In this document: piece by piece, positions 1-64,000 of the stretch
How positions within the stretch are numbered: position 1 is the stretch's first letter
Layout of the letters: every line of letters begins with the position of its first letter
The notes under the pieces: generated by a model
Database searches by the model: none
Told to the model about the DNA's origin: nothing
Seen by the model: only the letters and a program-made list of their open reading frames with translations
DNA from: Scenedesmus sp. PABB004
Taxonomy: Eukaryota
Length of the DNA stretch: 64,000 bases
Assembly: GCA_014905635.1 (NCBI GenBank)
Contig: JABVCE010000004.1
Location: 1,364,001-1,428,000 of the forward strand
Direction of reading: 5' to 3'
Program-made: the position numbers and the translations under genes

Positions 1-963
1 CTGCGCCGCGGCGGCGGCGGGCGGCGGGGCAGGGCGGCGCGGCGGCGCGCGCGGGGCGCTGGGCCAGCGGGCCTGCGCGGCGCGCTGCGCAGCCTGGCGC
101 GCAGCGCAGCGCGGGCCGCGGCGGCGCGCGGGCGGCGCACCGGTGCAGGATGCGGCGGCCGTGCAGCGTGGTGAGGGCCATGAGGATGCAGGCGGCGTAG
201 AAGCGCGCCGCCTCCTCCGGCAGCCCCCCGCCGCGCGGCGACGGCGGGCACGGCGCCGCGCCCGGCGCGCCCAGCGCGGGGCGCGCCACGCGCAGCGGCG
301 GCGGCGGCGCGCCCCGGGCGGCGGGCGCATCGAGCGGCGGCAGCAGCGTCACGAGCACCGGCTCGCCGCCGTCGCTCGCCGCACCGGCGTCGCCGGCCGG
401 CGCGCCGCGCTCGGGCTCGTCGCCGCCGCCCTCCAGCAGCCGCACCGCCGACATCGCGAGCGGCAGCAGCTCCGGCGCCGCCGCCGCGCGCCACCGCGCA
501 TGGCGCGCGGCCATGACGTCGGTGACCGACCCCGCCGCCGCGTACTCCAGCAAGAGCAGCAGGTTGCCGGCGCGGCAGCGCTTGGCCGCGAGCAGCTGGA
601 GCACAAACGGGCACCCCCGCACGCGCGGTGCGCCTCGGCCTCGCGCGCGTGGTCCTGCGCGTCCGTGCCCGGCAGCAGCGCCTTGCGCACGAGCAGCTTG
701 CGTGCGCCGCCAGGGCCAACCGGCATGCTGACCAGATCGACGCTGGCAAACGCGCCCGCGCCGAGCGGGCGCAGCGGCTGAATCCCGCTTGCGGCGGCCC
801 GCTGCAGCTGCGCCTGGTCCAGCGGCGTCGCCAGCGAGAGCTCCGAGTGCTGCTGGGCGCACGCCTCGTCGTCGCCCGCCTCGCCGCTGGCGGCCGCCGC
901 CATTCGCAGCTGCTGGGCGCACGCCTCGTCGTCGCCCGCCTCGCCGTTGGCGGCCGCCGCCAT
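1..963 (-). CDS. AGC-type Ser/Thr protein kinase (N-terminal part; continues beyond the left window edge; apparent 1-nt frameshift at 614-618)
   Basis: Minus-strand translation gives LGAGAFASVDLV (Gly loop), VRKAL, AREAEAHRAC; then in a shifted frame CPFVLQLLAAKRCRAGNLLLLLEYAAAGSV ... LPEEAARFYAACILMALTTLHGRRILHR. An intron follows (GTGCGC at 140 to CAG ending at 1). ATG at 963 is assumed. Confidence 0.85.
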
Positions 964-970
964 TCGCAGC
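851..970. repeat. 60-bp tandem duplication (2 copies, 1 mismatch) at the kinase 5' end
   Basis: 851-910 and 911-970 are identical except gctgg/gttgg; encodes MAAAA(N/S)GEAGDDEACAQQ twice. Confidence 0.95.
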
Positions 971-1362
971 AGCGGCGGCCGCCCGGCGGCGCCGGCCCTG
1001 GCCGGCCGCGCCAAGCGCTGCTGCAGGCGTCAGGGGTGGTGGGGTGCCGCACCCCTCAAGAGCGAGCCTGGGTGGGCGGAGCGAGCCTGGCGGCGGCCGC
1101 GGGCCGGCGGCGAGCGCTGCTGCTCCGCGGAGGCAGGCGGCCGCTGGCGGGGCGTGGTATGGCGCGGAGACGGCGTGGGCGGGAGTGATGTTGCCGGGCG
1201 ATTGGCGTGCCGCTGCCGTCAAAACCCGGCGGTTCCGGCGCCGCTGCGCCGCCGCCCGCGCCGCCGCGCGCCGCTCCCAGGCTCGGCGCCGCACAGCCCC
1301 ACGCCGGTCCGTGGCGCGCGAAAGCCCAGCAGCAGCCGCGCCCTGCAAAAAATCAGCGCACG

Positions 1363-1791
1363 ATGACCGCGTCATCGCGCGCGCGCCGGGCGGCGGCAGC
1401 GCTCGCCGCGCTGCTGCTGGCAGCCGTGGCCGTCGCGGCGCAGGAGAAGGGGCAGGAGCAGGCGGCGCCGGGCCGCGGGAGCTCGCAGCGCTTCGTGGGC
1501 GCGGCCATCGTCGGCGGCGATGTGCCGTGCGGCCAGCCTCCGGGGCGGGCGTGCATCGTGTGCGGCGAGGCGCTCGCCCTGCGCGCGTGCGCGAGCAACT
1601 TCAAGTGCCGCGCTGTGGTGACCAACGGGACCTGTGGCGCGCTCAAGACCGTCGCGACGCCGCGGACCGAAGCGCCAGGCCTCACGACCACGATTCTCAC
1701 GAGCGCCAACGAGACGGCGGAGCAGGTCGTGGCGAGCGCGTGGGGCGGCAACGCGAGCGCGCTGGAGCGCGGCGAGCGGCGCGGCGCGTGA
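1363..1791 (+). CDS. Small secreted Cys-rich protein, possible PAN/apple-like fold
   Basis: Single exon. Signal-peptide-like start MTASSRARRAAAALAALLLAAVAVAAQ; pattern GGDVPC...C..C...RACASNFKCRAVV...CGALK; N-glycosylation sequons NGT, NET, NAS. Confidence 0.7.
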   Translation: MTASSRARRAAAALAALLLAAVAVAAQEKGQEQAAPGRGSSQRFVGAAIVGGDVPCGQPPGRACIVCGEALALRACASNFKCRAVVTNGTCGALKTVATPRTEAPGLTTTILTSANETAEQVVASAWGGNASALERGERRGA

Positions 1792-2156
1792 GGTTGGTCA
1801 ACGCGATGCCCCCCGCACGTCCTCAGCTAGCATACGGCAAAAAATGCGGCCCCTTGCGCGCGACCAGCCGTGCTGATTCGTTCGCCCTCGCCCGTCCCCT
1901 GCTGCTGTTGTCCTAGCGCTCGCTAGGACAGGAGCGCGCCGCCCGCTCTGATCAGGCGCCGCCGCGGCCGCACGCGTCGACGTAGCTCTCCTGCCGCGTG
2001 CCGAGGCAGGCCACACACTGCTTGCGGGTCTCGGGGGTGTCGCGCCAGTTGATGCACCCAAAGCACCATTGCTTGCCCTCGGCTATTGTTGTGTTGCTCG
2101 TGAGGCTGGTGGTGGTGGGGGCGGCGGCCGCGGCCGGTCAGCGGGGCGCGCGCACG

Positions 2157-3313
2157 CTAGCGCCGGCACACGTGCTGACGCGCCCTCTCCAGCGCGGGCG
2201 CCCGCGCGCACCAGCGGTGGCATAGGTCCTGGTCGGCCCGGGCCGTCAGGTAGCTGAGGCAGTCGGCGCAGGTGGTGTAGGGGGTGCCGGCCGCCCGCGC
2301 GCAGGCGTAGCACCGCGCCTGCGCCTCGGGCTGGCGCAGGCCGGCGCACGCGGTGCACGACTCCGAGAACGGGCGGCGCGTGACGCAGGCGACGCAGGCC
2401 TCGGGGTCGGCCGCGTCGCGCACGCACGCCGCGCACGCGCCGCCGCCCGAGCCGCCCTCGGGGTTGAAGCAGCGCGGCGGCCACGACGCGTCGGCGCAGG
2501 CCACGCCCGCGGCGCGCGAGAGGCAGCCCATGCACCGCGCCACCGCGTCGGGCTTGCCCGGCAGCGCCGTGAGGCCCGCGCACGACGTGCACGGACCCGT
2601 CCACGTCGCCCCGCGGCCCTTGACGCAGTCCACGCACGCGGCGACGTCCGGGGCCGCGCCGGACCGGCCCGACGGCGTCAGCAGCGCGCACGCCGCGCAA
2701 GGCTGGCCGCCGAGCAGGCAGGCGCTGCACGAGGCCCGCGCGGCGCCCGTGAGGTTGAAGCACGCCGCGCAGCCGTCGGCCGGCGCGAGCGCGCCGGGGC
2801 CGGCGAGCACGCGCTCCAGCAGCCCCCGCTGCAGCTGCGGCGCCGTCGCGCAGCGCAGGCAGCCCGCGGCGTCGCGTGACGCGAGGCACGCCGCGCAGGT
2901 CTGGGCCGACACGGCGGCGCCCGCGGACGCGCAGAGCGCGGGCAGCACCATCGCGCCGCTCACCCAGCCCTCGCCTGCGCGCGGCGGGCAGGGCAGGAGG
3001 GGGGGGCCTGGAGGCGGGCGCCGCGCGAGCGCACGCGGGTGCGCCCCCGCCGCGCCCCCGCCGCGCCCGCACCTGGGTCCTGCGACCAGTACGCCGGCCT
3101 GGCTGGGTCGGGTAGGCGCTTGAGGGTGCACAGCCCGCGCGGCCAGCGCGCCGTCGGGGTGCACGCGCCGTCCCTGCAGTCTGCCGCGCAGCCGCTCGTT
3201 TGGCCCCACGGACCAAAGCTCGTGATCGCCGCGAGCTTGTACCACGACGCGGCTGGCGACGTGGGGTTCTCGCCGGCCGCAGTGGCGACTGCCGGCGGCG
3301 GCGCGCCGCGCGT

Positions 3314-3345
<32 letters not shown>

Positions 3346-3734
3346 TCGACGCGCTCAACGCTCACGTTTGGCGTGCGCGCGGAGGAACTCGTCGCAGCCG
3401 GCGCCGCAGCCCGCGCTGGCGTTGCAGAACGTCCAGCCGCTGCAGCCCGCGACGGCGCGGCAGGCCGCGGCGCACTCGTCGGGCCGGCCGAGCGGCGGCC
3501 CGATCGGGTGGTTGCCTTGGAAGCGGAGGGAGCCAACGTCCAGGACCAGCGTCTCGCCCTTGGCGTTGAGCGGCGCGCGCGTCTCGGTCACGGCGCCGGG
3601 GCCGGCCGCCGCCGCTGCGGGGCGGCGCGCGGTGTGACCGGCGGCCAGCCTGGCGCCGCTGCTGCTGCGCCGCGCCACGCACCTGCACCCGCTGCCGCGA
3701 CCAGCAGTACCGCCCAGCACACGTAGCGGCGCAT
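2157..3734 (-). CDS. Secreted Cys-rich protein: PAN/apple-like domain followed by many CxxC repeats
   Basis: ATG at 3734, MRRYVCWAVLLVAAAGA signal peptide; 3 GT-AG introns; ECAAACRAVAGCSGWTFC...CTLK...WVSG apple-like motif; long last exon with CAAC/CLRC/CSAC/CVDC/CTSC repeats; TAG at 2157. Confidence 0.8.
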
Positions 3735-4290
3735 GATGCGGCTGGCTGCGAGATCGTGCGCTGCGCCGCGCGCCCCCGGGAGCTGCAGTTCTGCTGCGCC
3801 GCTGCCGCGCTCAGCAGGCCCCCGCTGCGCTCGCAGCGGCCCGCGCGTTCAGTGTGTCGGCGCTGGAAAGCTCCACCGCGACTGCAGCGCGCGCCGCGGA
3901 GTGTGTGACGGCGCCGCCGGAGCTGGCGGCAGGCGGTGAGCTGAGCCGCGGGTTCACACCGCCGCTGCTCACACGCCCAGGTCTAACACACGGGCCAGGG
4001 GCCGCCAACCCGCCCGCACACGAAAGAAGGGTCAAAACTGAGAGAGCCTCCAGGCGCTGGGGGCGCCCGTCACGCCGCGCGCGGCGCGCGCTCCGCCACT
4101 CCGTTCCTAGGGGCTCGAGGGAGCCAGAAGACGGATGATGCCCGACGCCGCCAACAAAAACGACCGCCGCCGCCGCCCCCGCCGCGGGCGGGGCCGTCGC
4201 AGCCAGGCTCTCGTGGCTGCACAGCCGCGCCCCCGCGCTCCCAGTGGGCCAGGTCGCCCGCGCCTCTCGCCGCGCTGCGCGGCGCCGCCG

Positions 4291-5571
4291 TCAGACCTCG
4301 TCGTCGTCGTCAAACGCGGCGGCGGGCCCCGCGAGCACGCGGCGCGCGACCGCGTCGAAGCTGCGCACGTCGACGCCCCTGCGGCCGGCGCGGGCGCGGG
4401 CGCGCGTGGGCGGGCCGCGCGTGGGCGGGCCGCGCGCGGGCACGCGGGCCAGCGGCGGCGCGGCAGCTCCGCCCGCCAGCGCAGCACGGCGCGGCGCAGC
4501 CCGCGCGCACCAGAGCCACGCGGCCACGCCCGCGTCGCGCGCGCCCCACACGTCGTTGCGGCGGTCGTCACCGACGTGCACCGCGTCGCCCGGGCGCGTG
4601 CCGAGGCGGGCGAGCGCGGCGTCAAAGATCACGGGGTTTGGCTTCTCCGCCCCGACCTCGGCGCTGACGATGATGGCGTCAAACAGCCCAGCCACGCCGA
4701 GGTCGTCGAGCAGCGGGCGCAGGCGCGTGTCAAAGTTGGACACGCACGCGAGCCGCACGCCCGCGCCGCGCAGGCGCTCGAGCGCCGGCACCGCGCCCGG
4801 CGCGAGCGCCCACGCCGAGGGCCGCGTGTAGTGCTCGTACACCTGCCGGCGGGCCGGGCCGGGCGGGAGGCGCGGCCGGCTCAGCCGGGCCGCGGGCGCA
4901 GGCGGCGGCGGCGCCCGGCCGGCCCGGGCGCCCGTCCCCCGCGCCGCGCCGGGCCGCGCGCGTGCGTGCGCGCCTGCTCAAACATCTCCTCGCTGTCGCA
5001 GCCGGTCGACTGCTGCACGATGAACCGCCAAAAGGGCCGCCCGTCGCCGACGTAGCGCAGCGGGCCGCGCCACGGCGTGTTGTACGCGCTGCGCCAGCGG
5101 CGCGTGGGCAGCGGCGGCGCGTGGCGGGGCCGCACACCGCCGCGGCGGCGGCGCGTGGCGGGGCCGCACTCCGCCGCGGCGGCGCGCCCGCCGCGCGCCG
5201 CCTCACCGCCGGAAGCGCTGCAGCACCTCGTCGTCGCTGAGCGCGCAGCCGTACGGCTGCGCGTAGCGCAGGTACACGCCCGTCATCCGCTCGGCGGGCA
5301 GCAGCAGGGTGCCCGCAGCGTCCACCAGCAGCGCCTTGTACGCGTGCCGCGGCGCCGAGGTCGGCGCGCCGATCCAGCGCCCCGCCGCCGCCGCTGGCGC
5401 CGCGCCGCTCGCGCGCTGGACCGCCGCGGGCGCGCCGGCACCGGCGCTGGCGTGCAGCGGCGCGGCGCCGTGCGGCTGCCACGGCGCCCATGGGCCCCCG
5501 CCGCCGGCCGCAGCCGCGGCCCACGGTCGCCACGCGCCCGCCCGGCCCAGCGCGCCAGCCAGCGCGCCCAT
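4291..5571 (-). CDS. HAD-like hydrolase (HDHD3/REG-2-like), probably organelle-targeted
   Basis: LLVDAAGTLL (motif I), VSNFDTRL (II), AEKPNPVIF (III), HVGDDRRNDVWGARDAG (IV); 3 introns, one GC-AG (4843-4973). Confidence 0.92.
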
Positions 5572-6015
5572 CGGCCGGGGCGGCCGCGGCGGGCCCGACC
5601 GCTGCTGCTGCCGGCGCCCCGCGCTGCTGCCGGCGCTGCGCGACCGCCGAGCCCGGCTCACAGCCTGTGGTAGTGACCGTAGTGACCGTAGTGCGCCCCG
5701 ATTGCGCGATGCGCCACTCAGCCAGCGGGCAGCTCAACCGATGCGCCGCGCGCCCGCCCCACAAAATCCCGGCTCGCTCGCGGCGTTCGGCACGCCGCCG
5801 CCGCGCCACAGTGCTCAGAGCGACGCATTCCATCTCCAACCGCGCACCCGCCGCCTGCCGCGCCCCGCCCGCCACAGCAGCAGGCGCTGCTGCGCCGCCA
5901 GCCACCCGCCGCCCGCCCCCGCCGCCAACCCCCCCGGCCACCGCGCCAGCAGCGGCCGCCCCGCCAGCAGCAGCGACAGCAGCGGGGCATCAGGCGCGCG
6001 CAGCAGCAGCTCGCC

Positions 6016-7125
6016 ATGCAGCTGGCCCGCGCGCAGCGCGCCGCCGGCGCGGCGCGGCCGGCGCAGCGGCTGGCCGCCCCGCGCCTGGTCGCGGCGGCCG
6101 CGGGCGCCAAGGGCGCGGGCGGCTTCGGCAAGTCCAACAAGAAGCGCGTCGACACGAGCGGCGGCATGGTGCGCACCGAGCCCAAGACGATCAGCCGCGC
6201 AGACCTCGACGACGACGCGCCGCCCGCCGGCGGCAAGGCGGCCAAGGCCAAGGGCGGCGCCGGCGCGCCGCCGGGCTTCCCCGAGGGTGCGCGCGCGCCG
6301 CCGGGCTGGGCCGGGCCGGGCCGGGCCGGGCCGCACGCAGCGGCAGGGGCACGCTCGGCCACACACGGCGGCGGCGGCTGCGGCGGGGCATGCTCGCGCG
6401 CCGCGCTGCGCGGCCACGCGCGCCCGCGCGCCCCCTCCACCCCCCTCCCCTCTCTCCACCATCATCAAAGGCTGGGTGGACCTGAAGTTCAAGGCCGGCG
6501 ACATCCCGCTCGGCAAGAGCAGCAAGCCCGTGGCCCTGGCGACGGGGCGGGCGCTGATGGTCTACAAGTATGACAACCGCGTCTACGTCAGCGACGCAGC
6601 CTCGACCGCGTACAGGTGCGCGCGCGCGTGGCGCGGCGGCACGCGGCGCCGGCGGCGGCGCGGCGCGGGCCGCGCGCTCACGCGGCCGCCGCCCCCCCCG
6701 CCCGCCCGCCCGCTTGCAGCTACCCCATGGTTGACGCCAAGGGTGCGGCGCGGGCGAACGGGGCCAACGGGGCGGAGGGGCGCGGCGGGGCAGCGCGGCG
6801 GGCGGGGAGGGGCGCGGCGGGGCGGCGCGGGCCCGCGTGGCGCCGCGCGCGCGGCGCCGGCCGCCGGCCGACGCGCCTCTCTCTCTCCCCGCGCGCCGCG
6901 CGCGCAGTGTTCCGCGACCCCGAGAGCGGCGCGGTCGCGGCGGAGGTGCCGCTCGACGGCTCCGTGTACGACCTCGCGACCGGCGCGGTGCTCAAGTGGT
7001 GCCCCAAGGACTCGCCGCTGCGCGCGGCGCTGGGCACGCTCAAGAGCGCGGTCGACCCGACGCCGCTCAAGGTGTTCCCGGTGCACGTTGAGGCCGACGG
7101 CGCGATCTGGACCAAGCTCATCTGA
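6016..7125 (+). CDS. Plastid-targeted Rieske-like (NirD/PSB33-type fold) protein lacking the [2Fe-2S] ligands
   Basis: Transit-peptide-like N-terminus; spliced product WVDL...ALMVYKYDNRVYVSDAASTAYSYPM...AEVPLDGSVYDLATGAVLKWCP...LKVFPVHVEADGAIW; 3 introns. Confidence 0.8.
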
Positions 7126-7581
7126 CCGCGCCGCAGACAGACAGGCGGGGGGCGCGAGCGTGTGCCCCGTATCCGGACGCGCGGCGGGGTTTTTTGATCG
7201 GCGGGCGCGGCCGGCTCTGAGCTGCCGGCGGCGCGGGGAGCGGGGCGTCGACCATTTGCAGGGCGGCCCGTGGCGAGAGAGACAGAGGGCCCACAGCCGC
7301 CGCCGCCTCCCGTGAGGCGGCGGCGCGGCGCCGGCGAGCAGCAGCCGCGCGGTGGTGCTGCCGCGCCAGTGCAAGCGTGCGCATGCGTTGCGGCCGAGCC
7401 CGGCGTCGCAGTCAGCCCCGCTCGTGCTCAACTCCGCGCACATCCACAGCAAACAACTTGATGTACACAGCCGCCGCGGGCGACCAGACAAAAACCTCGG
7501 CGGCGGCGCACAGAGTCCACAGCGCGCACAGGCACGGCGGGCGGAAAAAACGCAGCAGCAGCCGCCGCGCTCGCGGCGGGC

Positions 7582-8178
7582 TCACTCGACGGGCATGCCG
7601 GGCGGCACGAGGTGCGGGTGGCGGCGCGCGAGCGCGAGCGTCTGCTCGCGCTGCTCCCTCAGGTGCCAGGGCATGGGCTCGGCGTACACGTCTGTGAAGA
7701 GCTGCCCCACCGCGGGCTTGGGCACCTTTGCCGCGCGCTCAAGGGCGTCGATGATCTCCCGCCGCGCGCCGCGCCGCAGCGCGGCCTCGCGGCCCTCGTC
7801 CCACCAGCCGCTGAGCGCGAGCCAGTTGCGGAAGCGCACGACCGGGTCGCGCGCGGCCCACGCCGCCATCTCGTCGCGCGTGCGGTAGCTGCAGGGCGCG
7901 CGCGCGACCCGGCGGCGGCGGCGGGCTCGACAGTGGGAGCCGGCGCGGCCCCTGTGCGCCCCCCCGCCTCGTGTGCACGCGCGCACCGGCTGGAGTCGTC
8001 GGAGGTGGAGTGGTGCCCGCTGCGGTAGCTCATTGCCTCCACCAGCACCGGCGCGCTCTCGCGCAGCGCGAGCTCGCGCGCGCCGCGCGTCGCCGCGTGC
8101 ATTGCGCGCGCGTCCCCGCCGTCGACGCGCACGGTGCGCACGCCAAACGCCGGCCCGCGCGCCGCGACGCCATCGCCT

Positions 8179-8251
<73 letters not shown>

Positions 8252-10015
8252 GCGAGGGCGTCGGCGCGGCGCGCTGCGGCGCCCGCGCCGCGCAGCGCTT
8301 CTCGACTCGAGCAGCGCCCCCCCCCCCACCCACCTGCGTACTGCTCGGTCGCGGGGGTGGAGATCGCAAAGCCGTTGTTCCTGCACACAAACACCACCGG
8401 CGCGCCCAGGACCGCGGCAAACTGGGGCGCCGCGCGGCGGCACGGCGGCGGGGCGTCGGCGCGCGAGGCCCGCCCGCCGCGCCGGCTCCGCCTCCACCTG
8501 CGGCGCGCCGCACCTGCAGCGCGGCGTGCGCGTCGCCCTCGCTGGCGGCGCCCTCGCCAAAGTACGCGGCGGCCACGGTGTCCGCGCCGTCGAGCTTGGG
8601 GCGCCGAGCGGCACGGCAGCGGCGGCGGCGGCGGCAGCAGGGGACGCCGGCTCGGCATCGGCGCGCGCGCGCGAGCGGGGCGGAGCAGGCGGCGCATGCG
8701 GCCGCTCGCCACGCAGCGCCCGCTCCCGCTCCAGCGCACCTTCATAGCGTACGCCGCGCCCACGGCGTGCGGGAGCTGCGTGGCGAGCGGCGAGCTGACC
8801 GTCTGCCAGCAGAGCTCGGGGCTGGTGTAGTGGATCGGCATCTGCGCCGCACCACGCCGGCGGCGGGGGCGTGTGGGACGAGGCGCCCGCGCTGGACGCG
8901 GCTGCGTGCTGCCGCGCGCGCGCGCGCGCCTGGCGGCCCTGGCCCGGCTCGAGGGCGTTGCCAAAGAGCTGGTTGGCAAACGAGTCAAATGTAAAGCCAC
9001 GCCACAGCAGCACGCCGTGCTCCCTGCGCACCGCGGCGCGCGCGCGCGGGGCGGCGTCGCAGCGGCGCCGCGCCCCCGCGGCGCGCGCACGCCCCGGCCA
9101 GCCCGCTGCCAGCGCCCCGCCGCGCCGCGCCGCGCCGCGCGCCTGTACTGGCTGAAGACCTGGGCGGCCGGGCGAGCGGCGGGCGCAGGCGCGGTGGTGG
9201 TGGGTGGCTGCGCGCAGGCGGCGGGCGGTGCAGGTCCCCCCCCCTGCGCCGCCCCCCGCCGCACCACGTCCCGGGGGTCCAGCCCCGCGGCGCTGCCGAC
9301 GATGGCCGCCTCCTCGCCTGCCGCGCGCGTGCGCGCGCGGGCGGGCGGGCGGGCGGCGGCGGCGCGCGTGGGCTGGCGAGGCGCCGCCCGGCCCGCCGGC
9401 GCCGCCCGCGTGCGCGGCCATTCGTGCCGGGGGCCGCGGGCGCCGCGCCTGCGCAGGTCATGTAGAACGAGAACCGCCCCTGGCGCTGCGCGTCGTAGCA
9501 GACGGCGTCCATGACCTGCGCGGCGCGGCGCGGCGCGACGCGCTGGGCGGGGCTGCGCGCGCGGGCCCGCTCGCGCGCCGACGCAGCCGCGCGCGCCGCT
9601 CGCACAGCCCCGGGCGTGGCCTGGCCGCCCGGCCGACCTGCAGGCGGGCCATGGCGGTGTACAGCGCGACCGCGCCGGCCTCGTCCAGGTCGTGCGGGAG
9701 CGCGGCGGCGCCGTCGACCGGCGCGCCGCGCGCGTCGAGCGCGCGGAACGCCGGCAGCCGCTCGCTGGCCGGCCCGACCGGCCCGCCGACGAACTGCAGC
9801 TCATGCGTGAGCGGGACGCGGCCACCGGGGACGTCCAGCCAGTCGGGCGCGACGCCCCGGCCCTCCGCAGAGGCCGCGGCAGCGGCGTCGTGCGCCTCCG
9901 GCGCCGACGCCGGCGCCGACGCCGACGCGGCGCGCCAGGCGCTCCAGCCGCGCCCTATCGCTGCTGGGGTGCGCAGGAGCAGCGGCAGCGGCAGCAGCCG
10001 CGCAGACAGCTGCAT
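7582..10015 (-). CDS. BCKDHA: Branched-chain 2-oxo acid dehydrogenase E1 alpha subunit, mitochondrial
   Basis: [79 protein letters not shown]; 9 introns, 3 GC-AG. Start at 10015; an in-frame ATG at 10150 is an alternative. Confidence 0.96.
8179..8250. repeat. (GCG)n microsatellite, about 24 units, intronic
   Basis: Perfect gcg run in BCKDHA intron 8, next to the acceptor. Confidence 0.9.
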
Positions 10016-10401
10016 GGCGGCGCGCTGCGCTGGCGTGGCGGCGCGCTGCGCTGGCGTGGCGCCCGCCCGCTCAGCTCGCAGCGCGACGCGCGCAGCAAGG
10101 AGTGCCGCCGCTCTGATGGGCGGCGACAGCGACGGGGTTCCGAAACGCATGCTCTTGCGGCGCCCGCTGCGCTTTTGTGCGCTCGCACCACCAGAAGTAG
10201 CGGTGCGCCGCCGCCGCGCCCCGGCTCACCCCGGCGCCGTGCGTGCGCCAAGGCCCACTCAAAAACCCGCCGCGTGGCAGCGCCCTTGCGTCGCGCCGGA
10301 GAGTCGGCGCCGCTGCTCCACAACCACCGTCGCCGCCCCGATCGGCGCGATGCTGCGGCCGCCCCGGTAGCCCGGGGTCGTCTCCTGCGCAAGGCGCCGG
10401 C

Positions 10402-12431
10402 ATGGAGGGCGAGCGCGTGCTGCACTCACCGCAGCACGGCGCCGCCGCGGCGCACCAGCGCCACCCGGCGCCGGCGGCGCCCCACGGCGCGGCGCCGCCG
10501 GAGCTGCGCCCGCCGCCCGCGCGCTACGCCGCGCCGGCCGCGGGCTGGGGCGCGGGGCCGCGCCCCGGCGGCGCCGGCGGGCGCGGCTCGCCGGCGCCGG
10601 GCAAGCCGCTGCTGCCCGGCGGCGGCGGCGGGGGCCGCCTCGGCGGCGGTGCCGGCCCGTTTGGCGGCGGCGGCGGCGGCGGCGGCGGCTCCTGCGCGCC
10701 GCCGCGCACGAGCGTGCTCTGCCGCGCGCTCGCGGCGACGATCGCGGTGCTCGTGTTTGTGCAGGCGGTGAGCTGCGGGCTGTTCTTCTGCGTGCGCGCC
10801 CCGCTCGGGCACCGGCCCTACCCGGACTACGCCGACCTCATCAGCGAGCTCGACATGGCGCCGCCCCCGGGGCCCGCGGCGGCGGGGCCGCGCCCCGGCG
10901 GCGCCGCGTGGGCGGCCGCCGGCGCCGGCGGCGCCGGCGGCGGCGGCGGCGCGAAGCTCATCCCCCGCGTCGTGCACCAGACGGCGCCGAGCGCGCGGCT
11001 GCCGGCGCGCGCGCGCGCGCTCACGCGGAGCTGGCGCGAGAAGAACGGCGCGGGCTGGGCGGTGCGGCTGTACAGCGACGAGGCGGCGGCCAACTTTGTG
11101 CGCCGCGAGTTCCCAGAGTACTACGAGGCCTACATGGCCCTGCCAAAGGACGTGGAGCGTGCAGACTTCTTCAAGTGCGCGCGCCCGCCGCGGCCGCGCC
11201 GCCGCGGCAGCGCCACGCTCAGGCCGCGCGCGGCGCGCGGGGCGGCCTGGCGCGCGGGGCGGCCTGGCGCGCGCTGCCGCGGCGACGCGCGCTGCACACA
11301 CGCGCTGCCGCGCTGCCGCCGCGCGCAGGTACATGGTCGTGCTGCGCCTGGGCGGGGTGTACGCGGACGTGGATGTCGAGTGCCGGACGCCGCTCGACGC
11401 GGTCATCGCGCCCGCCGACACGCTGCTGGTCGGCTGGGACGCCGAGACGCCCGACGGCGGCGCCGCGGCGGCGGCGGCGCTGTCGCGCACGCGCCAGGTC
11501 GCGACGTGGCTCTTTGCCGCCGCGCCGGGGCACCCCGTGCTGCGCGCGGCGTGCGATCACATCGCGCGGCACGCGGCGACGCCGTTCAGCAACGACACCG
11601 TGCGCGACACGCACGAGCGCACGGGCGCGGGGCTCTTCACCGACCTGGTGCTCGCGCACGCGCTCGCGCACCCCGCGGCCAAGGTGCGCGCCGCGCCGCC
11701 AGCGACGCCACGGCGGCCCACGGCTCTCGGTCCGCGGGGCTCGCCACCGCCGCCCGCGGCAGCGCGCGCCGACGCCGCCGCCCGCCCGCTCACTCGACCA
11801 CGCGCAGCGGGACGACCCCTGGAAGGCGCGCATTCTGCCGCGCGTCGCGTTTGGCGTGCGGCCCGCGGAGGAGGGCGAGCTCGGGCCGCACCTGCCCGGC
11901 GTGGTCGTGCTGCACCACTTCCAGGGCAGCTGGCAGTCCTGGGCGCCCGCGCACCGCAAGGCGCTGCAGGTCGTGGCGCCGCTGCTGCGCTGGGCCAGGT
12001 GCGCGGGCGCGCGCGGGCCGCGCGGCCTGGTGCGCCAGCGACGGCGGCGGCGCCCGCCGCGCGCCCGCGCCGCGCCTGGCCGCGCCCCTGCCCACGCCGC
12101 CGCCGCGCGCCCGCCGCCGCGCCCAGGCCGGCGCGCGCGGCGCCGGCGGCGGCCGCGCCGGCGCCCGCGGTCGCGGGCAGCAACGTGAGCCACTACCCGG
12201 TGAGCGTTGACTTTGACCCTCCCTTCACGGTCATGACGGACCTCATCGGCGCGGGCGACGCGCAGGCGGGCGCCGACGTGAGCGCCGCGATCACCGCGCA
12301 CGGCACGTGGCAGCCCGCCGTCGCGCCGTACCGGCGCCCCGCGGTTGTCGACGCGCTCGTCGGCGCGCTCGGCCGCCACGGCCGCGGCGGCGGCGGCGGC
12401 GGCGCAGCGGGCGCGGGGCCGCCCGGCGCGC

Positions 12432-12463
<32 letters not shown>

Positions 12464-13684
12464 GCCGGCGCCGGCGGTGGCGGCGGCGGCGGCGGCGCCG
12501 CGGCCCCGCGCGCCGCGCCGCCGGGCATCCTTGTGGACGTCGGCGCGGGGCAGGGCTTCTTCAGCCTCGCCGCCGCGGCGCGGGGGCACCGCGTGATCGC
12601 GTTTGAGGCGTCGCCGCGCAGCCTGGCGGCCTTCCGGGCGAGCGTGGCCTACAACGGCTTTGACCGCCTCATCACCCTCCGCACGACCGTGCTCGGCGCG
12701 CGCGCGGGGCCGGTCTGCCTGCAGCCGCGCGACGGCAGCGACGACGCGACGGCGCCGGGCGGCGCGGCGGGCGGCGCCGCCGCCGGCGCGCGGGCGCGGC
12801 AGCTGCAGCGGCAGCTGGGCGGCGAGGCGGCGCTGCGGCGGCGGCGCGGCTACCCGCACCTGGCCGACGGCGGCGACGGCGGCGGCGGCGGCGCCGCGGC
12901 GGCGGCGCCCGCCGCGCCCGGCGCCGGCGGCGCGCTGCCGGCGGGCTGCGCGGTCGCGGGCCAGCGGCTGCGCCTGTCGGACGCGCTCGCCAACCGCACC
13001 GGCATCGCCGCGCTGCGCGTGAGCGCGCACGGGCACGAGGGCTGGGTGCTGGAGGGCGCGCGCGAGCTGCTGGCGGGGCCGGGGCGGCCAGAGGTGGTGT
13101 ACGTCGAGTTCTGCCCCGCGGCGCTGCGCGGCGCGGGCTACGCGTCGCCCCTGGCGCTGCTGACGTCGCTGCACGCGCTCGGCTACACCGACGTCGCGCA
13201 CGCGGGGCGCGTGTGCGACCAGCGCTGGTTCAACGTCACGCGCGGCAGCCGGCTGCAGGTGCGGCGCGGCCGGCCCGCCGGCCCGCCGGCCGCCACGCCC
13301 GGCGTGGCGCCGTGGCAGCGCCGCGCCGCACGCGAGCGCGGCGGCCGACCGCGCCCGCGCGCCCGCCGCCCGCCCCGTGCGGCGCAGGGCCCGTTCTCGC
13401 CCACCGCGCACGCGGCCGCGGCGCAGCCGACGTGGTGCAAGCTGCGTCCGGAGAACTTCCGGCTCCTGGTTGACCACGCGGACGGCAAGGTCCCGGAGAA
13501 CGTGCTCTTCCTGCTGGGCCAGGCGCTGGGCGCCGCGCCGGCCGGGGGCGGCGGCGGCGGCGGCGGCAGCAGACAGGGGCGCGCCGCCGCCGACGCGGCG
13601 CCGGCGGGCACGGCCGCGGCGGCGGCGGCGACGGGCGCGAGCGCGGGCGCGCCCGCCGCCGACGCCGCGGCAGCGCGCGGTTGA
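10402..13684 (+). CDS. Type II membrane GT32/DXD glycosyltransferase (OCH1-like) fused to an FkbM-type SAM methyltransferase
   Basis: TM segment LAATIAVLVFVQAVSCGLFFCV; IPRVVHQT, ERADFFKYMVVLRLGGVYADVDVEC, HHFQGSW (GT32); LVDVGAGQGFFSLAAAARGHRVIAFEAS and RVSAHGHEGWVLEGA (FkbM-like); 4 introns. Confidence 0.88.
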
Positions 13685-14296
13685 ATTGTCGGCCGGGGCT
13701 TCGATTGGTTGAGCTGCAGCGGCCTGCGCGCCGCCTGGACACAGCGCGCGAGCAACAGAGTAGGCCTTTCCTTCCCCAACAGAGTAGGCAAGGCTAGCGC
13801 CGCGCCGCGGGGGCAATTGCCGCGCGGCGGCCGTGCACAGTGGTGTCGTCTCGTGTGTGAGCGTCGTGCGTGTGTGTGCTGAGCTGTGGGCCGCGCGAGC
13901 GACGCCCGCGCGCCCAGCTCCCTCCCTGCCTGGCAGTGGCACTGTCGGCATCGCCCTGACACCCGTGACGCTCTGTTCATCCCTGCTGCTAACTCTCAAT
14001 CTGCACACCACCACCCAACCCACGCTCTCGCGCGCCCACCGGTAATCGCTGCGCGCCGCTCCCCACGCCCGCCGCGGCTCGAACTGCCAACCCCACTGCG
14101 CGCCGCCCTCGGCCGCCTGCTGCTCAGCCAGCCACGTGGTGGCTGCAGAAACTTCGTAGGCTGCCATGTCGCACGCGCGGGGGCTCAGCCAGCGCGCGCG
14201 AGCGCTCACGCGCCCAGCGAGCAGCGGCGGTCGCGGCGCGGCGCTCGCCGCTCCGGTCGTCGAATCCGAGCTCTCTCGGGCCTGAGAACTGGAGCC

Positions 14297-17200
14297 ATGG
14301 CGCCCCCCTCTCTGACGGCGCAGACCGGCGTGGGTGCCGTGCTGCTGGATGCGCTGAAAGCGCTCTTCTGCAGCGAGACGCTGCCGGGAAACCCGTACCA
14401 TCAGCTCGCGACCTCCCTCGGCGCGCACGTCGACCAGACGGCGCTCTGGAGCACGCCCGACGCTGACCTGCTGTCCGCGCTCGATGCGGAGAGCGGCGGC
14501 GTCGAGGTGGCGGACGCGAGCGTGGGGCTGGTCAAGCTGGCGGCGGCGGGGGACGTGTGGGGGCTGCCGCACGTGCTGCGCTGCGTGAGCAAGGAGGGTG
14601 CGTTGAGGAGTGGACGTGCTTGGCGCCCGGCCGCCCGGGCGCGCCACGCCCGACACCCGGGCGCGCGCGCAGCGCGCTCAGCGCGCTCCTCACCTCGCGG
14701 CTGCCGCCGGCGCCAGGCGTCTCGACCCTCGCGGACGCCATGGCCGCCAGCCTGCCAGACTCCTGGTTCCCGGGGCCGACGCCGTGCAGCGGCGAGCCGG
14801 GCTACTCGACGCAGGTGCTGGCCTCGCTGCAGGTGCGCCCGGGCGCCGCGCGCCGGGCGCGGCGGCCGCGCGGCCAGCACTCCGCTGCGACCGTATCGCA
14901 CCGGCACGCAGGGCAGCAGCGCGCTGTGGCGGCCGCAGTGGTCGCTCTTCCCCGAGCTCTGCGTGCGCTGCGACGTCGTCGTGCGGGGGCCGCGCCTCGA
15001 CGCCGCGCTGGCCCAGTTTGCCGCGCTGCTGGAGGCCGAGCTGCGCGAGCTGGACGCGACGCCAGTGTTCTTTGTCGAGGGGCTGCGCCTCGTGGAGCCG
15101 CTGGGTGGGTGCGACACTGCGCGGGCGCGGCGCGGGCGCGCTGCCGCCGGCTGCGGCCGGCCCAGGCCGGCCCTGGCGCTGCGCCGCGCGCAGGCGCCGG
15201 GCTGCGGCAGCGCGCCGCCGCTGGGGCCGGTGTGGCCGGTGCGGGGGCCGCGGTGCAGCCGCGCGCCGAGCCCGGCGAGCTGTGGACCCTCGCCGACGTG
15301 GCCGCCCGGCGTGATGACTTCCGCGCCGCGCTCACGCGCGGTGTGCTGGGCGGCGGCAAGTGCGTCGAGCTGCGCGCGGTGCTGCTGCTGGACGCGCCGG
15401 CGGCGGCGAGCGCACCTGGCGGCTCGGAGGTGCGCGATGCGCAAGGGGCGCTGCCGTGCCCGCGGGCGTGCGCGGGCCCTCACAGCTGCGCCACGCACGC
15501 TCGTGGCAGGGGCGCGCGCTGCGCTTTGAGGCGGCGAGCAAGCGGCTCTGCTTCCACTTCCTTCCCACGCCCGACCCTGCCGCGGACGGCGGTGCGGGCG
15601 CGGGCGCGGCGCAGCCCGGGGGCTCTTCGGCCGCGGCGGCCGCGGCGGCCGCGGCGGCCGCGGCGGCGGCAGCTCGTACGCCGCGGAGCCAGCGGCGCCG
15701 CGCGGCGCGGTGCACTGCGGCAGCACCCCGCATGAGGCGCTGTACGAGGGCGCGTTCCTCCACCCGGGCGCGGCGCGGCAGTACGCCGCGCTCTTTGCCG
15801 CCGACGGGCCGCCCCGCGGCGCCGCCTCGCTCGCCGCCAACGCGGACCAGATGGCGCTGCTGGTGGGGCGGCCCGGGCGGCCAGTGGCAGGGGCGGCGCG
15901 GCGGCCGCGGCAGCGTCGGCGCCCGCGCGCGCCGCGCCTCACGCGGCGCGCCGCGCGCCGGCCGCCAGGTCGAGGCGGACATGCTGCGCGGCGCGACGCT
16001 GGAGGGCCTCCGCCGCCTGCTGCTGCTCGCGCTGCTGCAGGACCCCGCGCCGCTCGCGCCGGGGCCGCTCACGCAGGGCGCGCTCGCGCCGCTCGAGGAG
16101 CTGGTGCTGCCCGGCGGGCCGCCCGACAGCACCGCGGCGCTGCTGCTGTCAACGGTGCCCAACCTGATCCGCATGACCAACTCGGGCGCCGCCGCCATCC
16201 AGGGTGCGCGCCGGGCGCGCCGGCCGCGGCTGGCCCGCACCAGGCACCGCCGGCGCGCCAGCTGCCGGAGGCGGTGCAGCGCCGCAGCCGAGCCGCCCGG
16301 CTGCCACCGCCGCCGCTGCCCGCGCAGACGTGGCGCGGGAGCTGGAGGTGGTGCAGCTCGCGGCGGCCGCGTGGCCCGCGCGGCGGGCAGCGTGCGCAGC
16401 ACAGGCGGCCGCCGCGCTCGAGGCGGCGGCGGGAGGCGAGGCGGCCGGGGCCGGGGCGGCAGCCACCGCAGTGGGCGGCGGCGCTGGCGGCGCAGACCCC
16501 CGCGCGATGCTGGCGTGGCTGGACAGCTCCAGGGTGGAGGCCTGCCTGCTGGGGCAGCTGCTGCGCCTCAGGCCGCGCGTGGCTGCCGCCACGGGCAGCG
16601 GCCAGTATGGCGGAATGTCCATCGCGATCGCCGACCTGCAGGCGCAGCTGCCGGACGCCGCGCCCAGCGCGCCGGCCGGCTGCGCCGCCGCGCTCGCGGG
16701 CGCGGCCGGGTGCGTCGCCGCGCTGCGGCACCTGCTGCAGGCCGCGGCCCTCACGCTCGCGGACGCGCTCCTCGATCGGTGCCGGGACGCGCGCTGGGCG
16801 CTCAGCCGCTTCGGCGTGCGCCCCCCGGACAGCGGCGTCGCGGCGCGCGCCGCGCTGGCGGCGGACGGCGGCGAGCTGCCGCAGGAGTGGGTGCTGCGCG
16901 TGCCGGCGGTCGCCGCGGCGCAGGTCCGCGCCGGCGCGGTCGCGGCGCGCATCGCCGAGGGCAGCGTGCTGCTGCAGTTTGCCGTCGACTGCCAGCTCGA
17001 CCGCCTGCTGGCGCGCCTGCACGCGTCGCTCAGCGTGCCGCCGCTCCCCGCCAACCCCTACCCCCGAGTGCTGCTCATGCTGCGCGCCCAGGCGGCGTGC
17101 ATGGACCTGTGGACGGTGCGCCCCGCCGCGGAGGCTGCCGCAGCCGCACGCCGCAGCCGCACGCTGTTGCCGAGCCCCGCGCTCCGCTGCGCCGCACCGC

Positions 17201-19270
17201 AGGAGGATGTGGACGAGGTGTGCGACGGCCTGCTGAACCAGCTGAGCCTCACCGATCCCTGCGGCTTCATGCACGCGGCGCGCCCGCCCCACCAGGGCCG
17301 GCGCGGGGCGCGCGCGCGCCGCGCCGGCGCTGCCCTCACGGGCGGCGGCGGCGACGAGGAGCAGGAGGAGGACGAGGCCGCGACGGTGTACGGCAGCTAC
17401 GCCGCAGTCTCGCTGTGCGACTGCAGGTGCGGGGCTGCCCAGGGGCAGGTGCGCCGGGGCCGAGGGACCGTGACAGCTGCCGCCGCACGCACGGACGGCT
17501 GAGCCGCCCGCCGCGCCGCGCCGCGCGTCGTCCGTAGGGCGTTGCAGTCGGTGGCGGCGTCGCTGGGCGGGCTGCTCGGGGAGCGCGCCTGGCAGCGCGG
17601 AGCCTACAGCGCCCAGGTCCTGCCGGCGCTCGTGGGCGACGCGTGGCTTACGGGGGCGCTCTGGCTCAGTGACAGCAAGGCGGGCGAGCTCGACGCGGCG
17701 GCCGCCGCGGCGGCCGACGACGGCGACGGCGACAGCGGCGGCCCCGCCCACGCTGGCCTCGCCGACGCGCAGCGCAGGTGCGGCGCCGCGCCCGCCCGCC
17801 GCACTGCCCCCGGTGCGCCTGACAGCTTCCCTGCGCGCATGCGTCGCATGCGTGAGAGAGAGAGAGAGCGCTTAAACCCAAACCCTGGCGCAGGAGCCCG
17901 CTGTGTCACCCGCTCTTCTATCGCGTGGAGGCGGAGGAGCACCACCTGGTGTCAGGGCCCGACCTGTCCGCGGCGGCGGCCCTGTTTGCCGGCGCGGTGC
18001 TGGAGCGCGCCCTCGAGCTGCACGCGCACACGCAGCACATCGTGCGCGGCCTCGCCCTCGACGCGCGCGGCGGCGGCGGTGGGGCCGCCTCGTTCGACGT
18101 GGAGCAGCTCCTGCAGCCGGCGGGGCGCGAGGTGCAGCCGGCAGGGCGCGGCCGCGCCCGCGCTGCCGGGCGCCGCGCCGCGCCGCGCACCCCGACGCCG
18201 CCGCGCCCGCGGCTCGCGCCGCGCCGCAGGCGGCGGCCGCCGCGCTCGTGCGCGCGGCGCGCGCCGCGGCGGCACGCAGCCCCGCGACCGCGGGCGACGA
18301 CCACCTGGCGACGCTGGAGCTGCTCGCGGCGGCCAAGGACGGCCCCCTCGTGCCGCTGCTGCTGCACCTGCACTTTGCGCACCGGCGCGACGACGGCCTG
18401 CCCCGCGGCACCGCGAGCACCGCGGCGGCCGCACACCGCGCCGGCTCCGCGCCACCGCCGCCGCGCGTGCTGCCCGCGGGCGGCGGCTGGCCCTGGCCGG
18501 GCGGCGACGCGGCCGCGTGCCCGCTCGCCGCGGAGGCGGCCGAGGCGGACGAGCCGCACTGGGGCCTGGGCGTGTACCAGCGAGTCTTCCTCACGCAGCG
18601 CGCCGCGGCCGCGTGGGCAGCCTGGCACGCCGACCGCGGCGACCCGGCGCAGCCGTTCCACCACGCCCACGCCGTGGCCGCGATCCGGCAGCAGGCGCGC
18701 GCGCGCACGCGGGGGCGGCTCGGCGACGGGCGGCGGCGGGACGCGGCGCCCGCGCGCCGCGCTGGGGGCCGACGCCGCCCGCCGCGCGCGCGTGCGCAGG
18801 TGCTGCGCATGGAGGCGCGCGGCGAGCTGCTCGACGCGCACAAGCTGCTGCTCTCTGCGGGCGCGATCTCGCAGGACGTGGAGGCCATCGTGCAGCTGAG
18901 CCGCGGGGTGCGCTCCGCGGCGCAGGAGCTCCGCGTGCTGCGGCACACGAGCGCCGTCCTCGGCGCCGCGCTCGCGCCGGGCGCGCTGCCGCCGGCCGCG
19001 CGCGCCAAGCTCGACGGCGACCGCGAGCGGCTGCGGGCGCTCGTGCTGACCTTCACGGGCCGCCTGCGGCGCGCGTTCGCGTCGCCGCGGCACAACTACT
19101 TCAGCGGCCTCGCCGCCGTTGCGCCGCGCCACGTCGCGCGCGTGCGCGCCGCGGCGCTGGGCGGCGCGTGGCCGCCCGAGGCGGCGGACTCACTCGAGCA
19201 GCTCGACTGCTGGACGCGCGCCTGCGAGCTCAGCGTGGCGGCGGCCGTGCACGACAGCCTGTCGTCGTAG
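14297..19270 (+). CDS. Large uncharacterised protein made of two homologous halves, each starting with an RIIa/Dpy-30-like motif
   Basis: ATG 14297, TAG 19268-19270; about 12 introns with typical signals (e.g. 17778-17893, GC-AG 18695-18799); strong GC3 codon bias in exons. Some internal exon boundaries are uncertain. Confidence 0.75.
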
Positions 19271-19777
19271 GAGCCGCCGGGGCAGGGGCTGCGCGCCCAG
19301 GATTCGGCGGGGCGCGCGCAGCCGGGCCTCGGAGGCGCCGCCCCCGACGGCGGCGTGCAGTGAACCCTGCGACGGCGCCCCGATCACGCGCGCGTCGGTT
19401 TCCCAACGCCCCCGTCCCGCTCCCCCCACCCACACGCGGGCTGGCAGCGCCTGCCGCACCCTGCCCGCGCCCACACCAGCAGCAGCCGCGTGCGCGCCGC
19501 ACCGCACGCCGTCGCCGCTGCGTGCCCCGAGCGACACCGCGTCCGGGACCGCCGGGGTCCGCCCGAGCGCCCCCTGATCGCCGCGCCGGCCGGGAGCCTG
19601 GAGCAGGCGCAGCGAGCGGCGAGCGCCATCAAAACGGCGGCGCGCCGTGCAAGCGCTGCTCATCATCGCTGTGTCTCCGCAGCTCCGTGCCGTGGCAGCT
19701 CGCCGCGACACCTGATCGCGTAGCGCGGCGGCGGCTGAGCGGCGCGCCGGGGCGGCGGCCAGTGACGAGGGGCCGCC

Positions 19778-22700
19778 ATGGACGGCCTGAGCGTGCTGCA
19801 GCAGGTCGCGGGCGTGCTGCTGGAGCAGGAGGAGGACGAGGCGCCGGAGGGCGCGGCGGACGCGCTCGACCGCCTCGACCGCGCTATGGCCGGCGCGCCG
19901 CAGTCGCAGCACGGCGCGATGGTCGCCGCCGCCGTGGCTGCCGCGGCCGCGGCCGGCGCGCGCCAGGCGGCCGCGGCGGCCGCGGCGGGCGCGGCGGCGG
20001 CGGGCGCGCCGCTCGGGAGCGGGCTCGCGCTCGCCCCCGGCCGGCTGGCGCGCGCGCCGGCGCCGCCGGGCGCGCGCGCCGGCGGCGAGCAGCGCGCGCA
20101 GCCCTGGGCGCCGCAGTGGCAGTACGGCCAGGCGCAGGCGCGCGACGCGCGCGGCGCGGACGGCGGCGTGATCGCGGTGCTGCAGGCGGCGCAGGTGCGG
20201 CAGGCGCAGCAGATCGAGGCGCTCGAAGTCGCGCTGCGGCAGGAGCGCCGCGAGCGCAAGGCGCTGCAGGCCGAGCTGCGGCGGGACCGGCGCGAGCGCG
20301 AGGCGCTGCTCGCGGAGCTGCAGGCTGCCGCGCAGCGGCCGCCGGGCGCGCTGCTCGCACCGCTGCACGAGCGGCACGGCGCGCCGCCGCTCGCGCTGCT
20401 TCCGGCGCCGCCGCCGGGCCGCGGCCCCGCGGCGGCGCGCAGCGACAGCTGGCCGTCGCGCGAGTGGGAGCAGGCGCCGGAGCGGGCGCAGCTGCGCGGC
20501 CCGGAGCAGGCGGAGGAGCAGGAGCAGGAGCAGCAGGAGCGGGCGGGGCGGGGGCTGCGGCGGGGCAAGCGGCGCAACTACATGCAGATGGCTGCGGGGC
20601 TGCCCTCGGACAGCGGCGGGCTCAGCAGCGTCACCAGCGACAGCGCACACAGCCTCGCGAGCCGGGGCGGCAGCGGGGAGGAGCCGTCGGACGACGACTG
20701 GGACGGGCGGCAGCGCGGGGGCGGCGCGCCCGCGCGCCAGCGCCGCGACGCGCAGCAGCCGGGGCGCGGCCGCGCGGTCGCGCGCGGCGGCGGCGCCGCC
20801 GACACGACGCCGCTCTCGTGGCTGCCGCGGCTGCTGGCCCACCGGGGCCTGTTCAAGGCGTGCTCCTGCGGCGTGCGGGTGGCGGGGCGGCCGAGCACGT
20901 TCAAGGTCAAGTTCTTTGACGTGCTGCACCCGGGCGCCACCTACTGCGACGCCTGCATCCCCGTCGGCGCCGCCATCATCAAGGGCGGCGGCGCCGCGAG
21001 CTCCAGCTACGGCGCGGCCGCGGCGGCGGCGGCCGCGCCGGCGCCGCCGGCGGCGCCGGGCGCGGCGCGGGCGCTGCCGCCGCTGGTGCTTCAGCTGTAC
21101 CACAGCGGGCACGCCAGCAACATCCTCTCCGCGCACGCCGACGACCTGGCGCAGCTGGTCAACCTGCGCGGCGTGCGCACGGCGCTGCGGCGCAAGCAGG
21201 TTTCGGTGCTGCTGCACCCGGGCGCGGGCCCGGGGGGCTCGGTGCACGTCTGCCCGGCGGGCGAGTACTGCAGCCTGGGCTGCAAGCTCAAGATCGGGGG
21301 CCTGCAGGCGCTCAAGCTGCACGCTGCGCCGGGCGAGGCGCTCGGCGGCCTGGAGGACGACGATGCGGCGGCGGTGCCGGCGTGGGCGGACGTCGCGGTG
21401 CTGCTGCAGCGCGCGCCGCAGGACGCGCCCGGCCACAAGCGCAGCGCCCCGGCCGCGCAGCAGGGCGTCGGGGGCGCGGCGCCGCGCCCGAAGCGGCCCC
21501 GCAAGGGCGCTGGCGGCCTGCCGCCCGCCAAGCTCGAGGGCAAGCAGCCGAGCTGGAGCGAGGCGGGCTGGTGGCAGTGGCAGCAGGCGGGGCTGGAGAA
21601 GCTCCGCGCGCTGGCGGCCGACGGCGGCGCCGCGGCCGCGGCGGCGGCGGCGGCGGCGGCGCAGGGCGCTGAGCAGCAGGCGGCGCAGCCGAACGAGCAG
21701 GCCGGCCGGCCGAGCGCCGAGCCAGGCGCGCGCGAGGGCAGCCCGCAGCCCGCCGCGCCGGGCGGCGAGGCGGCCGCGGGCGGCGGCGCGGCCCCGCCCC
21801 GCGACGGGCGTCCGCCGTCGACGGCGGTGCTGCTGCTGCTGCACGACGCGGGCTGCGTCAACGCGCCCGCGTGGGAGGCGTGGCGCGACTGCCAGGGCGG
21901 CGAGGTGGAGTTGTTCTGCCACCTCAAGGCCGGCGTGAGCGCCGACGCGGTCGAGGGCGCCGCGTTTGTGCGGCGCCACATGCTGCACACGCGCGTCGAG
22001 GCCGAGTGGGGCGGCACCTCGCTCGTGCAGGCCTTCCTGGACAGCCTGCAGGAGGTGCTGCTGCGCTGCCGCGTGCTCGAGTTCCCGCCGCAGCCCCCCG
22101 AGCTGCAGGAGGTGAAGCAGGAGGACGGCGCCGCGCCGGCGGGCAGCTACGACGCGGCGGGCGCGGCGGCCGGCGGCGACGCGGCGGCCGACGAGGCTGC
22201 GGCGGCGGGCGGCCCCGCCGCCGGGGGCGGTCAGCGCGACGCGAGCCGCAGCCCCAGCCCCAGCCCCTGGGAGCCGGCCCCCGCTGCGGCCGCCGCCGCG
22301 GCGCCCGAGGCCGAGCCGGCGCGCGCCAGCGACGGCGGGCGCGCGCCGCCGCGCACGCCCGGGCGCCGCAGCAGCGCGGGCGGGCGCGCGCGCACGGGCG
22401 CGGCGGCGCCGCCCGACGGCGCGCCGGGCCTGCGCCACGTGCTGCTCGCGAGCGGGCACGACGTCCCGCTCCGCCTGCTGCCGCACGGCGCGCTGCCGCG
22501 CGGCGTGAGCCTGTACGGCTCGTACGACTACAGTGGCGGCGACGTGCGCACGCTGCGCGAGGGCATGGCCGCGGGGCTGCGCGGCGCGGGGTACAGCGAG
22601 GCGGACGCGCGGCGCTGGGCGGGCGGGCTCGTGGCGCACCACCAGTGGATGTGCCTGAGCGTGGAGCACGCGCTCGCGCTGCTGGCGATGCGGGACGAGA

Positions 22701-23806
22701 TACTGCAGGCGCGCCCGCGACGGGCCGCCAGCGGCGCCTGCGCGGCGGCGGCAGCAGCGCCCGGGCGGCGGCAGCAGCGCGGTGGCGGCAGCGGCACCCG
22801 CGCGGCGGCGCCTGCGGGCTCGCGCGGCGCGCGGGCGGGCGCCGAGGCGCCGCCGCGTGCGCGCGCGCGCGCGCAGGTTGCGGAGGTCGTGCGGCGCGCG
22901 TGGGCGGCGGGCGGCGTGGGCATCGCGCCGGACGAGTACGTCGTGCTCACCGCGCTGCGCGCCGCGGGCGCCGTGCGCGAGCTGCGGACCTGCAGGCGCG
23001 GCACGGCGGCGCGGCGGCGCGCGCGCGCGCGCACTGGCGGACGGGCGGCGAGGACGGCCGCCCCGCAGCGCGCGCGCTCACCTCGCCGCCGCCGCCGCAG
23101 GCAGCCGCGCGCGCTGCGCGCGCTCGCGCGGGGCGCGGCGGCCAACGCGCACCCGACGCAGCTCATGTATGGGGTGGCCCTGCCGCCCGGCTGGGCGCTG
23201 CGCGGCGACGGCACGCTCGTCCCCGAAGGCGGCGCCGGCGGCGCCGGCGCCGCGGCGCCGCCGGGCGCGGCCGAGCTCGAGGCGGCGTCGTGCGCGGCGG
23301 ACAAGCACCCGGTGACGTGGCGGGAGCTGGACGAGGCGGTCGACTGCGAGGTGCGGCCGGGCCGGGCAGGCAGGGAGGGCCGGGCAGGGAGGGCGGAGTG
23401 GCTCGCTGCGCGCGCCGGCGCGGGCGGCGGCTGACGTGCCCGGCGCGCCCGTGCGTGCCGCCGCGCGCAGGAGGACGAGGGCGGGGCTACGTTTGCGGTG
23501 GGCATGCGGCTGCGCAACCTGCTCGCCATCGCGGCGCTGCGCGGCGCGCTGTCGCTGCGCAAGGTCGACGTGCGCGTGCCCGGCGACGCGGAGGCCACGC
23601 GGGCGGCGGTCGACGCGCTGCTCAAGGTCCTGCGCGGCATGTGGGGCGGCGCGCCGCCGAAGCAGGTCAACTGCCGCCGCGTGCTGCTCTGGCAGCGCGC
23701 GCCGGCGGTCGAGGGCGGCGGCGGCGGCGGCGGCGGCGCGCTGCTGCTGGCGGCGGCGGCGGCCGCGGCGGCCGCGGCGGCGGCCGGCAGGTCGAGCGCG
23801 GCCTGA
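19778..23806 (+). CDS. Multidomain protein: coiled coil + unknown middle domain + C-terminal Branch/GT14-like (DUF266/BC10-type) glycosyltransferase-like domain
   Basis: 2.9-kb first exon. Motifs AVLLLLHD, AWEAW, LFCH, EAEWGGTSLVQA, HVLLASGHDVPL, HHQWMCLSVEHA, APDEYVVLT, KHPVTW, LSLRKVD follow the order of the Branch family. Introns 22709-22876, 22996-23100 and about 23351-23470. Confidence 0.72.
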
Positions 23807-24061
23807 AGCGCGGCGTCGTGACTGGGGCTTTGCGGCGCACAGCTGGTTGCAGGCTCCGGTTGCTCCCCACCGCCGTGCTCCCCACCGGCGTGCTCCCCAC
23901 CCATTGGTTGCGCAGCGAGGCCGGACGGCAGCGCCGGTCGACGCAGGCCTCAGGCGCAGCAACCGCCGCCAGCAGCGCGCGCCCCTGTGTTGATGCTGGG
24001 CTCCACCCGGCCCGCTCGATTGCTCAGCAGTGCGCCCCGAGCTCGGCGAGGCGGCGGCCGC

Positions 24062-25692
24062 ATGGCGCGGGAGGGCGGCAGCGCAGCGGCAGCGGCAGCG
24101 CCGCCCGCGCGGGCGCCGGCGGAGCGGGCGGAGCCGGTGGAGCCGCTGTTCCGCTTTGGCGTCATCAGGTGCGCTCCTGCCAGCGGCGCGAGCCAGCCTC
24201 TGCGCGCGCCGCCAGGCGCGCAGAGGCTCGCGCCGCCAGGCGCCCACCGCCCCCTGGCCGCCGGCCACCCTCGACTCGGCGCATGCAGCGACGTGCAGTA
24301 CGCCGACATCCCCGACGGCACGAGCTTCCACGGCGTGCCCCGCTTCTACCGCAACGCGCTCGTCGCGCTGCGGCGTGCCGTGACCGCGGGGTGGGCGCCG
24401 CAGCGCGTCGACTTTGGCATCCACTTCGGCGACATCCTGGACGGCTTCCAGCCCAAGGACCGGTCCGAGGAGGCGCTCACAGACGTGCTGGACGCGTTCG
24501 CCGCGCTCGGCGCGCCGACCTACCACATGCTGGGGTGAGTGAGCTGCGCCCTCGGATGCTGCGAGCCCTCGCCCTTTCCCCTCCCACACACGCACACACG
24601 TCACGCGACCCGCCCCGCCCCCCGCGCGCAGCAACCACTGCTTATACAACCTCCGCCGCCCCCGGCTCAACGAGCGGCTGCGCATCCCGCCGGCGGGATC
24701 GCAGCCGGCGCCCGGCGGCGCGAGCTACTACTCGTTCGCGCCGCACCCTGCGTGGCGCTTCGTCGTGCTGGATGCCTACGACGTCAGCCTGCTGGGCTGG
24801 CCCTCGGGGCACCCGCGGCACGAGCAGGCGGCCGCGATCCTCGCGGCCCGCAACCCCAACGCCGAGAAGAACAGCCCCGAGGGCCTGGTCGGCGAGGCGC
24901 GGCGGTTCGTCAAGTTCAACGGCGGCGTCAGCGACGAGCAGCTGGACTGGCTGCGCGCCGAGCTGGAGGTGCGCGCGCCGCGTGACGGCGCCCGCGGCGC
25001 GCGCACGCGCGCGCGCAGCGCAGCGCGGCGCTCACGTCCGCGCGCCTCGCAGGCGGCCGAGGCGGCTGGGCAGCGCGTCATCGTGTGCTCCCACCTCCCG
25101 CTCTGCCCCGGGACGTGCCCGCCCGCGTGTTTGCTGTGGAACTTCGACGTCGTGCTGCCGCTGCTGCAGCAGGCGCCCGCCGCAGTTGCAACGATCGCGG
25201 GTGCGGGGCGGGTGCGGGGCGGGTGCCCGCCCGCGCCCGCGCGTGCGCCCACCGCCGCCCTGCCTCACCACTCGCCGCCGCCCCGGACCACCGCCGCCCT
25301 GCGCGCCGCCGCCGCCGCCGCCGGGCGCAGGGCACAGCCATCAAAACGGTTTCGTCGTCGACGAGGCCGGGCTGTCGCACCTGGTGCTGCCGGCGGTGCT
25401 GGAGACGCCGCCCGGGCGCGACGCGTTCGGCGTCATCGACGTTCACGCCGACCGCCTCGAGCTGCGCGGCACGGACGTCTGCATGACGGCGACGCTGCGC
25501 CTGCGCGCCGCGCGGGGCGCCGCCAGCGCGGCGCGCGACGCGGCGGCCGAGGGCGGCGGGCAGCCGCTGCAGGCCGACCTCACAGTTGACGTGAGCGAGG
25601 AGGTTGCGGCCGAGCCCGGCGGCAAGCGGGGGTGCGGCGAGGCGGCCGGCGCGGCCGAGCGGCTCGCGGCGTGCGGCGTGGCCGCGGACTGA
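24062..25692 (+). CDS. ADPRM: Mn2+-dependent ADP-ribose/CDP-alcohol diphosphatase (metallophosphoesterase)
   Basis: FRFGVISDVQYAD, HFGDILDG, LGNHCLYNL, FNGGVSDEQLDWL, CSHLP, LLWN, AGHSH, AVLETP; 4 introns. Confidence 0.93.
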
Positions 25693-25750
25693 GGCGTTGC
25701 ATTGAAAAGCCATCCAACCAATACCCTCGCGCGCGCTCTCTCGCTCTCTC

Positions 25751-28700
25751 TCACTCGGCCTGGCAGGCCCACGACAGCCGCTGCTGCCGGGGCGCGCCGT
25801 CGGCGCGCCTGCCCTCCGCCACGCCGGCGCGCTCCTGCGGCAGGCCTCGCCACACCGCCGTCACCACGGCCGCGTCTGCACTCAGCACCACCGCCGCAGC
25901 CGGGGCGTCGGCCGCGCTCGCGCCGTTGCTCGGCGGCGGCGCCGCCGCGGGCGCGTCGCTCTCGCCGGCGCCGCTGCCGTGCTTGGCGCTGCCGGCGGCG
26001 CCGCCCGGCGGCGGCGCCGGCACCTGGCGCACCGGGCGCTGCGCCAGCACCGCGCCGCCGGGCAGCCACTCGCGGCGCGCGGCCCGCCCCGGCAGCGGCG
26101 CGCCTGCGCCGCTGCCGGGGCCGTCAACGCCGGCGGCGCTGCGGCTGAGCCGCGCGCCCGGCGGCGGGGCGGCGCCCCAGGGCAGCGGCGCGGCGCCGTC
26201 GACGCTGGTCGCCGGGCTGGCAAGCGACGTGCCGCCGCTGCGCTGCCACACCGCGCGCGCCGCGTCGGCCGCGGCGACGCCGCGCCACTGCCGCTGCACC
26301 GCCGCCTGCTGCGCCGCCGCGCGGCGCTGCTGCTGCAGCTGCTGCTGGCGCCGCCACCAGCCGGCCAGCCGCACCGCGCGCTGCTGCCGGCGCAGCGCGA
26401 GCAGCCCGTGGCTGCCCAGCTGCTGCGGGTAGCGGGCGCCCCCATTGCCGCCCTGCCCCGCGCCGCCCGGGCCCTTGAGCCAGGGCGCAGCGCGGCGCCG
26501 CTCGAGCGGCCCCGCCGCCGGTGCCGGCGCCGCGCGGCCGGGCGCGTACGTGACGCGCCGCGCCGCGCTCCACTGCGCCAGCAGCGGCGACTGCAGCAGC
26601 GCGAGCGCGTGCGTGATGGCCTCACCGTCCGGGCGCGCGAGCCCCCGCCGCGCGCTGCGCCGCGCCACCTGCGCCAGCACCTGCTGCTGCCACGCGAGCG
26701 GCGGCTGCACGCCGAGCGCCGCAAACGCGGCGAGCGCGCCCGCCGCGACGCTCGGCGGCCAGGCGTGCAGCTGCGCCAGGCTGGCCCGGCACCACGCGCG
26801 CAGCCACGCGCCGTCCAGCGGCAGGCCCACCGCGTCAGGGCTGCGCCCCGTGGTCGCGGCGACGACGGCCGCCGCGGCGGCCGCCGCCTCGCCCACGGCC
26901 GCTTCCCAGGCCGCCACGCGCTCCTGCGTGGCCGCCGCCGCAGCGGCCAGCGCGGCTGCGCTGGCTGCCGGCGGCTCCGCGCCGTCGTGCAGCTGGCGGC
27001 GCTGCTGCTGCAGCTCGGCCGCCAGCTGCTGCTGCTCGCGCGCGGCGGCCATCGCCGCCGCGCCCGCCGCGCCGGCGCGCTCCGCGGCGGCCCTGGCGCG
27101 CCAGCGCATGCGCCGCACCGCGCTCGCGCTGGGCAGCGCGGCGCGGCGCGCGGCGGGGCCGGCCGCCGCCGCGAGCGCGTCGCGCGCCTCGGCGTCGTCG
27201 GCCGCCGGCGCGCGCAGCAGCACCGCCGCCTGCAGCAGCTGCAGCTGCTGGTGGGGGCTCAGCGCCGCCAGCGCGTCCACGCTGCTGGCCGCCGTCATGC
27301 GGCTGACCAGCACCTCAAGCAGCTCGCCGTCCGCCACGGCGCGCAGGCCCAGCCGCGCCGCGCCCCACAGCCCGGCGCACATGTCACGCAGCCGCCAGCG
27401 CCCGATGCCGCCCGCCGCGGCCGCGGCCGCGTCCGCGAGCCAGGCCCGCGGCGGCTCGCAGCCGAGCACCGCCGCGGCGTACAGCACCAGCGCGAGCTGC
27501 GCCGGCGCCGCCGCAGCGGCCTGCAGGCCCGCCGCCTGCACCCATGCGCCGCGCCACGCGGCGCCGGGGCGGTGGTTCAGCACGGCCAGGGCCCAGCCGG
27601 CCGAGGCGAGCTGCCCTGGGCCAAAGGCGGGCAGCCGCGCCTGGCTGTGCCGGACCCAGCGGCGCAGCCAGGGCCGCCCGGGGTGGCTGTCCAGCGCCGC
27701 CAGCGCCCAGAGCAGCTTTGTGAGCTCGACGGGGCCGGCATGCGCGAGGTGGCACGCGTCCAGGACGCCACGCAGCCATGCGCGGCTCGGCCGCACACGC
27801 TGCTGCTGCTGCTGCTCCTCCTCGCCGCCCCGCCCGTGCAGGGGTGCGGCGGCGCACAGCCTGGCCACCGCCGCGAGGATGCGCGCGGCGGCGGGGCCGT
27901 CCAGCTGGCGCGCGACCGCGAGCTGCTGCACGCGCGCGAGCACCGGCCGCAGCACAGACGCGGGCAGCGGCGCGTCCACGGCGGCTGCCGCGGAGAGAAG
28001 CATCTGCAACTGCTGCCCACTGCAGCTGCCCAGCACAGGCGGCGCCGCCCGCAGCAGCTGCTGCACGGCGTCCACGGGGCTGGGCCCTGCTGCTCCGGGC
28101 TTGCCGCCGGCGCCCGCGGCAGCGCCGCCCCCGCCGCGGGGGCGAGCGCTGCTGGCGCTGGCGCCCTCGGCCGCGCCAGCGGCGATGCAGGACGCGGACA
28201 CCGCCAGGCTGTGCGCGCTGCAGCCGCTGGCCGCGGCCGCCGCGACCGCCGCGGCCGCGAGGCTCGCCGCCGCCGCCGCCTTGCCGTCGCCGCCGGGCCC
28301 TGCCGCGAGGCTGCGCAGCGCCCACAGCGCCTTGCTCGCCGCCTCGCCCGACATGCCGCGCGCGCGGTCGACCAGCGCGGCCTGCCAAGCGAGCAGCCAG
28401 GGCAGCGGCGGCCGGAAGCGCAGCGCTGCCATGGCCCAGCCCACGCCGGCGAGCTGGTCGGCGCCAAAGCCCGCCAGCCGCGGGCCGGTCGCGGCGCAGA
28501 AGCCAGCGAGCCACTCCGAGTCGAAGCTGTGCTGGAAGCCGGCGCCGCGGCGCCGCAGGCCGGCGCCAAGGCCGGCGCCGGGCGCCCCGGTTGCGGCGGC
28601 GGCCGCCGCCGCCTCCTCGGCGCGCCGCATGAGCGCCAGCGCGGCGCAGGCGTCGGTCGCGGCCCTGCCGCCCGCCGCGGCCAGGAAGTTGCGGCACGCG

Positions 28701-30835
28701 AGCTCCCTAAGCCACGCCTGCAGCAGCGGCTCCGGCAGGCGGCAGCCCAGCCGCGCGGCGCTGAGCAGCGTGCTGCTGAGCGCCTGGCTGCCGAAGCCGC
28801 CCAGCCGCGCCTGCTGCGCGTCCAGCAGCCGCTCCAGCGCCGCCCGCGGCGCAGCGTGGCCTCCGTTGCCGCTGCTGGCCGCCGGCAGCTGCGACAGGCC
28901 CCACGCAACGTTGGCCACTTGCTGGTCGCTCAGCTGCGCCGCCTGGCCCTGCAGCCGCGTGCCCAGCTGCGCGACCCAGCGGCGGCGAGGCTGCAGCTGC
29001 AGCGCGCCGGCCGCCCAGGCCGCGTTGGACACGTGCCGCCAGCTCAGGCTGCCCAGACGGTCCGTGCTTGCATCCAGCAGCAGCTGCCCGCAGCCGCGCA
29101 GCAGAAAGGCCACGCCGTCGGGGTGCGCCTCGCCGACCCTGCTGGCCGCGGCGTCCGTTCTGCTGCTGCTCGTGCTCGCGTGGCTGCCGCTGTCGCGCCG
29201 CTCCTGGTCTGGGCTTCCGTCCTCGACCTCGCCGCGACTGGCGCCTCGCTGCTGCTGCTGCTGCTGCAGCTGCTGCTGCTTGTGGAGCTTGCCCAGGGCC
29301 CACAGCATGTTTGCCAGGGCCTGGTCGCTCACCTGGCGCTGCGCCTGCGGGCCCTCGGCGGCCAGCGCCGTGAGCCACGCCTGCACCGCCGCCAGCACGC
29401 CCGGCTGCGGGCAGTGCTCGAGCTGCGCGCACGACCACAGCAGGTTGGCCACCGCCTGCCCGCTGCCGCCGCCGCTGCCGGGCAGCTGCGCCGCCGCCGC
29501 CGCCAGCAGCTGGTCGACCAGCGCGGCCGCAGGCGCCGCCTGGCTGCTGCCGGCTGCCAGCAGCGTGGCCGACCACATCGCGCTGGACAGCGCCTGCAGC
29601 TCCACGCGCGGCCCGCCGCCGCCGGCCGCCGCGAGCTGCGCCGCCAGCGCGCGTTGCCAGCCCGCCAGCCACGGCGCGGGTGGGCTCTGCTGCAGCTGCG
29701 CCAGCGCCCACAGCGCGTTGGCCAGCTGCTGGCCGTCAAACGCGGGCAGCAGCGGCTCGCTGGCAGCGAAGAACCGCGCCAGCCAAGGCCGGCCGGGCGG
29801 CCCCGCCACCGCCTGCAGGCGCGCGAGCGCCCACAGCGTGTTGGCCAAGCCGCGCGCATCGTACGAGGCCAGGTGGCCGTCGACCAGCGGGAGGACGCCC
29901 GCCACAAACTGCGCCAGCCGCGCGTCGCCGCTGCTGCCGCCGTCCGGCCACGGCTGCCGCCGCGGCTGCTGCTGCTGGTGCTGCTGCTGGTGCTGCTGCT
30001 GCTCCTGCGCGCCCGGCGCCGGCGCGCGCGCCCCCCCGTGGCGGGCGGTGAGCTGCGCCAGGTGCGTGAGCAGCGCGGAGCTGTGGCGCCACGTGAGCAC
30101 CGCTCCGTGCGCCTGCACCAGCTGCTCCAGCTCGCGCCAGTCGCGGGCGGCCTTGAGCTGCCGCATGATCGCCGCGCCCGACAGCTGCACGCTCTCGGGC
30201 GCCGCGCACGCGCGCTCACCGCCGCGCGCGCGGCCGTCGGCCGCTGCCGTCACCGGCGCGGAGCCGCGGCGCAGCTGCCGCCCCTCCGCGCAGCAGCTGC
30301 TGCTGCTGCTGTCGGCGTCGCCGGCCGCCGCCGCCGCTGCTGCCGCCGCGGCGGGCGGCGGCTGCCGCCGCCGCCCGGGGTGGCCGCCGCCGCCGGCATG
30401 GCCTCGCCACCGCACGGGCGGCGCGCCTGCTGGGCCGGGACCGGGGCCCGGCGCCTGCGCGCCAGGCGGTGGCCTGCTCGGTCGGGCGGGTGCGGGCGCG
30501 GCAGCGGCAGCGGCGGGGGCGCGGCCGTCAGGTGTCGCCCGCGGCGCACGGCCGCCCGGCCGCCGGGTTGGTCGGCCCAGCAGCGCCAGGGCACCGCGCC
30601 CCGCGCCCCGTGCCGGGCTGGCCAGGCAATGGGGCGCCGCCGCGGCGCCGGCGGCGCCGCGCGGCGCCGCAGCCACGGCGCTGCTGCCGCCGCCGCGCCG
30701 CGGCGAGCACGGCCCGCATGGCTCCCCAGCGGCGCTGGCGTGCAGAGAAGCGCACCTGGACGCGCGTGGCGCCGGCGCCCAGGCGCCAGGCGCGCCGGCG
30801 CGGCCGCTGGCCGGCGCCAGGCAGGGTGCGGCCAT
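25751..30835 (-). CDS. Octotricopeptide-repeat (OPR) protein, TBC2-like, probably an organellar RNA-binding factor
   Basis: Apparently intronless ORF of about 1694 codons; many repeats of the form xQxLANxLWALAxL...PPxxWL; transit-peptide-like N-terminus; no clear RAP domain. Confidence 0.85.
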
Positions 30836-31269
30836 CAGCAGGCCTCGCACCACCCCATCACATCAAGCGCGGCGGCGGCGCCGCGACGGCGTTCCGCATT
30901 CACGCGCGCGTGCGAGTTGGCGCGGCTGGGCCGGAGGAAGGCTCGGCCAAGTTTGTGGTGCTGCCCGGCCTGGCGCCGGTGCCGCACGGCGGGCGCGGGC
31001 TCGTCAGGTTGTTGTTGAGCTGTCCTCGTGCCCCCGCACTGCGCCGCTGCGTCGAGCGAGCGGGGCGCCGCACGCCGCACGCCGGGCAGCGCAGCAGACG
31101 CGCGAAAAATTGGGCTCGCACAGCCCGCGCGCGGTCGCCCTCCCCTTCTCACAACGAGCTCCGTCCCACACGCGGCGCGGCCGGGCGCGCAGAGCATCAG
31201 GGCCGCCGCGCGCCCAGCAGCAGCAGCAGCACCGGCCTTGGCGCGCCCACCACCGCCGATCGCGGCGCC

Positions 31270-33906
31270 ATGAGCGCGCGCGCGGGCGCCCTGCGCGCTC
31301 TGGGCAGGCTGGGGAGCCTGCTGGGCTCCGCGGCGACGCGCAGCGCCGGCGGCGGCTCGGCGCCGGCGCTGGCGGCGCTGCTGCTGCCGGCCGGCGGCGC
31401 GCGCCGCGCCGCCGCGAGCGCCGCGGCGCCGCCCGGCGCCGCCCTGCGCCCGGTGAGCGACAAGGAGGCGGCGACGCTGGCGCGCGTGCGCAACATCGGC
31501 ATCTCGGCGCACATCGACTCGGGCAAGACGACCACGACCGAGCGCATCCTCTTCTACACCGGCCGCATCAAGGACATCCACGAGGCGCGTGCGCCGCGCG
31601 CTCGCCGCCGCTGCTTCTATTGTGGCGGCCGCCGCCGCCGCACGGGCGGGGCTGCGCGCGGCGCGGCCCGCGGCGCGGCGCGCGGCGCGGGAGGCGCGGC
31701 GCGGGAGGCGCGGCGCGGGAGGCGCTGCACACGCAGCGCGGCGTGCGGCGCGGGACGCGCGCGACGGCGGCCGCGTGCGCCGGCGCGGCCGCAGGTGCGC
31801 GGCCGCGACGGCGTGGGCGCCAAGATGGACAGCATGGAGCTGGAGCGCGAGAAGGGCATCACGATCCAGTCGGCGGCGACGTACTGCAGCTGGGGCGACA
31901 CGCGCATCAACATCATCGACACCCCCGGCCACGTAGACTTCACGATCGAGGCGCGGCGCGGCGCCGCGGCGCGGGCGCGGCGCGGCGGCGCGGCGGCGGC
32001 GCAGCGGCGGCGCAGCGGCCAGGGGCATAGTCGCGGGCGCGAGGGGCGGGGCGGGGGCTGCGAGAGCGGGCGCGGCGGCCCCACGCGGCGGCGCGCGGCG
32101 CGCAGGTGGAGCGCGCGCTGCGCGTGCTGGACGGCGCGGTGCTGCTGCTGTGCGGCGTGGGCGGCGTGCAGAGCCAGAGCATCACGGTCGACCGCCAGAT
32201 GCGGCGCTACGGCGTGCCGCGCCTCGTGTTTGTGAACAAGCTCGACCGCGTCGGCGCGGCGCCGTGGCGCGTGATAGCGCAGGCGCGCGACAAGCTGCGG
32301 CTTAACGCCGCCGCGGTGCAGGTGCGTGCGGCGCGCGCGGGCGCAGCGGGCGCCGGGTGCGCGCCGCGCCGCCGCCGCTGGCGCGGGCCCCGCCCCGCCC
32401 AAGCCCACGCCCGCGGCCGCCGCCTGCCGCCCGCCCGCGGCCAGGTGCCGATCGGGCTGGAGGAGTTCCACGAGGGCGTGGTCGACCTGGTGCGCCGCCG
32501 CGCGCTGACCTTTGGCGGCGCCAAGGGCCTGGAGGTGATCGATGGCCCCGTGCCGGCGGAGCTCGCTGACGAGGTCGAGGCGCGTCGCGCGGAGCTCATC
32601 GAGCGCGTGTCCGAGGTGCGGCGGCCGGGCCACGGCCTGCAGAGCCGCCACGCCCTGACCGCCCACACGCACGCACGCACGCACGCACACGACGCCCGCC
32701 CCGCCGCGGCCGCGGCCGCGCAGGTCGACGACGGCCTGGCCGAGCTGTTCCTGGCGGAGGAGCCGATCAGCGCCGAGGCGCTCGCCGCTGCGATCCGGCG
32801 CGCGACGCTGGCCAACCGGTTCGCACCCGTCTTCATGGGCAGCGCGTACAAGAACAAGGGCGTGCAGCCGCTGCTCGATGGCGTGGCCGACTACCTGCCC
32901 TGCCCCACCGACGTGCCCAACACCGCGCTCGACATCGACGCCGGCGAGGCGCCCGTCACGCTGCCCTGCAGGTCGGTGGCCTCGACCTTGCGGCGGCGCT
33001 GCCGCCGCCACGCCGCCCACCCGCGCGCCGCGCGCGCAGCACCGAGCCCGCGCCCACACGCGCCGCCGCCGCCGCCGCGCCGCGTGCTCTGCAGCCCGTC
33101 TGGGCCGTTTGTGGGGCTCGCGTTCAAGCTCGAGGAGGGCAAGTACGGCCAGCTCACCTACATGCGCGTCTACAGCGGCACCGTGGCCAAGGGCGACTTC
33201 ATCGTCAACAGCACCAGCCGCAAGCGCACGCGCGTGCCGCGCCTCGTGCGCATCCACAGCGACGAGCTCGAGGACATCCCCTCAGCGGCGCGTTGCGCGT
33301 CGCTGCCGCGGCGCGGGCGGTGGCGGCGGCGGCGCGCGGCGCACGACGCGCGGCCGCACGCACGCGGCCCACCCGTGACGCCCGCCGTGCCTCTCCGCCG
33401 CGCCGCCGCGCAGTCTGCAGGCGACATCGTGGCGCTGTTTGGCATCGAGTGCGCGAGCGGCGACACGTTCACCGACGGCAGCGTGAACTACGCGATGACC
33501 TCGATCAAGGTGACACACCACCACGCAGCGCACCCAGCGCCCGCGGCGCGCACTCGCTCACGCACACACACGCGCTCGTAGCGCCCGCCGCCCGCGCCGG
33601 CCCGCCTGCGCCGGCCGCCCGCCCACTGCGCCTGCCCCGCGCGCGCACGCGCGCGCGCGCCGTGCCCAGGTGCCCGAGCCGGTGATGAGCGTCTCGCTCA
33701 CGCCCAAGTCGACGGAGCAGCTGGCCAACTTCCAGCGCGCGCTCGCGCGCTTCCAGCGCGAGGACCCGACCTTCACAGTCTCAAACAACGCTGGTGCGCG
33801 CGCGGCGCGCCCCGCGCGCTGGCCGCGGGCCGCAGACCGTGCTGGCCGGGCCGCGCGGCGGCCCCATGCCCACGCGTGCTGCGCGCGCCGCCGCCGCGTG
33901 CAGAGA

Positions 33907-33949
<43 letters not shown>

Positions 33950-35422
33950 CATCTACGTCGAGCGCATGCGCCGCGAGTACAAGGCGCGCGCCGCGCACAG
34001 CACAGCGCCGGCCCCGCCGCGCCGCGCAGCGCCGCGCAGTGCCGCGAGCCGCGGGCAGGGCCCCACCCCGCCGCGCACCTGCTGCGCGCGCCCACGCGGC
34101 CGCGGCGCGCGCGCGCAGGTCGACTGCGAGGTGGGCCGGCCCAAGGTGAACTACCGCGAGGCGATCCAGGCGCGCGCGGAGTTCAACTACCTGCACAAAA
34201 AGCAGAGCGGCGGCTCGGGTGCGCGGCGCGGCGCGGCGCCGGCGAGGGTGGCGTTGGTGGCGCCAGCGGAGCCCGGGCTGCTGGCGGTGGCGGGGCCGCG
34301 CTGCGCCGCCGCCCCCCCCCCCCCCCCACACCCACCCACACCCACACCCACACCCACACCCACACCCACACCCACACCACATCCACACCCACACCACCGC
34401 GCAGGCCAGTATGGCAAGGTCGGCGGCTACATCGAGCCGCTGCCCGAGGACGAGGGCACGGGCGGCGGCGGCGGCGGCGGGCCGCGGTTTGAGTATTCGA
34501 ACGAGATCGTCGGCAACGTCATCCCGCCAGAGTTCTACCCCGCGATCGAAAAGGGCTTCCGGGAGGCCGCCAACGCGGGCAGCCTCATCGGCGCGCCGGT
34601 CGAGGTGCGCGCGCGCGCGCGCGCGCGCGCGCGGGGGCTGGCGCTCGGCGGCGGCGGGGCGCCGCCGCCGCGCCGCCGGCGCCGACGCCGGCGCCGGCGC
34701 CGACGCGGCCGCGCGCGCGTGCGCGCCGCAGGGCATCCGCGTGGTGCTGAACGACGGCGGCGCGCACGCGGTCGACTCGAACGAGATGGCGTTCCGCCTC
34801 GCCGCGATCGGGGGCTTCCGCCAGGCCTACGCGTCGGCGCGGCCGACCATCCTGGAGCCGGTGATGAAGGTCGAGGTCACGGTGCGGCGCCACCCGCACC
34901 ACCCACTGCGCCGCCGCCGCCGCGCGGGCACGCGCGCGGCTGTCGCCGCGACCGCTGCGCGACGCGGCGCGGGCGCGGCGCGACGCGGCCGGCCGCCGCG
35001 GCGGGCGCGGGCGCGACGCGGCCGGCCGCCGTGGCGGGCGCGGGCGCGCGCGCAGGTGCCGGTTGAGTTTCAGGGCGGCGTGATGGGCGACCTCAACCGG
35101 CGCAAGGGCATGATCCTGGACAGCCGGCAGGAGGCGGAGGACGCGGTCATCGAGGCGCTCGTGCCGCTGAACGCCATGTTTGGCTACTCCACCGTGCTGC
35201 GCTCAAACACGCAGGTGCGTGTGCGTGTGTGTGTACGCGCGCGCGCCGCGCCCGGGGGAGCGCAGCGGGCCACACCGCGCGGGCGCGGACGGCGGCCGAC
35301 GCCTGCGTCCGCAGGGCAAGGGCGAGTTCACGATGGAGTACGCGTCGCACCAGCCCGTGACCAAGGAGCAACAGGAGGAGCTCGCCAACAGCAGCGCCGC
35401 CGCCAGGGCGGCCGCCAAGTAG
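31270..35422 (+). CDS. GFM1: Mitochondrial translation elongation factor G (EF-G1)
   Basis: [97 protein letters not shown]; 13 introns, 4 GC-AG. Confidence 0.97.
34330..34380. repeat. (CCCACA)n hexamer microsatellite after a poly-C run, intronic
   Basis: cccaca tandem in EF-G intron 10. Confidence 0.85.
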
Positions 35423-35839
35423 GAGGCGCGGACCGCGGCGCGCGCCGCGCTGCGAGGGGGGGGAGAGCGCGCGCGAGCGTCGAGTGTGGGGGCGGCGCCG
35501 CCGGACGGACACCCCGCCCGTGGCCGTTGGGCGGGCGTGGCGGCGGCGCCGGCCGGGCGCGCGCTGCAGCCGCTGCCGCGCGCTGCGGCAGCGGCGCCCA
35601 GCGCGCGCTCGGCGCGCGAGCGGTGAGAACACAGCCGAGTGACCAGCGGCACGCGCTCGGGACCGTGTCTGGGCGATCCCGGGAGCACGAGACCGGCCGC
35701 GGGAGCCGCCGGCGGGCGGGGAGCTGGGCGCAACTGCTTGCGCCGCAATAACAGCGGCGCCGCCCTCTAGGGCCGGCCCGCGCCCGCCTCTCGTCCGGTT
35801 CCGGTTTGGCCTGGCCTGCCTCTCGATCGCCTGGCAACC

Positions 35840-38800
35840 ATGAGCGGGTGGCTCAGAGGGCTGGTGAAGGATGTGGTCTCGGGAGACACCGTCGTGCTGG
35901 TGGGCGCCAGCGCGGGCCCCGCGGTGCCCGCGGAGAAGCGCCTGACGCTGTCCAGCCTCGTCGCGCCGCGCCTGGTGAGCGGCGGCCCCGGCCGGAGCGC
36001 GGGGAGGCGGGGCGGGCGGCCTGGATCATCGCGGCAGCGGTTGCCCGCGCGCGCCGCGCTCGCTGAGCGCCGCCCCGCCGCGCAGGGCAAGCGCGACGGC
36101 ACCACTCGCGACGAGCCGTTCGCATGGGAGAGCCGGGAGTTCCTGCGCAAGAAACTGATCGGCCAGGCGCGGGCCGCTGCTGCTGCTGTTTCTGCCGCCG
36201 CCGCGTGCCGCCGCCGGGGACGGGCGCGCGCCTGATCGCGCCGCCCCCGCCTCCCGCAGGCCTGCGTGTTCAAGGTCGACTACACGGTGGAGGTGGCCGG
36301 CAACAAGGAGTTTGGCTCGATCATCCTGCAGAACGGCAGCGCGCAGGAAAACGTGGCGGTCAGCATCGTGCAGAACGGCTGGGCCAAGGTGTGGGCGTGG
36401 AGCGGCACCAGCGGCAGCAGCGGCAGCAGCAGCGGTGGCGCCAGCAGCAGCGGCAGCGGTGGTGGCAGGAGCGGCGGTGGCGGCGGCGCGGCCCGCGGCA
36501 GCGGCGGCGGCGGCTCACGCGCGGCGGCGGCGCCGCAGGTGCGCGAGTCGGGCGGCGGCGCTGCGCAGAAGCAGAGCCCCTACTATGACGACCTGGTCAA
36601 GGCGCAGGAGGCGGCGCAGGCCGGCGGCAAGGGTCTCTGGAACAAGGCGCGGCGCGGGCGCGGGGCCGCCCCGGCCGCGCCGCGCGGCCCTGCCCGCCCG
36701 CCCGCCCGCCCGCCCGCCCGCCGCTGCGCGCGCCGCGCCGCGCCGCGCCACGCCCACTCGCGCCGCGCCGCGCCGCACCCTGCAGGACCCCGGCGCGATC
36801 GCGGCGTCGCTCGCGCCGGCGCCGGCCGACTTCAACGCCATGTCGTTCTTTCAGAGCGTCGGCAAGGGCAAGCCCGTGGCGGGCGTGGTGGAGGCGGTGC
36901 TCAACGGCTCCACGCTGCGCCTCACGCTGCTGCCCGAGCGCACGCCCGTGACCGTGGCCGTGGCGGGCGTGCAGTGCCCCAACATGGGCAAGCGCCCGCC
37001 GCCCGCCGCGGCGCCAGCGCCGGCGGCCGCCAACGGCGACGCCGCGCCGGCGGCCAACGGCGACGCCGCGCCCGCCGCGGCGCCCGCGCCGCCGCCCGCG
37101 GCCGGCGGCGCGGTCACCGCCGCGAGCATCGCCGCCGCGGGCGTCGCGCCAGGCGGCGCCGGCGGCGCGGGCGCGCCGGGCGGTCCCGAGCCGCTCGCGC
37201 GCGAGGCCAAGTGGTTCACCGAGCGCCGCGCGCTCGGGCGCGAGGTGCGCGTCGTGCTGGAGGGCGTGGACAAGTACGGCAACCTCTTTGGCTCGGTCTT
37301 CTACCCCGAGGCCGAGAAGCCGGCCAACCTCGCCGAGGCGCTCATGAGCGCGGGGCTCGCGCGCGCGGTGGAGTGGGGGCTCGCGATGATGACCAACGGC
37401 GCGATGCGCCTGCGCGAGATGGAGCGCGCGTCCAAGGCGGCGAAGCGGGGCATCTGGGCCAACTACGTCCCCGCCAACACCGGCCAGACCAAGCTCAGCG
37501 ACTCGTTCCTCGGCCGCGTCGTGGAGGTCGTGTCGGGCGACACGATGGTCATCAAGGACGTCAACGCCGGCGTCGAGCGCCGCGTCTCGCTCAGCAGGTG
37601 CGCGCAGCAGCCGCGGCGCGCGCCGCGCACGACGCGCCGCGCCCCGCAGCGCCCCGCCCGCGCCGCGTCCCGCCTAACGCCCGCCCGCGCCGCGTCCGCG
37701 CCCGCCGCTGCGTGCGCGCGCGCCGCGCAGCATCCGCGCGCCGCGCGCGGGCGGGCGCGACCGCGCGCCCGAGCCGCACGGCCTCGACGCGCGCGAGTTC
37801 CTGCGCAAGCGCTTCATCGGCAAGGAGGTCACCGTCAAGATGGAGTACACGCGCCGCATCGGCCCCGCGCCGCCGCAGCCCACCGACGGCGCGGCGCCCG
37901 CGGCCGACGTGAGGGCGCGGCGCGCGCGCGCGGCCGACGCTGCCGTCGCCGCGGCGGCAGGGCCCGCGCGCTCACCGCGCGCCCGCCGCAACCGCGCGCA
38001 GGACCGCGGCACGATGAGCTTTGGCGGCGTGGAGCTCAACCACGGGCGCGAGGGCGAGGACCGCAACGCGGCCGAGATGGTCGTCGCGCGGGGCTTTGCC
38101 TCGGTCATCCGCCACCGCAGCGACGAGGAGCGCAGCAGCGTGTACGAGGCGCTCGTGGACCTCGAGGAGAAGGCCAAGCAGGTGGGCGCCCCGACACGGA
38201 CGCCCCGCCCCGCGCCCCGCCCCGCGGCCGCGGGGGCGGCCGGGCTCGCTCGGGCGGCCGCGCCGGCCGCGCCGGCCCGTGGGCCGCGCTGACGCGCACG
38301 CGCCGCCGCCGCGCGCCGACCTGCAGGCCAAGCGCGGCATCCACAGCAGCAAGGAGGTGGCGGTGCCGCGCGTGAACGACGTGTCCACGCCCGGCAACGG
38401 CGCGCGCGCCAAGCAGTACCTGCCCTTCCTCCAGCGCGCCGGCAAGGTCGCGGGCGTGGTGGAGATGGTCTCCAGTGGTGCGCGCGCGCACGCACGCCGC
38501 CGCAGCCGCCGCGGCCGCGGCCGCTGCTCGCGCGCGGCGCCGCCGCGGCCGCCAGGGCAGCGCACGCGCGCCGCGCCCGACGCCGGCGCCGGCGCCCTGA
38601 CCCGCGCGCCCCGTGTGGCCCCGGCAGGGCACCGTCTGAAGATCCACATCCCCAAGGAGGGCGTGACCATCGCCATGGCGCCCAGCGGCGTGCGCGCGCC
38701 GCAGCGCCCCATGCCCGCCATGGGCGGCCGCCCCGCCGCGCCGGGCGAGCCGCACGGCGACGAGGCGTACGCGTGGACGCGCGAGCACTTCAACCAGCGC

Positions 38801-39561
38801 GAGGTGGGCGCCGGCCGCTGCCGCGCCGCGCCCTCGCCGCGCGGCGCCCCGCCCCGCCCCGCCGCCGCGCCGCCGCCTGCGCGCGCACACGCGCGCGCCC
38901 ACCGCCGCGCCGTGCTGCGCCCACCGCCGCGCCCACCGCCGCAGGTCGAGATTGAGGTTGAGACCGCCGACAAGGGCGGCACGTTCCTGGGCACCATCAC
39001 GCTGCCCGGGCCCAAGCCCGTGTCGCTCGGCCACGCGCTTGCGCGCATGGGCCTCGCCAAGACGCAGCCCTTCTTCGCCGCCGAGCGCGTCAAGGGCGGC
39101 GCGGAGCTCATGGCCGCGATCCAGGCCGCCAAGGAGGCGCGGCTCAAGGTGACCGCGCGCCGCGCGGCGGCGCGCGGAGGGTGCGCGGAGGGCGCGGCGC
39201 GCGGCAGGGCCTCGCCGAGCCGCGCGGCGCGCGCGTGCGCTCGCCCGCAGATCTGGTCCAACTGGACCCCCGAGGACGACGCGGTGGCGACGGGCGGCGA
39301 CGACGACGCGGCGCCGGGGTCGTCGGCGCCGGGCGGCGGCGAGACGCTGGCCGTGACGGTGACCGAGGTCGTGGACGGCGGCGAGTTCTTCGTCCAGAGC
39401 GCGACTGAGCCGCGCGTCGCGTGGCTGGAGGAGCAGCTGCGCACCCTGGGGCTCGAGGACGCGCCGCCGGGCACGGGCCTGGTGCAGGGCGCGCAGTGCG
39501 TGGGGCAGTTCAGCCTGGACAACAACTGGTGCGCGCCGCTGCCGCCGCCGGGCCTCTCTCT

Positions 39562-39631
<70 letters not shown>

Positions 39632-40362
39632 GCCCCCGCCCCCGCCCCCGCCCCCGCCCCCGCCCCCGCCCCCGCCCCGCACAGGTACCGCGGCTACGTC
39701 GAGCGCGTGTCGCCGACCGAGCCCAAGTACGAGGTCTTCTTCGTCGACTTTGGCAACCGCGAGGCGCTGCCCAGCGACCGCGTGCGGCCCATCGACGCGG
39801 CGCTCGCGGCGGTGCCGCCGCAGGCGCGCCCCGCCGCGCTCGCGTACCTGCGCGTGCCCGGCCTCGACGAGGAGTTTGGCGCCGACGCGGCGGCGACGCT
39901 CGCCGCGCTCGTGGGCGGCGGGCGGCGCTTCACGGCGACCGTCGTGCGGCGCGAGCGCGGCGGCGGCGCGCGCGAGAAGCACCCGCGCAAGGCGGCGGAC
40001 AAGCTGTTTGTGAGCCTCGTGTCCGAGGACGGCGAGGTCGACGTGGCCAAGGAGATGCTGCTCGCGGGCATGGCGCGCCTGCCCAAGCTGCACAAGGTGC
40101 GCGGCGCGGGCCGCAACGCGCGGCGGCGGCGGCGGCGCGCGCGCGTGTGCCGCGCGTGCGGGGGCGGCGCCGCTCACCCGCCCGCCCGCCGCGTCATCTG
40201 CAGGTGCGCGACCCGGTGGCCAAGGCTGCGATCAGCGCGCTGATGGACCAACAGGATGAGGCGCGCAAGGGGCACACGGGCATGTGGGAGTACGGCGACC
40301 CCGGGGACAGCGACGACGAGGAGCCCGCCCCCCGCCCTGCCTGGGGCAAGCCCAAGAAGTGA
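35840..40362 (+). CDS. TSN: Tudor staphylococcal nuclease (Tudor-SN/SND1)
   Basis: MSGWLRGLVKDVVSGDTVVL, EPFAWESREFLRKKLIG, repeated SN domains, Tudor domain WYRG...FVDFGNRE, C-terminal GMWEYGD; 12 introns, 2 GC-AG. Confidence 0.96.
39553..39679. repeat. Compound microsatellite (CT)n-(CA)n-(CCCCCG)n filling most of a Tudor-SN intron
   Basis: Read directly at 39553-39679. Confidence 0.9.
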
Positions 40363-40863
40363 GGCCGCGGCGGCGGCAGGTCAGGGCCCTCGGGCAGGCG
40401 GCAGGTCAGGGCCCTCGGGGCAGGCGGGCGGCGTGTGACCCCGGAGGGTGGCACTGGTGTCAGAGTTCACTGCTGGCTCCCGGGGGCGCACGCTCGCGCG
40501 GTGCGCAGCGCCCCGCACTCCGGCTGATCTGGCTGCTCGTCAGTTTTGTGCCTGCAGCCGCGCCAGCGCCGGGCTGGCCGGCTCGCGCGTGGAGGGGTGT
40601 CCGTTTGGCCGCAACGCATGCCGCGGGCGCGCGCGCCGCGCCGTCGCGTCGGCGGCGGCGGTCGCGCCCGCGCCGAACTCGCTGCCGCTGCTGCCGGCGC
40701 CGTGATCGGCGCGCGCGCGGAGCAAGTTTTGGTCGTCGTCGCGGGCATTCGTGGTAATTCTCTTGCTCGTCACACCGCGCCACGGGTCCGCGCGCCTGCG
40801 CTGCGTCTCGCAGCAGCGCAGACGGGCGGGGGAGCCAGCGGGTGCCGCGCTGCCAGGCCAGGG

Positions 40864-41434
40864 TCACGCCGCCGCGGCCTCGTCGGGCGTTTTGGTGCTC
40901 ATCGAGTCGACCGCGTGCACCGCGTCCTGCAGCTCCAGCCAGATGGCCTGCGCGGCGCGAGCCGGGCAGCGGCGTCAAGGCGCGGCGACGGCGGCGCGGC
41001 GCCCACCGGCCGCGCCAGGCTGGCCTGGATGCAGCGGGGCGCACCTTGTAGACCATGCGCTGCCGCTGCACGCTGTTCTTGCCCTCAAACGCGGCCGCCA
41101 CGACGTCGATGTTGACGTGCCGGCCGTCGCCGTACACGTCAGACACCGACACGCGCTGCGCCTCCAGCGCCTCCGTGATCTTGGCCGTCATGCTCTCCAT
41201 GAGCTCCGCGCTCATCTGGCCCGCCTGGGCGGCGGCGGGGTCGGCGGCACGAGCGACGACGCCGCTGCTCCGACGCGCCGGCGCGCCCGCACCGCGGCGC
41301 TGCGCCGCCGCCAGAGCGGGGCGGCGCACGAGCACGGCGGGGCGGCCAGGTGTCATGGGGAGCCTGGCGGGGGCCGCGCGCGGCCGCGCCAGGGCGGCGC
41401 TCGCCGCCGCGCGCGGGGCTGCAGCTGCTGCCAT
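40864..41434 (-). CDS. BOLA4: BolA-family protein (BOLA4-like), organelle-targeted
   Basis: [67 protein letters not shown]; 1 intron; transit-like N-terminus. Confidence 0.93.
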
Positions 41435-41735
41435 GACAGGTGGTGCGCGGGCTGCGTGCGGTGACCGCAGTGTGCGGGCGCGAGGGCTGGGCACACAACG
41501 CGCCGGGGGGAGGGCGTGCGGGCTTGTCAGGAGCGTGGCAAAGGGCGAAAAACGCGGTGGTTTGCGGCAGCAGCGCGGACCGCCCCCCGCGCCGTCCTCA
41601 ATGTCGCTGACACCGCCAAGTGCCATCCGTCGCGCCCTGCCCGCGAGCCCAGCGCACCGGCGCCCGCCTGCCCCCGAGCCAATTGCGTCCTCCCGCGCCC
41701 TGCGCGCCAGCATGCGCCGGCGTTGAGCGGCCACG

Positions 41736-44700
41736 ATGCGTCCGGCCGCGATGGCGGGCTGCGGCGCGGCGCCGCGCCAGGCGCCGCTGGCAGCAGCGAC
41801 GCCGCCGCCGCGCGGCGGCCAGCCGCCGCGCCGCGCCGGCCGCGGCCCGGCCGCGGCGCGCGCCGCGCCGGCCGTCGCCGACGCCCGGGCGGCCCTGGAG
41901 GCGGTGGACCTCATCCGCTGGCCCGAGGGCGCGCGGCCGAAGCGCGGCGGCGTGACCAAGGCGGCGCTCGTCGGCCGGCTCAAGGTGAGCTGGCGGCGGC
42001 GGGCGCGGCGGCGCGCGGGCAGCAGCAGCGGGTGGCGGTGGGTGGGCCGCGCGCGGCGCCCGCCGCCGACGCCAGCCCGCGCCGCCGCTGCGCAGGCCTC
42101 GGAGCTGCGCGCCGAGCTGGAGCGCCTCGGCGGCGACGCGAGCGGGACGAAGGAGCAGCTCGCCGAGCGGCTGCTGGCCGCCGTCACCGCCGCGGCTGGC
42201 GCCGGCGATGAGGCAGCCGCACCAGCAGCGGCAGCCTTGCCGGCGGCCTTGCCGGCGGACGCAGGGGCAGCCGCGCCGCGCAGGACGCCGCGGTGGCGCT
42301 CGACGGCCGCCACGCTGCCCGCGGCAGCCCAGCGGCCGCAGCAGCAGCAGGTGGAGCAGCAGCAGCAGGTGGAGCAGCAGCAGCCGCAGCAGCCAAAGGA
42401 GCAGCCGCAGCAGCCGCCGCGGGCGCAAGCGAGCGCGGCGCAGCCGGCGGCGCGCAGGCACGGCGCGTCGGTGCAGCCGGGCGGCGTCGCGCCGCTCGAC
42501 CCCGCCGAGGCGGCGCGCGTCGCGGCGGCGGCGGGCGTGGACCTGGGCGCGCTGCCGCCGCTCGTGGAGCGCGCGCGGGGGCACGTGTATGACGCGGCAG
42601 AGCTGCACCTGACAGAGGAGGAGCGCGAGGCCGTGCTCAAGGTGCGCCGCCCCGCCCCGCCCCGGCAGGCCGCGCGCGGCGCCCCGGCGACGGGCCCCGC
42701 GCGCCGCGCCGCGGGGCTCAGCGCCGCGCCGCGCCGCGCCGCGCCGCAGTCGATGCGCTCCGGGCTGGCGCTCACCATGCTCGGCGGCGCGGCCGGCGAC
42801 GCGGCGCTCGGGGAGGGCGCGCCGCCGTGCGTCGCGCTCGTGCGCGAGCGCGACGTGTGGCTCTTTGACGTCGGCGAGGACACGCAGCGCGCGCTCATGG
42901 CGCGCGAGCACCTGCGCCCCTCCAAGGTGCGCGCGCGCGCGGTCCGCGCGCGCCTGCACGCAGCCGCCGCCGCTGCTGCCGAAAAAGGCCGCCCCGGCCC
43001 CTGAGCGTCACCGCCTGCTGCCCCGGTCGGCCCCTATGCCCTGCTCCCCCGCCCCCGGTGGTCCCCCCCCCCCCCGTGGTCCCCCCAGATGCACCGCATC
43101 GTCATAACGCGCCAGGCGCCCGACGCGCTGCTGGGCCTGCCGGGCGCGCTGTGCGTGATCGGGGCGTCGCGCGAGAAGGGCCACGAGACCGCCGACATCC
43201 CGGTGCACGTGTACGGCCCCGAGGGCACCGCCGCCTTCCTCAGCACACTCTACGAGGTGCAACGCGCCACGCCGCGGGCCGCGACGCGCCTCGCACCGCG
43301 CCGCCGCGGGCCGCGCCGCGGCCACCGCGCCGCGGGCCGCGCCGCCGGGGGCGCCGCCGGCGCGCGGGGGGGGGGGGGCGGGTGGGCCCTCCCCCGCTCA
43401 CCCCGGCGCGCGCGCCCGCGGCCGGCGCCGACCGCGCGCAGTGCTCCAACACCTTCCTGGAGATGCCGGTCGTGGTGCACGAGTTTGTCGCGCGCGCGGT
43501 GCCGCCCGAGGCCGCCGCGCCGGAGCAGCTCAACGCGCGCGCCAAGCTGTGGCGCGCGCTCATGCCGCCCGACCAGCTCAACCCGCTGGGAGCCATCGAC
43601 GGCGGGCTCGAGGCGTTCATGCCCATGCAGGCGCGCACGGCCACCACGCGCGCCGGGCCGTGCGTCCCGCGCCACGCGCGCCCTCCGCGGCGGGGCCCCC
43701 GCCGCGACGCGCGCCCGCGCCGCAACGCGCGCCCGCGCCGCCGCGCCGCGCCGCGCCGCGCCGCGCGCAGGGCCGCGCGCGCTTCAAGCGCGGCGCGCGC
43801 GCGCCCGGCGGCGTGCTGGCGAAGAACCCGCGCGCCGGGTACCGACCGATGCCGCCGCCGCCGCCGGGGGACCCGGGCCTCGAGGGGCGCCTGCCGGTGG
43901 GCGCGCTGACGTGGACGGTCGTCGCGGACGAGGCGGCGCTGCTGACCGCGGTCGCGCTCGACGCCGACGCGCCGACCTGGGGCGTTGTGTGGCGCGAGAC
44001 CGACCGCCAGGGCAACCTCAGCGTGCCGCGCTGCGAGGCGCTGGGCGTCGTCGACGGTGCGGCGCGCGGCCTGGCGGCCCGCCGCGGCGGCTCGCGGCTC
44101 GTGCATCCTCACTCACCGCCACCGCCACCCCACACCCGACCGCGCGCACAAACCACCCCCGCCCACGCGCACAGAGTCGCAGTACCGTGACGCGAAGAAC
44201 GGCCGCCCCGTGACCAACAAGGACGGCGTGCTCATCCCGGCGGGCCTCGTGTGCAGCCCCGACAAGCCCGGGCGCCGCATCGCGCTGCTGCCGCCGTGCG
44301 CAAGCGCCGACAGCATGGCGGCGCTCGCGGCGGGCGCGGACGTGCTGCTCGGCGCCGCGGGCGCGGGCGCCGTCGGCGGCGGCGCGCTCGGGCGCGGCCT
44401 CGGCGAGCTCGCGCAGGCGTGGCGCGTGCGGCACCTTGTCGTCACGGGCCTGCCCGCCGGCGGCGCCGGCGCGGCGGGCGCGGAGGAGGCCGCTGGCGGC
44501 GCCGCCGCCGACGCGGTGCTGTCCGCGGTGCGGCGCGCGTACGTGAGCGGGCCGGCGCTGCCCGGGCGCGAGGGCCTGTCGCTCATCTTGGAGGAGAACC
44601 TGGGCGAGCTGGAGCCGGGGCCGCCGGACATGGCCGACAAGACCGCGGTCGCGCGCGCGACGAGCCTCGCCGCCGAGCCCGCGGTCGACCCCGCGACGCA

Positions 44701-44959
44701 GGAGCGGCAGCGCGAGGCCGCGCGCGAGCGCGCGGCGCGCGGCGGCGGCGCGCACCGCGCGATGCGCGACTGGCAGCAGGCGGGCCGGCGCGGCGGCGGC
44801 GGCGGCGGCGGGGGCCGCGGCGGCGGCGGCGGCGGCGGCGGCCGCGGCGGGGGCGCGCAGTGGGGGCGCGAGCCGGCGTGGAAGCACGGCGGCGGCGGCC
44901 GGGGCCCCGGCCGCGGCGGCCGCGGCGGCCACGGCGGCGGCGGAAGGCACATGCGGTGA
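41736..44959 (+). CDS. SAP-domain + tRNase Z-like (metallo-beta-lactamase) protein with degenerate active site and RGG-rich tail
   Basis: [31 protein letters not shown]. RNase Z-like: [41 protein letters not shown], exosite CEALGV...[15 protein letters not shown]...PGRRI, GADVLL. 6 introns; TGA ends at 44959. Confidence 0.85.
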
Positions 44960-45021
44960 AGGGCCTGGTCGCAGAGCTCGGGGGCGCCCTCTGCGCCCAG
45001 TGCAATTTCCCATGTCAACTC

Positions 45022-45697
45022 GCGGCGGCAGGAGCGCGGGCGCAGCGGCGAGCGCGCGCGGCGACACGGCAGCCGGAGCCGCAGCGGGGCCGGCGGCGCG
45101 GCAGCAGGAGCCGCAGCGGGGGCCGCGGCGGGCGCGGCCGGCCGTAGCTGGCGCGCGCTGCCGGCGGCGACGGTGCCGGCGGCGGCGGCGACGCGTCCCT
45201 CGCCGCGCACCCCGGCAGGCTGTTGGCTGGGGGCGCAGCCCTGCAGAGCGTGTTTTCTGCGCGCCCGCCCTCGGCCGGCCCACCGCGGGGGAGCTGCGTG
45301 GGCGGCGAGCGCAGCGAGGTGGCCGTGGCGATGGAAGGCACTTGTAGATATTTGTGGGGGGCGGTTGCCCGTGGATCCGCTGCCCGCCGCTGCCGGTGGG
45401 CGGCGCTGCGTGAGCGCTCGACTGCAACGGCGGCCCGCCGGGCACGCCCGCGGCCTCGGCGCGCCGCCTACGCCCCGGCGCGCGCTGCCGCTCCCGCTGC
45501 CGCGCCCGCGGCGCCCCCGATCGCGCCCCCCTCGCGCCGGGCGTGCAGACCGGCCCACGGAGAGACGCCTGAGCAGCCTCCCAGGGACGCGAGCGCGGCG
45601 ACGGGCACGCCCACCACGCGCACAGCCCCCCCGCGCACGCGAGCCCGCCCGCGCCCGGCGCGGCGCGGCGGTCGTGCCAGAGCGAGCAGCGGCGACG
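45022..45697 (+). repeat. Left arm of a ~675-bp inverted repeat (copy of the MMTAG2-like gene 3' end)
   Basis: Reverse complement of 51468-52139; includes ...RRQERGRSGER...GRP-stop (TAG 45145-45147) and the downstream region, e.g. atggaaggcacttgtagatatttgtgg. Confidence 0.97.
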
Positions 45698-46313
45698 TGC
45701 AGGCGCGTGAGCAGCGTCGGGCGGGGCGCCACGAGACGCCGGCAGGGGCGGGGCGCCGCCCAGCGGGGCGCCAGGTGCGGCAGCGGCGCGCCGTGGCGTG
45801 CCGGTGGGGTGGTGAGCGCTGTGGCAGCGCGGGCGCGGCGCGGGCGCGTCGGCGGGGCCCGCGGGGCGAGGCTGTGCTGCCGCCCGGCGCGGCGCGGCGC
45901 CCAGCGGTCGCGGCGCGGCGCCTGGCGCGGGCCTCGCGGCCTCCCCCCGCCATGGCCGCGAGGGGCGGAGCCTCGGAGGGCGGGCTGGGCGCGGGCAGTC
46001 AACATGCGGCCGGCCCCCCTCCCCGGCCATGCCCGGCCCCCGGACTGGCCGGCGCCGGCGGGGTGGAGCCGGGGGAGCACGCGGCGCATCCGGGACCGCG
46101 CAGCCGGACCGGTCGAGGGGTGCCCCCTCTGTACTCGCTGCTGAGCATGCGCCCCTCGCGCCCGCAACCGGCTCGCCACGCAGGGCCTGAAGTAGATCGA
46201 GGACCAGCAGCCAGTCGGGCCCCGCTCGCCGACGCGGATGCGTGCGGCGGCGCGGCGGCTGAGACGGCGCCGCGCGCGCAGCGCGACAGCGGCGCGTGCC
46301 TGAGCAGGAGCGG

Positions 46314-49300
46314 ATGGAGCCGAGCGGCGGGCGCCCGGGCGCCGCCGCCGCGCAAGGTGCGCGCGCGCGCCGCGAGCGCAGCGGGGCGGCGGCGGCGGCG
46401 GCGCGCCGAGGCCCGCGCCGAGGCCCGCGCCCCGCGCGCGCCGCAGGCGGCGGCGGCCCGGCGGCCCCGCGGCCGGGCGGCGACGCCGAGCAGGCGGCGG
46501 CGCTGCTGAGGAGCCAGGCGGACGCAGACATCTTTGACGACCTCTTCAGCAAGTGGGGCCGCGACGACGTCGGCGAGGAGGTGCGCGGCGCGAGCGCGCG
46601 GCGCGAGCGCGCGGCAGCGGTGGCAGCCGGCGCGGCACGCTCACGCGCGCGGCCGCCGCACCCCCGCGCAGGCGAGCATGGCTGGCTTTGATGACCTGCT
46701 CTGGGCGGACGAGGGCGCGGCCGCGGCGGCCGCCGCGAGCATGGGCTGGCAGCGCACGGCGACGCCGGGCCTGCTGGCGGCGGCGGCGGCCACGCAGCAG
46801 CAGCTGGCCAAGCCCGGCGCCGCCGGGCGCGACGTGGCGGCCGCGGTGTCGGCGGCGGCGGTGGCGGCGGCGAGCCAGCGGCAGCTGCTCGGGCAGCAGC
46901 TGCTCTTTGGCGCGGGGATGGAGAAGCCGCAGTGCAGCGACGACGGCAAGGCCAGCGCGGGCGGCGCGGCGTCGGGGCAGGGCGACGCGCCCCGGTCCGT
47001 GCCGTGCTCGGCGCCGGCCGCGCCCGAGGCGCAGCACCCCGGCTCGGTGATGCCGGCAGAGCTGCCCGCAGGCGGCGGCGACGCGGCGACGGCGGCCGCG
47101 GCCGCGGCGGCAGCAGCGGCGGCGAGCCAGCTCGCGTTTGGCGCGAGCGCGGCGCAGCAGACCGCGGCGCTGCAGCTGCAGCTCGCAGCGCTCGCGCCGG
47201 GCGTGGCCGCGGGCCGCCACCTGACGCCCCAGCTGGCGCAGCAGTCGTTGCTGCAGCTGCAGCTCCAGCTGGCCCAGCAGCAGCAGCAGCTGCAGGGCCT
47301 GCTGCCGCCCGGCCTCAGCGGCCTGCTCGCGTACCAGCTCGGCGCGCAGCAGCAGCAGCAGCAGCAGCAGACGCAGCAGACGCAGCAGACGCAGCAGCAG
47401 CTGGCGCAGCTGGTGCAGCCGGCGGGCGGCGCTGGCGGGGGGAGCGGCTCGCTCCCGAGCAGCAGCTACGGCGCCGACGCGACGGCGGCGGTCGCGGCCG
47501 CAGCGGCGGCGACCGCGGCGTCTGCGCTGCAGGCGAGCGCGTGGCAGCAGCAGCAGCGCCCCGGCGGGCTGCCCGCGGGCCTGCCGTTCCCCGGCGCCGG
47601 CCCCGGCCCGGGCCCGGGTCCGTATGGGCCCTTTGGCCTCCCCGTGTCGGCGCCACTGCCCTTCCCGGCGGCGGGCGGGCTGTTCGGGCCGGCCGCGATG
47701 TATGGCGCGGCGGCGGCCGCCGCCGCTGCGGCGGCCGCGGCCCAGGCGCCCGCGGGTCAGCTCTTCTGGCAGCAGACCGCGCTGCAGCAGAGCCTGCAGG
47801 CGCAGGCGCAGGCCCAGGCGCAGGCGCGACTGCTACAGGAGCAGCAGCCCGTGGACGCGCCGGCCGGCGGCCGGAGCTCGCTCTCGGGCGCCGCCGGCGA
47901 GGGCCAGGCGCAGCCGGGGGCGTTCATGCCGCCGCCACCGCCCCCGGCCTCGGCCCCGGCCGCGGGCCACATGGGCCTGATGGGCCCGCCGCCGCCGCAC
48001 GCGCCCACGAACGCGCCTGCGGAGGGCCGCGCGGCAGCTGCCGCCAGCGCGGCAGCGGGCGCCGCCGCCAGGGCGGCCGCGGCAGGCGGCGCGCCGCCGC
48101 TGGGGCTGCTGCCCGGGCTCGGGCCCCTGCCGGCACCCGCGGACCTGCTCGCCGCGCTCGGCCTGGCGGCCGGCGGCGCGCAGCTCGGGGGCCTGCCGGG
48201 CCTGCCGGGCCTGCCCGGCCTCGCGCAGCTCCTGGGCCAGCCGGGCGCCCCGCCGGGCGCGCCCCCGCTGTTCCCCGGCAGCTGGCCGCTGCACCTCGCG
48301 GGGCTGCTGCGGCCGCCGCCGGTGCAGCCGACGAGCTTCCTGCAGCTCGCGCTGATGATGCAGTCGGCGGTGCAGGCGGGCAGCGGGCAGGGCGGCGGCG
48401 ACACCGAGCAGGCGGCCATGGTGGTGTCGGCGCTGCAGGGCCTCGCCGCCAACATGCGGGCCAACATGCGCCTGCTGGTGCCCTGGGGCGCGGCGCCCAC
48501 GCCCTGGGCGGCCGCGGCGCCGCGGCCGGCCGCGCCGCAGCAGGAGCTGCTCAACGGCAGCTGCCTCGCGAGCGGCCCGGTGCTGGGGCGGCAGCTGTCC
48601 AGCAGCCACGCGACGGACGTCTCGGGCCAGGCCGCCGGCCTGCCGGGCTGCCACAGCCACTCCACGGTCCCGACCGCCCTCCCCGGCGGCCTCGAGCTCG
48701 GCAGCAGCGAGTTTGCGGCCGCGGTGGCCGCGGCCGGCGGCGAGTTCCCGCTGCAGGCGATGGTGCCGGGCGCGGCCGAGGCCGCCGAGGCCGCCGCCGA
48801 GGCGCGGCAGCGCGCGAAGCGCAAGCTGCGGCAGGCCGAGAATCGCGTGGTGCAGTATGAGATCCGCAAGGTCCGCGCCAACAACCGCGTGCGCGTGAAG
48901 GGCCGCTTCGTCAAGATGGGGCCCAACGGTGAGCAGGGCGGCGGCGGCGGCGGCGGCGGCGCCGCCCGCACGGCAGCGGCGCAGGCAGCGCCCCGGCACA
49001 CGCGCGGCCACGGCTCACCGCGCGCCGCTGCCGCCGCCGGCGCAGGCCCGATCCTGCCGGGCGCCGCGGGCGCCGCGGGGCACCACCCGCAGCACAGCCG
49101 CAGCGACCACGAGGCGTCTGAGGGGGAGCTGAGCGACCTCGACGCCCACGCACGGCCCGGCTGCAGCGGCGCGCGCCACGCCGCGGCCGGCAGCGGCGGC
49201 AGCCCGCACCGCGCGGCCGGCGAGCCGGTGCTGCCGCCGGCGGGCGACGCGCCCGCGCCGCCGTCACCGCGCGCGCCTGCGGCTGGGCCGCCGACCGGCA

Positions 49301-50561
49301 TCGCCGCGCCCGCGACGAGCGCGGGCGCGGGCCCGTGGGGGCCGAGGCCGGTCGCGCGGGCGACGCGCCGCGCCAGCTGGGCTGCTGCACGGGCGCGGCG
49401 GGCGGCTGCCCGGCGTGCCGCAGCAGCCCCGCGGCCGGCGACCAGCCCTGCCTGGGCCAGGTGGTTGGCGGCGAGTGCAGCGAGGGCGCCGCGCCGCCGC
49501 AGCCGCACTGCCCACGCCACCACGGCGACCGCGCACTTGGCCACGCCGGCGACGGGCCGTGCCTCTGTGACGAGGCGTGCTCGTCGGGCGGCGGCGGCCA
49601 GGCGGGCCCGAGCGAGGGCCGCGGCGCGACGAGCATCAGCGGCCTGGGCCTCGCCGCCGAGGACAGCACGGGCGGCGTGTGCGGCGGGGCGACCAACCGC
49701 CTGCTGCGGCACAGCCTCCGCATGCCCGCGAGCGGCGCGGGGCCCACGCACGCCACGTGCAGCGGCGAGCCCAACCGCTGCAGCGCCCCGGCGGGCGGCG
49801 CGGCGGTGCTCGTGCACGGCCGCGCCGAGGCGGCAGCGTCCGACGTGCCGCCCGCCCACCTGGCGGCGCTGGAGCGGCAGCTGAGCCTTGGGGCGGGCGC
49901 GGGCCCGGAGGAGGCCATGGCCGCGGCGGCGCTGGTGGGCGCCAAGCGCGAGCCCGGCGAGCCCGGCGCGCCCGGCGGCGGGAAGCGCTGCAAGGTCGAG
50001 GAGCCCGCCGGCACGCCGCCCGGCAGCAGCACGCCGGAGGCGGTCGCGCTGCTCATGCAGGCGGCTTCGCCCGGCGGCGCGCTGTGGACCTCGGCGCTGG
50101 GCTTCAGGGCGTGGGACGGCGCCTGCGCGCCGGCCACGGCCCCGCCCGCGCTGCAGCTGCCGCTGCCGGCCAACCTGCTGGCGGGCGGCATCCACGGCCT
50201 GGGCGGGCTCGGCATCGCGAGCAGCCTCAGCGCCGTGCTGCAGCAGCAGGCGGCGATGCGCTCGCCGCACGCGGTGTGCGCCGCGCCCAGCCCCGAGCAG
50301 CTCGCGCTGCGGCCGGCGCTGCCGGCGGCGGGCGGCGCGGGCGTGCCCTGCCTCCCGCCCTGGCCGCTGCCGGCGCACCTCGTGTCGCCGCGCGCCTCGC
50401 TGGCGGCGGCCGCTGCCGCGGGCCTGCCGCTGGGCGGCGTCGGGCTGCCCGCCACGTGGCCGCTCGCGGCCGCGGTGGGCACGTGGGCGCCGCGGCCGGC
50501 GCGCCAGCGCCGGCGCGGCCAGGCGGCGGGCTCCGAGCAGACGGACAGCTGCCTGAAGTAG
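46314..50561 (+). CDS. CCT-domain (CONSTANS/TOC1-type) transcriptional regulator, Gln/Ala/Pro-rich
   Basis: RQRAKRKLRQAENRVVQYEIRKVRANNRVRVKGRFVK at about 48805-48915; introns 46357-46446, about 46581-46670 and 48929-49045. The 3' part needs a frame change (candidate intron 49228-49376 or an indel). Confidence 0.8.
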
Positions 50562-51467
50562 CGGCCACGCTGTGGTCGGGGCTGGGCACGCGTGCTGGGG
50601 TATGGCTTGGCTCATCTGACGGGTGCGAGCCCGCCGCAAGACTTGGCGGCGGCGCGGACGCCCGTGGTCAGGCGACGCTCGCAGGCGCGCCAGCGCTTGC
50701 CGCGCCGGCCACGCGGCCGCCCCGTCGCAGGCCCGTTGTTTGTTGGTGGGCCCCTGGGTCGCGTCGTTTTGCGAGCTTGCCGCGCGCAAAAAAGCATCTG
50801 TGGCGGTTGTGCACGGCGCGGCCGCCCCGCAGGCTGCGGCCTGCGCGGGCGGCGCGCCGGGCGGCCGCGTTTAGTGTGGTGGTCCGAATTCGTTCGCTGA
50901 GCGCGTGCGTGCCCCCGCCCGCCCGGCTCCCCCTGCACGGGTCGTCGGCCGTGTCGGTTCCGTGGACCGGCGGCGGCGACGGTCGCACGGGCGCTGGCGC
51001 CGCGCCTACGGGCGAGCCCCCGTGTGCAAATCCCACCGTTTGCTTACGATGATGCCCCCCGCGGTCTCACGCATGCCGACCCCACGGCGACCCGGGCGCT
51101 TTGTGCGCGCTCCGGCGCCTCGCTAGGCCGCTGCCTGCCCGCAGGGCCACATAACGGCCCCGCGCCCTTGTCATGTCTCTGTCGTGTTTCGTGGTCGTCG
51201 TGGTCGTCGTGGTCGTCGCCGTCAGGCGCGGCCGTCCCGCCGCACGCCCCGCTGCCAGGCGGGCGCGGCGGGCCGGCGCGCGGGTCTGGTGTGGGGGGTG
51301 CTTGCTTGGGTATCCGTCTGCAGGTCTGGTATCGTCGGGAGTACAGCGTCTGCGCGCGCAGCAGCAAAACCATGCCGCTGGGTGGTGTCCGAGGTTGGCG
51401 GTGGCAGCGCTCCAGCGGCGACGGCCTCCCTTGGAGTAACCGAGACTCTGGCGCCCCGCCCGACGCG

Positions 51468-52139
51468 CGTCGCCGCTGCTCGCTCTGGCACGACCGCCGC
51501 GCCGCGCCGGGCGCGGGCGGGCTCGCGTGCGCGGGGGGGCTGTGCGCGTGGTGGGCGTGCCCGTCGCCGCGCTCGCGTCCCTGGGAGGCTGCTCAGGCGT
51601 CTCTCCGTGGGCCGGTCCGCACGCCCGGCGCGAGGGCGGCGCGATCGGGGGCGCCGCGGGCGCGGCAGCGGGAGCGGCAGCGCGCGCCGGGGCGTAGGCG
51701 GCGCGCCGAGGCCGCGGGCGTGCCCGGCGGGCCGCCGTTGCAGTCGAGCGCTCACGCAGCGCCGCCCACCGGCAGCGGCGGGCAGCGGATCCACGAGCAA
51801 CCGCCCCCCACAAATATCTACAAGTGCCTTCCATCGCCACGGCCACCCTCGCCGCGCTCGCCGCCCACGCAGCACCCCCGCGGTGGGCCGGCCGAGGGCG
51901 GGCGCGCAGAAAACGCTCTGCAGGGCTGCGCCCCCAGCCAACAGCCTGCCGGGGTGGGGGCAAGGGACGCGCCGCCGCCAACGCCGCCGCCGCCGCCGGC
52001 AGCGCGCGCCAGCTACGGCCGGCCGCGCCCGCCGCAACCCCCGCTGCGGCTCCTGCTGCCGCGCCGCCGGCCCCCGCTGCGGCTCCGGCTGCCGTGCCGC
52101 CGCCCACGCTCGCCGCTGCGCCCGCGCTCCTGCCGCCGC
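51468..52139 (-). repeat. Right arm of the inverted repeat (native last ~42 codons plus downstream region of the MMTAG2-like gene)
   Basis: Reverse complement of 45022-45697; continuous with the MMTAG2 reading frame at its outer end. Confidence 0.97.
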
Positions 52140-53753
52140 CCGCTGTCGTGCCGCCCGCGTGCCCCGCTCCGGCTGCGGCTGCGGCTGCGCGGCCGGCGCT
52201 CGGCGCCGGGGCTGCGGCTGCGCCGCGGCGCGGCGCGCGCGCCAGCGCTGCGGCTCCTGCTGCGCCCCCGACCGCCGTCGCCCTCGCCGTGCCGCCGCGC
52301 CGGCTCGGCGTCGCGGCCGCGCTCGGTGCTGCGGCGCCGCCCGCTGCCGCCGCCGGCGCGCGGCGGCGGCGACGCCGAGCGCCGCCTGCGGCGCGCCGCC
52401 CGGCCGCCGTCGCTGCCGCTGCTGCTCGTGCTGCTGCTGCTGGCGCTGCGCAAACGCCGGCGCTTGTGCTTGTGCTTGGCCTTCTTGGCGGCCTTTGCCG
52501 CCTTTCGGCTGGCCTTCTTCGCCTGCGCGAGCCGGCGGGGGCGGGCCGTCGCGCGCGGCGCCGCCGCAGGGCGCTCTGCCCTTCGCCGCTCTCTCTCTTT
52601 CTCCCTCTCTCTCTTGCGCGCGCGCGCGCCGCCCACCTGCTTCTCAGCCTTGCGCGCGCCGCGCCGGTCCGCCCGGTCCAGCGCCGCGAGCTGCTCCGCC
52701 GTGAGCATGCCAGGCGGGCCGCCGCCGCCGCCGCCGGGGCCGGCGCCGCCCGCGGCGCCGCCCGGCGGGGCAGGCATCGGCGGCGGCGGCGGGTAGGCGA
52801 CCGTGCCCGGCAGCACCGCGCGCACCTCCTCGCGCACCGCGGTCGCGGCCGCGGCCGCGCCAAAGCCCAGCCCCGCGCCGCGCTCGCCCGCCGCGGGCTC
52901 GTCGCCGTCGCGGGGCCCGCCCTTGAGCAGCGCCGCGACCTCGTGCGCCTCCAGCGCCGGCGCGCCCAGCGCGCTCGGCGCGGCCTTGGGCTTCAGGCCG
53001 AGCGCCTGCGGCGCGCGCGCGCGCGCGCGCGTGGGCAACGCGGCGCCCGGCGCAGGCGCGGGCCGCTGCGCGCGGCCGCGCCGCCGCCGCCGCGCTGCGC
53101 AGCCGGCCGGCCGGCCGGCGCCCGGCCCGGCGGCGCACCTCGGCCATCATCTCGCGCTCGCGCGCCTTGACGGCCGCGAGCTCGTCGCTGCTCACGCCGT
53201 CGGCGCCCGCGGCCTTGTTGTACCAAAAGATGTCCTTGCCTGCCGGCGGCACGCAGGGCCGCCCCGGAGGGCACGGGGGGCGCGCGCGGGGCACGGGGCG
53301 GGGGCGGCGGCGTGATGCGGCGGCGGCAGCGGCCGGACGCGGCGAGCGGCGGCGGCCGCCGCAGCAGGCGCCGCGCGCACCCTTCTGCCAGCGCCCGGTC
53401 TGGACCTTGAGGCTGTGGCCGAGGTAGTACGACTTGTCCTTGTCGTTCTGGACCGCCTCCCACGAGAACTCGGCGCGCCCTGCGCCGGCGGCGGCGGCGG
53501 CGGCGCGGCGGCGGCGGCGGCGGCGGCGGCGGGCGCGGCGGGCCGGCGGTCGGCGGCGCGTGCGCCCGGCCGGCCGCACGGCCGCTGGGCGCGCGCGGTG
53601 CGGTCCCGGCCGCCGCACGGCGGCGGGGCGGGCGGCGGCGCACACCGCATGCGCCGGCGCGGCGCCGGCGCGGCGCCGCTGCTCGCCGCCGGCGCTTCGC
53701 CGCCGCACACCTCCGCGCGCGCCGGCCCGGGGCGGGCCGTTGTAGAGGCTCAT
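52013..53753 (-). CDS. MMTAG2: MMTAG2/C1orf35-like protein with Lys- and RS-rich tail
   Basis: MSLYNGPPRAGARGGRAEFSWEAVQNDKDKSYYLGHSLKVQTGRWQKGKDIFWY...VKAREREMMAEALGL; 4 introns; TAG at 52013. Confidence 0.9.
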
Positions 53754-53928
53754 GACCGCAGGTGCGGCGCGCAGCTCCTGCGGGCCTCACGGACGGCGGC
53801 GGCGGCACGGGCGCCGAACGCGCGGCGCTGCGCGGCTGCGGGGCCGGTGCGGTGGGCGTGAAACGCTGGGTGCGGCGCCCGTATGTGGAGGGTGTGTGCG
53901 GGGTGCCGGGGATGTGGCGGCATGAAAT

Positions 53929-53955
53929 GACGACGACGACGACGACGACGACGAC
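53929..53955. repeat. (GAC)n microsatellite in the MMTAG2/PhyH divergent intergenic region
   Basis: About 9 gac units read directly. Confidence 0.85.
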
Positions 53956-54125
53956 AGCAGCGGCGCGGCGTGTTGCCGTGCGGGCCGGCGTGGCTCCTAC
54001 CGCACACCCGGCCTGACCTCCTCTTGTCCTCGTCCCCCACGCCCCACCCCACTCCGCCGTCGACCGCCGCGCGCAAACCGCCGCTGCTGCTGCTGCCGGG
54101 CGCGCGCACGCGGCCCGCGCGCCGG

Positions 54126-55449
54126 ATGGAGCCCGACGCGCCGTCGCACATCGACGGCGACGGCTACGTCGTCAGCGCGGCCGACGCCGCGGCCTTCCGG
54201 GCCAACGGGTTCGGCGCCGCGCGCGGGCCGCCGGCGCCGCGCAACCGCAGCGCACGCCGCGCCGCGTACGCGCGCCGCGCCGCGCCGCGCCGCAGCTTTG
54301 TGCGCCTGCGCGGGGTGCTGACCGAGGCGGAGATGGCGGCAGTCATCGACCCTGTCTACCACGCCTTCATGCGGCGCGAGGTGGCCGTGCCGGGGCGGGA
54401 CCTCTGCGACATGGCCGGCGGCCCGCCCGGCGCCGCGCCGGAGGAGTTTAAGGTTTACAACGTCATGTTGCCCCGCATCTACCGCCCCGACTGGCAGGGC
54501 AACGTGCTGGAGCGCCGCTGCAAGGCGCGCGCGCGAGGGGGAAAGGGAGGAGGCGCGCCGGCGCCCGCGCGCGCCCGGCGCCGCGCCTGCGCGCGCGCCG
54601 ACGCCCCCGCGCCCGCGCGCAGGCGATCGCCGATCAGCTACGAGGCGGCGGTGACGGCGACATGGACTTTGAGATTGACTTCGACCAGATCTTTGCGAAG
54701 CGCGCCTCTGCGCCCGACAGCGCGTTTGACTGGCACCAGGTGGCGGCGGCGGCGGGGCACGCGTGCAGGCGGCGCGAGGCGCCAGACGCCGCCGCGACAC
54801 CGCGCCGCCGTGCCGCCCAGGACGCCGCGTACTGGCCCCCGCTGAAGAGCGACACCGCGGCCGTCAACTGCTGGCTCGCCGTGTCGGACGTCACCAAGGA
54901 GAGCGGCTGCCTGCGCTATGTGCCGGGGAGCCACCTGGAGCCGCAGCTGCGCAGGCACCGCCCAGGCGCGCCGCCGCGCGAGCCCGCGCCGCCGGCGCGC
55001 GGCTGCTCCCGCGCCCGCTCACGCCGCGCCGCGCCGGCCGTCGCGCCGCGCCCGCAGTCGGCGCGACGCGCGCGGAGTCGCACGCGCTGCGCACCGACGT
55101 GGACGAGGCGCGCGAGGCGGTCGTGGACGTGCCGTGCGCGCGCGGCGACGTCATCGTGCACCACGAGGCCGTCGTCCACGCGAGCTGGCCCAACACCAGC
55201 CCGCACTGGCGCCATGCCTACATCCTCAACTTCCGCAAGGTGCGCCACACGCCGCCCGGGCGGGCAGGCGGGGGCCCGCAGGGTAGGCTGCCGAGCGCGC
55301 GCGCCCACGGCCGCCGCGCCGCGCCGCGCCGCCCGCAGCGCGCGTGTATCGCGGAGGAGCGCGCGCTGGGGTTCACGCACAGCCACAACGACGAGGTCAA
55401 TTGGGACGTCTTTGCGCGCTGGCAGGGCGGCGGCGGCCCCGCGGGGTGA
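54126..55449 (+). CDS. Phytanoyl-CoA dioxygenase (PhyH)-family Fe(II)/2-oxoglutarate dioxygenase
   Basis: FRANGFVRLRGVL, FAK, WHQDAAYW (HxD), NCWLAV, GCLRYVPGSH, GDVIVHHEAVVHASWPN...R; 5 introns, 2 GC-AG. Confidence 0.92.
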
Positions 55450-55551
55450 CGGGCAGGACGGCGGCGGCGGCGCGCGCTGCGCACGTCAGGGTTGCGAGTT
55501 GCAAGTTGCAGCGCCCCGGCCGCGCCCCCGGCCGCGCCCCGGGCCGCGCGC

Positions 55552-58500
55552 TCAGCCCGACGCCGCGCCGGCGGCGCTGCGCGTGTAAAAGTCGCTGAAG
55601 TTCAGCCGCGCCAGCAGGAAGCGGACCTCGGCGTTGACCTGCACCGGCAGCGGCGGCGGCGGCGGGGGCAGGGGCGCGCTGAGGCGCCGGGCGCGCAGGG
55701 GGGGCTCTCGGGCGCGCGGCAGGCCAGGCCAGGCCCCGCGCCGCGCACCTCGTTGGCGGCGGCGGGCAGGGCCCTGAGGAAGGCACGCAGCGACGTGCGG
55801 TAGCTGTCCGCGAGGTGGGCGAGCGTGTCGGCCAGCTCGCCGAGCTCGTCGTCCGGCACCGCCTGGGCCGGCGCCGCGCTCGTCGCGCCCCAGCGCCCCG
55901 CCGCGGTGTTGGCCGCCGCCTCGGCGGCGCGGCGCTCGCGCGCCATCAGCCCCGCCTGGACCTGTCGCGGCGGAGGCGGTGGCAGTGCGTTGGCGGCGGC
56001 AGCGCGTGAGGCGGCCGTGGCGGCGGCGCGCGGGAGCCCGGCCCCGCGCACGCCCCCCGCGCAGCCGCACCCGCTCGTTGAAGCGCGCCGCGAGCGGCGC
56101 GAGGCCCATGCACGTCCTCAGCAGCTGCCCCAGCCCCGGGCGAAGCGCCTCGGCCGCGCCGCCGCCAAGCAGCGCGCGCTGCAGCACTGACGCCAGGAAG
56201 CGGTCGTGCGCGGCGATGAGGCTGTCCAGGTCGGGCGCGACGCCCGCGGCGCACACAAACTCGGACCACGCGCCTGCGACGCGTGAGGTGTCGGCGGCGG
56301 TGGCGGACCGGCTCGGCGCGCGGTGCGCGGCGCCCGCCCCCGCGGTCCCCGCCTCGGCCCCCGCGCGGCCAGCGCGCGCTGGCCGCGCTGCGTGCTGCGG
56401 CGGCGCGGGCCACATGGAGGCGGCTCACACTCGAGGACCTCCAGGTTCACGTAGTACTGCAGGTTGACGCACAGGTGCGCCATCTCGGCGCGCAGCCGCA
56501 GGCACGCGCGCAGCAGGCCCAACAGGCGCGGGCGCGCGGGGTCGGCCCCGAAGCGCGGCAGGCTGCGCTCGACCTCGACCTGCGGCGCGGCGGCGCGTGG
56601 GGGGGAGGGGGGGGGGGGCTTGAGGGCGCGTGGGAGGGCGGCCGGCCGCGCGCGGCGCGCGTGGGGGAGAGAGCGGGAGGCGGCCCCGGCGGCGCGCGCA
56701 CCTTGAGCACGTGCCATGCGCTGCCGAGGCTGCGCTCGACGCGGCGCAGCGTCCACAGCAGGCGGCTGAGCCGGCTGTAGCTCGCCTGGGCGGCGGGCGT
56801 GAAGATGCTGCTCAGCGGCGGCCCCAGCGCGTAGTGCAGCGAGAAGACGTCCCACCCGGTCTCGCCCTCGCCTGCGGCCGCGGCGGCGGCGCCCGGCGCC
56901 CGGCGCAGGCGGGCGGGCGGTCGGCGCAGGCGGGGCGCGCGCGGCGGGGGCGCGCGGCGAGGGCGGCGCGGCCCCCCGCGCCGCGCGCTCACCGGCGGGG
57001 GCCTTGCGCGCGCGCAGGCGCTCCTGCGCGCCGCCCTCCTCGTCGGCGCGGCCGCCGCCGGCGCTCGCGGCGAGCGCCTGGCGCAGGAGGTGGTTGAGCG
57101 TCACCTCGCTCACGTCGCGCGCGGGCTTGGCGAGCTCGGGGCCGAGGCAGTCCAGCAGCGCAACCACAAAGTCGCCCTGCGCGCCGGCGGCGGGGGGGGG
57201 GGGGCGTCGGGCAAAGTGTGTGTGTGTGTGTGAGTGAGTGAGTGAGTGAGTGAGTAAGTGTGTGTGTGTGTGTGTGGGGGGGGGGGGGGCATGTGCGCCG
57301 TGCAGCGGTGCGCTGCGCCGCCGCCCCCGCCGCAAGCACGCGCCCGCTGCCGCACGCCGCACCTGGCCCAGCAGCAGGTAGCGCCGGATGGCCTGGCAGT
57401 GCCGCTCCAGCTCGCCGCTGCTGTGCAGCACCGCCATCAGCCGCGCGTCCACGGCGCGCCCCGCCGACACGACGGCGCGCTCGAGCACCGCCAGCTGGGT
57501 CGGCGGCGCGGCGCGGCGCGCGGCGTCGGCGGGGCCGCGCAGACGCCGCGGCGCCCCCCCCCCCCCCCCACACGCACCTGGCCGTAGCCGAGCGCGGCCG
57601 CCGCGGCCGCCGCGCCGGGCGCCCAGTCCTGCACCCAGCGCCCGTCGCCGCACGCGTCGCGCAGGAAGTTGATCGACTTGCCCGACCGCAGTATCGTGGC
57701 CGCGAGGCCGGGGCCCACAAACGGCGGCAGCTTGGCCGGCTCGAGCCGCACCGCGTCGCGCCACGCGTCGCCGCCGCCGCCGCCGCCGCCGGGCACGACA
57801 AAGAACTCGCAGGCCGGGTCGTCCAGGCGGCCCTCAAACACCCACGCCCGGATCATGTCAAACAGGGGCACACACATCTGCGGCGGCCGGCGCCGGGTGG
57901 TGTGCGTGCGCCGTCGGCGCGCCGCGCCGCGCGCGCAGGGCTGGCACCGGCGCGGCGCGGCCCCCCGGCAGGCTGCCGCGCGTCGCGCGCCGCGCGGCCG
58001 CGCGCCTGGTGCAGGATGCGCGTCGCGTAACTGGCCGCCAGCGGGTCGCCGACCTTGCTCGCCGCCCACACCGCGCCCGCGAGGTCGCCGCCGAGGCGCC
58101 CCCGGCAGCCGTCCACGAGCGCGGCGAGCAGGCGCATGCGGCGCAGCGGCTCCGCGAGCCACAGCTGCAGCCGGCGCAGCGAGAGGTACGGCCTCGCCGC
58201 GTCGCGCGCGGGCGACGCGTCGTCGCCGCCGCCGCCGCCTGCGGGCCGGCCGGCGCGCGGCGCAACCGGCGTGGGTCGCCCGTGCGCGGGACACGGCGCA
58301 CCCCCCCCTCCCCGGCCCGTACCCGGCGCGCCGCCCGCGCGTGCTGTGTTCGCACCCGCGTGCGGCTGCGGCGCGGCCAGCTGGTCCTGCAGCACCGCCA
58401 TGAGGCGATAAAAGTCGGTCACCTCCTCGCCCAGCGCCGCGCACAGCGCCTGGTGCACCGAGCCGCGCCCGCGGCCGCGCCCCTCCGCGATGGCCGCCTG

Positions 58501-59843
58501 CACGCGCCTGCGCGGCGCGGGCGCACGCACGCGGGCACCGAGCACGCGGTCGGCGGGCCGCGCCGCCGCCGCGCCGCCCGCGCCGCGCCCCGCGCCGCGC
58601 CCCGCGCGCGCAGCGGTCCCCGCGCCGCACCTGTACATCAGGCCGAGCTCGCCGAGCTCGTGCAGCAACGTGCGCGCGCCCGCCGGCAGCGGCAGCTCCT
58701 CCTGCGGCGCGACGCGCAGCCCCGCGCCGGGGGCGGCGGGGTCGGGCGGCCCGGGCGCAAAGCTGTTGTAGCGCCCCGAGAAGCCCTGCACGGCGCGCAG
58801 CACGTCCTTGACCAGCGCCGCCTGCTTCACCTGCGCGCGCGCGCGCACGGGCGGCAGGCGGGCAGGTGGGCGAGCCCGGCCGCGGCGCTCAGGCGCGCCC
58901 GCCGGGCAGGCGCCCCGCCCGCGCGTGCGGTCGCCGCTCGCTCACCGCGCCCCCCGCGCTGCCGGCGGCCGCGTGCTGCTCGTGCGCCAGCGCGCCGTCG
59001 TGCAGGGGCTTTGGCCGCGGGCCCTGCGCGTGCGCGCGGGCCGGGGCGGGGCCGCCGCGGCGGGTGAGCGGCGCCGGCGGGGGCGGGCGCGGGCCGGCTG
59101 CAGCCGCGCGGCGCGCACCCTGGCCGCCTGGTCGCTGCTGCCCTGCGCCGCGTCCGCCGCCCCGGCCGCGAGGCCCCGCACGGGCAGCACCTGCGCGCGG
59201 GCAGCGCGCGCGCCGCGGGGGCGGGCACGCGGTCGGCGGGCGGCGGCGCTGCAGGCGGCGGCGCCGCGGGCGGCGGCGCTGCGGCCGACGGCGCGCGCCG
59301 CGCGCCGGCCGCGCGCCGCGCGCCTTGGGCAGCTGCAGCGGGCGGTACGCGGCGATGCTGCGTCCAGCCGGCAGCCCCGGCCCGCTGTCCGCGAGCTGCT
59401 GCAGCAGCGCCAGCACCGCCGCGCGCCCGCGCGGCGTGAGGCCCGGCTGCTGGCAGAGCTGCGCGTAGAGCTCCGCGAGCCTGCGGCGGCGGCGGCGGCG
59501 GCGCGCGGGTCGCGCGCGCGGGGGCCCGCGGCGCGGCCCGCGCCCGCCGCCCAGCCGCGCGCCCGCGCGCGCACCGCGCCGCGTCGTCCGGGCGCTGCCC
59601 CGCCGCCAGGCGCTGCCGCAGCGCGTGGAAGAGCACGTCCGGGTCGCCGCCGGCGTCGGCGGCGATGCCCGAGTCGGCCACGCGCAGGGCGTAGCCCAGC
59701 AGGGCGTCGGCGCCGCCGGGCGCGGCGGTCGGGGGCGGCGACGCGTCGCCGCGCGCCAGGCCCGCCACCAGCTCCTCCAGCAGCGCCGCGCGCTCGCCTG
59801 GCCCGCCCCGCCAGCGCGGGGGCGCGCCGGAGGCGCCCAGCAT
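55552..59843 (-). CDS. GCP3: Gamma-tubulin complex component 3 (GCP3/Spc98)
   Basis: LVKDVL, ELGELGLMY, DFYRLMAVL, LSLRRLQLWL, RGGD-like GGDLAG, MIRAWVFEGRLDDPACEFFV, GKSINFLR, AIRRYLLLGQGDFV, GWDVFSLHY, NLQYYVNLEVLECAW, RLNFSDFY; many introns, at least 2 GC-AG. Confidence 0.95.
57216..57289. repeat. Compound (GT)n-(GAGT)n-(GT)n-poly-G microsatellite, intronic
   Basis: Read directly within a GCP3 intron. Confidence 0.88.
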
Positions 59844-60026
59844 GGCCGCGGGGGGCGCTGGACGCGGGGGCGGGCGGGGGCGGGCTCCCTGCGGATGTGA
59901 TGATGGCGCCCAGCTCTCCTCGCGCGCGCGGGCGATGCCCGCTGTGTCGCTCGTCGCCGAGGCGGTCGCCGTCGGCTGCCGTCGTCTGCGACGGCCGACA
60001 GCCCTGGCGCAGCATTCGCTCGAATT

Positions 60027-60047
60027 CTGTCATTTTGAAAATGACAG
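60027..60047. promoter_or_regulatory. Perfect AT-rich palindrome CTGTCATTTT-G-AAAATGACAG in the GCP3/OXS3-like divergent intergenic region
   Basis: 10-bp arms are exact reverse complements; about 185 bp upstream of the GCP3 ATG. Regulatory role is inferred only. Confidence 0.5.
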
Positions 60048-60558
60048 GCGCAGCGCGGCCTCCTCGCCCAGCTCCCAGCCGCGCGCCATACCCTACGCTG
60101 CCACATTCCAGCGACGCAGACGCAGAAACCAGGGGCACGCGAACTCCTGCGCATCGCAGCGCGGCTCTCAGGCGCTGACACAGGTGCGCGACGGCCAGCG
60201 GTCGCGCGGCCGTGGCGCCGGCGGGGCGTGCGCGCGGGGCCGCCGCTGGCGGGCGCCGGCGGGCGCCATCGACAGGAATCGGGCCCAGCGGCCCGCACAG
60301 CGCCACGGACGGCGCGCCGGCGACGCCGGCCACCCTAGCGCCTCGCGGGCTAGGGTCGGCCGCGGCGCGGGCGCCCGGCCGCGCCAGGCGGCCCCGCGCC
60401 GCGCCTCGCTGGCGCGGCCCGCGCCGCCCGCGCGCGCCGCAGCGTCCGCACCCTGCCGCCCCCTGCCCCGGGTCGGTGCGCCGGGCCGCTGAGCGCGCCG
60501 CCGCGGCCGCGCGCTGCGCAGGCGAGGCAGGGGAGGCGCAGCATCTCGCCAGGACGCG

Positions 60559-61265
60559 ATGCCGCCGGGCAGCACGTCCGTGAAGCGCGCGCCGCTCAAG
60601 CGCCGCGGCCTGAGCGCCTTCTACTCGTCCAAGTCGCAGTCGTTCGGCTGCATCCAGGTGCGGCCCCGCCGGCAGCCGCCGCCCGGCTGGCGCCGACGTG
60701 GCGACCCGGCTGGCGCGCGCGCGCAGCGCGGCCGCAGCGCAGCGCCACCCCGCCTCACCGCCTCACCCCGCCCCTCCTCCCCCAGGACCTGCTGGTGGAC
60801 GCGGCGTTCTCCCGGTCCTCGCTGCTGCTCGCAAAGCGCGGCGGCTCGCAGCGCGGCGGCCTCGCGGCGTTCGCGGAGGACGACGCCGCGTTTGGCAGGG
60901 AGCGCGACGCGATGCTGCTGGTCGACTGCGCCAGCCCGCGCTGCGGCGACTCGGCGCCGGGCAGCCCCTTTGGCGCGCCGCGGCTCCAGCGCGCGTCGTG
61001 GGACGGCAGCAGCAGCAGCAGCCGCGGGCGCGCGAGCCCCGGCCCGCTGAGCGCGCTCTCCCTCTCGCTCGACGGCAGCCTCTCGGGCAGCGCCGGCGCG
61101 CCGCTCGGCGGCGGCTGGGACCGCAGCGCGAGCGACGACGGCAGCAGCGGCGGCGGCCCCGACGCGGGCGGCTGCTGCTGGGGCGAGGCGCTCTCGCCCG
61201 AGCGCGCCGCGGCGGACGGCCTCTGCGCGGCGCTGCAGACGGCGTCGCTCGCGCCCGGCTTCTAA
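60559..61265 (+). CDS. OXS3 (oxidative stress 3)-like protein
   Basis: KRRGLSAFYSSKSQSFGCIQ|DL resembles the KRGLSxxYxGKSxSFxxL motif of the OXS3 family; intron 60658-60785; TAA at 61263-61265. Confidence 0.75.
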
Positions 61266-62518
61266 GAGCCGGCGCGCCCGGCGGCCTCGGGCGCGCCGCG
61301 CCGGCGCGCCCCCCTGCCCCCGGTGCGCGCCCCAGCGCGCGGCCCGCGCGCGCGCGCCGGCATTCGGCGACGCGCGCTGGCCGGCCTGCCGGCCTGGGGG
61401 CCCCGCGCGGCGCCGCGCCGCGCGGGCTGGCTGTCGTCACCAATTTCGCGCCGCGAGCACGCCGCGCCCCGCACTTGCCTGGATATCTCTTCTCGGTCGC
61501 TCTGCCTGTGCGTCTAGGGGCTTTTTGACCCGGCCGGCTTGCGATGCTGTGTCTCTGCGCAGCCTGCCACCCGCGCCCGCCCCCGAGCTTGATTGATTCA
61601 TTGGACGGCGACGACGCAGCGGTCGGCGGGGCCGGGCGCGCCGCGCGCGCGGGGCGGGCGCGCGCGCGCGCCGGCGGCCAACGCGCCGCCGGCGGCGCCG
61701 CGCCCGCCGCCCGCGGCGGCGGCCCGCGCCTGCCGCCGCCGCTCTCAATGAAGGCGGAGCGCCGCCGCCCCCCTGCTTGGGGGCTGTAGCTACAAGAGCG
61801 CGCCCTCGCGCGCACCGGAGCGAGAGAGGAGCGCGGCGGAGTTTGTGGGGCAGCAGCGCCCTCGACATCGTAGCGGGTGGGCGTCGAGGGCCGGTTTTTT
61901 TTGGGTGGTCGCAGCGGGTTCGCTCTGGGGTTGCCTTTGCCTGTGTGCCTGTTTGTGCCTCGCTCTGCGCCGCGTCTTGCCTGCTGTCGAGCCTTGCCGC
62001 CGCTGGGCCAAACCGGCGTGCCCGCTGAGATGATGATGATGACACACGAGAGTGGTGGTGTGGGTTGCTGCTGAGCGTGGTTAGGCCTTGACGCGCGCGT
62101 GCCTCGACGTGCGCGCGCGGTGCAGGATGCCTGCGAGAGTCCTGCTGTGTCTTGCAGCAGCTTGCCCCCATTGAACGGCGAGAGCGACGCCGAGGTTCTT
62201 GAGTCAGCAGCGTCTCTGACGCGCAGACAGCAGCCGCGGTCCACCCCCGCAGCACTGGCATCCCGCTCACACCCAGCGCCACCCAAACATCAGCCGCCGC
62301 GCCGAGCACACATCGCCACAGCAGCGCTCACTCGTTTCGACGCGAGCCGCCGCCGGGACCGGCCGCCGCGGCCCCCTGCGGCCCCTGCGCCCTTCTGGTC
62401 GTCGATCGCGCACCGTGCGCTGCTCCCGGGCGAGAGCGCAGCAGGCGAGCCGTGCGGCGGCGGCGGCGCCGGGGAGACAGCGGCGCGCTGCTGGCGCAGC
62501 GCCCGGCGGCCGCGCGCG

Positions 62519-64000
62519 ATGTGGCCCCGCGAGATCGCGGAGCTCTGCCTCATCGTGTTCAGCTTCGCTGTGTTCGGCGGTTACCACGTCTGGATGTTCG
62601 TGCTCAACGGCAAGGGCAGCCGCGTGCGGGTGCGCGCGCCGGCGCGCCGCGCACGCGATGCAGGAGGCGGCCGCCGCCCAGCGCGCGACCACGCGCCGCC
62701 GCCGCCGCCTGCCCTGACGGCGCGCCAGGAGTCGTACAACGACTTTTTCACGGCCGGCAAGCTCGCGCGCTCGATCTGGGCCGAGGCGTGCGCGACGGAC
62801 GAGAAGGACGCCATCCTGGGCGTGCAGCAGGCGCGCAACGCGATGACCGCGTGCTCATACCTCGCCATCATCAGCGTCGCGCTCGCGACGGCTGGTGCGG
62901 CGGCCTTGCGGCGGCCTTGCGCGCGCGGGCGCCGCCGCAGGCCGCGCGCGCGGGCCGCCGGCCCCCTGGCGGTCCCCGCCAGCGCGCGGCGGCGGCTGTG
63001 ACCGCGCCGGGCGGCGGGCCCTGCCGGCCGCGCCGCAGGGCTGACAATCATCTTTGACGACGCCAAGATCCAGCGCATCCGCCAGCTCAACGTGCGCGCT
63101 GGGGCGCGCGGCGCCGGCCTGCCAGCAGCCAGGCGCCTGCCCGGCGGCTCGCCGCGCGCCGGGCGGCCGGCCAGCCCCTCCCTGACTCCCTCCCTCCCTC
63201 TCCCTCCTCACTCCCTCGCGCGCCGCCTCCTCGCGCCCTCGCGCCCTCTCGCAGGAGAATGACGCAATCCTGCGCCACCTCGCCGGCCCGCTGCTCGTGC
63301 AGCCGACCGTCACGATCGCGCTCTCCCTGGGCGCCCTGTACGGGTCGTTCATCTGCTTCGCCCAGTCGGTGCGACTCTACGTGCACACGGTGAGCGGCGG
63401 CCCGCGCCGCGCCCCACGGCGCGGTTCGCTGCGCGGCCAGCTGCCCGCGCGCGCGCGCCGGCCCGCCTCGACGAGCCGCCCCACGCGCGCCAGGGCTTCT
63501 ACGTCCGCGCCGTGACGAGCCGCTTCAACCCCGGCACGCTGACCGTGCGCGAGGCCAAGCGCGTGACCGTGCGCGCGGGCGTGGCGTTCTCGGTGCGGGG
63601 GCCGCCGGCGCGCCGGCGCGGGCGCTGCTCGCGCTGCGCGGCGCACCGCCTGCGGCCGACGCCGCCGCCGCCGGCGGGGCCGCCGGCGCTGGCACCGCAG
63701 GTCGGGCTGCGCCTCTTTTACCTCTTCATCCCCACGGTGCGCGCGCCGCTCTCTTGCAGGACAGCTTGCAGGACGGCGGCGCGCAGGGCGGCAGCGCGCA
63801 GGGCGCGGGGCCGAGCAGCGCGCCGCGCCGCGCCGCGCAGATCATGTGGTCGATCGGCGTGACCGCGCTGCTGGTGTCGTCGGTGGCGATGACAGGCATC
63901 ATCGCCTGGATGGACCACTTTGACGGGCCCCTCGCCGGCGACGGCCCCGGCGACGAGGAGGAGGGCGCGCCGCTCTGCTCAGTGCTCGCGCGCGAGAGCG
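62519..64000 (+). CDS. DUF599-family multi-pass membrane protein (3' end beyond the window)
   Basis: FGGYHVW, ARSIW, ILGVQQARNAMTACSYLA, FICFAQSVRLYVHTGF, FSVGLRLFYLFIP-IMW...WMD; 6 introns; no stop before 64000. Confidence 0.85.

What the first reader, a model, noticed from the sequence alone, without database searches (positions are those of the whole stretch)
4843..59323. Very high frequency of GC-AG introns with a fixed GCGCG donor
Seen: at least 18 introns need or favour a GC donor. HAD 4843-4973; BCKDHA 8842-8929, 9024-9142, 9318-9448; unknown protein 18695-18799; GT14-like 22709-22876, 22996-23100; EF-G 31585-31794, 31951-32105, 33288-33413, 33984-34118; TSN 36167-36259, 36647-36785; tRNase Z-like 43631-43770; PhyH 54525-54622, 54966-55057; GCP3 57878-58005, 59191-59323. 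In five homology-anchored genes (BCKDHA, EF-G, TSN, PhyH, HAD) this is 12 of 42 introns. All begin GCGCG and nearly all follow exonic AG, i.e. the local GTGCG consensus with T to C. Known: GC-AG introns are around 1% in most eukaryotes and normally need a strong U1 match (GCAAGT). Inference: donor recognition is altered or relaxed (variant U1/U6 snRNA or U1C/Luc7), possibly driven by extreme GC pressure.
Basis: partly seen in the sequence, partly recalled or inferred. Interest (0 to 1): 0.72.

Follow-up and report, generated by a model that had tools for sequence, protein, structure and literature searches.

The report
Green alga with many GC-start introns
In this extremely GC-rich green alga about one intron in five or six appears to begin with GC instead of the usual GT, over ten times the normal rate, although the splicing RNAs that read intron starts look ordinary, which suggests that DNA composition alone can wear down a nearly universal splicing rule.

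Summary
All 18 sites read GCGCG…CAG, and 17 follow exonic AG. Ten are pinned by homologous proteins.

The trait is genome-wide. A self-trained gene model on 700 kb outside the window gives 304 GC of 1,396 GT/GC donors (22%; 14.5–18% after confidence filters), while decoy GA/GG donors stay near 1%. Prp8 itself has 11 GC donors in 32 introns.

The proposed variant snRNA is not supported: the U1 5′ end, U6 ACAGAGA and U5 loop 1 are canonical. A systematic T→C base-calling error is unlikely (16 of 16 conserved Val/Cys codons in GTGCG context keep T). These are not a transposon family, and one orthologous intron is GT in a relative.

Best reading: ordinary major-class introns whose +2 T drifts to C under extreme GC pressure (C:T about 5–8:1 at comparable free sites). 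This is tolerated mainly after exonic CAG/AAG (35% GC versus 2.5% without AG). A co-adapted protein factor remains possible.

No RNA run was listed, so splicing is inferred, not observed. High GC-donor rates are known (Emiliania about 55%, Micractinium 7%); my searches found none reported for this alga.

The parts
4843..4973 (-). GC-AG intron, HAD-like hydrolase gene (CAG|GCGCGCA)
   Evidence: gene model, GT-only loss 20.8; length not divisible by 3; not homology-anchored
8842..8929 (-). GC-AG intron, BCKDHA (GQGRQ|MPIHY)
   Evidence: free-donor spliced alignment with three homologues
9024..9142 (-). GC-AG intron, BCKDHA (FSQY r EHGV)
   Evidence: free-donor alignment; the GT 6 nt upstream deletes conserved YR
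9318..9448 (-). GC-AG intron, BCKDHA (MTCA g EEAA)
   Evidence: free-donor alignment
18695..18799 (+). GC-AG intron, unknown protein
   Evidence: gene model only, GT-only loss 12.6; in frame without stop, so retention is not excluded
22709..22876 (+).
   Evidence: gene model only, loss 22.6; in frame without stop
22996..23100 (+). GC-AG intron, same gene
   Evidence: gene model only, loss 21.7; in frame without stop
31585..31794 (+). GC-AG intron, mitochondrial EF-G (IKDIHE|VRGRDG)
   Evidence: free-donor alignment, 7/8 and 7/8 identical flanks
31951..32105 (+). GC-AG intron, EF-G (VDFTIE|VERALR)
   Evidence: free-donor alignment, 8/8 and 8/8 flanks; GT-only deletes 6 conserved residues
33288..33413 (+). 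GC-AG intron, EF-G (DIPSA|SAGDI); weakest anchored case, no exonic AG
   Evidence: free-donor alignment; a GT 4 nt downstream with a later AG costs one residue and a conserved Gly; P0001 reads through it
33984..34118 (+). GC-AG intron, EF-G (RREYK|VDCEV)
   Evidence: free-donor alignment, 8/8 and 8/8 flanks
36167..36259 (+). GC-AG intron, Tudor-SN (KKLIGQ|ACVFK); the orthologous intron is GT in L060/L061
   Evidence: in-frame stop if retained
36647..36785 (+). GC-AG intron, Tudor-SN (GLWNK|DPGAI)
   Evidence: 2 of 3 homologues; GT-only loss 21.5
43631..43770 (+).
   Evidence: gene model only, loss 13.2
54525..54622 (+). GC-AG intron, PhyH-family gene
   Evidence: gene model, loss 8.3; PhyH family by Pfam on later exons; not homology-anchored
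54966..55057 (+). GC-AG intron, PhyH-family gene
   Evidence: gene model, loss 16.7; flanking exons hit PF05721 positions 114-158 and 175-213
57878..58005 (-). GC-AG intron, GCP3 (RILHQ|MCVPL)
   Evidence: exact continuity with human GCP3 numbering
59191..59323 (-). GC-AG intron, GCP3 N-terminal part
   Evidence: gene model only, loss 21.9

Best explanation
These are ordinary major-spliceosome (U2-type) introns, read by canonical U1, U5 and U6, whose +2 position sits at a balance between very strong GC-ward substitution pressure and moderate purifying selection. The whole donor has drifted to G/C wherever tolerated (+3 G 97%, +4 C 66%, +5 G 95%). T at +2 has become one additive contributor instead of an absolute requirement: it can be lost when the exon ends in (C/A)AG, which supplies pairs to U1 positions 9-11 and to U5 loop 1, and hardly ever otherwise. 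Short introns (median 122 nt) of about 86% GC with a strong CGCAG acceptor probably let intron definition make up for the weak U1 duplex. Shown: the DNA pattern, the protein continuity, the canonical snRNAs, the dependence on the exon end. Inferred: that splicing occurs at these sites, the pairing roles, the population-genetic balance and intron definition.
For: 1) Rate: 239 GC, 824 GT, 7 GA, 4 GG of 1,074 introns in 540 kb, nearly the same from two starting priors; hold-out 66 GC, 275 GT, 3 GA of 344; 178-223 of 1,227 after filters; no clustering by gene (chi-square 181 on 183 df).
2) Canonical snRNAs.
3) Compensation: robust GC share 118/321 after CAG, 31/105 after AAG, 13/115 after GAG, 16/638 without AG (odds ratio 21). 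This is the direction described for mammalian GC donors (PMC2490688, part 1 of 2 read).
4) Pressure: G[C]G to G[T]G is 8.5 in intron interiors, 6.2 on their antisense, 4.9 in intergenic DNA. The log offset to donors is 3.3-3.9 overall, 2.2-2.8 after (C/A)AG, 5.3-5.8 without AG. After (C/A)AG it is 2.47, 2.52 and 2.55 in three of four +3..+5 contexts.
5) On genome GC the offset is 2.6 raw, about 3.05 for the robust set (hand arithmetic), against 2.75-4.2 for 10 of 16 species I picked from the 121 in PMC6310983 supplements 7 and 8.
6) Old intron: TSN intron 2 is AAG|GTGCGC in L060/L061. GC introns are not a repeat family (10/304 vs 3/304 with a partner).
Against: 1) No RNA evidence.
2) Local intron GC content does not predict GC donors within the genome (z = 0.2).
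3) Six of the 16 species picked, all algae of 56-67% GC, show 0.03-0.7% major non-canonical sites (offsets 5.5-8.8). This may be GT-only annotation but is untested.
4) The G?GGG context breaks the constant offset (2 GC vs 57 GT, offset 4.9), the other small contexts have few sites, and the GAG baseline falls from 7.1 to 1.7 on the antisense strand.
5) This genome lies at the low end of the offsets, leaving roughly a 1.5- to 3-fold excess unexplained.
6) PMC2490688 argues that substitution bias does not explain GC-donor gain in mammals.
7) The CAG|GCGCGC duplex with U1 is only -4.5 kcal/mol against -9.3 for CAG|GCAAGT, so how the site is chosen among unused look-alikes (98 AGGCGCG inside exons) is not explained.
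Confidence: 0.66

Rival explanations
1. A protein factor has co-adapted (LUC7, U1-70K, U1-C partners, Prp28/Prp8 proofreading, or an enhancer-binding protein that recognises GCGCG), so +2 U is checked less strictly than in other eukaryotes; GC pressure only supplies the alleles.
For: Very weak U1 pairing at working donors; +4 C is enriched in GC donors (z = 5.2) though it pairs with neither U1 nor U6 by the standard register; only one LUC7 gene was found where animals and plants keep two subfamilies with opposite donor preferences (PMC11842720, passages); the U1 stem-loop I loop departs from the Rfam consensus; residual excess over composition.
Against: Canonical U1, U6 and U5 pairing regions; the six Prp8 exons aligned to solved structures are closely conserved, and the QAAIK stretch is shared with 8xi2_A; METTL16 and SNRNP27 present; GA/GG donors are not accepted; +4 C enrichment largely follows the context-specific C:T baseline.
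Confidence: 0.2
2. GC donors are positively selected as weak, regulated or alternative sites.
For: Enrichment of GC donors in alternatively spliced genes is described for animals and Arabidopsis (PMC2490688).
Against: They are spread evenly over genes, sit in constitutive cores of EF-G and Prp8, and one case is GT in a relative.
Confidence: 0.05
3. Nearby GT donors are used instead, or in-frame GC 'introns' are retained.
For: 7 of 18 have lengths divisible by three and 6 of these hold no in-frame stop; 13 of 18 have an in-frame GT within 60 nt; P0001 reads through 33288-33413.
Against: GT-only alignments delete or insert residues in near-invariant motifs; Prp8 keeps a constant offset of 58 to 8xi2_A from residue 449 to 2129 across 22 introns, 7 of them GC.
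Confidence: 0.03
4. Systematic T>C miscalls in GTGCG context in the assembly.
For: No reads could be laid; the assembly has indel differences between duplicate stretches L063/L064.
Against: Conserved Val/Cys codons in GTGCG context keep T in 12 of 12 window cases and 4 of 4 Prp8 cases seen in alignments; chance 0.008-0.034 at a 19-26% error rate (hand arithmetic). None of 4 GCG-CG sites checked faces Val. The GC share tracks the exonic -2/-3 bases in the biologically expected direction.
Confidence: 0.02
5. GC introns arose from an Introner-like transposon that carries or captures GC donors, as in pelagophytes.
For: Pelagomonas Introners have both GT and GC donors (10.1101/2021.10.25.465678, passage); slightly more GC than GT introns have a similar partner (10 vs 3 of 304).
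Against: 97% of GC introns have no similar partner; same median length as GT introns; one orthologous intron is present with GT in a relative.
Confidence: 0.02
6. C-to-U editing of pre-mRNA restores GU at +2.
For: None from tools; C-to-U editing is recalled from plant organelles.
Against: Not needed, since canonical spliceosomes use GC donors; an editor would not obviously need exonic (C/A)AG.
Confidence: 0.01

Closest known systems
U2-type GC-AG introns of plants and animals (about 1%; PMC6310983 gives 1.2% for plants, PMC3167603 abstract about 1% for human)
   Same: GC...AG ends, canonical major snRNAs, compensation by a better exonic (C/A)AG, interconversion with GT at old introns
   Different: 15-22% instead of about 1%; no compensation on the intron side (GCGCG, not GCAAGT); U1 duplex about half as stable
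Emiliania huxleyi, about 55% GC donors (PMC7779022, passage)
   Same: genome-wide high GC-donor rate in a GC-rich alga
   Different: haptophyte, so an independent origin; higher rate; I saw no donor context or snRNA data for it
GC-rich chlorophytes in PMC6310983 supplement 8: Micractinium conductrix 8,057 of 114,347, Chlorella sorokiniana 7,090 of 124,435, Micromonas pusilla 496 of 8,831, Ostreococcus tauri 173 of 2,044 (major non-canonical, GC-AG plus AT-AC, from annotations)
   Same: green algae with raised major non-canonical rates (5.6-8.5%)
   Different: this genome is about 2-3 times higher than the highest of them
Dinoflagellate GC/GA donors (PMC12584245, passages) and pelagophyte Introner elements (10.1101/2021.10.25.465678, passage)
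   Same: frequent GC donors with AG acceptors
   Different: no GA class here (7 of 1,074, weak calls); introns are not a repeat family

Membership tests
U2-type GC-AG intron | GC at the 5' end and AG at the 3' end, fixed by exon continuity | tested here: met
   Prp8
U2-type GC-AG intron | canonical U1, U4, U5, U6 present | tested here: met
   U2 was not searched
U2-type GC-AG intron | stronger exonic consensus than GT donors | tested here: met
   AG before 162 of 178 robust GC donors vs 382 of 1,004 GT donors
U2-type GC-AG intron | near-perfect U1 match on the intron side (GCAAGT), typical of mammals and plants (recalled; PMC2490688 states closer adherence to consensus) | tested here: not met
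   GCAAG in 1 of 178 robust GC donors; median duplex -4.5 kcal/mol
U2-type GC-AG intron | excision shown in RNA | not testable with these tools
   no RNA holder was listed
U12-type intron | RTATCCTT 5' motif (recalled) | tested here: not met
   donor logos
U12-type intron | U11/U12/U4atac/U6atac genes | not tested
Introner elements | sequence-similar intron families | tested here: not met
   10 of 304 GC introns have a partner
Introner elements | new intron positions absent from relatives | tested here: inconclusive
   one GC intron is shared with L060/L061 as GT; the other TSN GC intron has no counterpart in that intron-poor gene
Introner elements | terminal inverted repeats and target-site duplication | not tested
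   not examined
Dinoflagellate-type GC/GA donors | a real GA-AG class | tested here: not met
   AG|GAGCG used at 1 of 139 sites
   only 41 of 245 covariance candidates were scored and the assembly may be incomplete

The most novel reading that the evidence does not exclude
This lineage has a spliceosome whose protein side (for example a single LUC7, an altered U1 stem-loop I/U1-70K contact, or relaxed Prp28/Prp8 proofreading) has made +2 U optional and reads a minimal (C/A)AG|GYGCG signal with only 4-5 pairs to an unchanged U1: a natural suppressor of the GT>GC lesion.
Probability: 0.2. Interest if true: 0.75.

Novelty: new variant of a known kind. Interest (0 to 1): 0.52.

Why it matters
It turns the 'invariant' GT into a measurable quantity: the cost of C at +2 can be estimated by context from hundreds of sites, and thousands genome-wide. 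That makes testable whether base composition alone sets GC-donor frequency across eukaryotes, with Emiliania, Micractinium and low-GC Scenedesmaceae as comparisons. It also shows a canonical U1 apparently working with 4-5 base pairs, which bears on how weak donors are chosen and on why some human GT>GC changes still splice. In practice, GT-only gene finders will break about one junction in five or six in such genomes, and possibly in GC-rich relatives.

Tried and rejected
1) RNA: no RNA holder was listed for window 30500-40400, so no reads were laid; this is no evidence either way.
2) First TSN homologue search used the wrong frame and found nothing.
3) PhyH: first bacterial scan found no relative among 581 stretches; the second gave 6 distant loci. 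With them the free-donor aligner fell mostly on arbitrary dinucleotides. That is useless as an anchor but shows the aligner has no built-in pull to GT/GC.
4) Metagenome scan for TSN gave 3 loci of 92 candidates: L060 and L061 give the same alignment (one independent case) and L062 shows no intron.
5) Cryptic-site avoidance (CAGGCGCG observed/expected 0.49 sense vs 0.90 antisense in exons) was set aside as circular, because called donors are removed from exons.
6) Atlas search of the LUC7 first exon gave only low-score unrelated clusters; the PDB gave only yeast Luc7; subfamily unassigned.
7) Prp8 QAAIK in place of human QACLK looked like a lead but is shared with 8xi2_A.
8) Five non-U1 hits of the U1 pattern: four lie in AT-rich stretches of C78/C79, and L100 lacks a U1-like 5' end.
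9) Extending the error test to the plastid EF-G paralogue added no Val-before-CG site.
10) My recollection of a high GC-donor rate in Monoraphidium neglectum was not found in PMC5556983 main text or supplements and is dropped; its annotation shows 19 of 67,746.
11) The gaps in Raphidocelis EF-G P0007 end at two of the window's intron positions, one of them the GC intron 33984: a hint of missed GC donors there, not tested on DNA.
12) Earlier scan findings were not available.
Full report
SETTING. The window is 79.9% GC with no N and lies at G000:C35:1364001-1428000 of a 39.97 Mb, 80-contig genome. Two exon searches returned proteins 100% identical over the query, P0001 and P0122, which their source labels Scenedesmus sp. 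PABB004; the next EF-G hit is Tetradesmus obliquus at 83%. I treat G000 as a Scenedesmaceae-type chlorophyte.

1. THE OBSERVATION. All 18 listed stretches read GCGCG...CAG on the coding strand and 17 follow exonic AG. GC is the commonest dinucleotide here, so allowing GC donors can always produce a fit. I therefore wrote a protein-to-genome aligner that requires only the AG acceptor and leaves the donor free.

With P0002, 13 of 13 EF-G junctions land on GT (9) or GC (4) without gaps. Forcing GT lowers the score from 3037 to 2880 and breaks motifs such as VDFTIE|VERALR. BCKDHA gives 3 GC donors with each of P0123, P0125 and P0126; P0126 also placed one spurious junction in the variable N-terminus. 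For TSN, the 3 best of 16 homologues were shown: 36167 is GC in the 2 that span it and 36647 in 2 of 3; spurious junctions appear in low-complexity linkers. GCP3 57878-58005 joins exactly at human residues 421/422.

So 10 of 18 are homology-anchored and 8 rest on the gene model. Seven of the 18 are in frame, six of them without a stop, so frame alone does not exclude retention there. The public models P0001 and P0122 already use 8 of these GC donors and read through one.

2. GENOME-WIDE RATE. I built a two-strand gene model that allows GA, GC, GG and GT donors, seeded it on three window genes and self-trained it on 540 kb outside the window. It converged on 824 GT, 239 GC, 7 GA and 4 GG of 1,074 introns from a flat prior, and on 821/240/7/2 from a 97% GT prior. 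It recovered 34 of 34 seed introns and 18 of 18 claimed ones (the 34 were the seed, so this is not fully independent).

A further 160 kb not used in training gave 66 GC, 275 GT and 3 GA of 344, and all 30 blocks hold GC donors. With equal +2 scores, AG|GCGCG is used at 135 of 628 sites against 1 of 230 for AG|GGGCG and 1 of 139 for AG|GAGCG. Raw calls include false ones: 7 of 25 in the window are weak, and an indel in duplicate locus L064 produced a spurious one. At a score threshold of 8, 223 of 1,227 well-supported introns are GC (18%), and 178 (14.5%) also have no adequate GT substitute; stricter thresholds, applied one-sidedly to GC, give 11% and 8%. A fair range is 15-22%.

Prp8 is predicted as a 2,341-residue protein with 11 GC donors in 32 introns. 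Six of its exons between residues 449 and 2129 keep a constant offset of 58 to PDB 8xi2_A across 22 introns, 7 of them GC, and GC junctions 26 and 29 are exactly adjacent. The offset is 57 in exon 2, before a variable region.

3. ARTEFACT CHECK. No RNA run was listed and no reads were laid. If GTGCG were miscalled at the 19-26% rate seen at donors, conserved Val or Cys codons in that context should show it. They keep T in 12 of 12 window cases and 4 of 4 Prp8 cases; the chance is 0.008-0.034 by hand arithmetic. This is suggestive, not final.

4. MACHINERY. Two identical U1 genes begin AUACUUACCUG. A DNA search and a pattern search blind to the 5' end found no other U1, though only 41 of 245 covariance candidates were scored. 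U6 has ACAGAGA, U5 loop 1 is canonical and U4 is present. METTL16 and SNRNP27 are present. U1-C looks ordinary by eye. The Prp8 RNase H exon matches 8xi2_A, which I recall as the Chlamydomonas spliceosome; the tool does not name the organism. One LUC7 gene was found. U2, U11/U12, U1-70K and Prp28 were not examined.

5. ANATOMY AND MECHANISM. GT donors are themselves drifted: +3 G 97%, +4 C 66%, +5 G 95%, with a median U1 duplex of -5.8 kcal/mol; GC donors give -4.5, against -9.3 for CAG|GCAAGT. What separates GC from GT donors is the exon end: robust GC share is 118/321 after CAG, 31/105 after AAG, 13/115 after GAG and 16/638 without AG. In a logistic fit, -2 A (z 7.1) and +4 C (z 5.2) favour GC and -3 G disfavours it (z -3.0); local intron GC has no effect (z 0.2). 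GC and GT introns have the same median length (122 nt) and acceptor, and do not cluster by gene. GC introns are not a repeat family. In the one independent relative found, the intron matching TSN 36167 is AAG|GTGCGC.

At comparable free sites C outnumbers T 4.9- to 8.5-fold, so donors are held about 28- to 48-fold below neutrality overall, 9- to 16-fold after (C/A)AG and about 190- to 330-fold without AG (log offsets). On genome GC the offset is 2.6 raw. Ten of 16 species I chose from PMC6310983 supplements lie at 2.75-4.2, and six algae lie at 5.5-8.8, perhaps through GT-only annotation. Composition thus accounts for most of the excess if the first group is the right comparison.

My best reading (0.66) is drift under GC pressure against moderate selection with an unchanged RNA core, the exonic (C/A)AG paying for the lost U-A pair. 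The main rival (0.2) is a co-adapted protein factor. Pairing roles are from established knowledge, and intron definition is inference.

6. KNOWN AND NEW. Plants average 1.2% GC-AG (PMC6310983: passages, supplements 7 and 8 read whole, others searched by term); humans about 1% (PMC3167603, abstract); compensation and GT>GC turnover are described in mammals (PMC2490688, part 1 of 2). A weak correlation of genome GC with splice-site GC is in print (PMC7072748, passages). High rates are known: Emiliania about 55% (PMC7779022, passage), dinoflagellates (PMC12584245, passages), pelagophyte Introners (10.1101/2021.10.25.465678, passages; bioRxiv supplements not available), and green algae at up to 7-8.5% in the supplement table.

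Ten searches and term look-ups in PMC12571836, PMC5966456, PMC13315243, PMC5556983 (with supplements), PMC10639083, PMC3488318 and PMC11842720 (passages only) showed no report of this trait for this alga or for Sphaeropleales. The library lacks most subscription papers, including possibly the genome paper, so absence from print is not established.

VERDICT. Real, genome-wide, and apparently the highest green-lineage rate among the data I saw. It is a new variant of a known kind: GC donors at 15-22% with minimal U1 pairing and canonical snRNAs. Interest 0.52; 0.75 if a protein-level suppressor is found.

Noticed in passing
window 45022-45700 and 51465-52139: An inverted repeat of about 680 bp, 96% identical (383-bp core 99%), encloses a predicted gene at 46314-50561 with a CCT-like motif (recognised from memory). 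No other copy in the window or fetched loci. Could be a recent inverted duplication or a gene-carrying element.
   Followed up: partly
window 31270-40362: Public protein P0001 (1,841 aa) fuses the EF-G and Tudor-SN genes and reads through introns 33288-33413 and 39149-39250; P0122 reads through BCKDHA intron 9160-9264. These look like annotation errors.
   Followed up: yes
L002 1501-1659 (G000:C46): U1 stem-loop I loop reads GCUCACGUAG where the Rfam consensus has GAUCAAGAAG; this is the U1-70K site (recalled). Not compared with other chlorophytes.
   Followed up: no
L066-L069 (G000:C4 about 565800-567700): Only one LUC7 gene found; donors with -1 G but no +5 G are rare (44 of 1,057). Subfamily not assigned.
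   Followed up: partly
L063 (G000:C1 end) and L064 (G000:C61): The U1-C region occurs twice, 3,052 aligned bases with 3 substitutions and several indels, probably a redundant contig.
   Followed up: partly
L005 568-715 and 1501-1609; L003/L004: U4 and U5 genes lie about 790 bp apart on one strand; a truncated U6 copy lies about 3 kb from the full gene.
   Followed up: no
P0007 (Raphidocelis EF-G annotation): Lacks two segments whose ends coincide with window intron positions, one being the exon before GC intron 33984; may reflect GC donors missed by a GT-only annotation.
   Followed up: no
donors in L006-L059 and L081-L096: AG|G?GGG donors almost never take C at +2 (2 GC vs 73 GT), unlike GCG, GAG and GTG contexts. 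Unexplained.
   Followed up: no

Follow-up and report, generated by a model that had tools for sequence, protein, structure and literature searches.

Inverted copies of an MMtag gene 3′ end flanking a CCT-motif gene in Scenedesmus sp. PABB004: the probable scar of a one-gene inversion

In Scenedesmus sp. PABB004, a gene encoding a CCT motif lies between two inverted copies of the 3′ end of a neighbouring gene, which raises the question of whether this arrangement is the scar of a past rearrangement or a device by which the intervening segment can still be flipped. The original prediction, made from a 64-kb stretch of DNA (hereafter the window, with positions counted from its first letter), had put forward both a staggered-break inversion scar and an invertible cassette acting as an orientation switch. 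Our analysis favours the former and not the latter, because a relative joins the MMtag and CCT genes on one strand where they occupy opposite strands here, and because of the position of the left arm. We estimate a probability of about 0.65 that the arm pair is the fixed scar of a small one-gene inversion with a duplication at a breakpoint.

Table 1 Features of the locus (positions in the window)
Feature	Position	Strand	Basis or remark
RNase Z-like gene, last exon	44042..44959	+	Stop 44957-44959, 62 nt before left arm
Putative new joint 1: RNase Z-like 3′ flank / left arm outer end	45021..45022		Homology begins here
Left arm: decaying copy of last ~41 MMtag codons, stop and downstream DNA	45022..45731	+	Repeat comparison
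Inner near-identical arm part	45321..45697, partner 51844-51468		3 substitutions in 377 nt
Interior: putative inverted segment with CCT-motif gene	45732..51448	+	5717 nt, bounded by arms
CCT-motif gene, minimum coding extent	46512..50561	+	tblastn, BLASTP, codon-position GC, sequence
CCT motif PF06203	48805..48915	+	Pfam E 9.8e-07, 29.2 bits against cut-off of 28.4
Putative new joint 2: CCT 3′ flank / right arm inner end	51448..51449		Homology ends here
Right arm: functional MMtag 3′ end and 564 nt downstream	51449..52139	-	ORF continuous with upstream exons
MMtag (MMTAG2-like) gene	52013..53752	-	Pfam, sequence and translations, relatives P0006-P0008

The correspondence originally noticed between 45022-45697 and the reverse complement of 51468-52139 is real. 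When positions 44901-45800 were compared with the window by blastn, 45022-45700 paired with 52139-51465 in inverted orientation, in an alignment of 681 columns that is 96.329% identical and has 17 mismatches and 5 gap openings (1112 bits, E 0.0), and repeat finding recovered the same pair as five collinear pieces. At the inner edge, an indel of 18 nt in the left arm (45698-45715) versus 3 nt in the right arm (51467-51465) is followed by a further 16 of 16 matching bases, 45716-45731 being the reverse complement of 51464-51449; we therefore redefined the arms and the interior as given in Table 1. A self-comparison of the window, with a cut-off of at least 120 nt and at least 85% identity, yielded the arms as the sole repeat pair, indicating that their similarity is far beyond chance and that they are not a dispersed repeat within the window. 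A single pair, counted within these 64 kb, is consistent with the arm sequence having been ancestrally single-copy.

The arms are two distinct sequences. Between 45022 and 45697 they differ at 21 places, comprising 16 substitutions (11 transitions and 5 transversions, counted by hand) and 5 indels. So many differences, with a spectrum rich in transitions, argue against an assembly artefact, be it a spurious inverted duplication or a pair of real arms with a misoriented interior, as do the location of the arms in the middle of a 64-kb window that has no N and the evolutionary sense that the assembled orientation makes of the left arm. What speaks for an artefact is that identical inner blocks of 150-158 nt would be unbridgeable by short reads, and that two of the five indels (45085 and 45317) lie, as read, in G runs, which are a typical site of sequencing errors. 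We consider such an artefact very unlikely.

The right arm is the end of a working gene. It had been described as the last ~42 codons, stop and downstream region of the MMTAG2-like gene, and this description holds with a slight adjustment: the coding part, 52139-52016, is 124 nt long (~41 codons) and is followed by TAG at 52015-52013 and the downstream stretch. The MMtag gene begins with an ATG at 53752, has at least four exons and ends in an arginine/serine-rich tail; the MMtag domain (PF10159; Pfam E 1.1e-14) is encoded by the upstream exons, and the ORF is intact and continuous through the arm. By comparison with the right arm, the left arm has lost 1 nt at 45085 and with it the reading frame, and codon-position GC periodicity is absent from it. 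The left arm begins shortly after the TGA of the RNase Z-like gene, at almost exactly the spacing originally given (about 60 bp), is oriented in the sense of both the RNase Z-like and CCT genes, and lies ~780 nt upstream of the first conserved CCT-gene exon. The name of the RNase Z-like gene, originally ‘tRNase Z-like’, is based on two weak but collinear PDB matches (E 0.058 and 0.0012); the gene has no Pfam match. The last exon of this gene ends with a glycine/arginine-rich tail; among 13 relatives found at E ≤ 0.001, several of the nine that were aligned end in similar tails, indicating that the gene does not extend into the left arm.

Pfam searches of 26 ORF translations from both strands of 40460-54171 gave matches for four, to CCT, MMtag, BolA and, below threshold, SAP. 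The CCT family was the only one found among the six interior ORF translations, in one of them. The reading frame changes at ~49200-49330, and the plus strand of the interior may carry either one gene, as originally claimed, or two. The CCT gene is predicted to include a small conserved exon (46512-46581), a large exon (46669-48927) and a 3′ part with coding signal at ~49220-50480 and a stop at 50559-50561; its splice sites are predicted, having been read by eye. The CCT motif corresponds to residues 766-802 of the ORF starting at 46510, and the C-terminal coding block (49329-50558) matched no Pfam family, with a best Atlas match of 0.81. The description of the gene as a photoperiod/clock-type regulator is not borne out: the 44-residue CCT motif is all that can be recognised, and neither a B-box nor a receiver domain is present. 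Assignment to CONSTANS or PRR proteins calls for B-box zinc fingers or a receiver domain in addition to CCT, and both the window ORF and its orthologue P0005 carry CCT only. Judged from its sequence, the product is a CCT-motif-only protein.

None of the 26 translations, the six from the interior included, contains a recombinase or transposase domain recognised by Pfam. A single gene flanked by a long inverted repeat is also what would be seen if the CCT gene were the cargo of a DNA transposon, with the arms as its terminal inverted repeats. However, reading of the outer flanks revealed no target-site duplication, there is neither a transposase domain nor a further copy in the window, one arm forms the working end of a host gene, running into its intact coding sequence, and CCT is the native neighbour of MMtag in a relative. 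As originally argued, these are not ordinary terminal inverted repeats, and we regard a transposon as scarcely credible.

The evidence on gene order comes from Scenedesmus sp. NREL 46B-D3, in which a single protein model, KAF6259459.1 (P0006), consists of MMtag followed by the first exons of the CCT orthologue. This is an automated, fused model annotated as ‘partial’, and is the sole outgroup for gene order. Its MMtag domain spans residues 11-84 (E 2.8e-25). In a tblastn search, run with a low-complexity filter as a guard against chance matches of alanine/arginine-rich sequence, residues 18-110 mapped to 53471-52919 on the minus strand of the window, whereas residues 290-308 mapped to 46512-46568 (84% identity) and residues 309-344 to 46669-46770 (70% identity) on the plus strand (E 4.3e-11). 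The tail of P0006 matches the N-terminus of P0005 (51% of 63 columns, E 2e-08), and P0005 is in turn collinear with the large CCT exon of the window, including the CCT motif (BLASTP, 46% over 338 columns, E 9e-46). Since the parts of P0006 lie on opposite strands of the window, MMtag and CCT are head-to-tail in the relative and convergent here, as judged from a single automated model of a single outgroup. In Tetradesmus, two MMtag models (P0007 and P0008) are unfused and carry no information on neighbours. No Tetradesmus CCT orthologue with a locus tag was found, the protein searches giving only P0005 among 8000 scored candidates.

Each arm lies beside a neighbour that the relative's gene order would give it: the MMtag ORF runs on into the right arm, and the left arm is upstream of CCT in the sense of that gene. 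We propose that in the ancestor CCT followed MMtag head-to-tail on one strand, an order still found in the Scenedesmus relative. One break would have been staggered by ~690 nt, its ends lying 41 codons short of the MMtag stop and 564 nt past it, and a second would have fallen between the 3′ ends of the CCT and RNase Z-like genes. The 5.7-kb CCT segment would then have been religated in reverse, with the staggered stretch filled in on both sides so as to leave a copy at either end. MMtag would be preserved whole by the right copy; the left copy would have been kept on the 5′ side of CCT, decaying as a frameshifted pseudo-tail. As part of this inversion scheme, and with the same probability, the left arm would be a remnant of the old contact between the tail of MMtag and the head of CCT. 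The direction of change was thus presumably from tandem to convergent, the rearranged state appears to be fixed, and staggered breaks with end joining seem to fit better than template switching or a duplication followed by recombination between the arms. No terminal microhomology was seen at joint 1 (45021/45022) on reading the flanking sequence.

An alternative is that no inversion took place in this lineage and that ectopic break repair or template switching pasted an inverted MMtag 3′ end between the CCT gene and the RNase Z-like gene, in which case the tandem order in Scenedesmus would be a rearrangement of its own or an annotation artefact. The case against such an event depends on one outgroup model, and the arms end sharply, the other breakpoint having contributed no duplication of its own. 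Nevertheless, the pasted copy would have had to land by chance just upstream of CCT, oriented so as to restore the tandem order of MMtag and CCT found in the relative, which makes this alternative unlikely.

Only one contig from a relative, L002 (1763 nt, from a more distant alga), includes DNA downstream of the RNase Z-like gene, and the neighbour there is a convergent TPR-like ORF rather than CCT. The inversion model predicts an old contact between the CCT and RNase Z-like 3′ ends, and this differing neighbour counts against it. When metagenomes were scanned with the RNase Z-like alignment, 67 matches yielded two loci of 1.7 kb each, too short for synteny; with the CCT exon, 599 pattern matches included no relatives, and scans of genome contigs and viral contigs with the CCT and MMtag alignments likewise gave no relatives.

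Divergence is uneven along the arms. The inner 377 nt are 99.2% identical, as compared with ~94% for the outer 299 nt; there are 13 outer and 3 inner substitutions (Fisher p 0.0037), or 18 and 3 events of all kinds (p 1.6e-4), and the uninterrupted identical blocks reach 158 and 150 nt. A single event followed by neutral decay does not predict this inequality. Structured RNA or a small gene in the arms can be rejected: Rfam gave eight matches, all below threshold and none within the arms, folding of the arms was no better than that of shuffled sequences (z +1.57 and +1.45), and codon periodicity is absent. A poly(A) signal at the AT-rich island around TGTAG (45343 / 51822) is not supported either; the window has 29 TGTA[AG] sites, most of them, as read, within or antisense to coding sequence, and this count is close to a rough estimate from base composition.

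The identical blocks bear on whether the CCT segment still flips, within the population or among cell lineages, by recombination between the arms. Blocks of 150-158 nt suffice for homologous recombination, and the inner near-identity could be a gene-conversion tract, which would imply that the arms interact. However, the assembled orientation is the sole one observed, the arms are 3.7% diverged overall and differ by 5 indels, and CCT is the only domain in the six interior ORFs tested, with no recombinase. Moreover, whichever way round the segment lies, the 5′ side of CCT keeps the same arm, behind the 3′ end of a co-oriented gene, so that a flip would hardly alter the local context and little regulatory change is expected. 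With no recombinase in the tested ORFs and a geometry that argues against a regulatory effect, the proposed orientation switch is unsupported, and we think an invertible cassette improbable. A related idea, at which we would wager still slightly less, is that the arms continue to exchange sequence, gene conversion keeping the inner 377 nt alike and rare crossovers flipping CCT between the tandem and convergent states. Were this so, the alga would harbour a natural orientation polymorphism that alters whether MMtag and CCT transcribe into each other, and a read-through transcript over both arms could form an extended double-stranded stem that feeds into RNA silencing.

The closest parallel to the fixed scar of an inversion is in the Drosophila melanogaster group. 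In the excerpts of Ranz et al. 2007 (PMC1885836) on which we draw, inverted duplications accompany 17 of 29 inversions, with a median length of 321 bp, a range from 46 bp to ~1.9 kb and a mean identity of ~88%, and in 12 inversions the duplication derives from one breakpoint only. As in those cases, ancestrally unique, non-repetitive sequence, here part of a coding gene, flanks the segment as two copies in inverted orientation, of which one is functional and the other gathers substitutions and small indels; a single breakpoint supplied the duplication, whose ~0.7 kb falls within the size range, and the breakpoints have no transposon. In contrast to a cytologically visible inversion, this would be a micro-inversion of 5.7 kb with one recognisable gene; the host here is a very GC-rich green alga, and the copies are younger (96% versus ~88% identity).

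Systems that do flip resemble the locus less. Plastid inverted repeats, and human inversions between inverted segmental duplications, flip-flop by homologous recombination; they share with this locus long, similar inverted arms around a unique segment and a geometry in which recombination would spare the flanking genes, but the arms here are short, 3.7% diverged and without a dedicated recombinase. Bacterial invertons and the FLP/FRT system of the yeast 2-micron plasmid rely on short specific sites together with a recombinase gene close by. With such site-specific invertible promoters or genes, the only shared idea is a gene between inverted repeats; here, in contrast, the arms consist of part of a host gene, and the ORFs searched contain no recombinase domain.

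The locus looks like an ordinary rearrangement scar rather than a genetic switch, and as it stands says little about photoperiod or clock biology. Even mis-fused, the gene model of the relative can be used to infer synteny and orientation. The inversion reading would extend the staggered-break signature, known mainly from flies, to inversions of ~5 kb and to a green alga; the papers that a full-text search on this subject retrieved are, judged by title and opening of the abstract, about other matters, and other wording could hide such descriptions. The locus would then be a clean and datable case of a compact, extremely GC-rich algal genome inverting a single gene without harm to its neighbours, which would have been spared because the break duplicated the 3′ end of one of them.

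A self-comparison of the whole 64 kb (79.9% G+C, zero N) found a single pair of repeats with the thresholds set at 120 nt and 85% identity. By blastn, 45022-45700 aligned to 52139-51465 on opposite strands at 96.329% identity over 681 columns (17 mismatches, 5 gap openings, 1112 bits, E 0.0), and a repeat search recovered the same pair in collinear pieces of 383 nt (99%), 105 nt (93%), 79 nt (90%), 73 nt (95%) and 55 nt (93%). The inner edge carries an indel of 18 nt in the left arm (45698-45715) versus 3 nt in the right arm (51467-51465), beyond which direct reading matches 16 of 16 bases (45716-45731 with 51464-51449). Given that homology resumes past this indel, we set the arms and interior as tabulated, extending slightly inward the repeat of the original prediction (45022-45697 and 51468-52139). 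We conclude that the inverted repeat is real: the arms differ at 21 positions, with an excess of transitions by hand count, which makes an assembly artefact unlikely. Just inside the arms, at the start and end of the interior, CGAGAC occurs as a direct repeat on the plus strand (45732-45737 and 51441-51446); noticed post hoc, it may be due to chance.

Features of the repeat, its flanking genes and the matches of the Scenedesmus sp. NREL 46B-D3 protein P0006
Feature	Position	Strand	Detail
RNase Z-like gene stop, TGA	44957-44959	plus	62 nt before left arm
Left arm	45022-45731	plus (sense of tail copy)	blastn and direct reading of inner edge
Outer left arm	45022-45320		299 nt; 13 substitutions, 5 indels
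Inner left arm	45321-45697		377 nt; 3 substitutions, 0 indels
Interior	45732-51448		5717 nt, bounded by both arms
P0006 residues 290-308	46512-46568	plus	84%
P0006 residues 309-344	46669-46770	plus	70%
CCT motif, PF06203	48805-48915	plus	E 9.8e-07, 29.2 bits vs cut-off 28.4
Right arm	51449-52139	minus (MMtag 3' end)	blastn and direct reading of inner edge
MMtag gene	ATG 53752 to TAG 52015-52013	minus	PF10159, sequence, translations
P0006 residues 18-110	53471-52919	minus	41% (18-81), 63% (76-110)

Because every frame is open at 80% G+C, genes were called from codon-position G+C, Pfam and relatives, and their splice sites and transcript ends were placed by eye. The MMtag gene consists of small exons, which encode the MMtag domain (PF10159, E 1.1e-14), followed by a long exon running into an arginine/serine-rich tail. 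As predicted, the right arm is the 3' end of this gene, comprising 124 coding nt (~41 codons, against ~42 proposed), the stop and 564 nt downstream. The left arm repeats this tail in the plus-strand direction, with its frame broken by a 1-nt deletion at 45085 and with no codon periodicity by codon-position G+C. The tail is low-complexity and contains a 33-nt tandem repeat (family D18). Read by eye, this C-terminal extension (52013-52460, minus strand) is much longer than in the Tetradesmus relatives, and thus the duplicated 41 codons belong to a lineage-specific low-complexity tail. A transposon does not fit as an explanation, since no target-site duplication, transposase or further copy was found in the window, in line with the earlier view that these are not ordinary terminal inverted repeats.

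In a large protein collection, the CCT exon had one relative, the 790-aa P0005 (E 2e-62). The two are collinear, starting at the N-terminus and reaching the CCT motif: one alignment covers 338 columns at 46% (E 9e-46) and another, at the N-terminus, has E 3e-06. The MMtag search returned three proteins, two from Tetradesmus obliquus and one from Scenedesmus sp. NREL 46B-D3 (P0006, KAF6259459.1, annotated 'partial'). P0006 starts as MMtag (PF10159 at residues 11-84, E 2.8e-25), but its final ~95 residues fall outside MMtag and match the P0005 N-terminus (51% of 63 columns, E 2e-08). With low-complexity regions filtered, P0006 matched both genes in the window, its two plus-strand matches having a joint E of 4.3e-11. 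Since one gene model occupies one strand, MMtag and CCT would lie head-to-tail in NREL 46B-D3, close enough for annotation to fuse them. With one automated fused model as the outgroup, we conclude that the two genes are in tandem in that alga and convergent in the window. For the proposed comparison of tRNaseZ-like/CCT/MMTAG2 synteny, P0006 gives an MMtag-CCT orientation opposite to that of the window. On the RNase Z-like side, a short metagenome contig (1763 nt) of a less GC-rich, more distantly related alga (64% G+C) has as the gene's downstream neighbour a convergent TPR-like ORF (695-1762, minus strand; TPR_17, E 1.1e-4, below its cut-off) and not a CCT gene.

On these sequence comparisons, the favoured reading of the repeat is a breakpoint duplication left by a fixed 5.7-kb inversion of one gene, the staggered-break scar that was one of the two original proposals. 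MMtag and CCT lie on opposite strands here and on one strand in P0006, and MMtag is intact at the right arm. If the window order is written A (RNase Z-like), c' (left arm), X' (CCT), c (right arm), D (MMtag), an ancestor A-X-c-D would have become A-c'-X'-c-D, with a stagger at the c breakpoint only. Segment c would stay attached to D, consistent with the intact MMtag ORF, and c' to the CCT 5' side, consistent with the relative's tandem order; the model predicts that the 3' ends of the RNase Z-like and CCT genes adjoined in the ancestor. The repeat search gave no sign of a second duplication stemming from the other breakpoint. No terminal microhomology was read at the joints 45021/45022 and 51448/51449, which is compatible with end joining. 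An ectopic inverted duplication without inversion would need a coincidence, the copy having to land by chance at the single place and orientation that mimic the relative's gene order. The interior could, less probably, be mis-oriented in the assembly. Inversion of MMtag, also considered, predicts c-D-c'-X', an order not observed in the window.

For Drosophila, Ranz et al. 2007 (PMC1885836) describe inverted duplications at 17 of 29 inversions, with a median of 321 bp and a maximum of about 1.9 kb, at one breakpoint only in 12 inversions, and with one copy decaying by substitutions and small indels. Our case resembles those described there, although the inversion is much smaller, and is a new example of an already known kind of scar.

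The other original proposal, an invertible cassette in which the CCT segment flips by recombination between the arms, was not supported. Identical blocks of 158 and 150 nt make such recombination physically possible in principle, but no recombinase domain was found among 26 ORFs of 40460-54171, four of which gave families (CCT, MMtag, BolA and a sub-threshold SAP). Moreover, a crossover in the arms would leave the CCT 5' side joined to arm sequence, downstream of a gene of like orientation, whichever way the segment lay, so that this layout speaks against a regulatory effect.

The arms have not diverged evenly. Outer and inner parts differ by Fisher's test (p 0.0037 for substitutions, p 1.6e-4 for all events), a contrast not expected from one duplication and neutral decay thereafter. 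The pattern is open to explanation by a gene-conversion tract, by constraint on both copies, or by an outer part that, being low-complexity and repeat-rich, changes faster. Structured RNA in the arms is unlikely, with no Rfam match and folding z-scores of +1.57 and +1.45.

That the interior holds only the CCT gene was partly upheld: CCT is the sole Pfam family in six interior ORFs, the other five translations tested having none, but a second gene is among the readings of a shift in codon phase at 49200-49330 (plus strand), where no intron could be placed. The shift could also be an unrecognised intron or an assembly indel; CCT-side coding signal runs on past it to a stop at 50559-50561. The P0006 matches place the start of CCT coding upstream of ATG 46678. 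A small exon that Scenedesmus shares at 84% identity lies ahead of this ATG (46512-46581, plus strand), and by eye GT/AG borders were placed at 46582 and 46668. ARAGORN tRNA calls at 42865-42957 (plus, 93 nt) and 47991-48085 (minus, 95 nt, 4-base anticodon), in RNase Z-like and CCT coding-like sequence, look like false positives of GC-rich DNA; a third call lies at 37725-37815 (minus, 91 nt).

The left arm begins past the tRNase Z-like stop, in that gene's sense, at the distance predicted (~60 bp). The RNase Z-like gene ends in a glycine/arginine tail, as do several of nine aligned relatives, indicating that it stops before the arm. With its last exon, 13 relatives were found at E<=0.001, and two consecutive exons, without a Pfam family, weakly match consecutive parts of RNase Z/ELAC1 structures (E 0.058 and 0.0012). 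The metal-binding signature of RNase Z is HxHxDH. At that site (about 43107-43130, plus strand, within 42780-43262) the exon reads T-R-Q-A-P-D-A-L, and the gene appears to have lost the histidine motif. Further upstream is a sub-threshold SAP match (Pfam, E 2e-4). A BolA-like domain (PF01722, E 5e-06, 27.2 bits vs cut-off 25.7) lies upstream of the gene at about 41042-41131 (minus strand). The RNase Z-like product may be a derivative that binds nucleic acids, has lost catalysis and is shared by several algae. The left arm's decayed arginine/serine-tail copy continues the reading frame of the RNase Z-like ORF beyond the TGA (44957-45147, plus strand), an agreement expected by chance in one case out of three; read-through of the TGA, if it occurred, would add an RS-like tail to the RNase Z-like protein.
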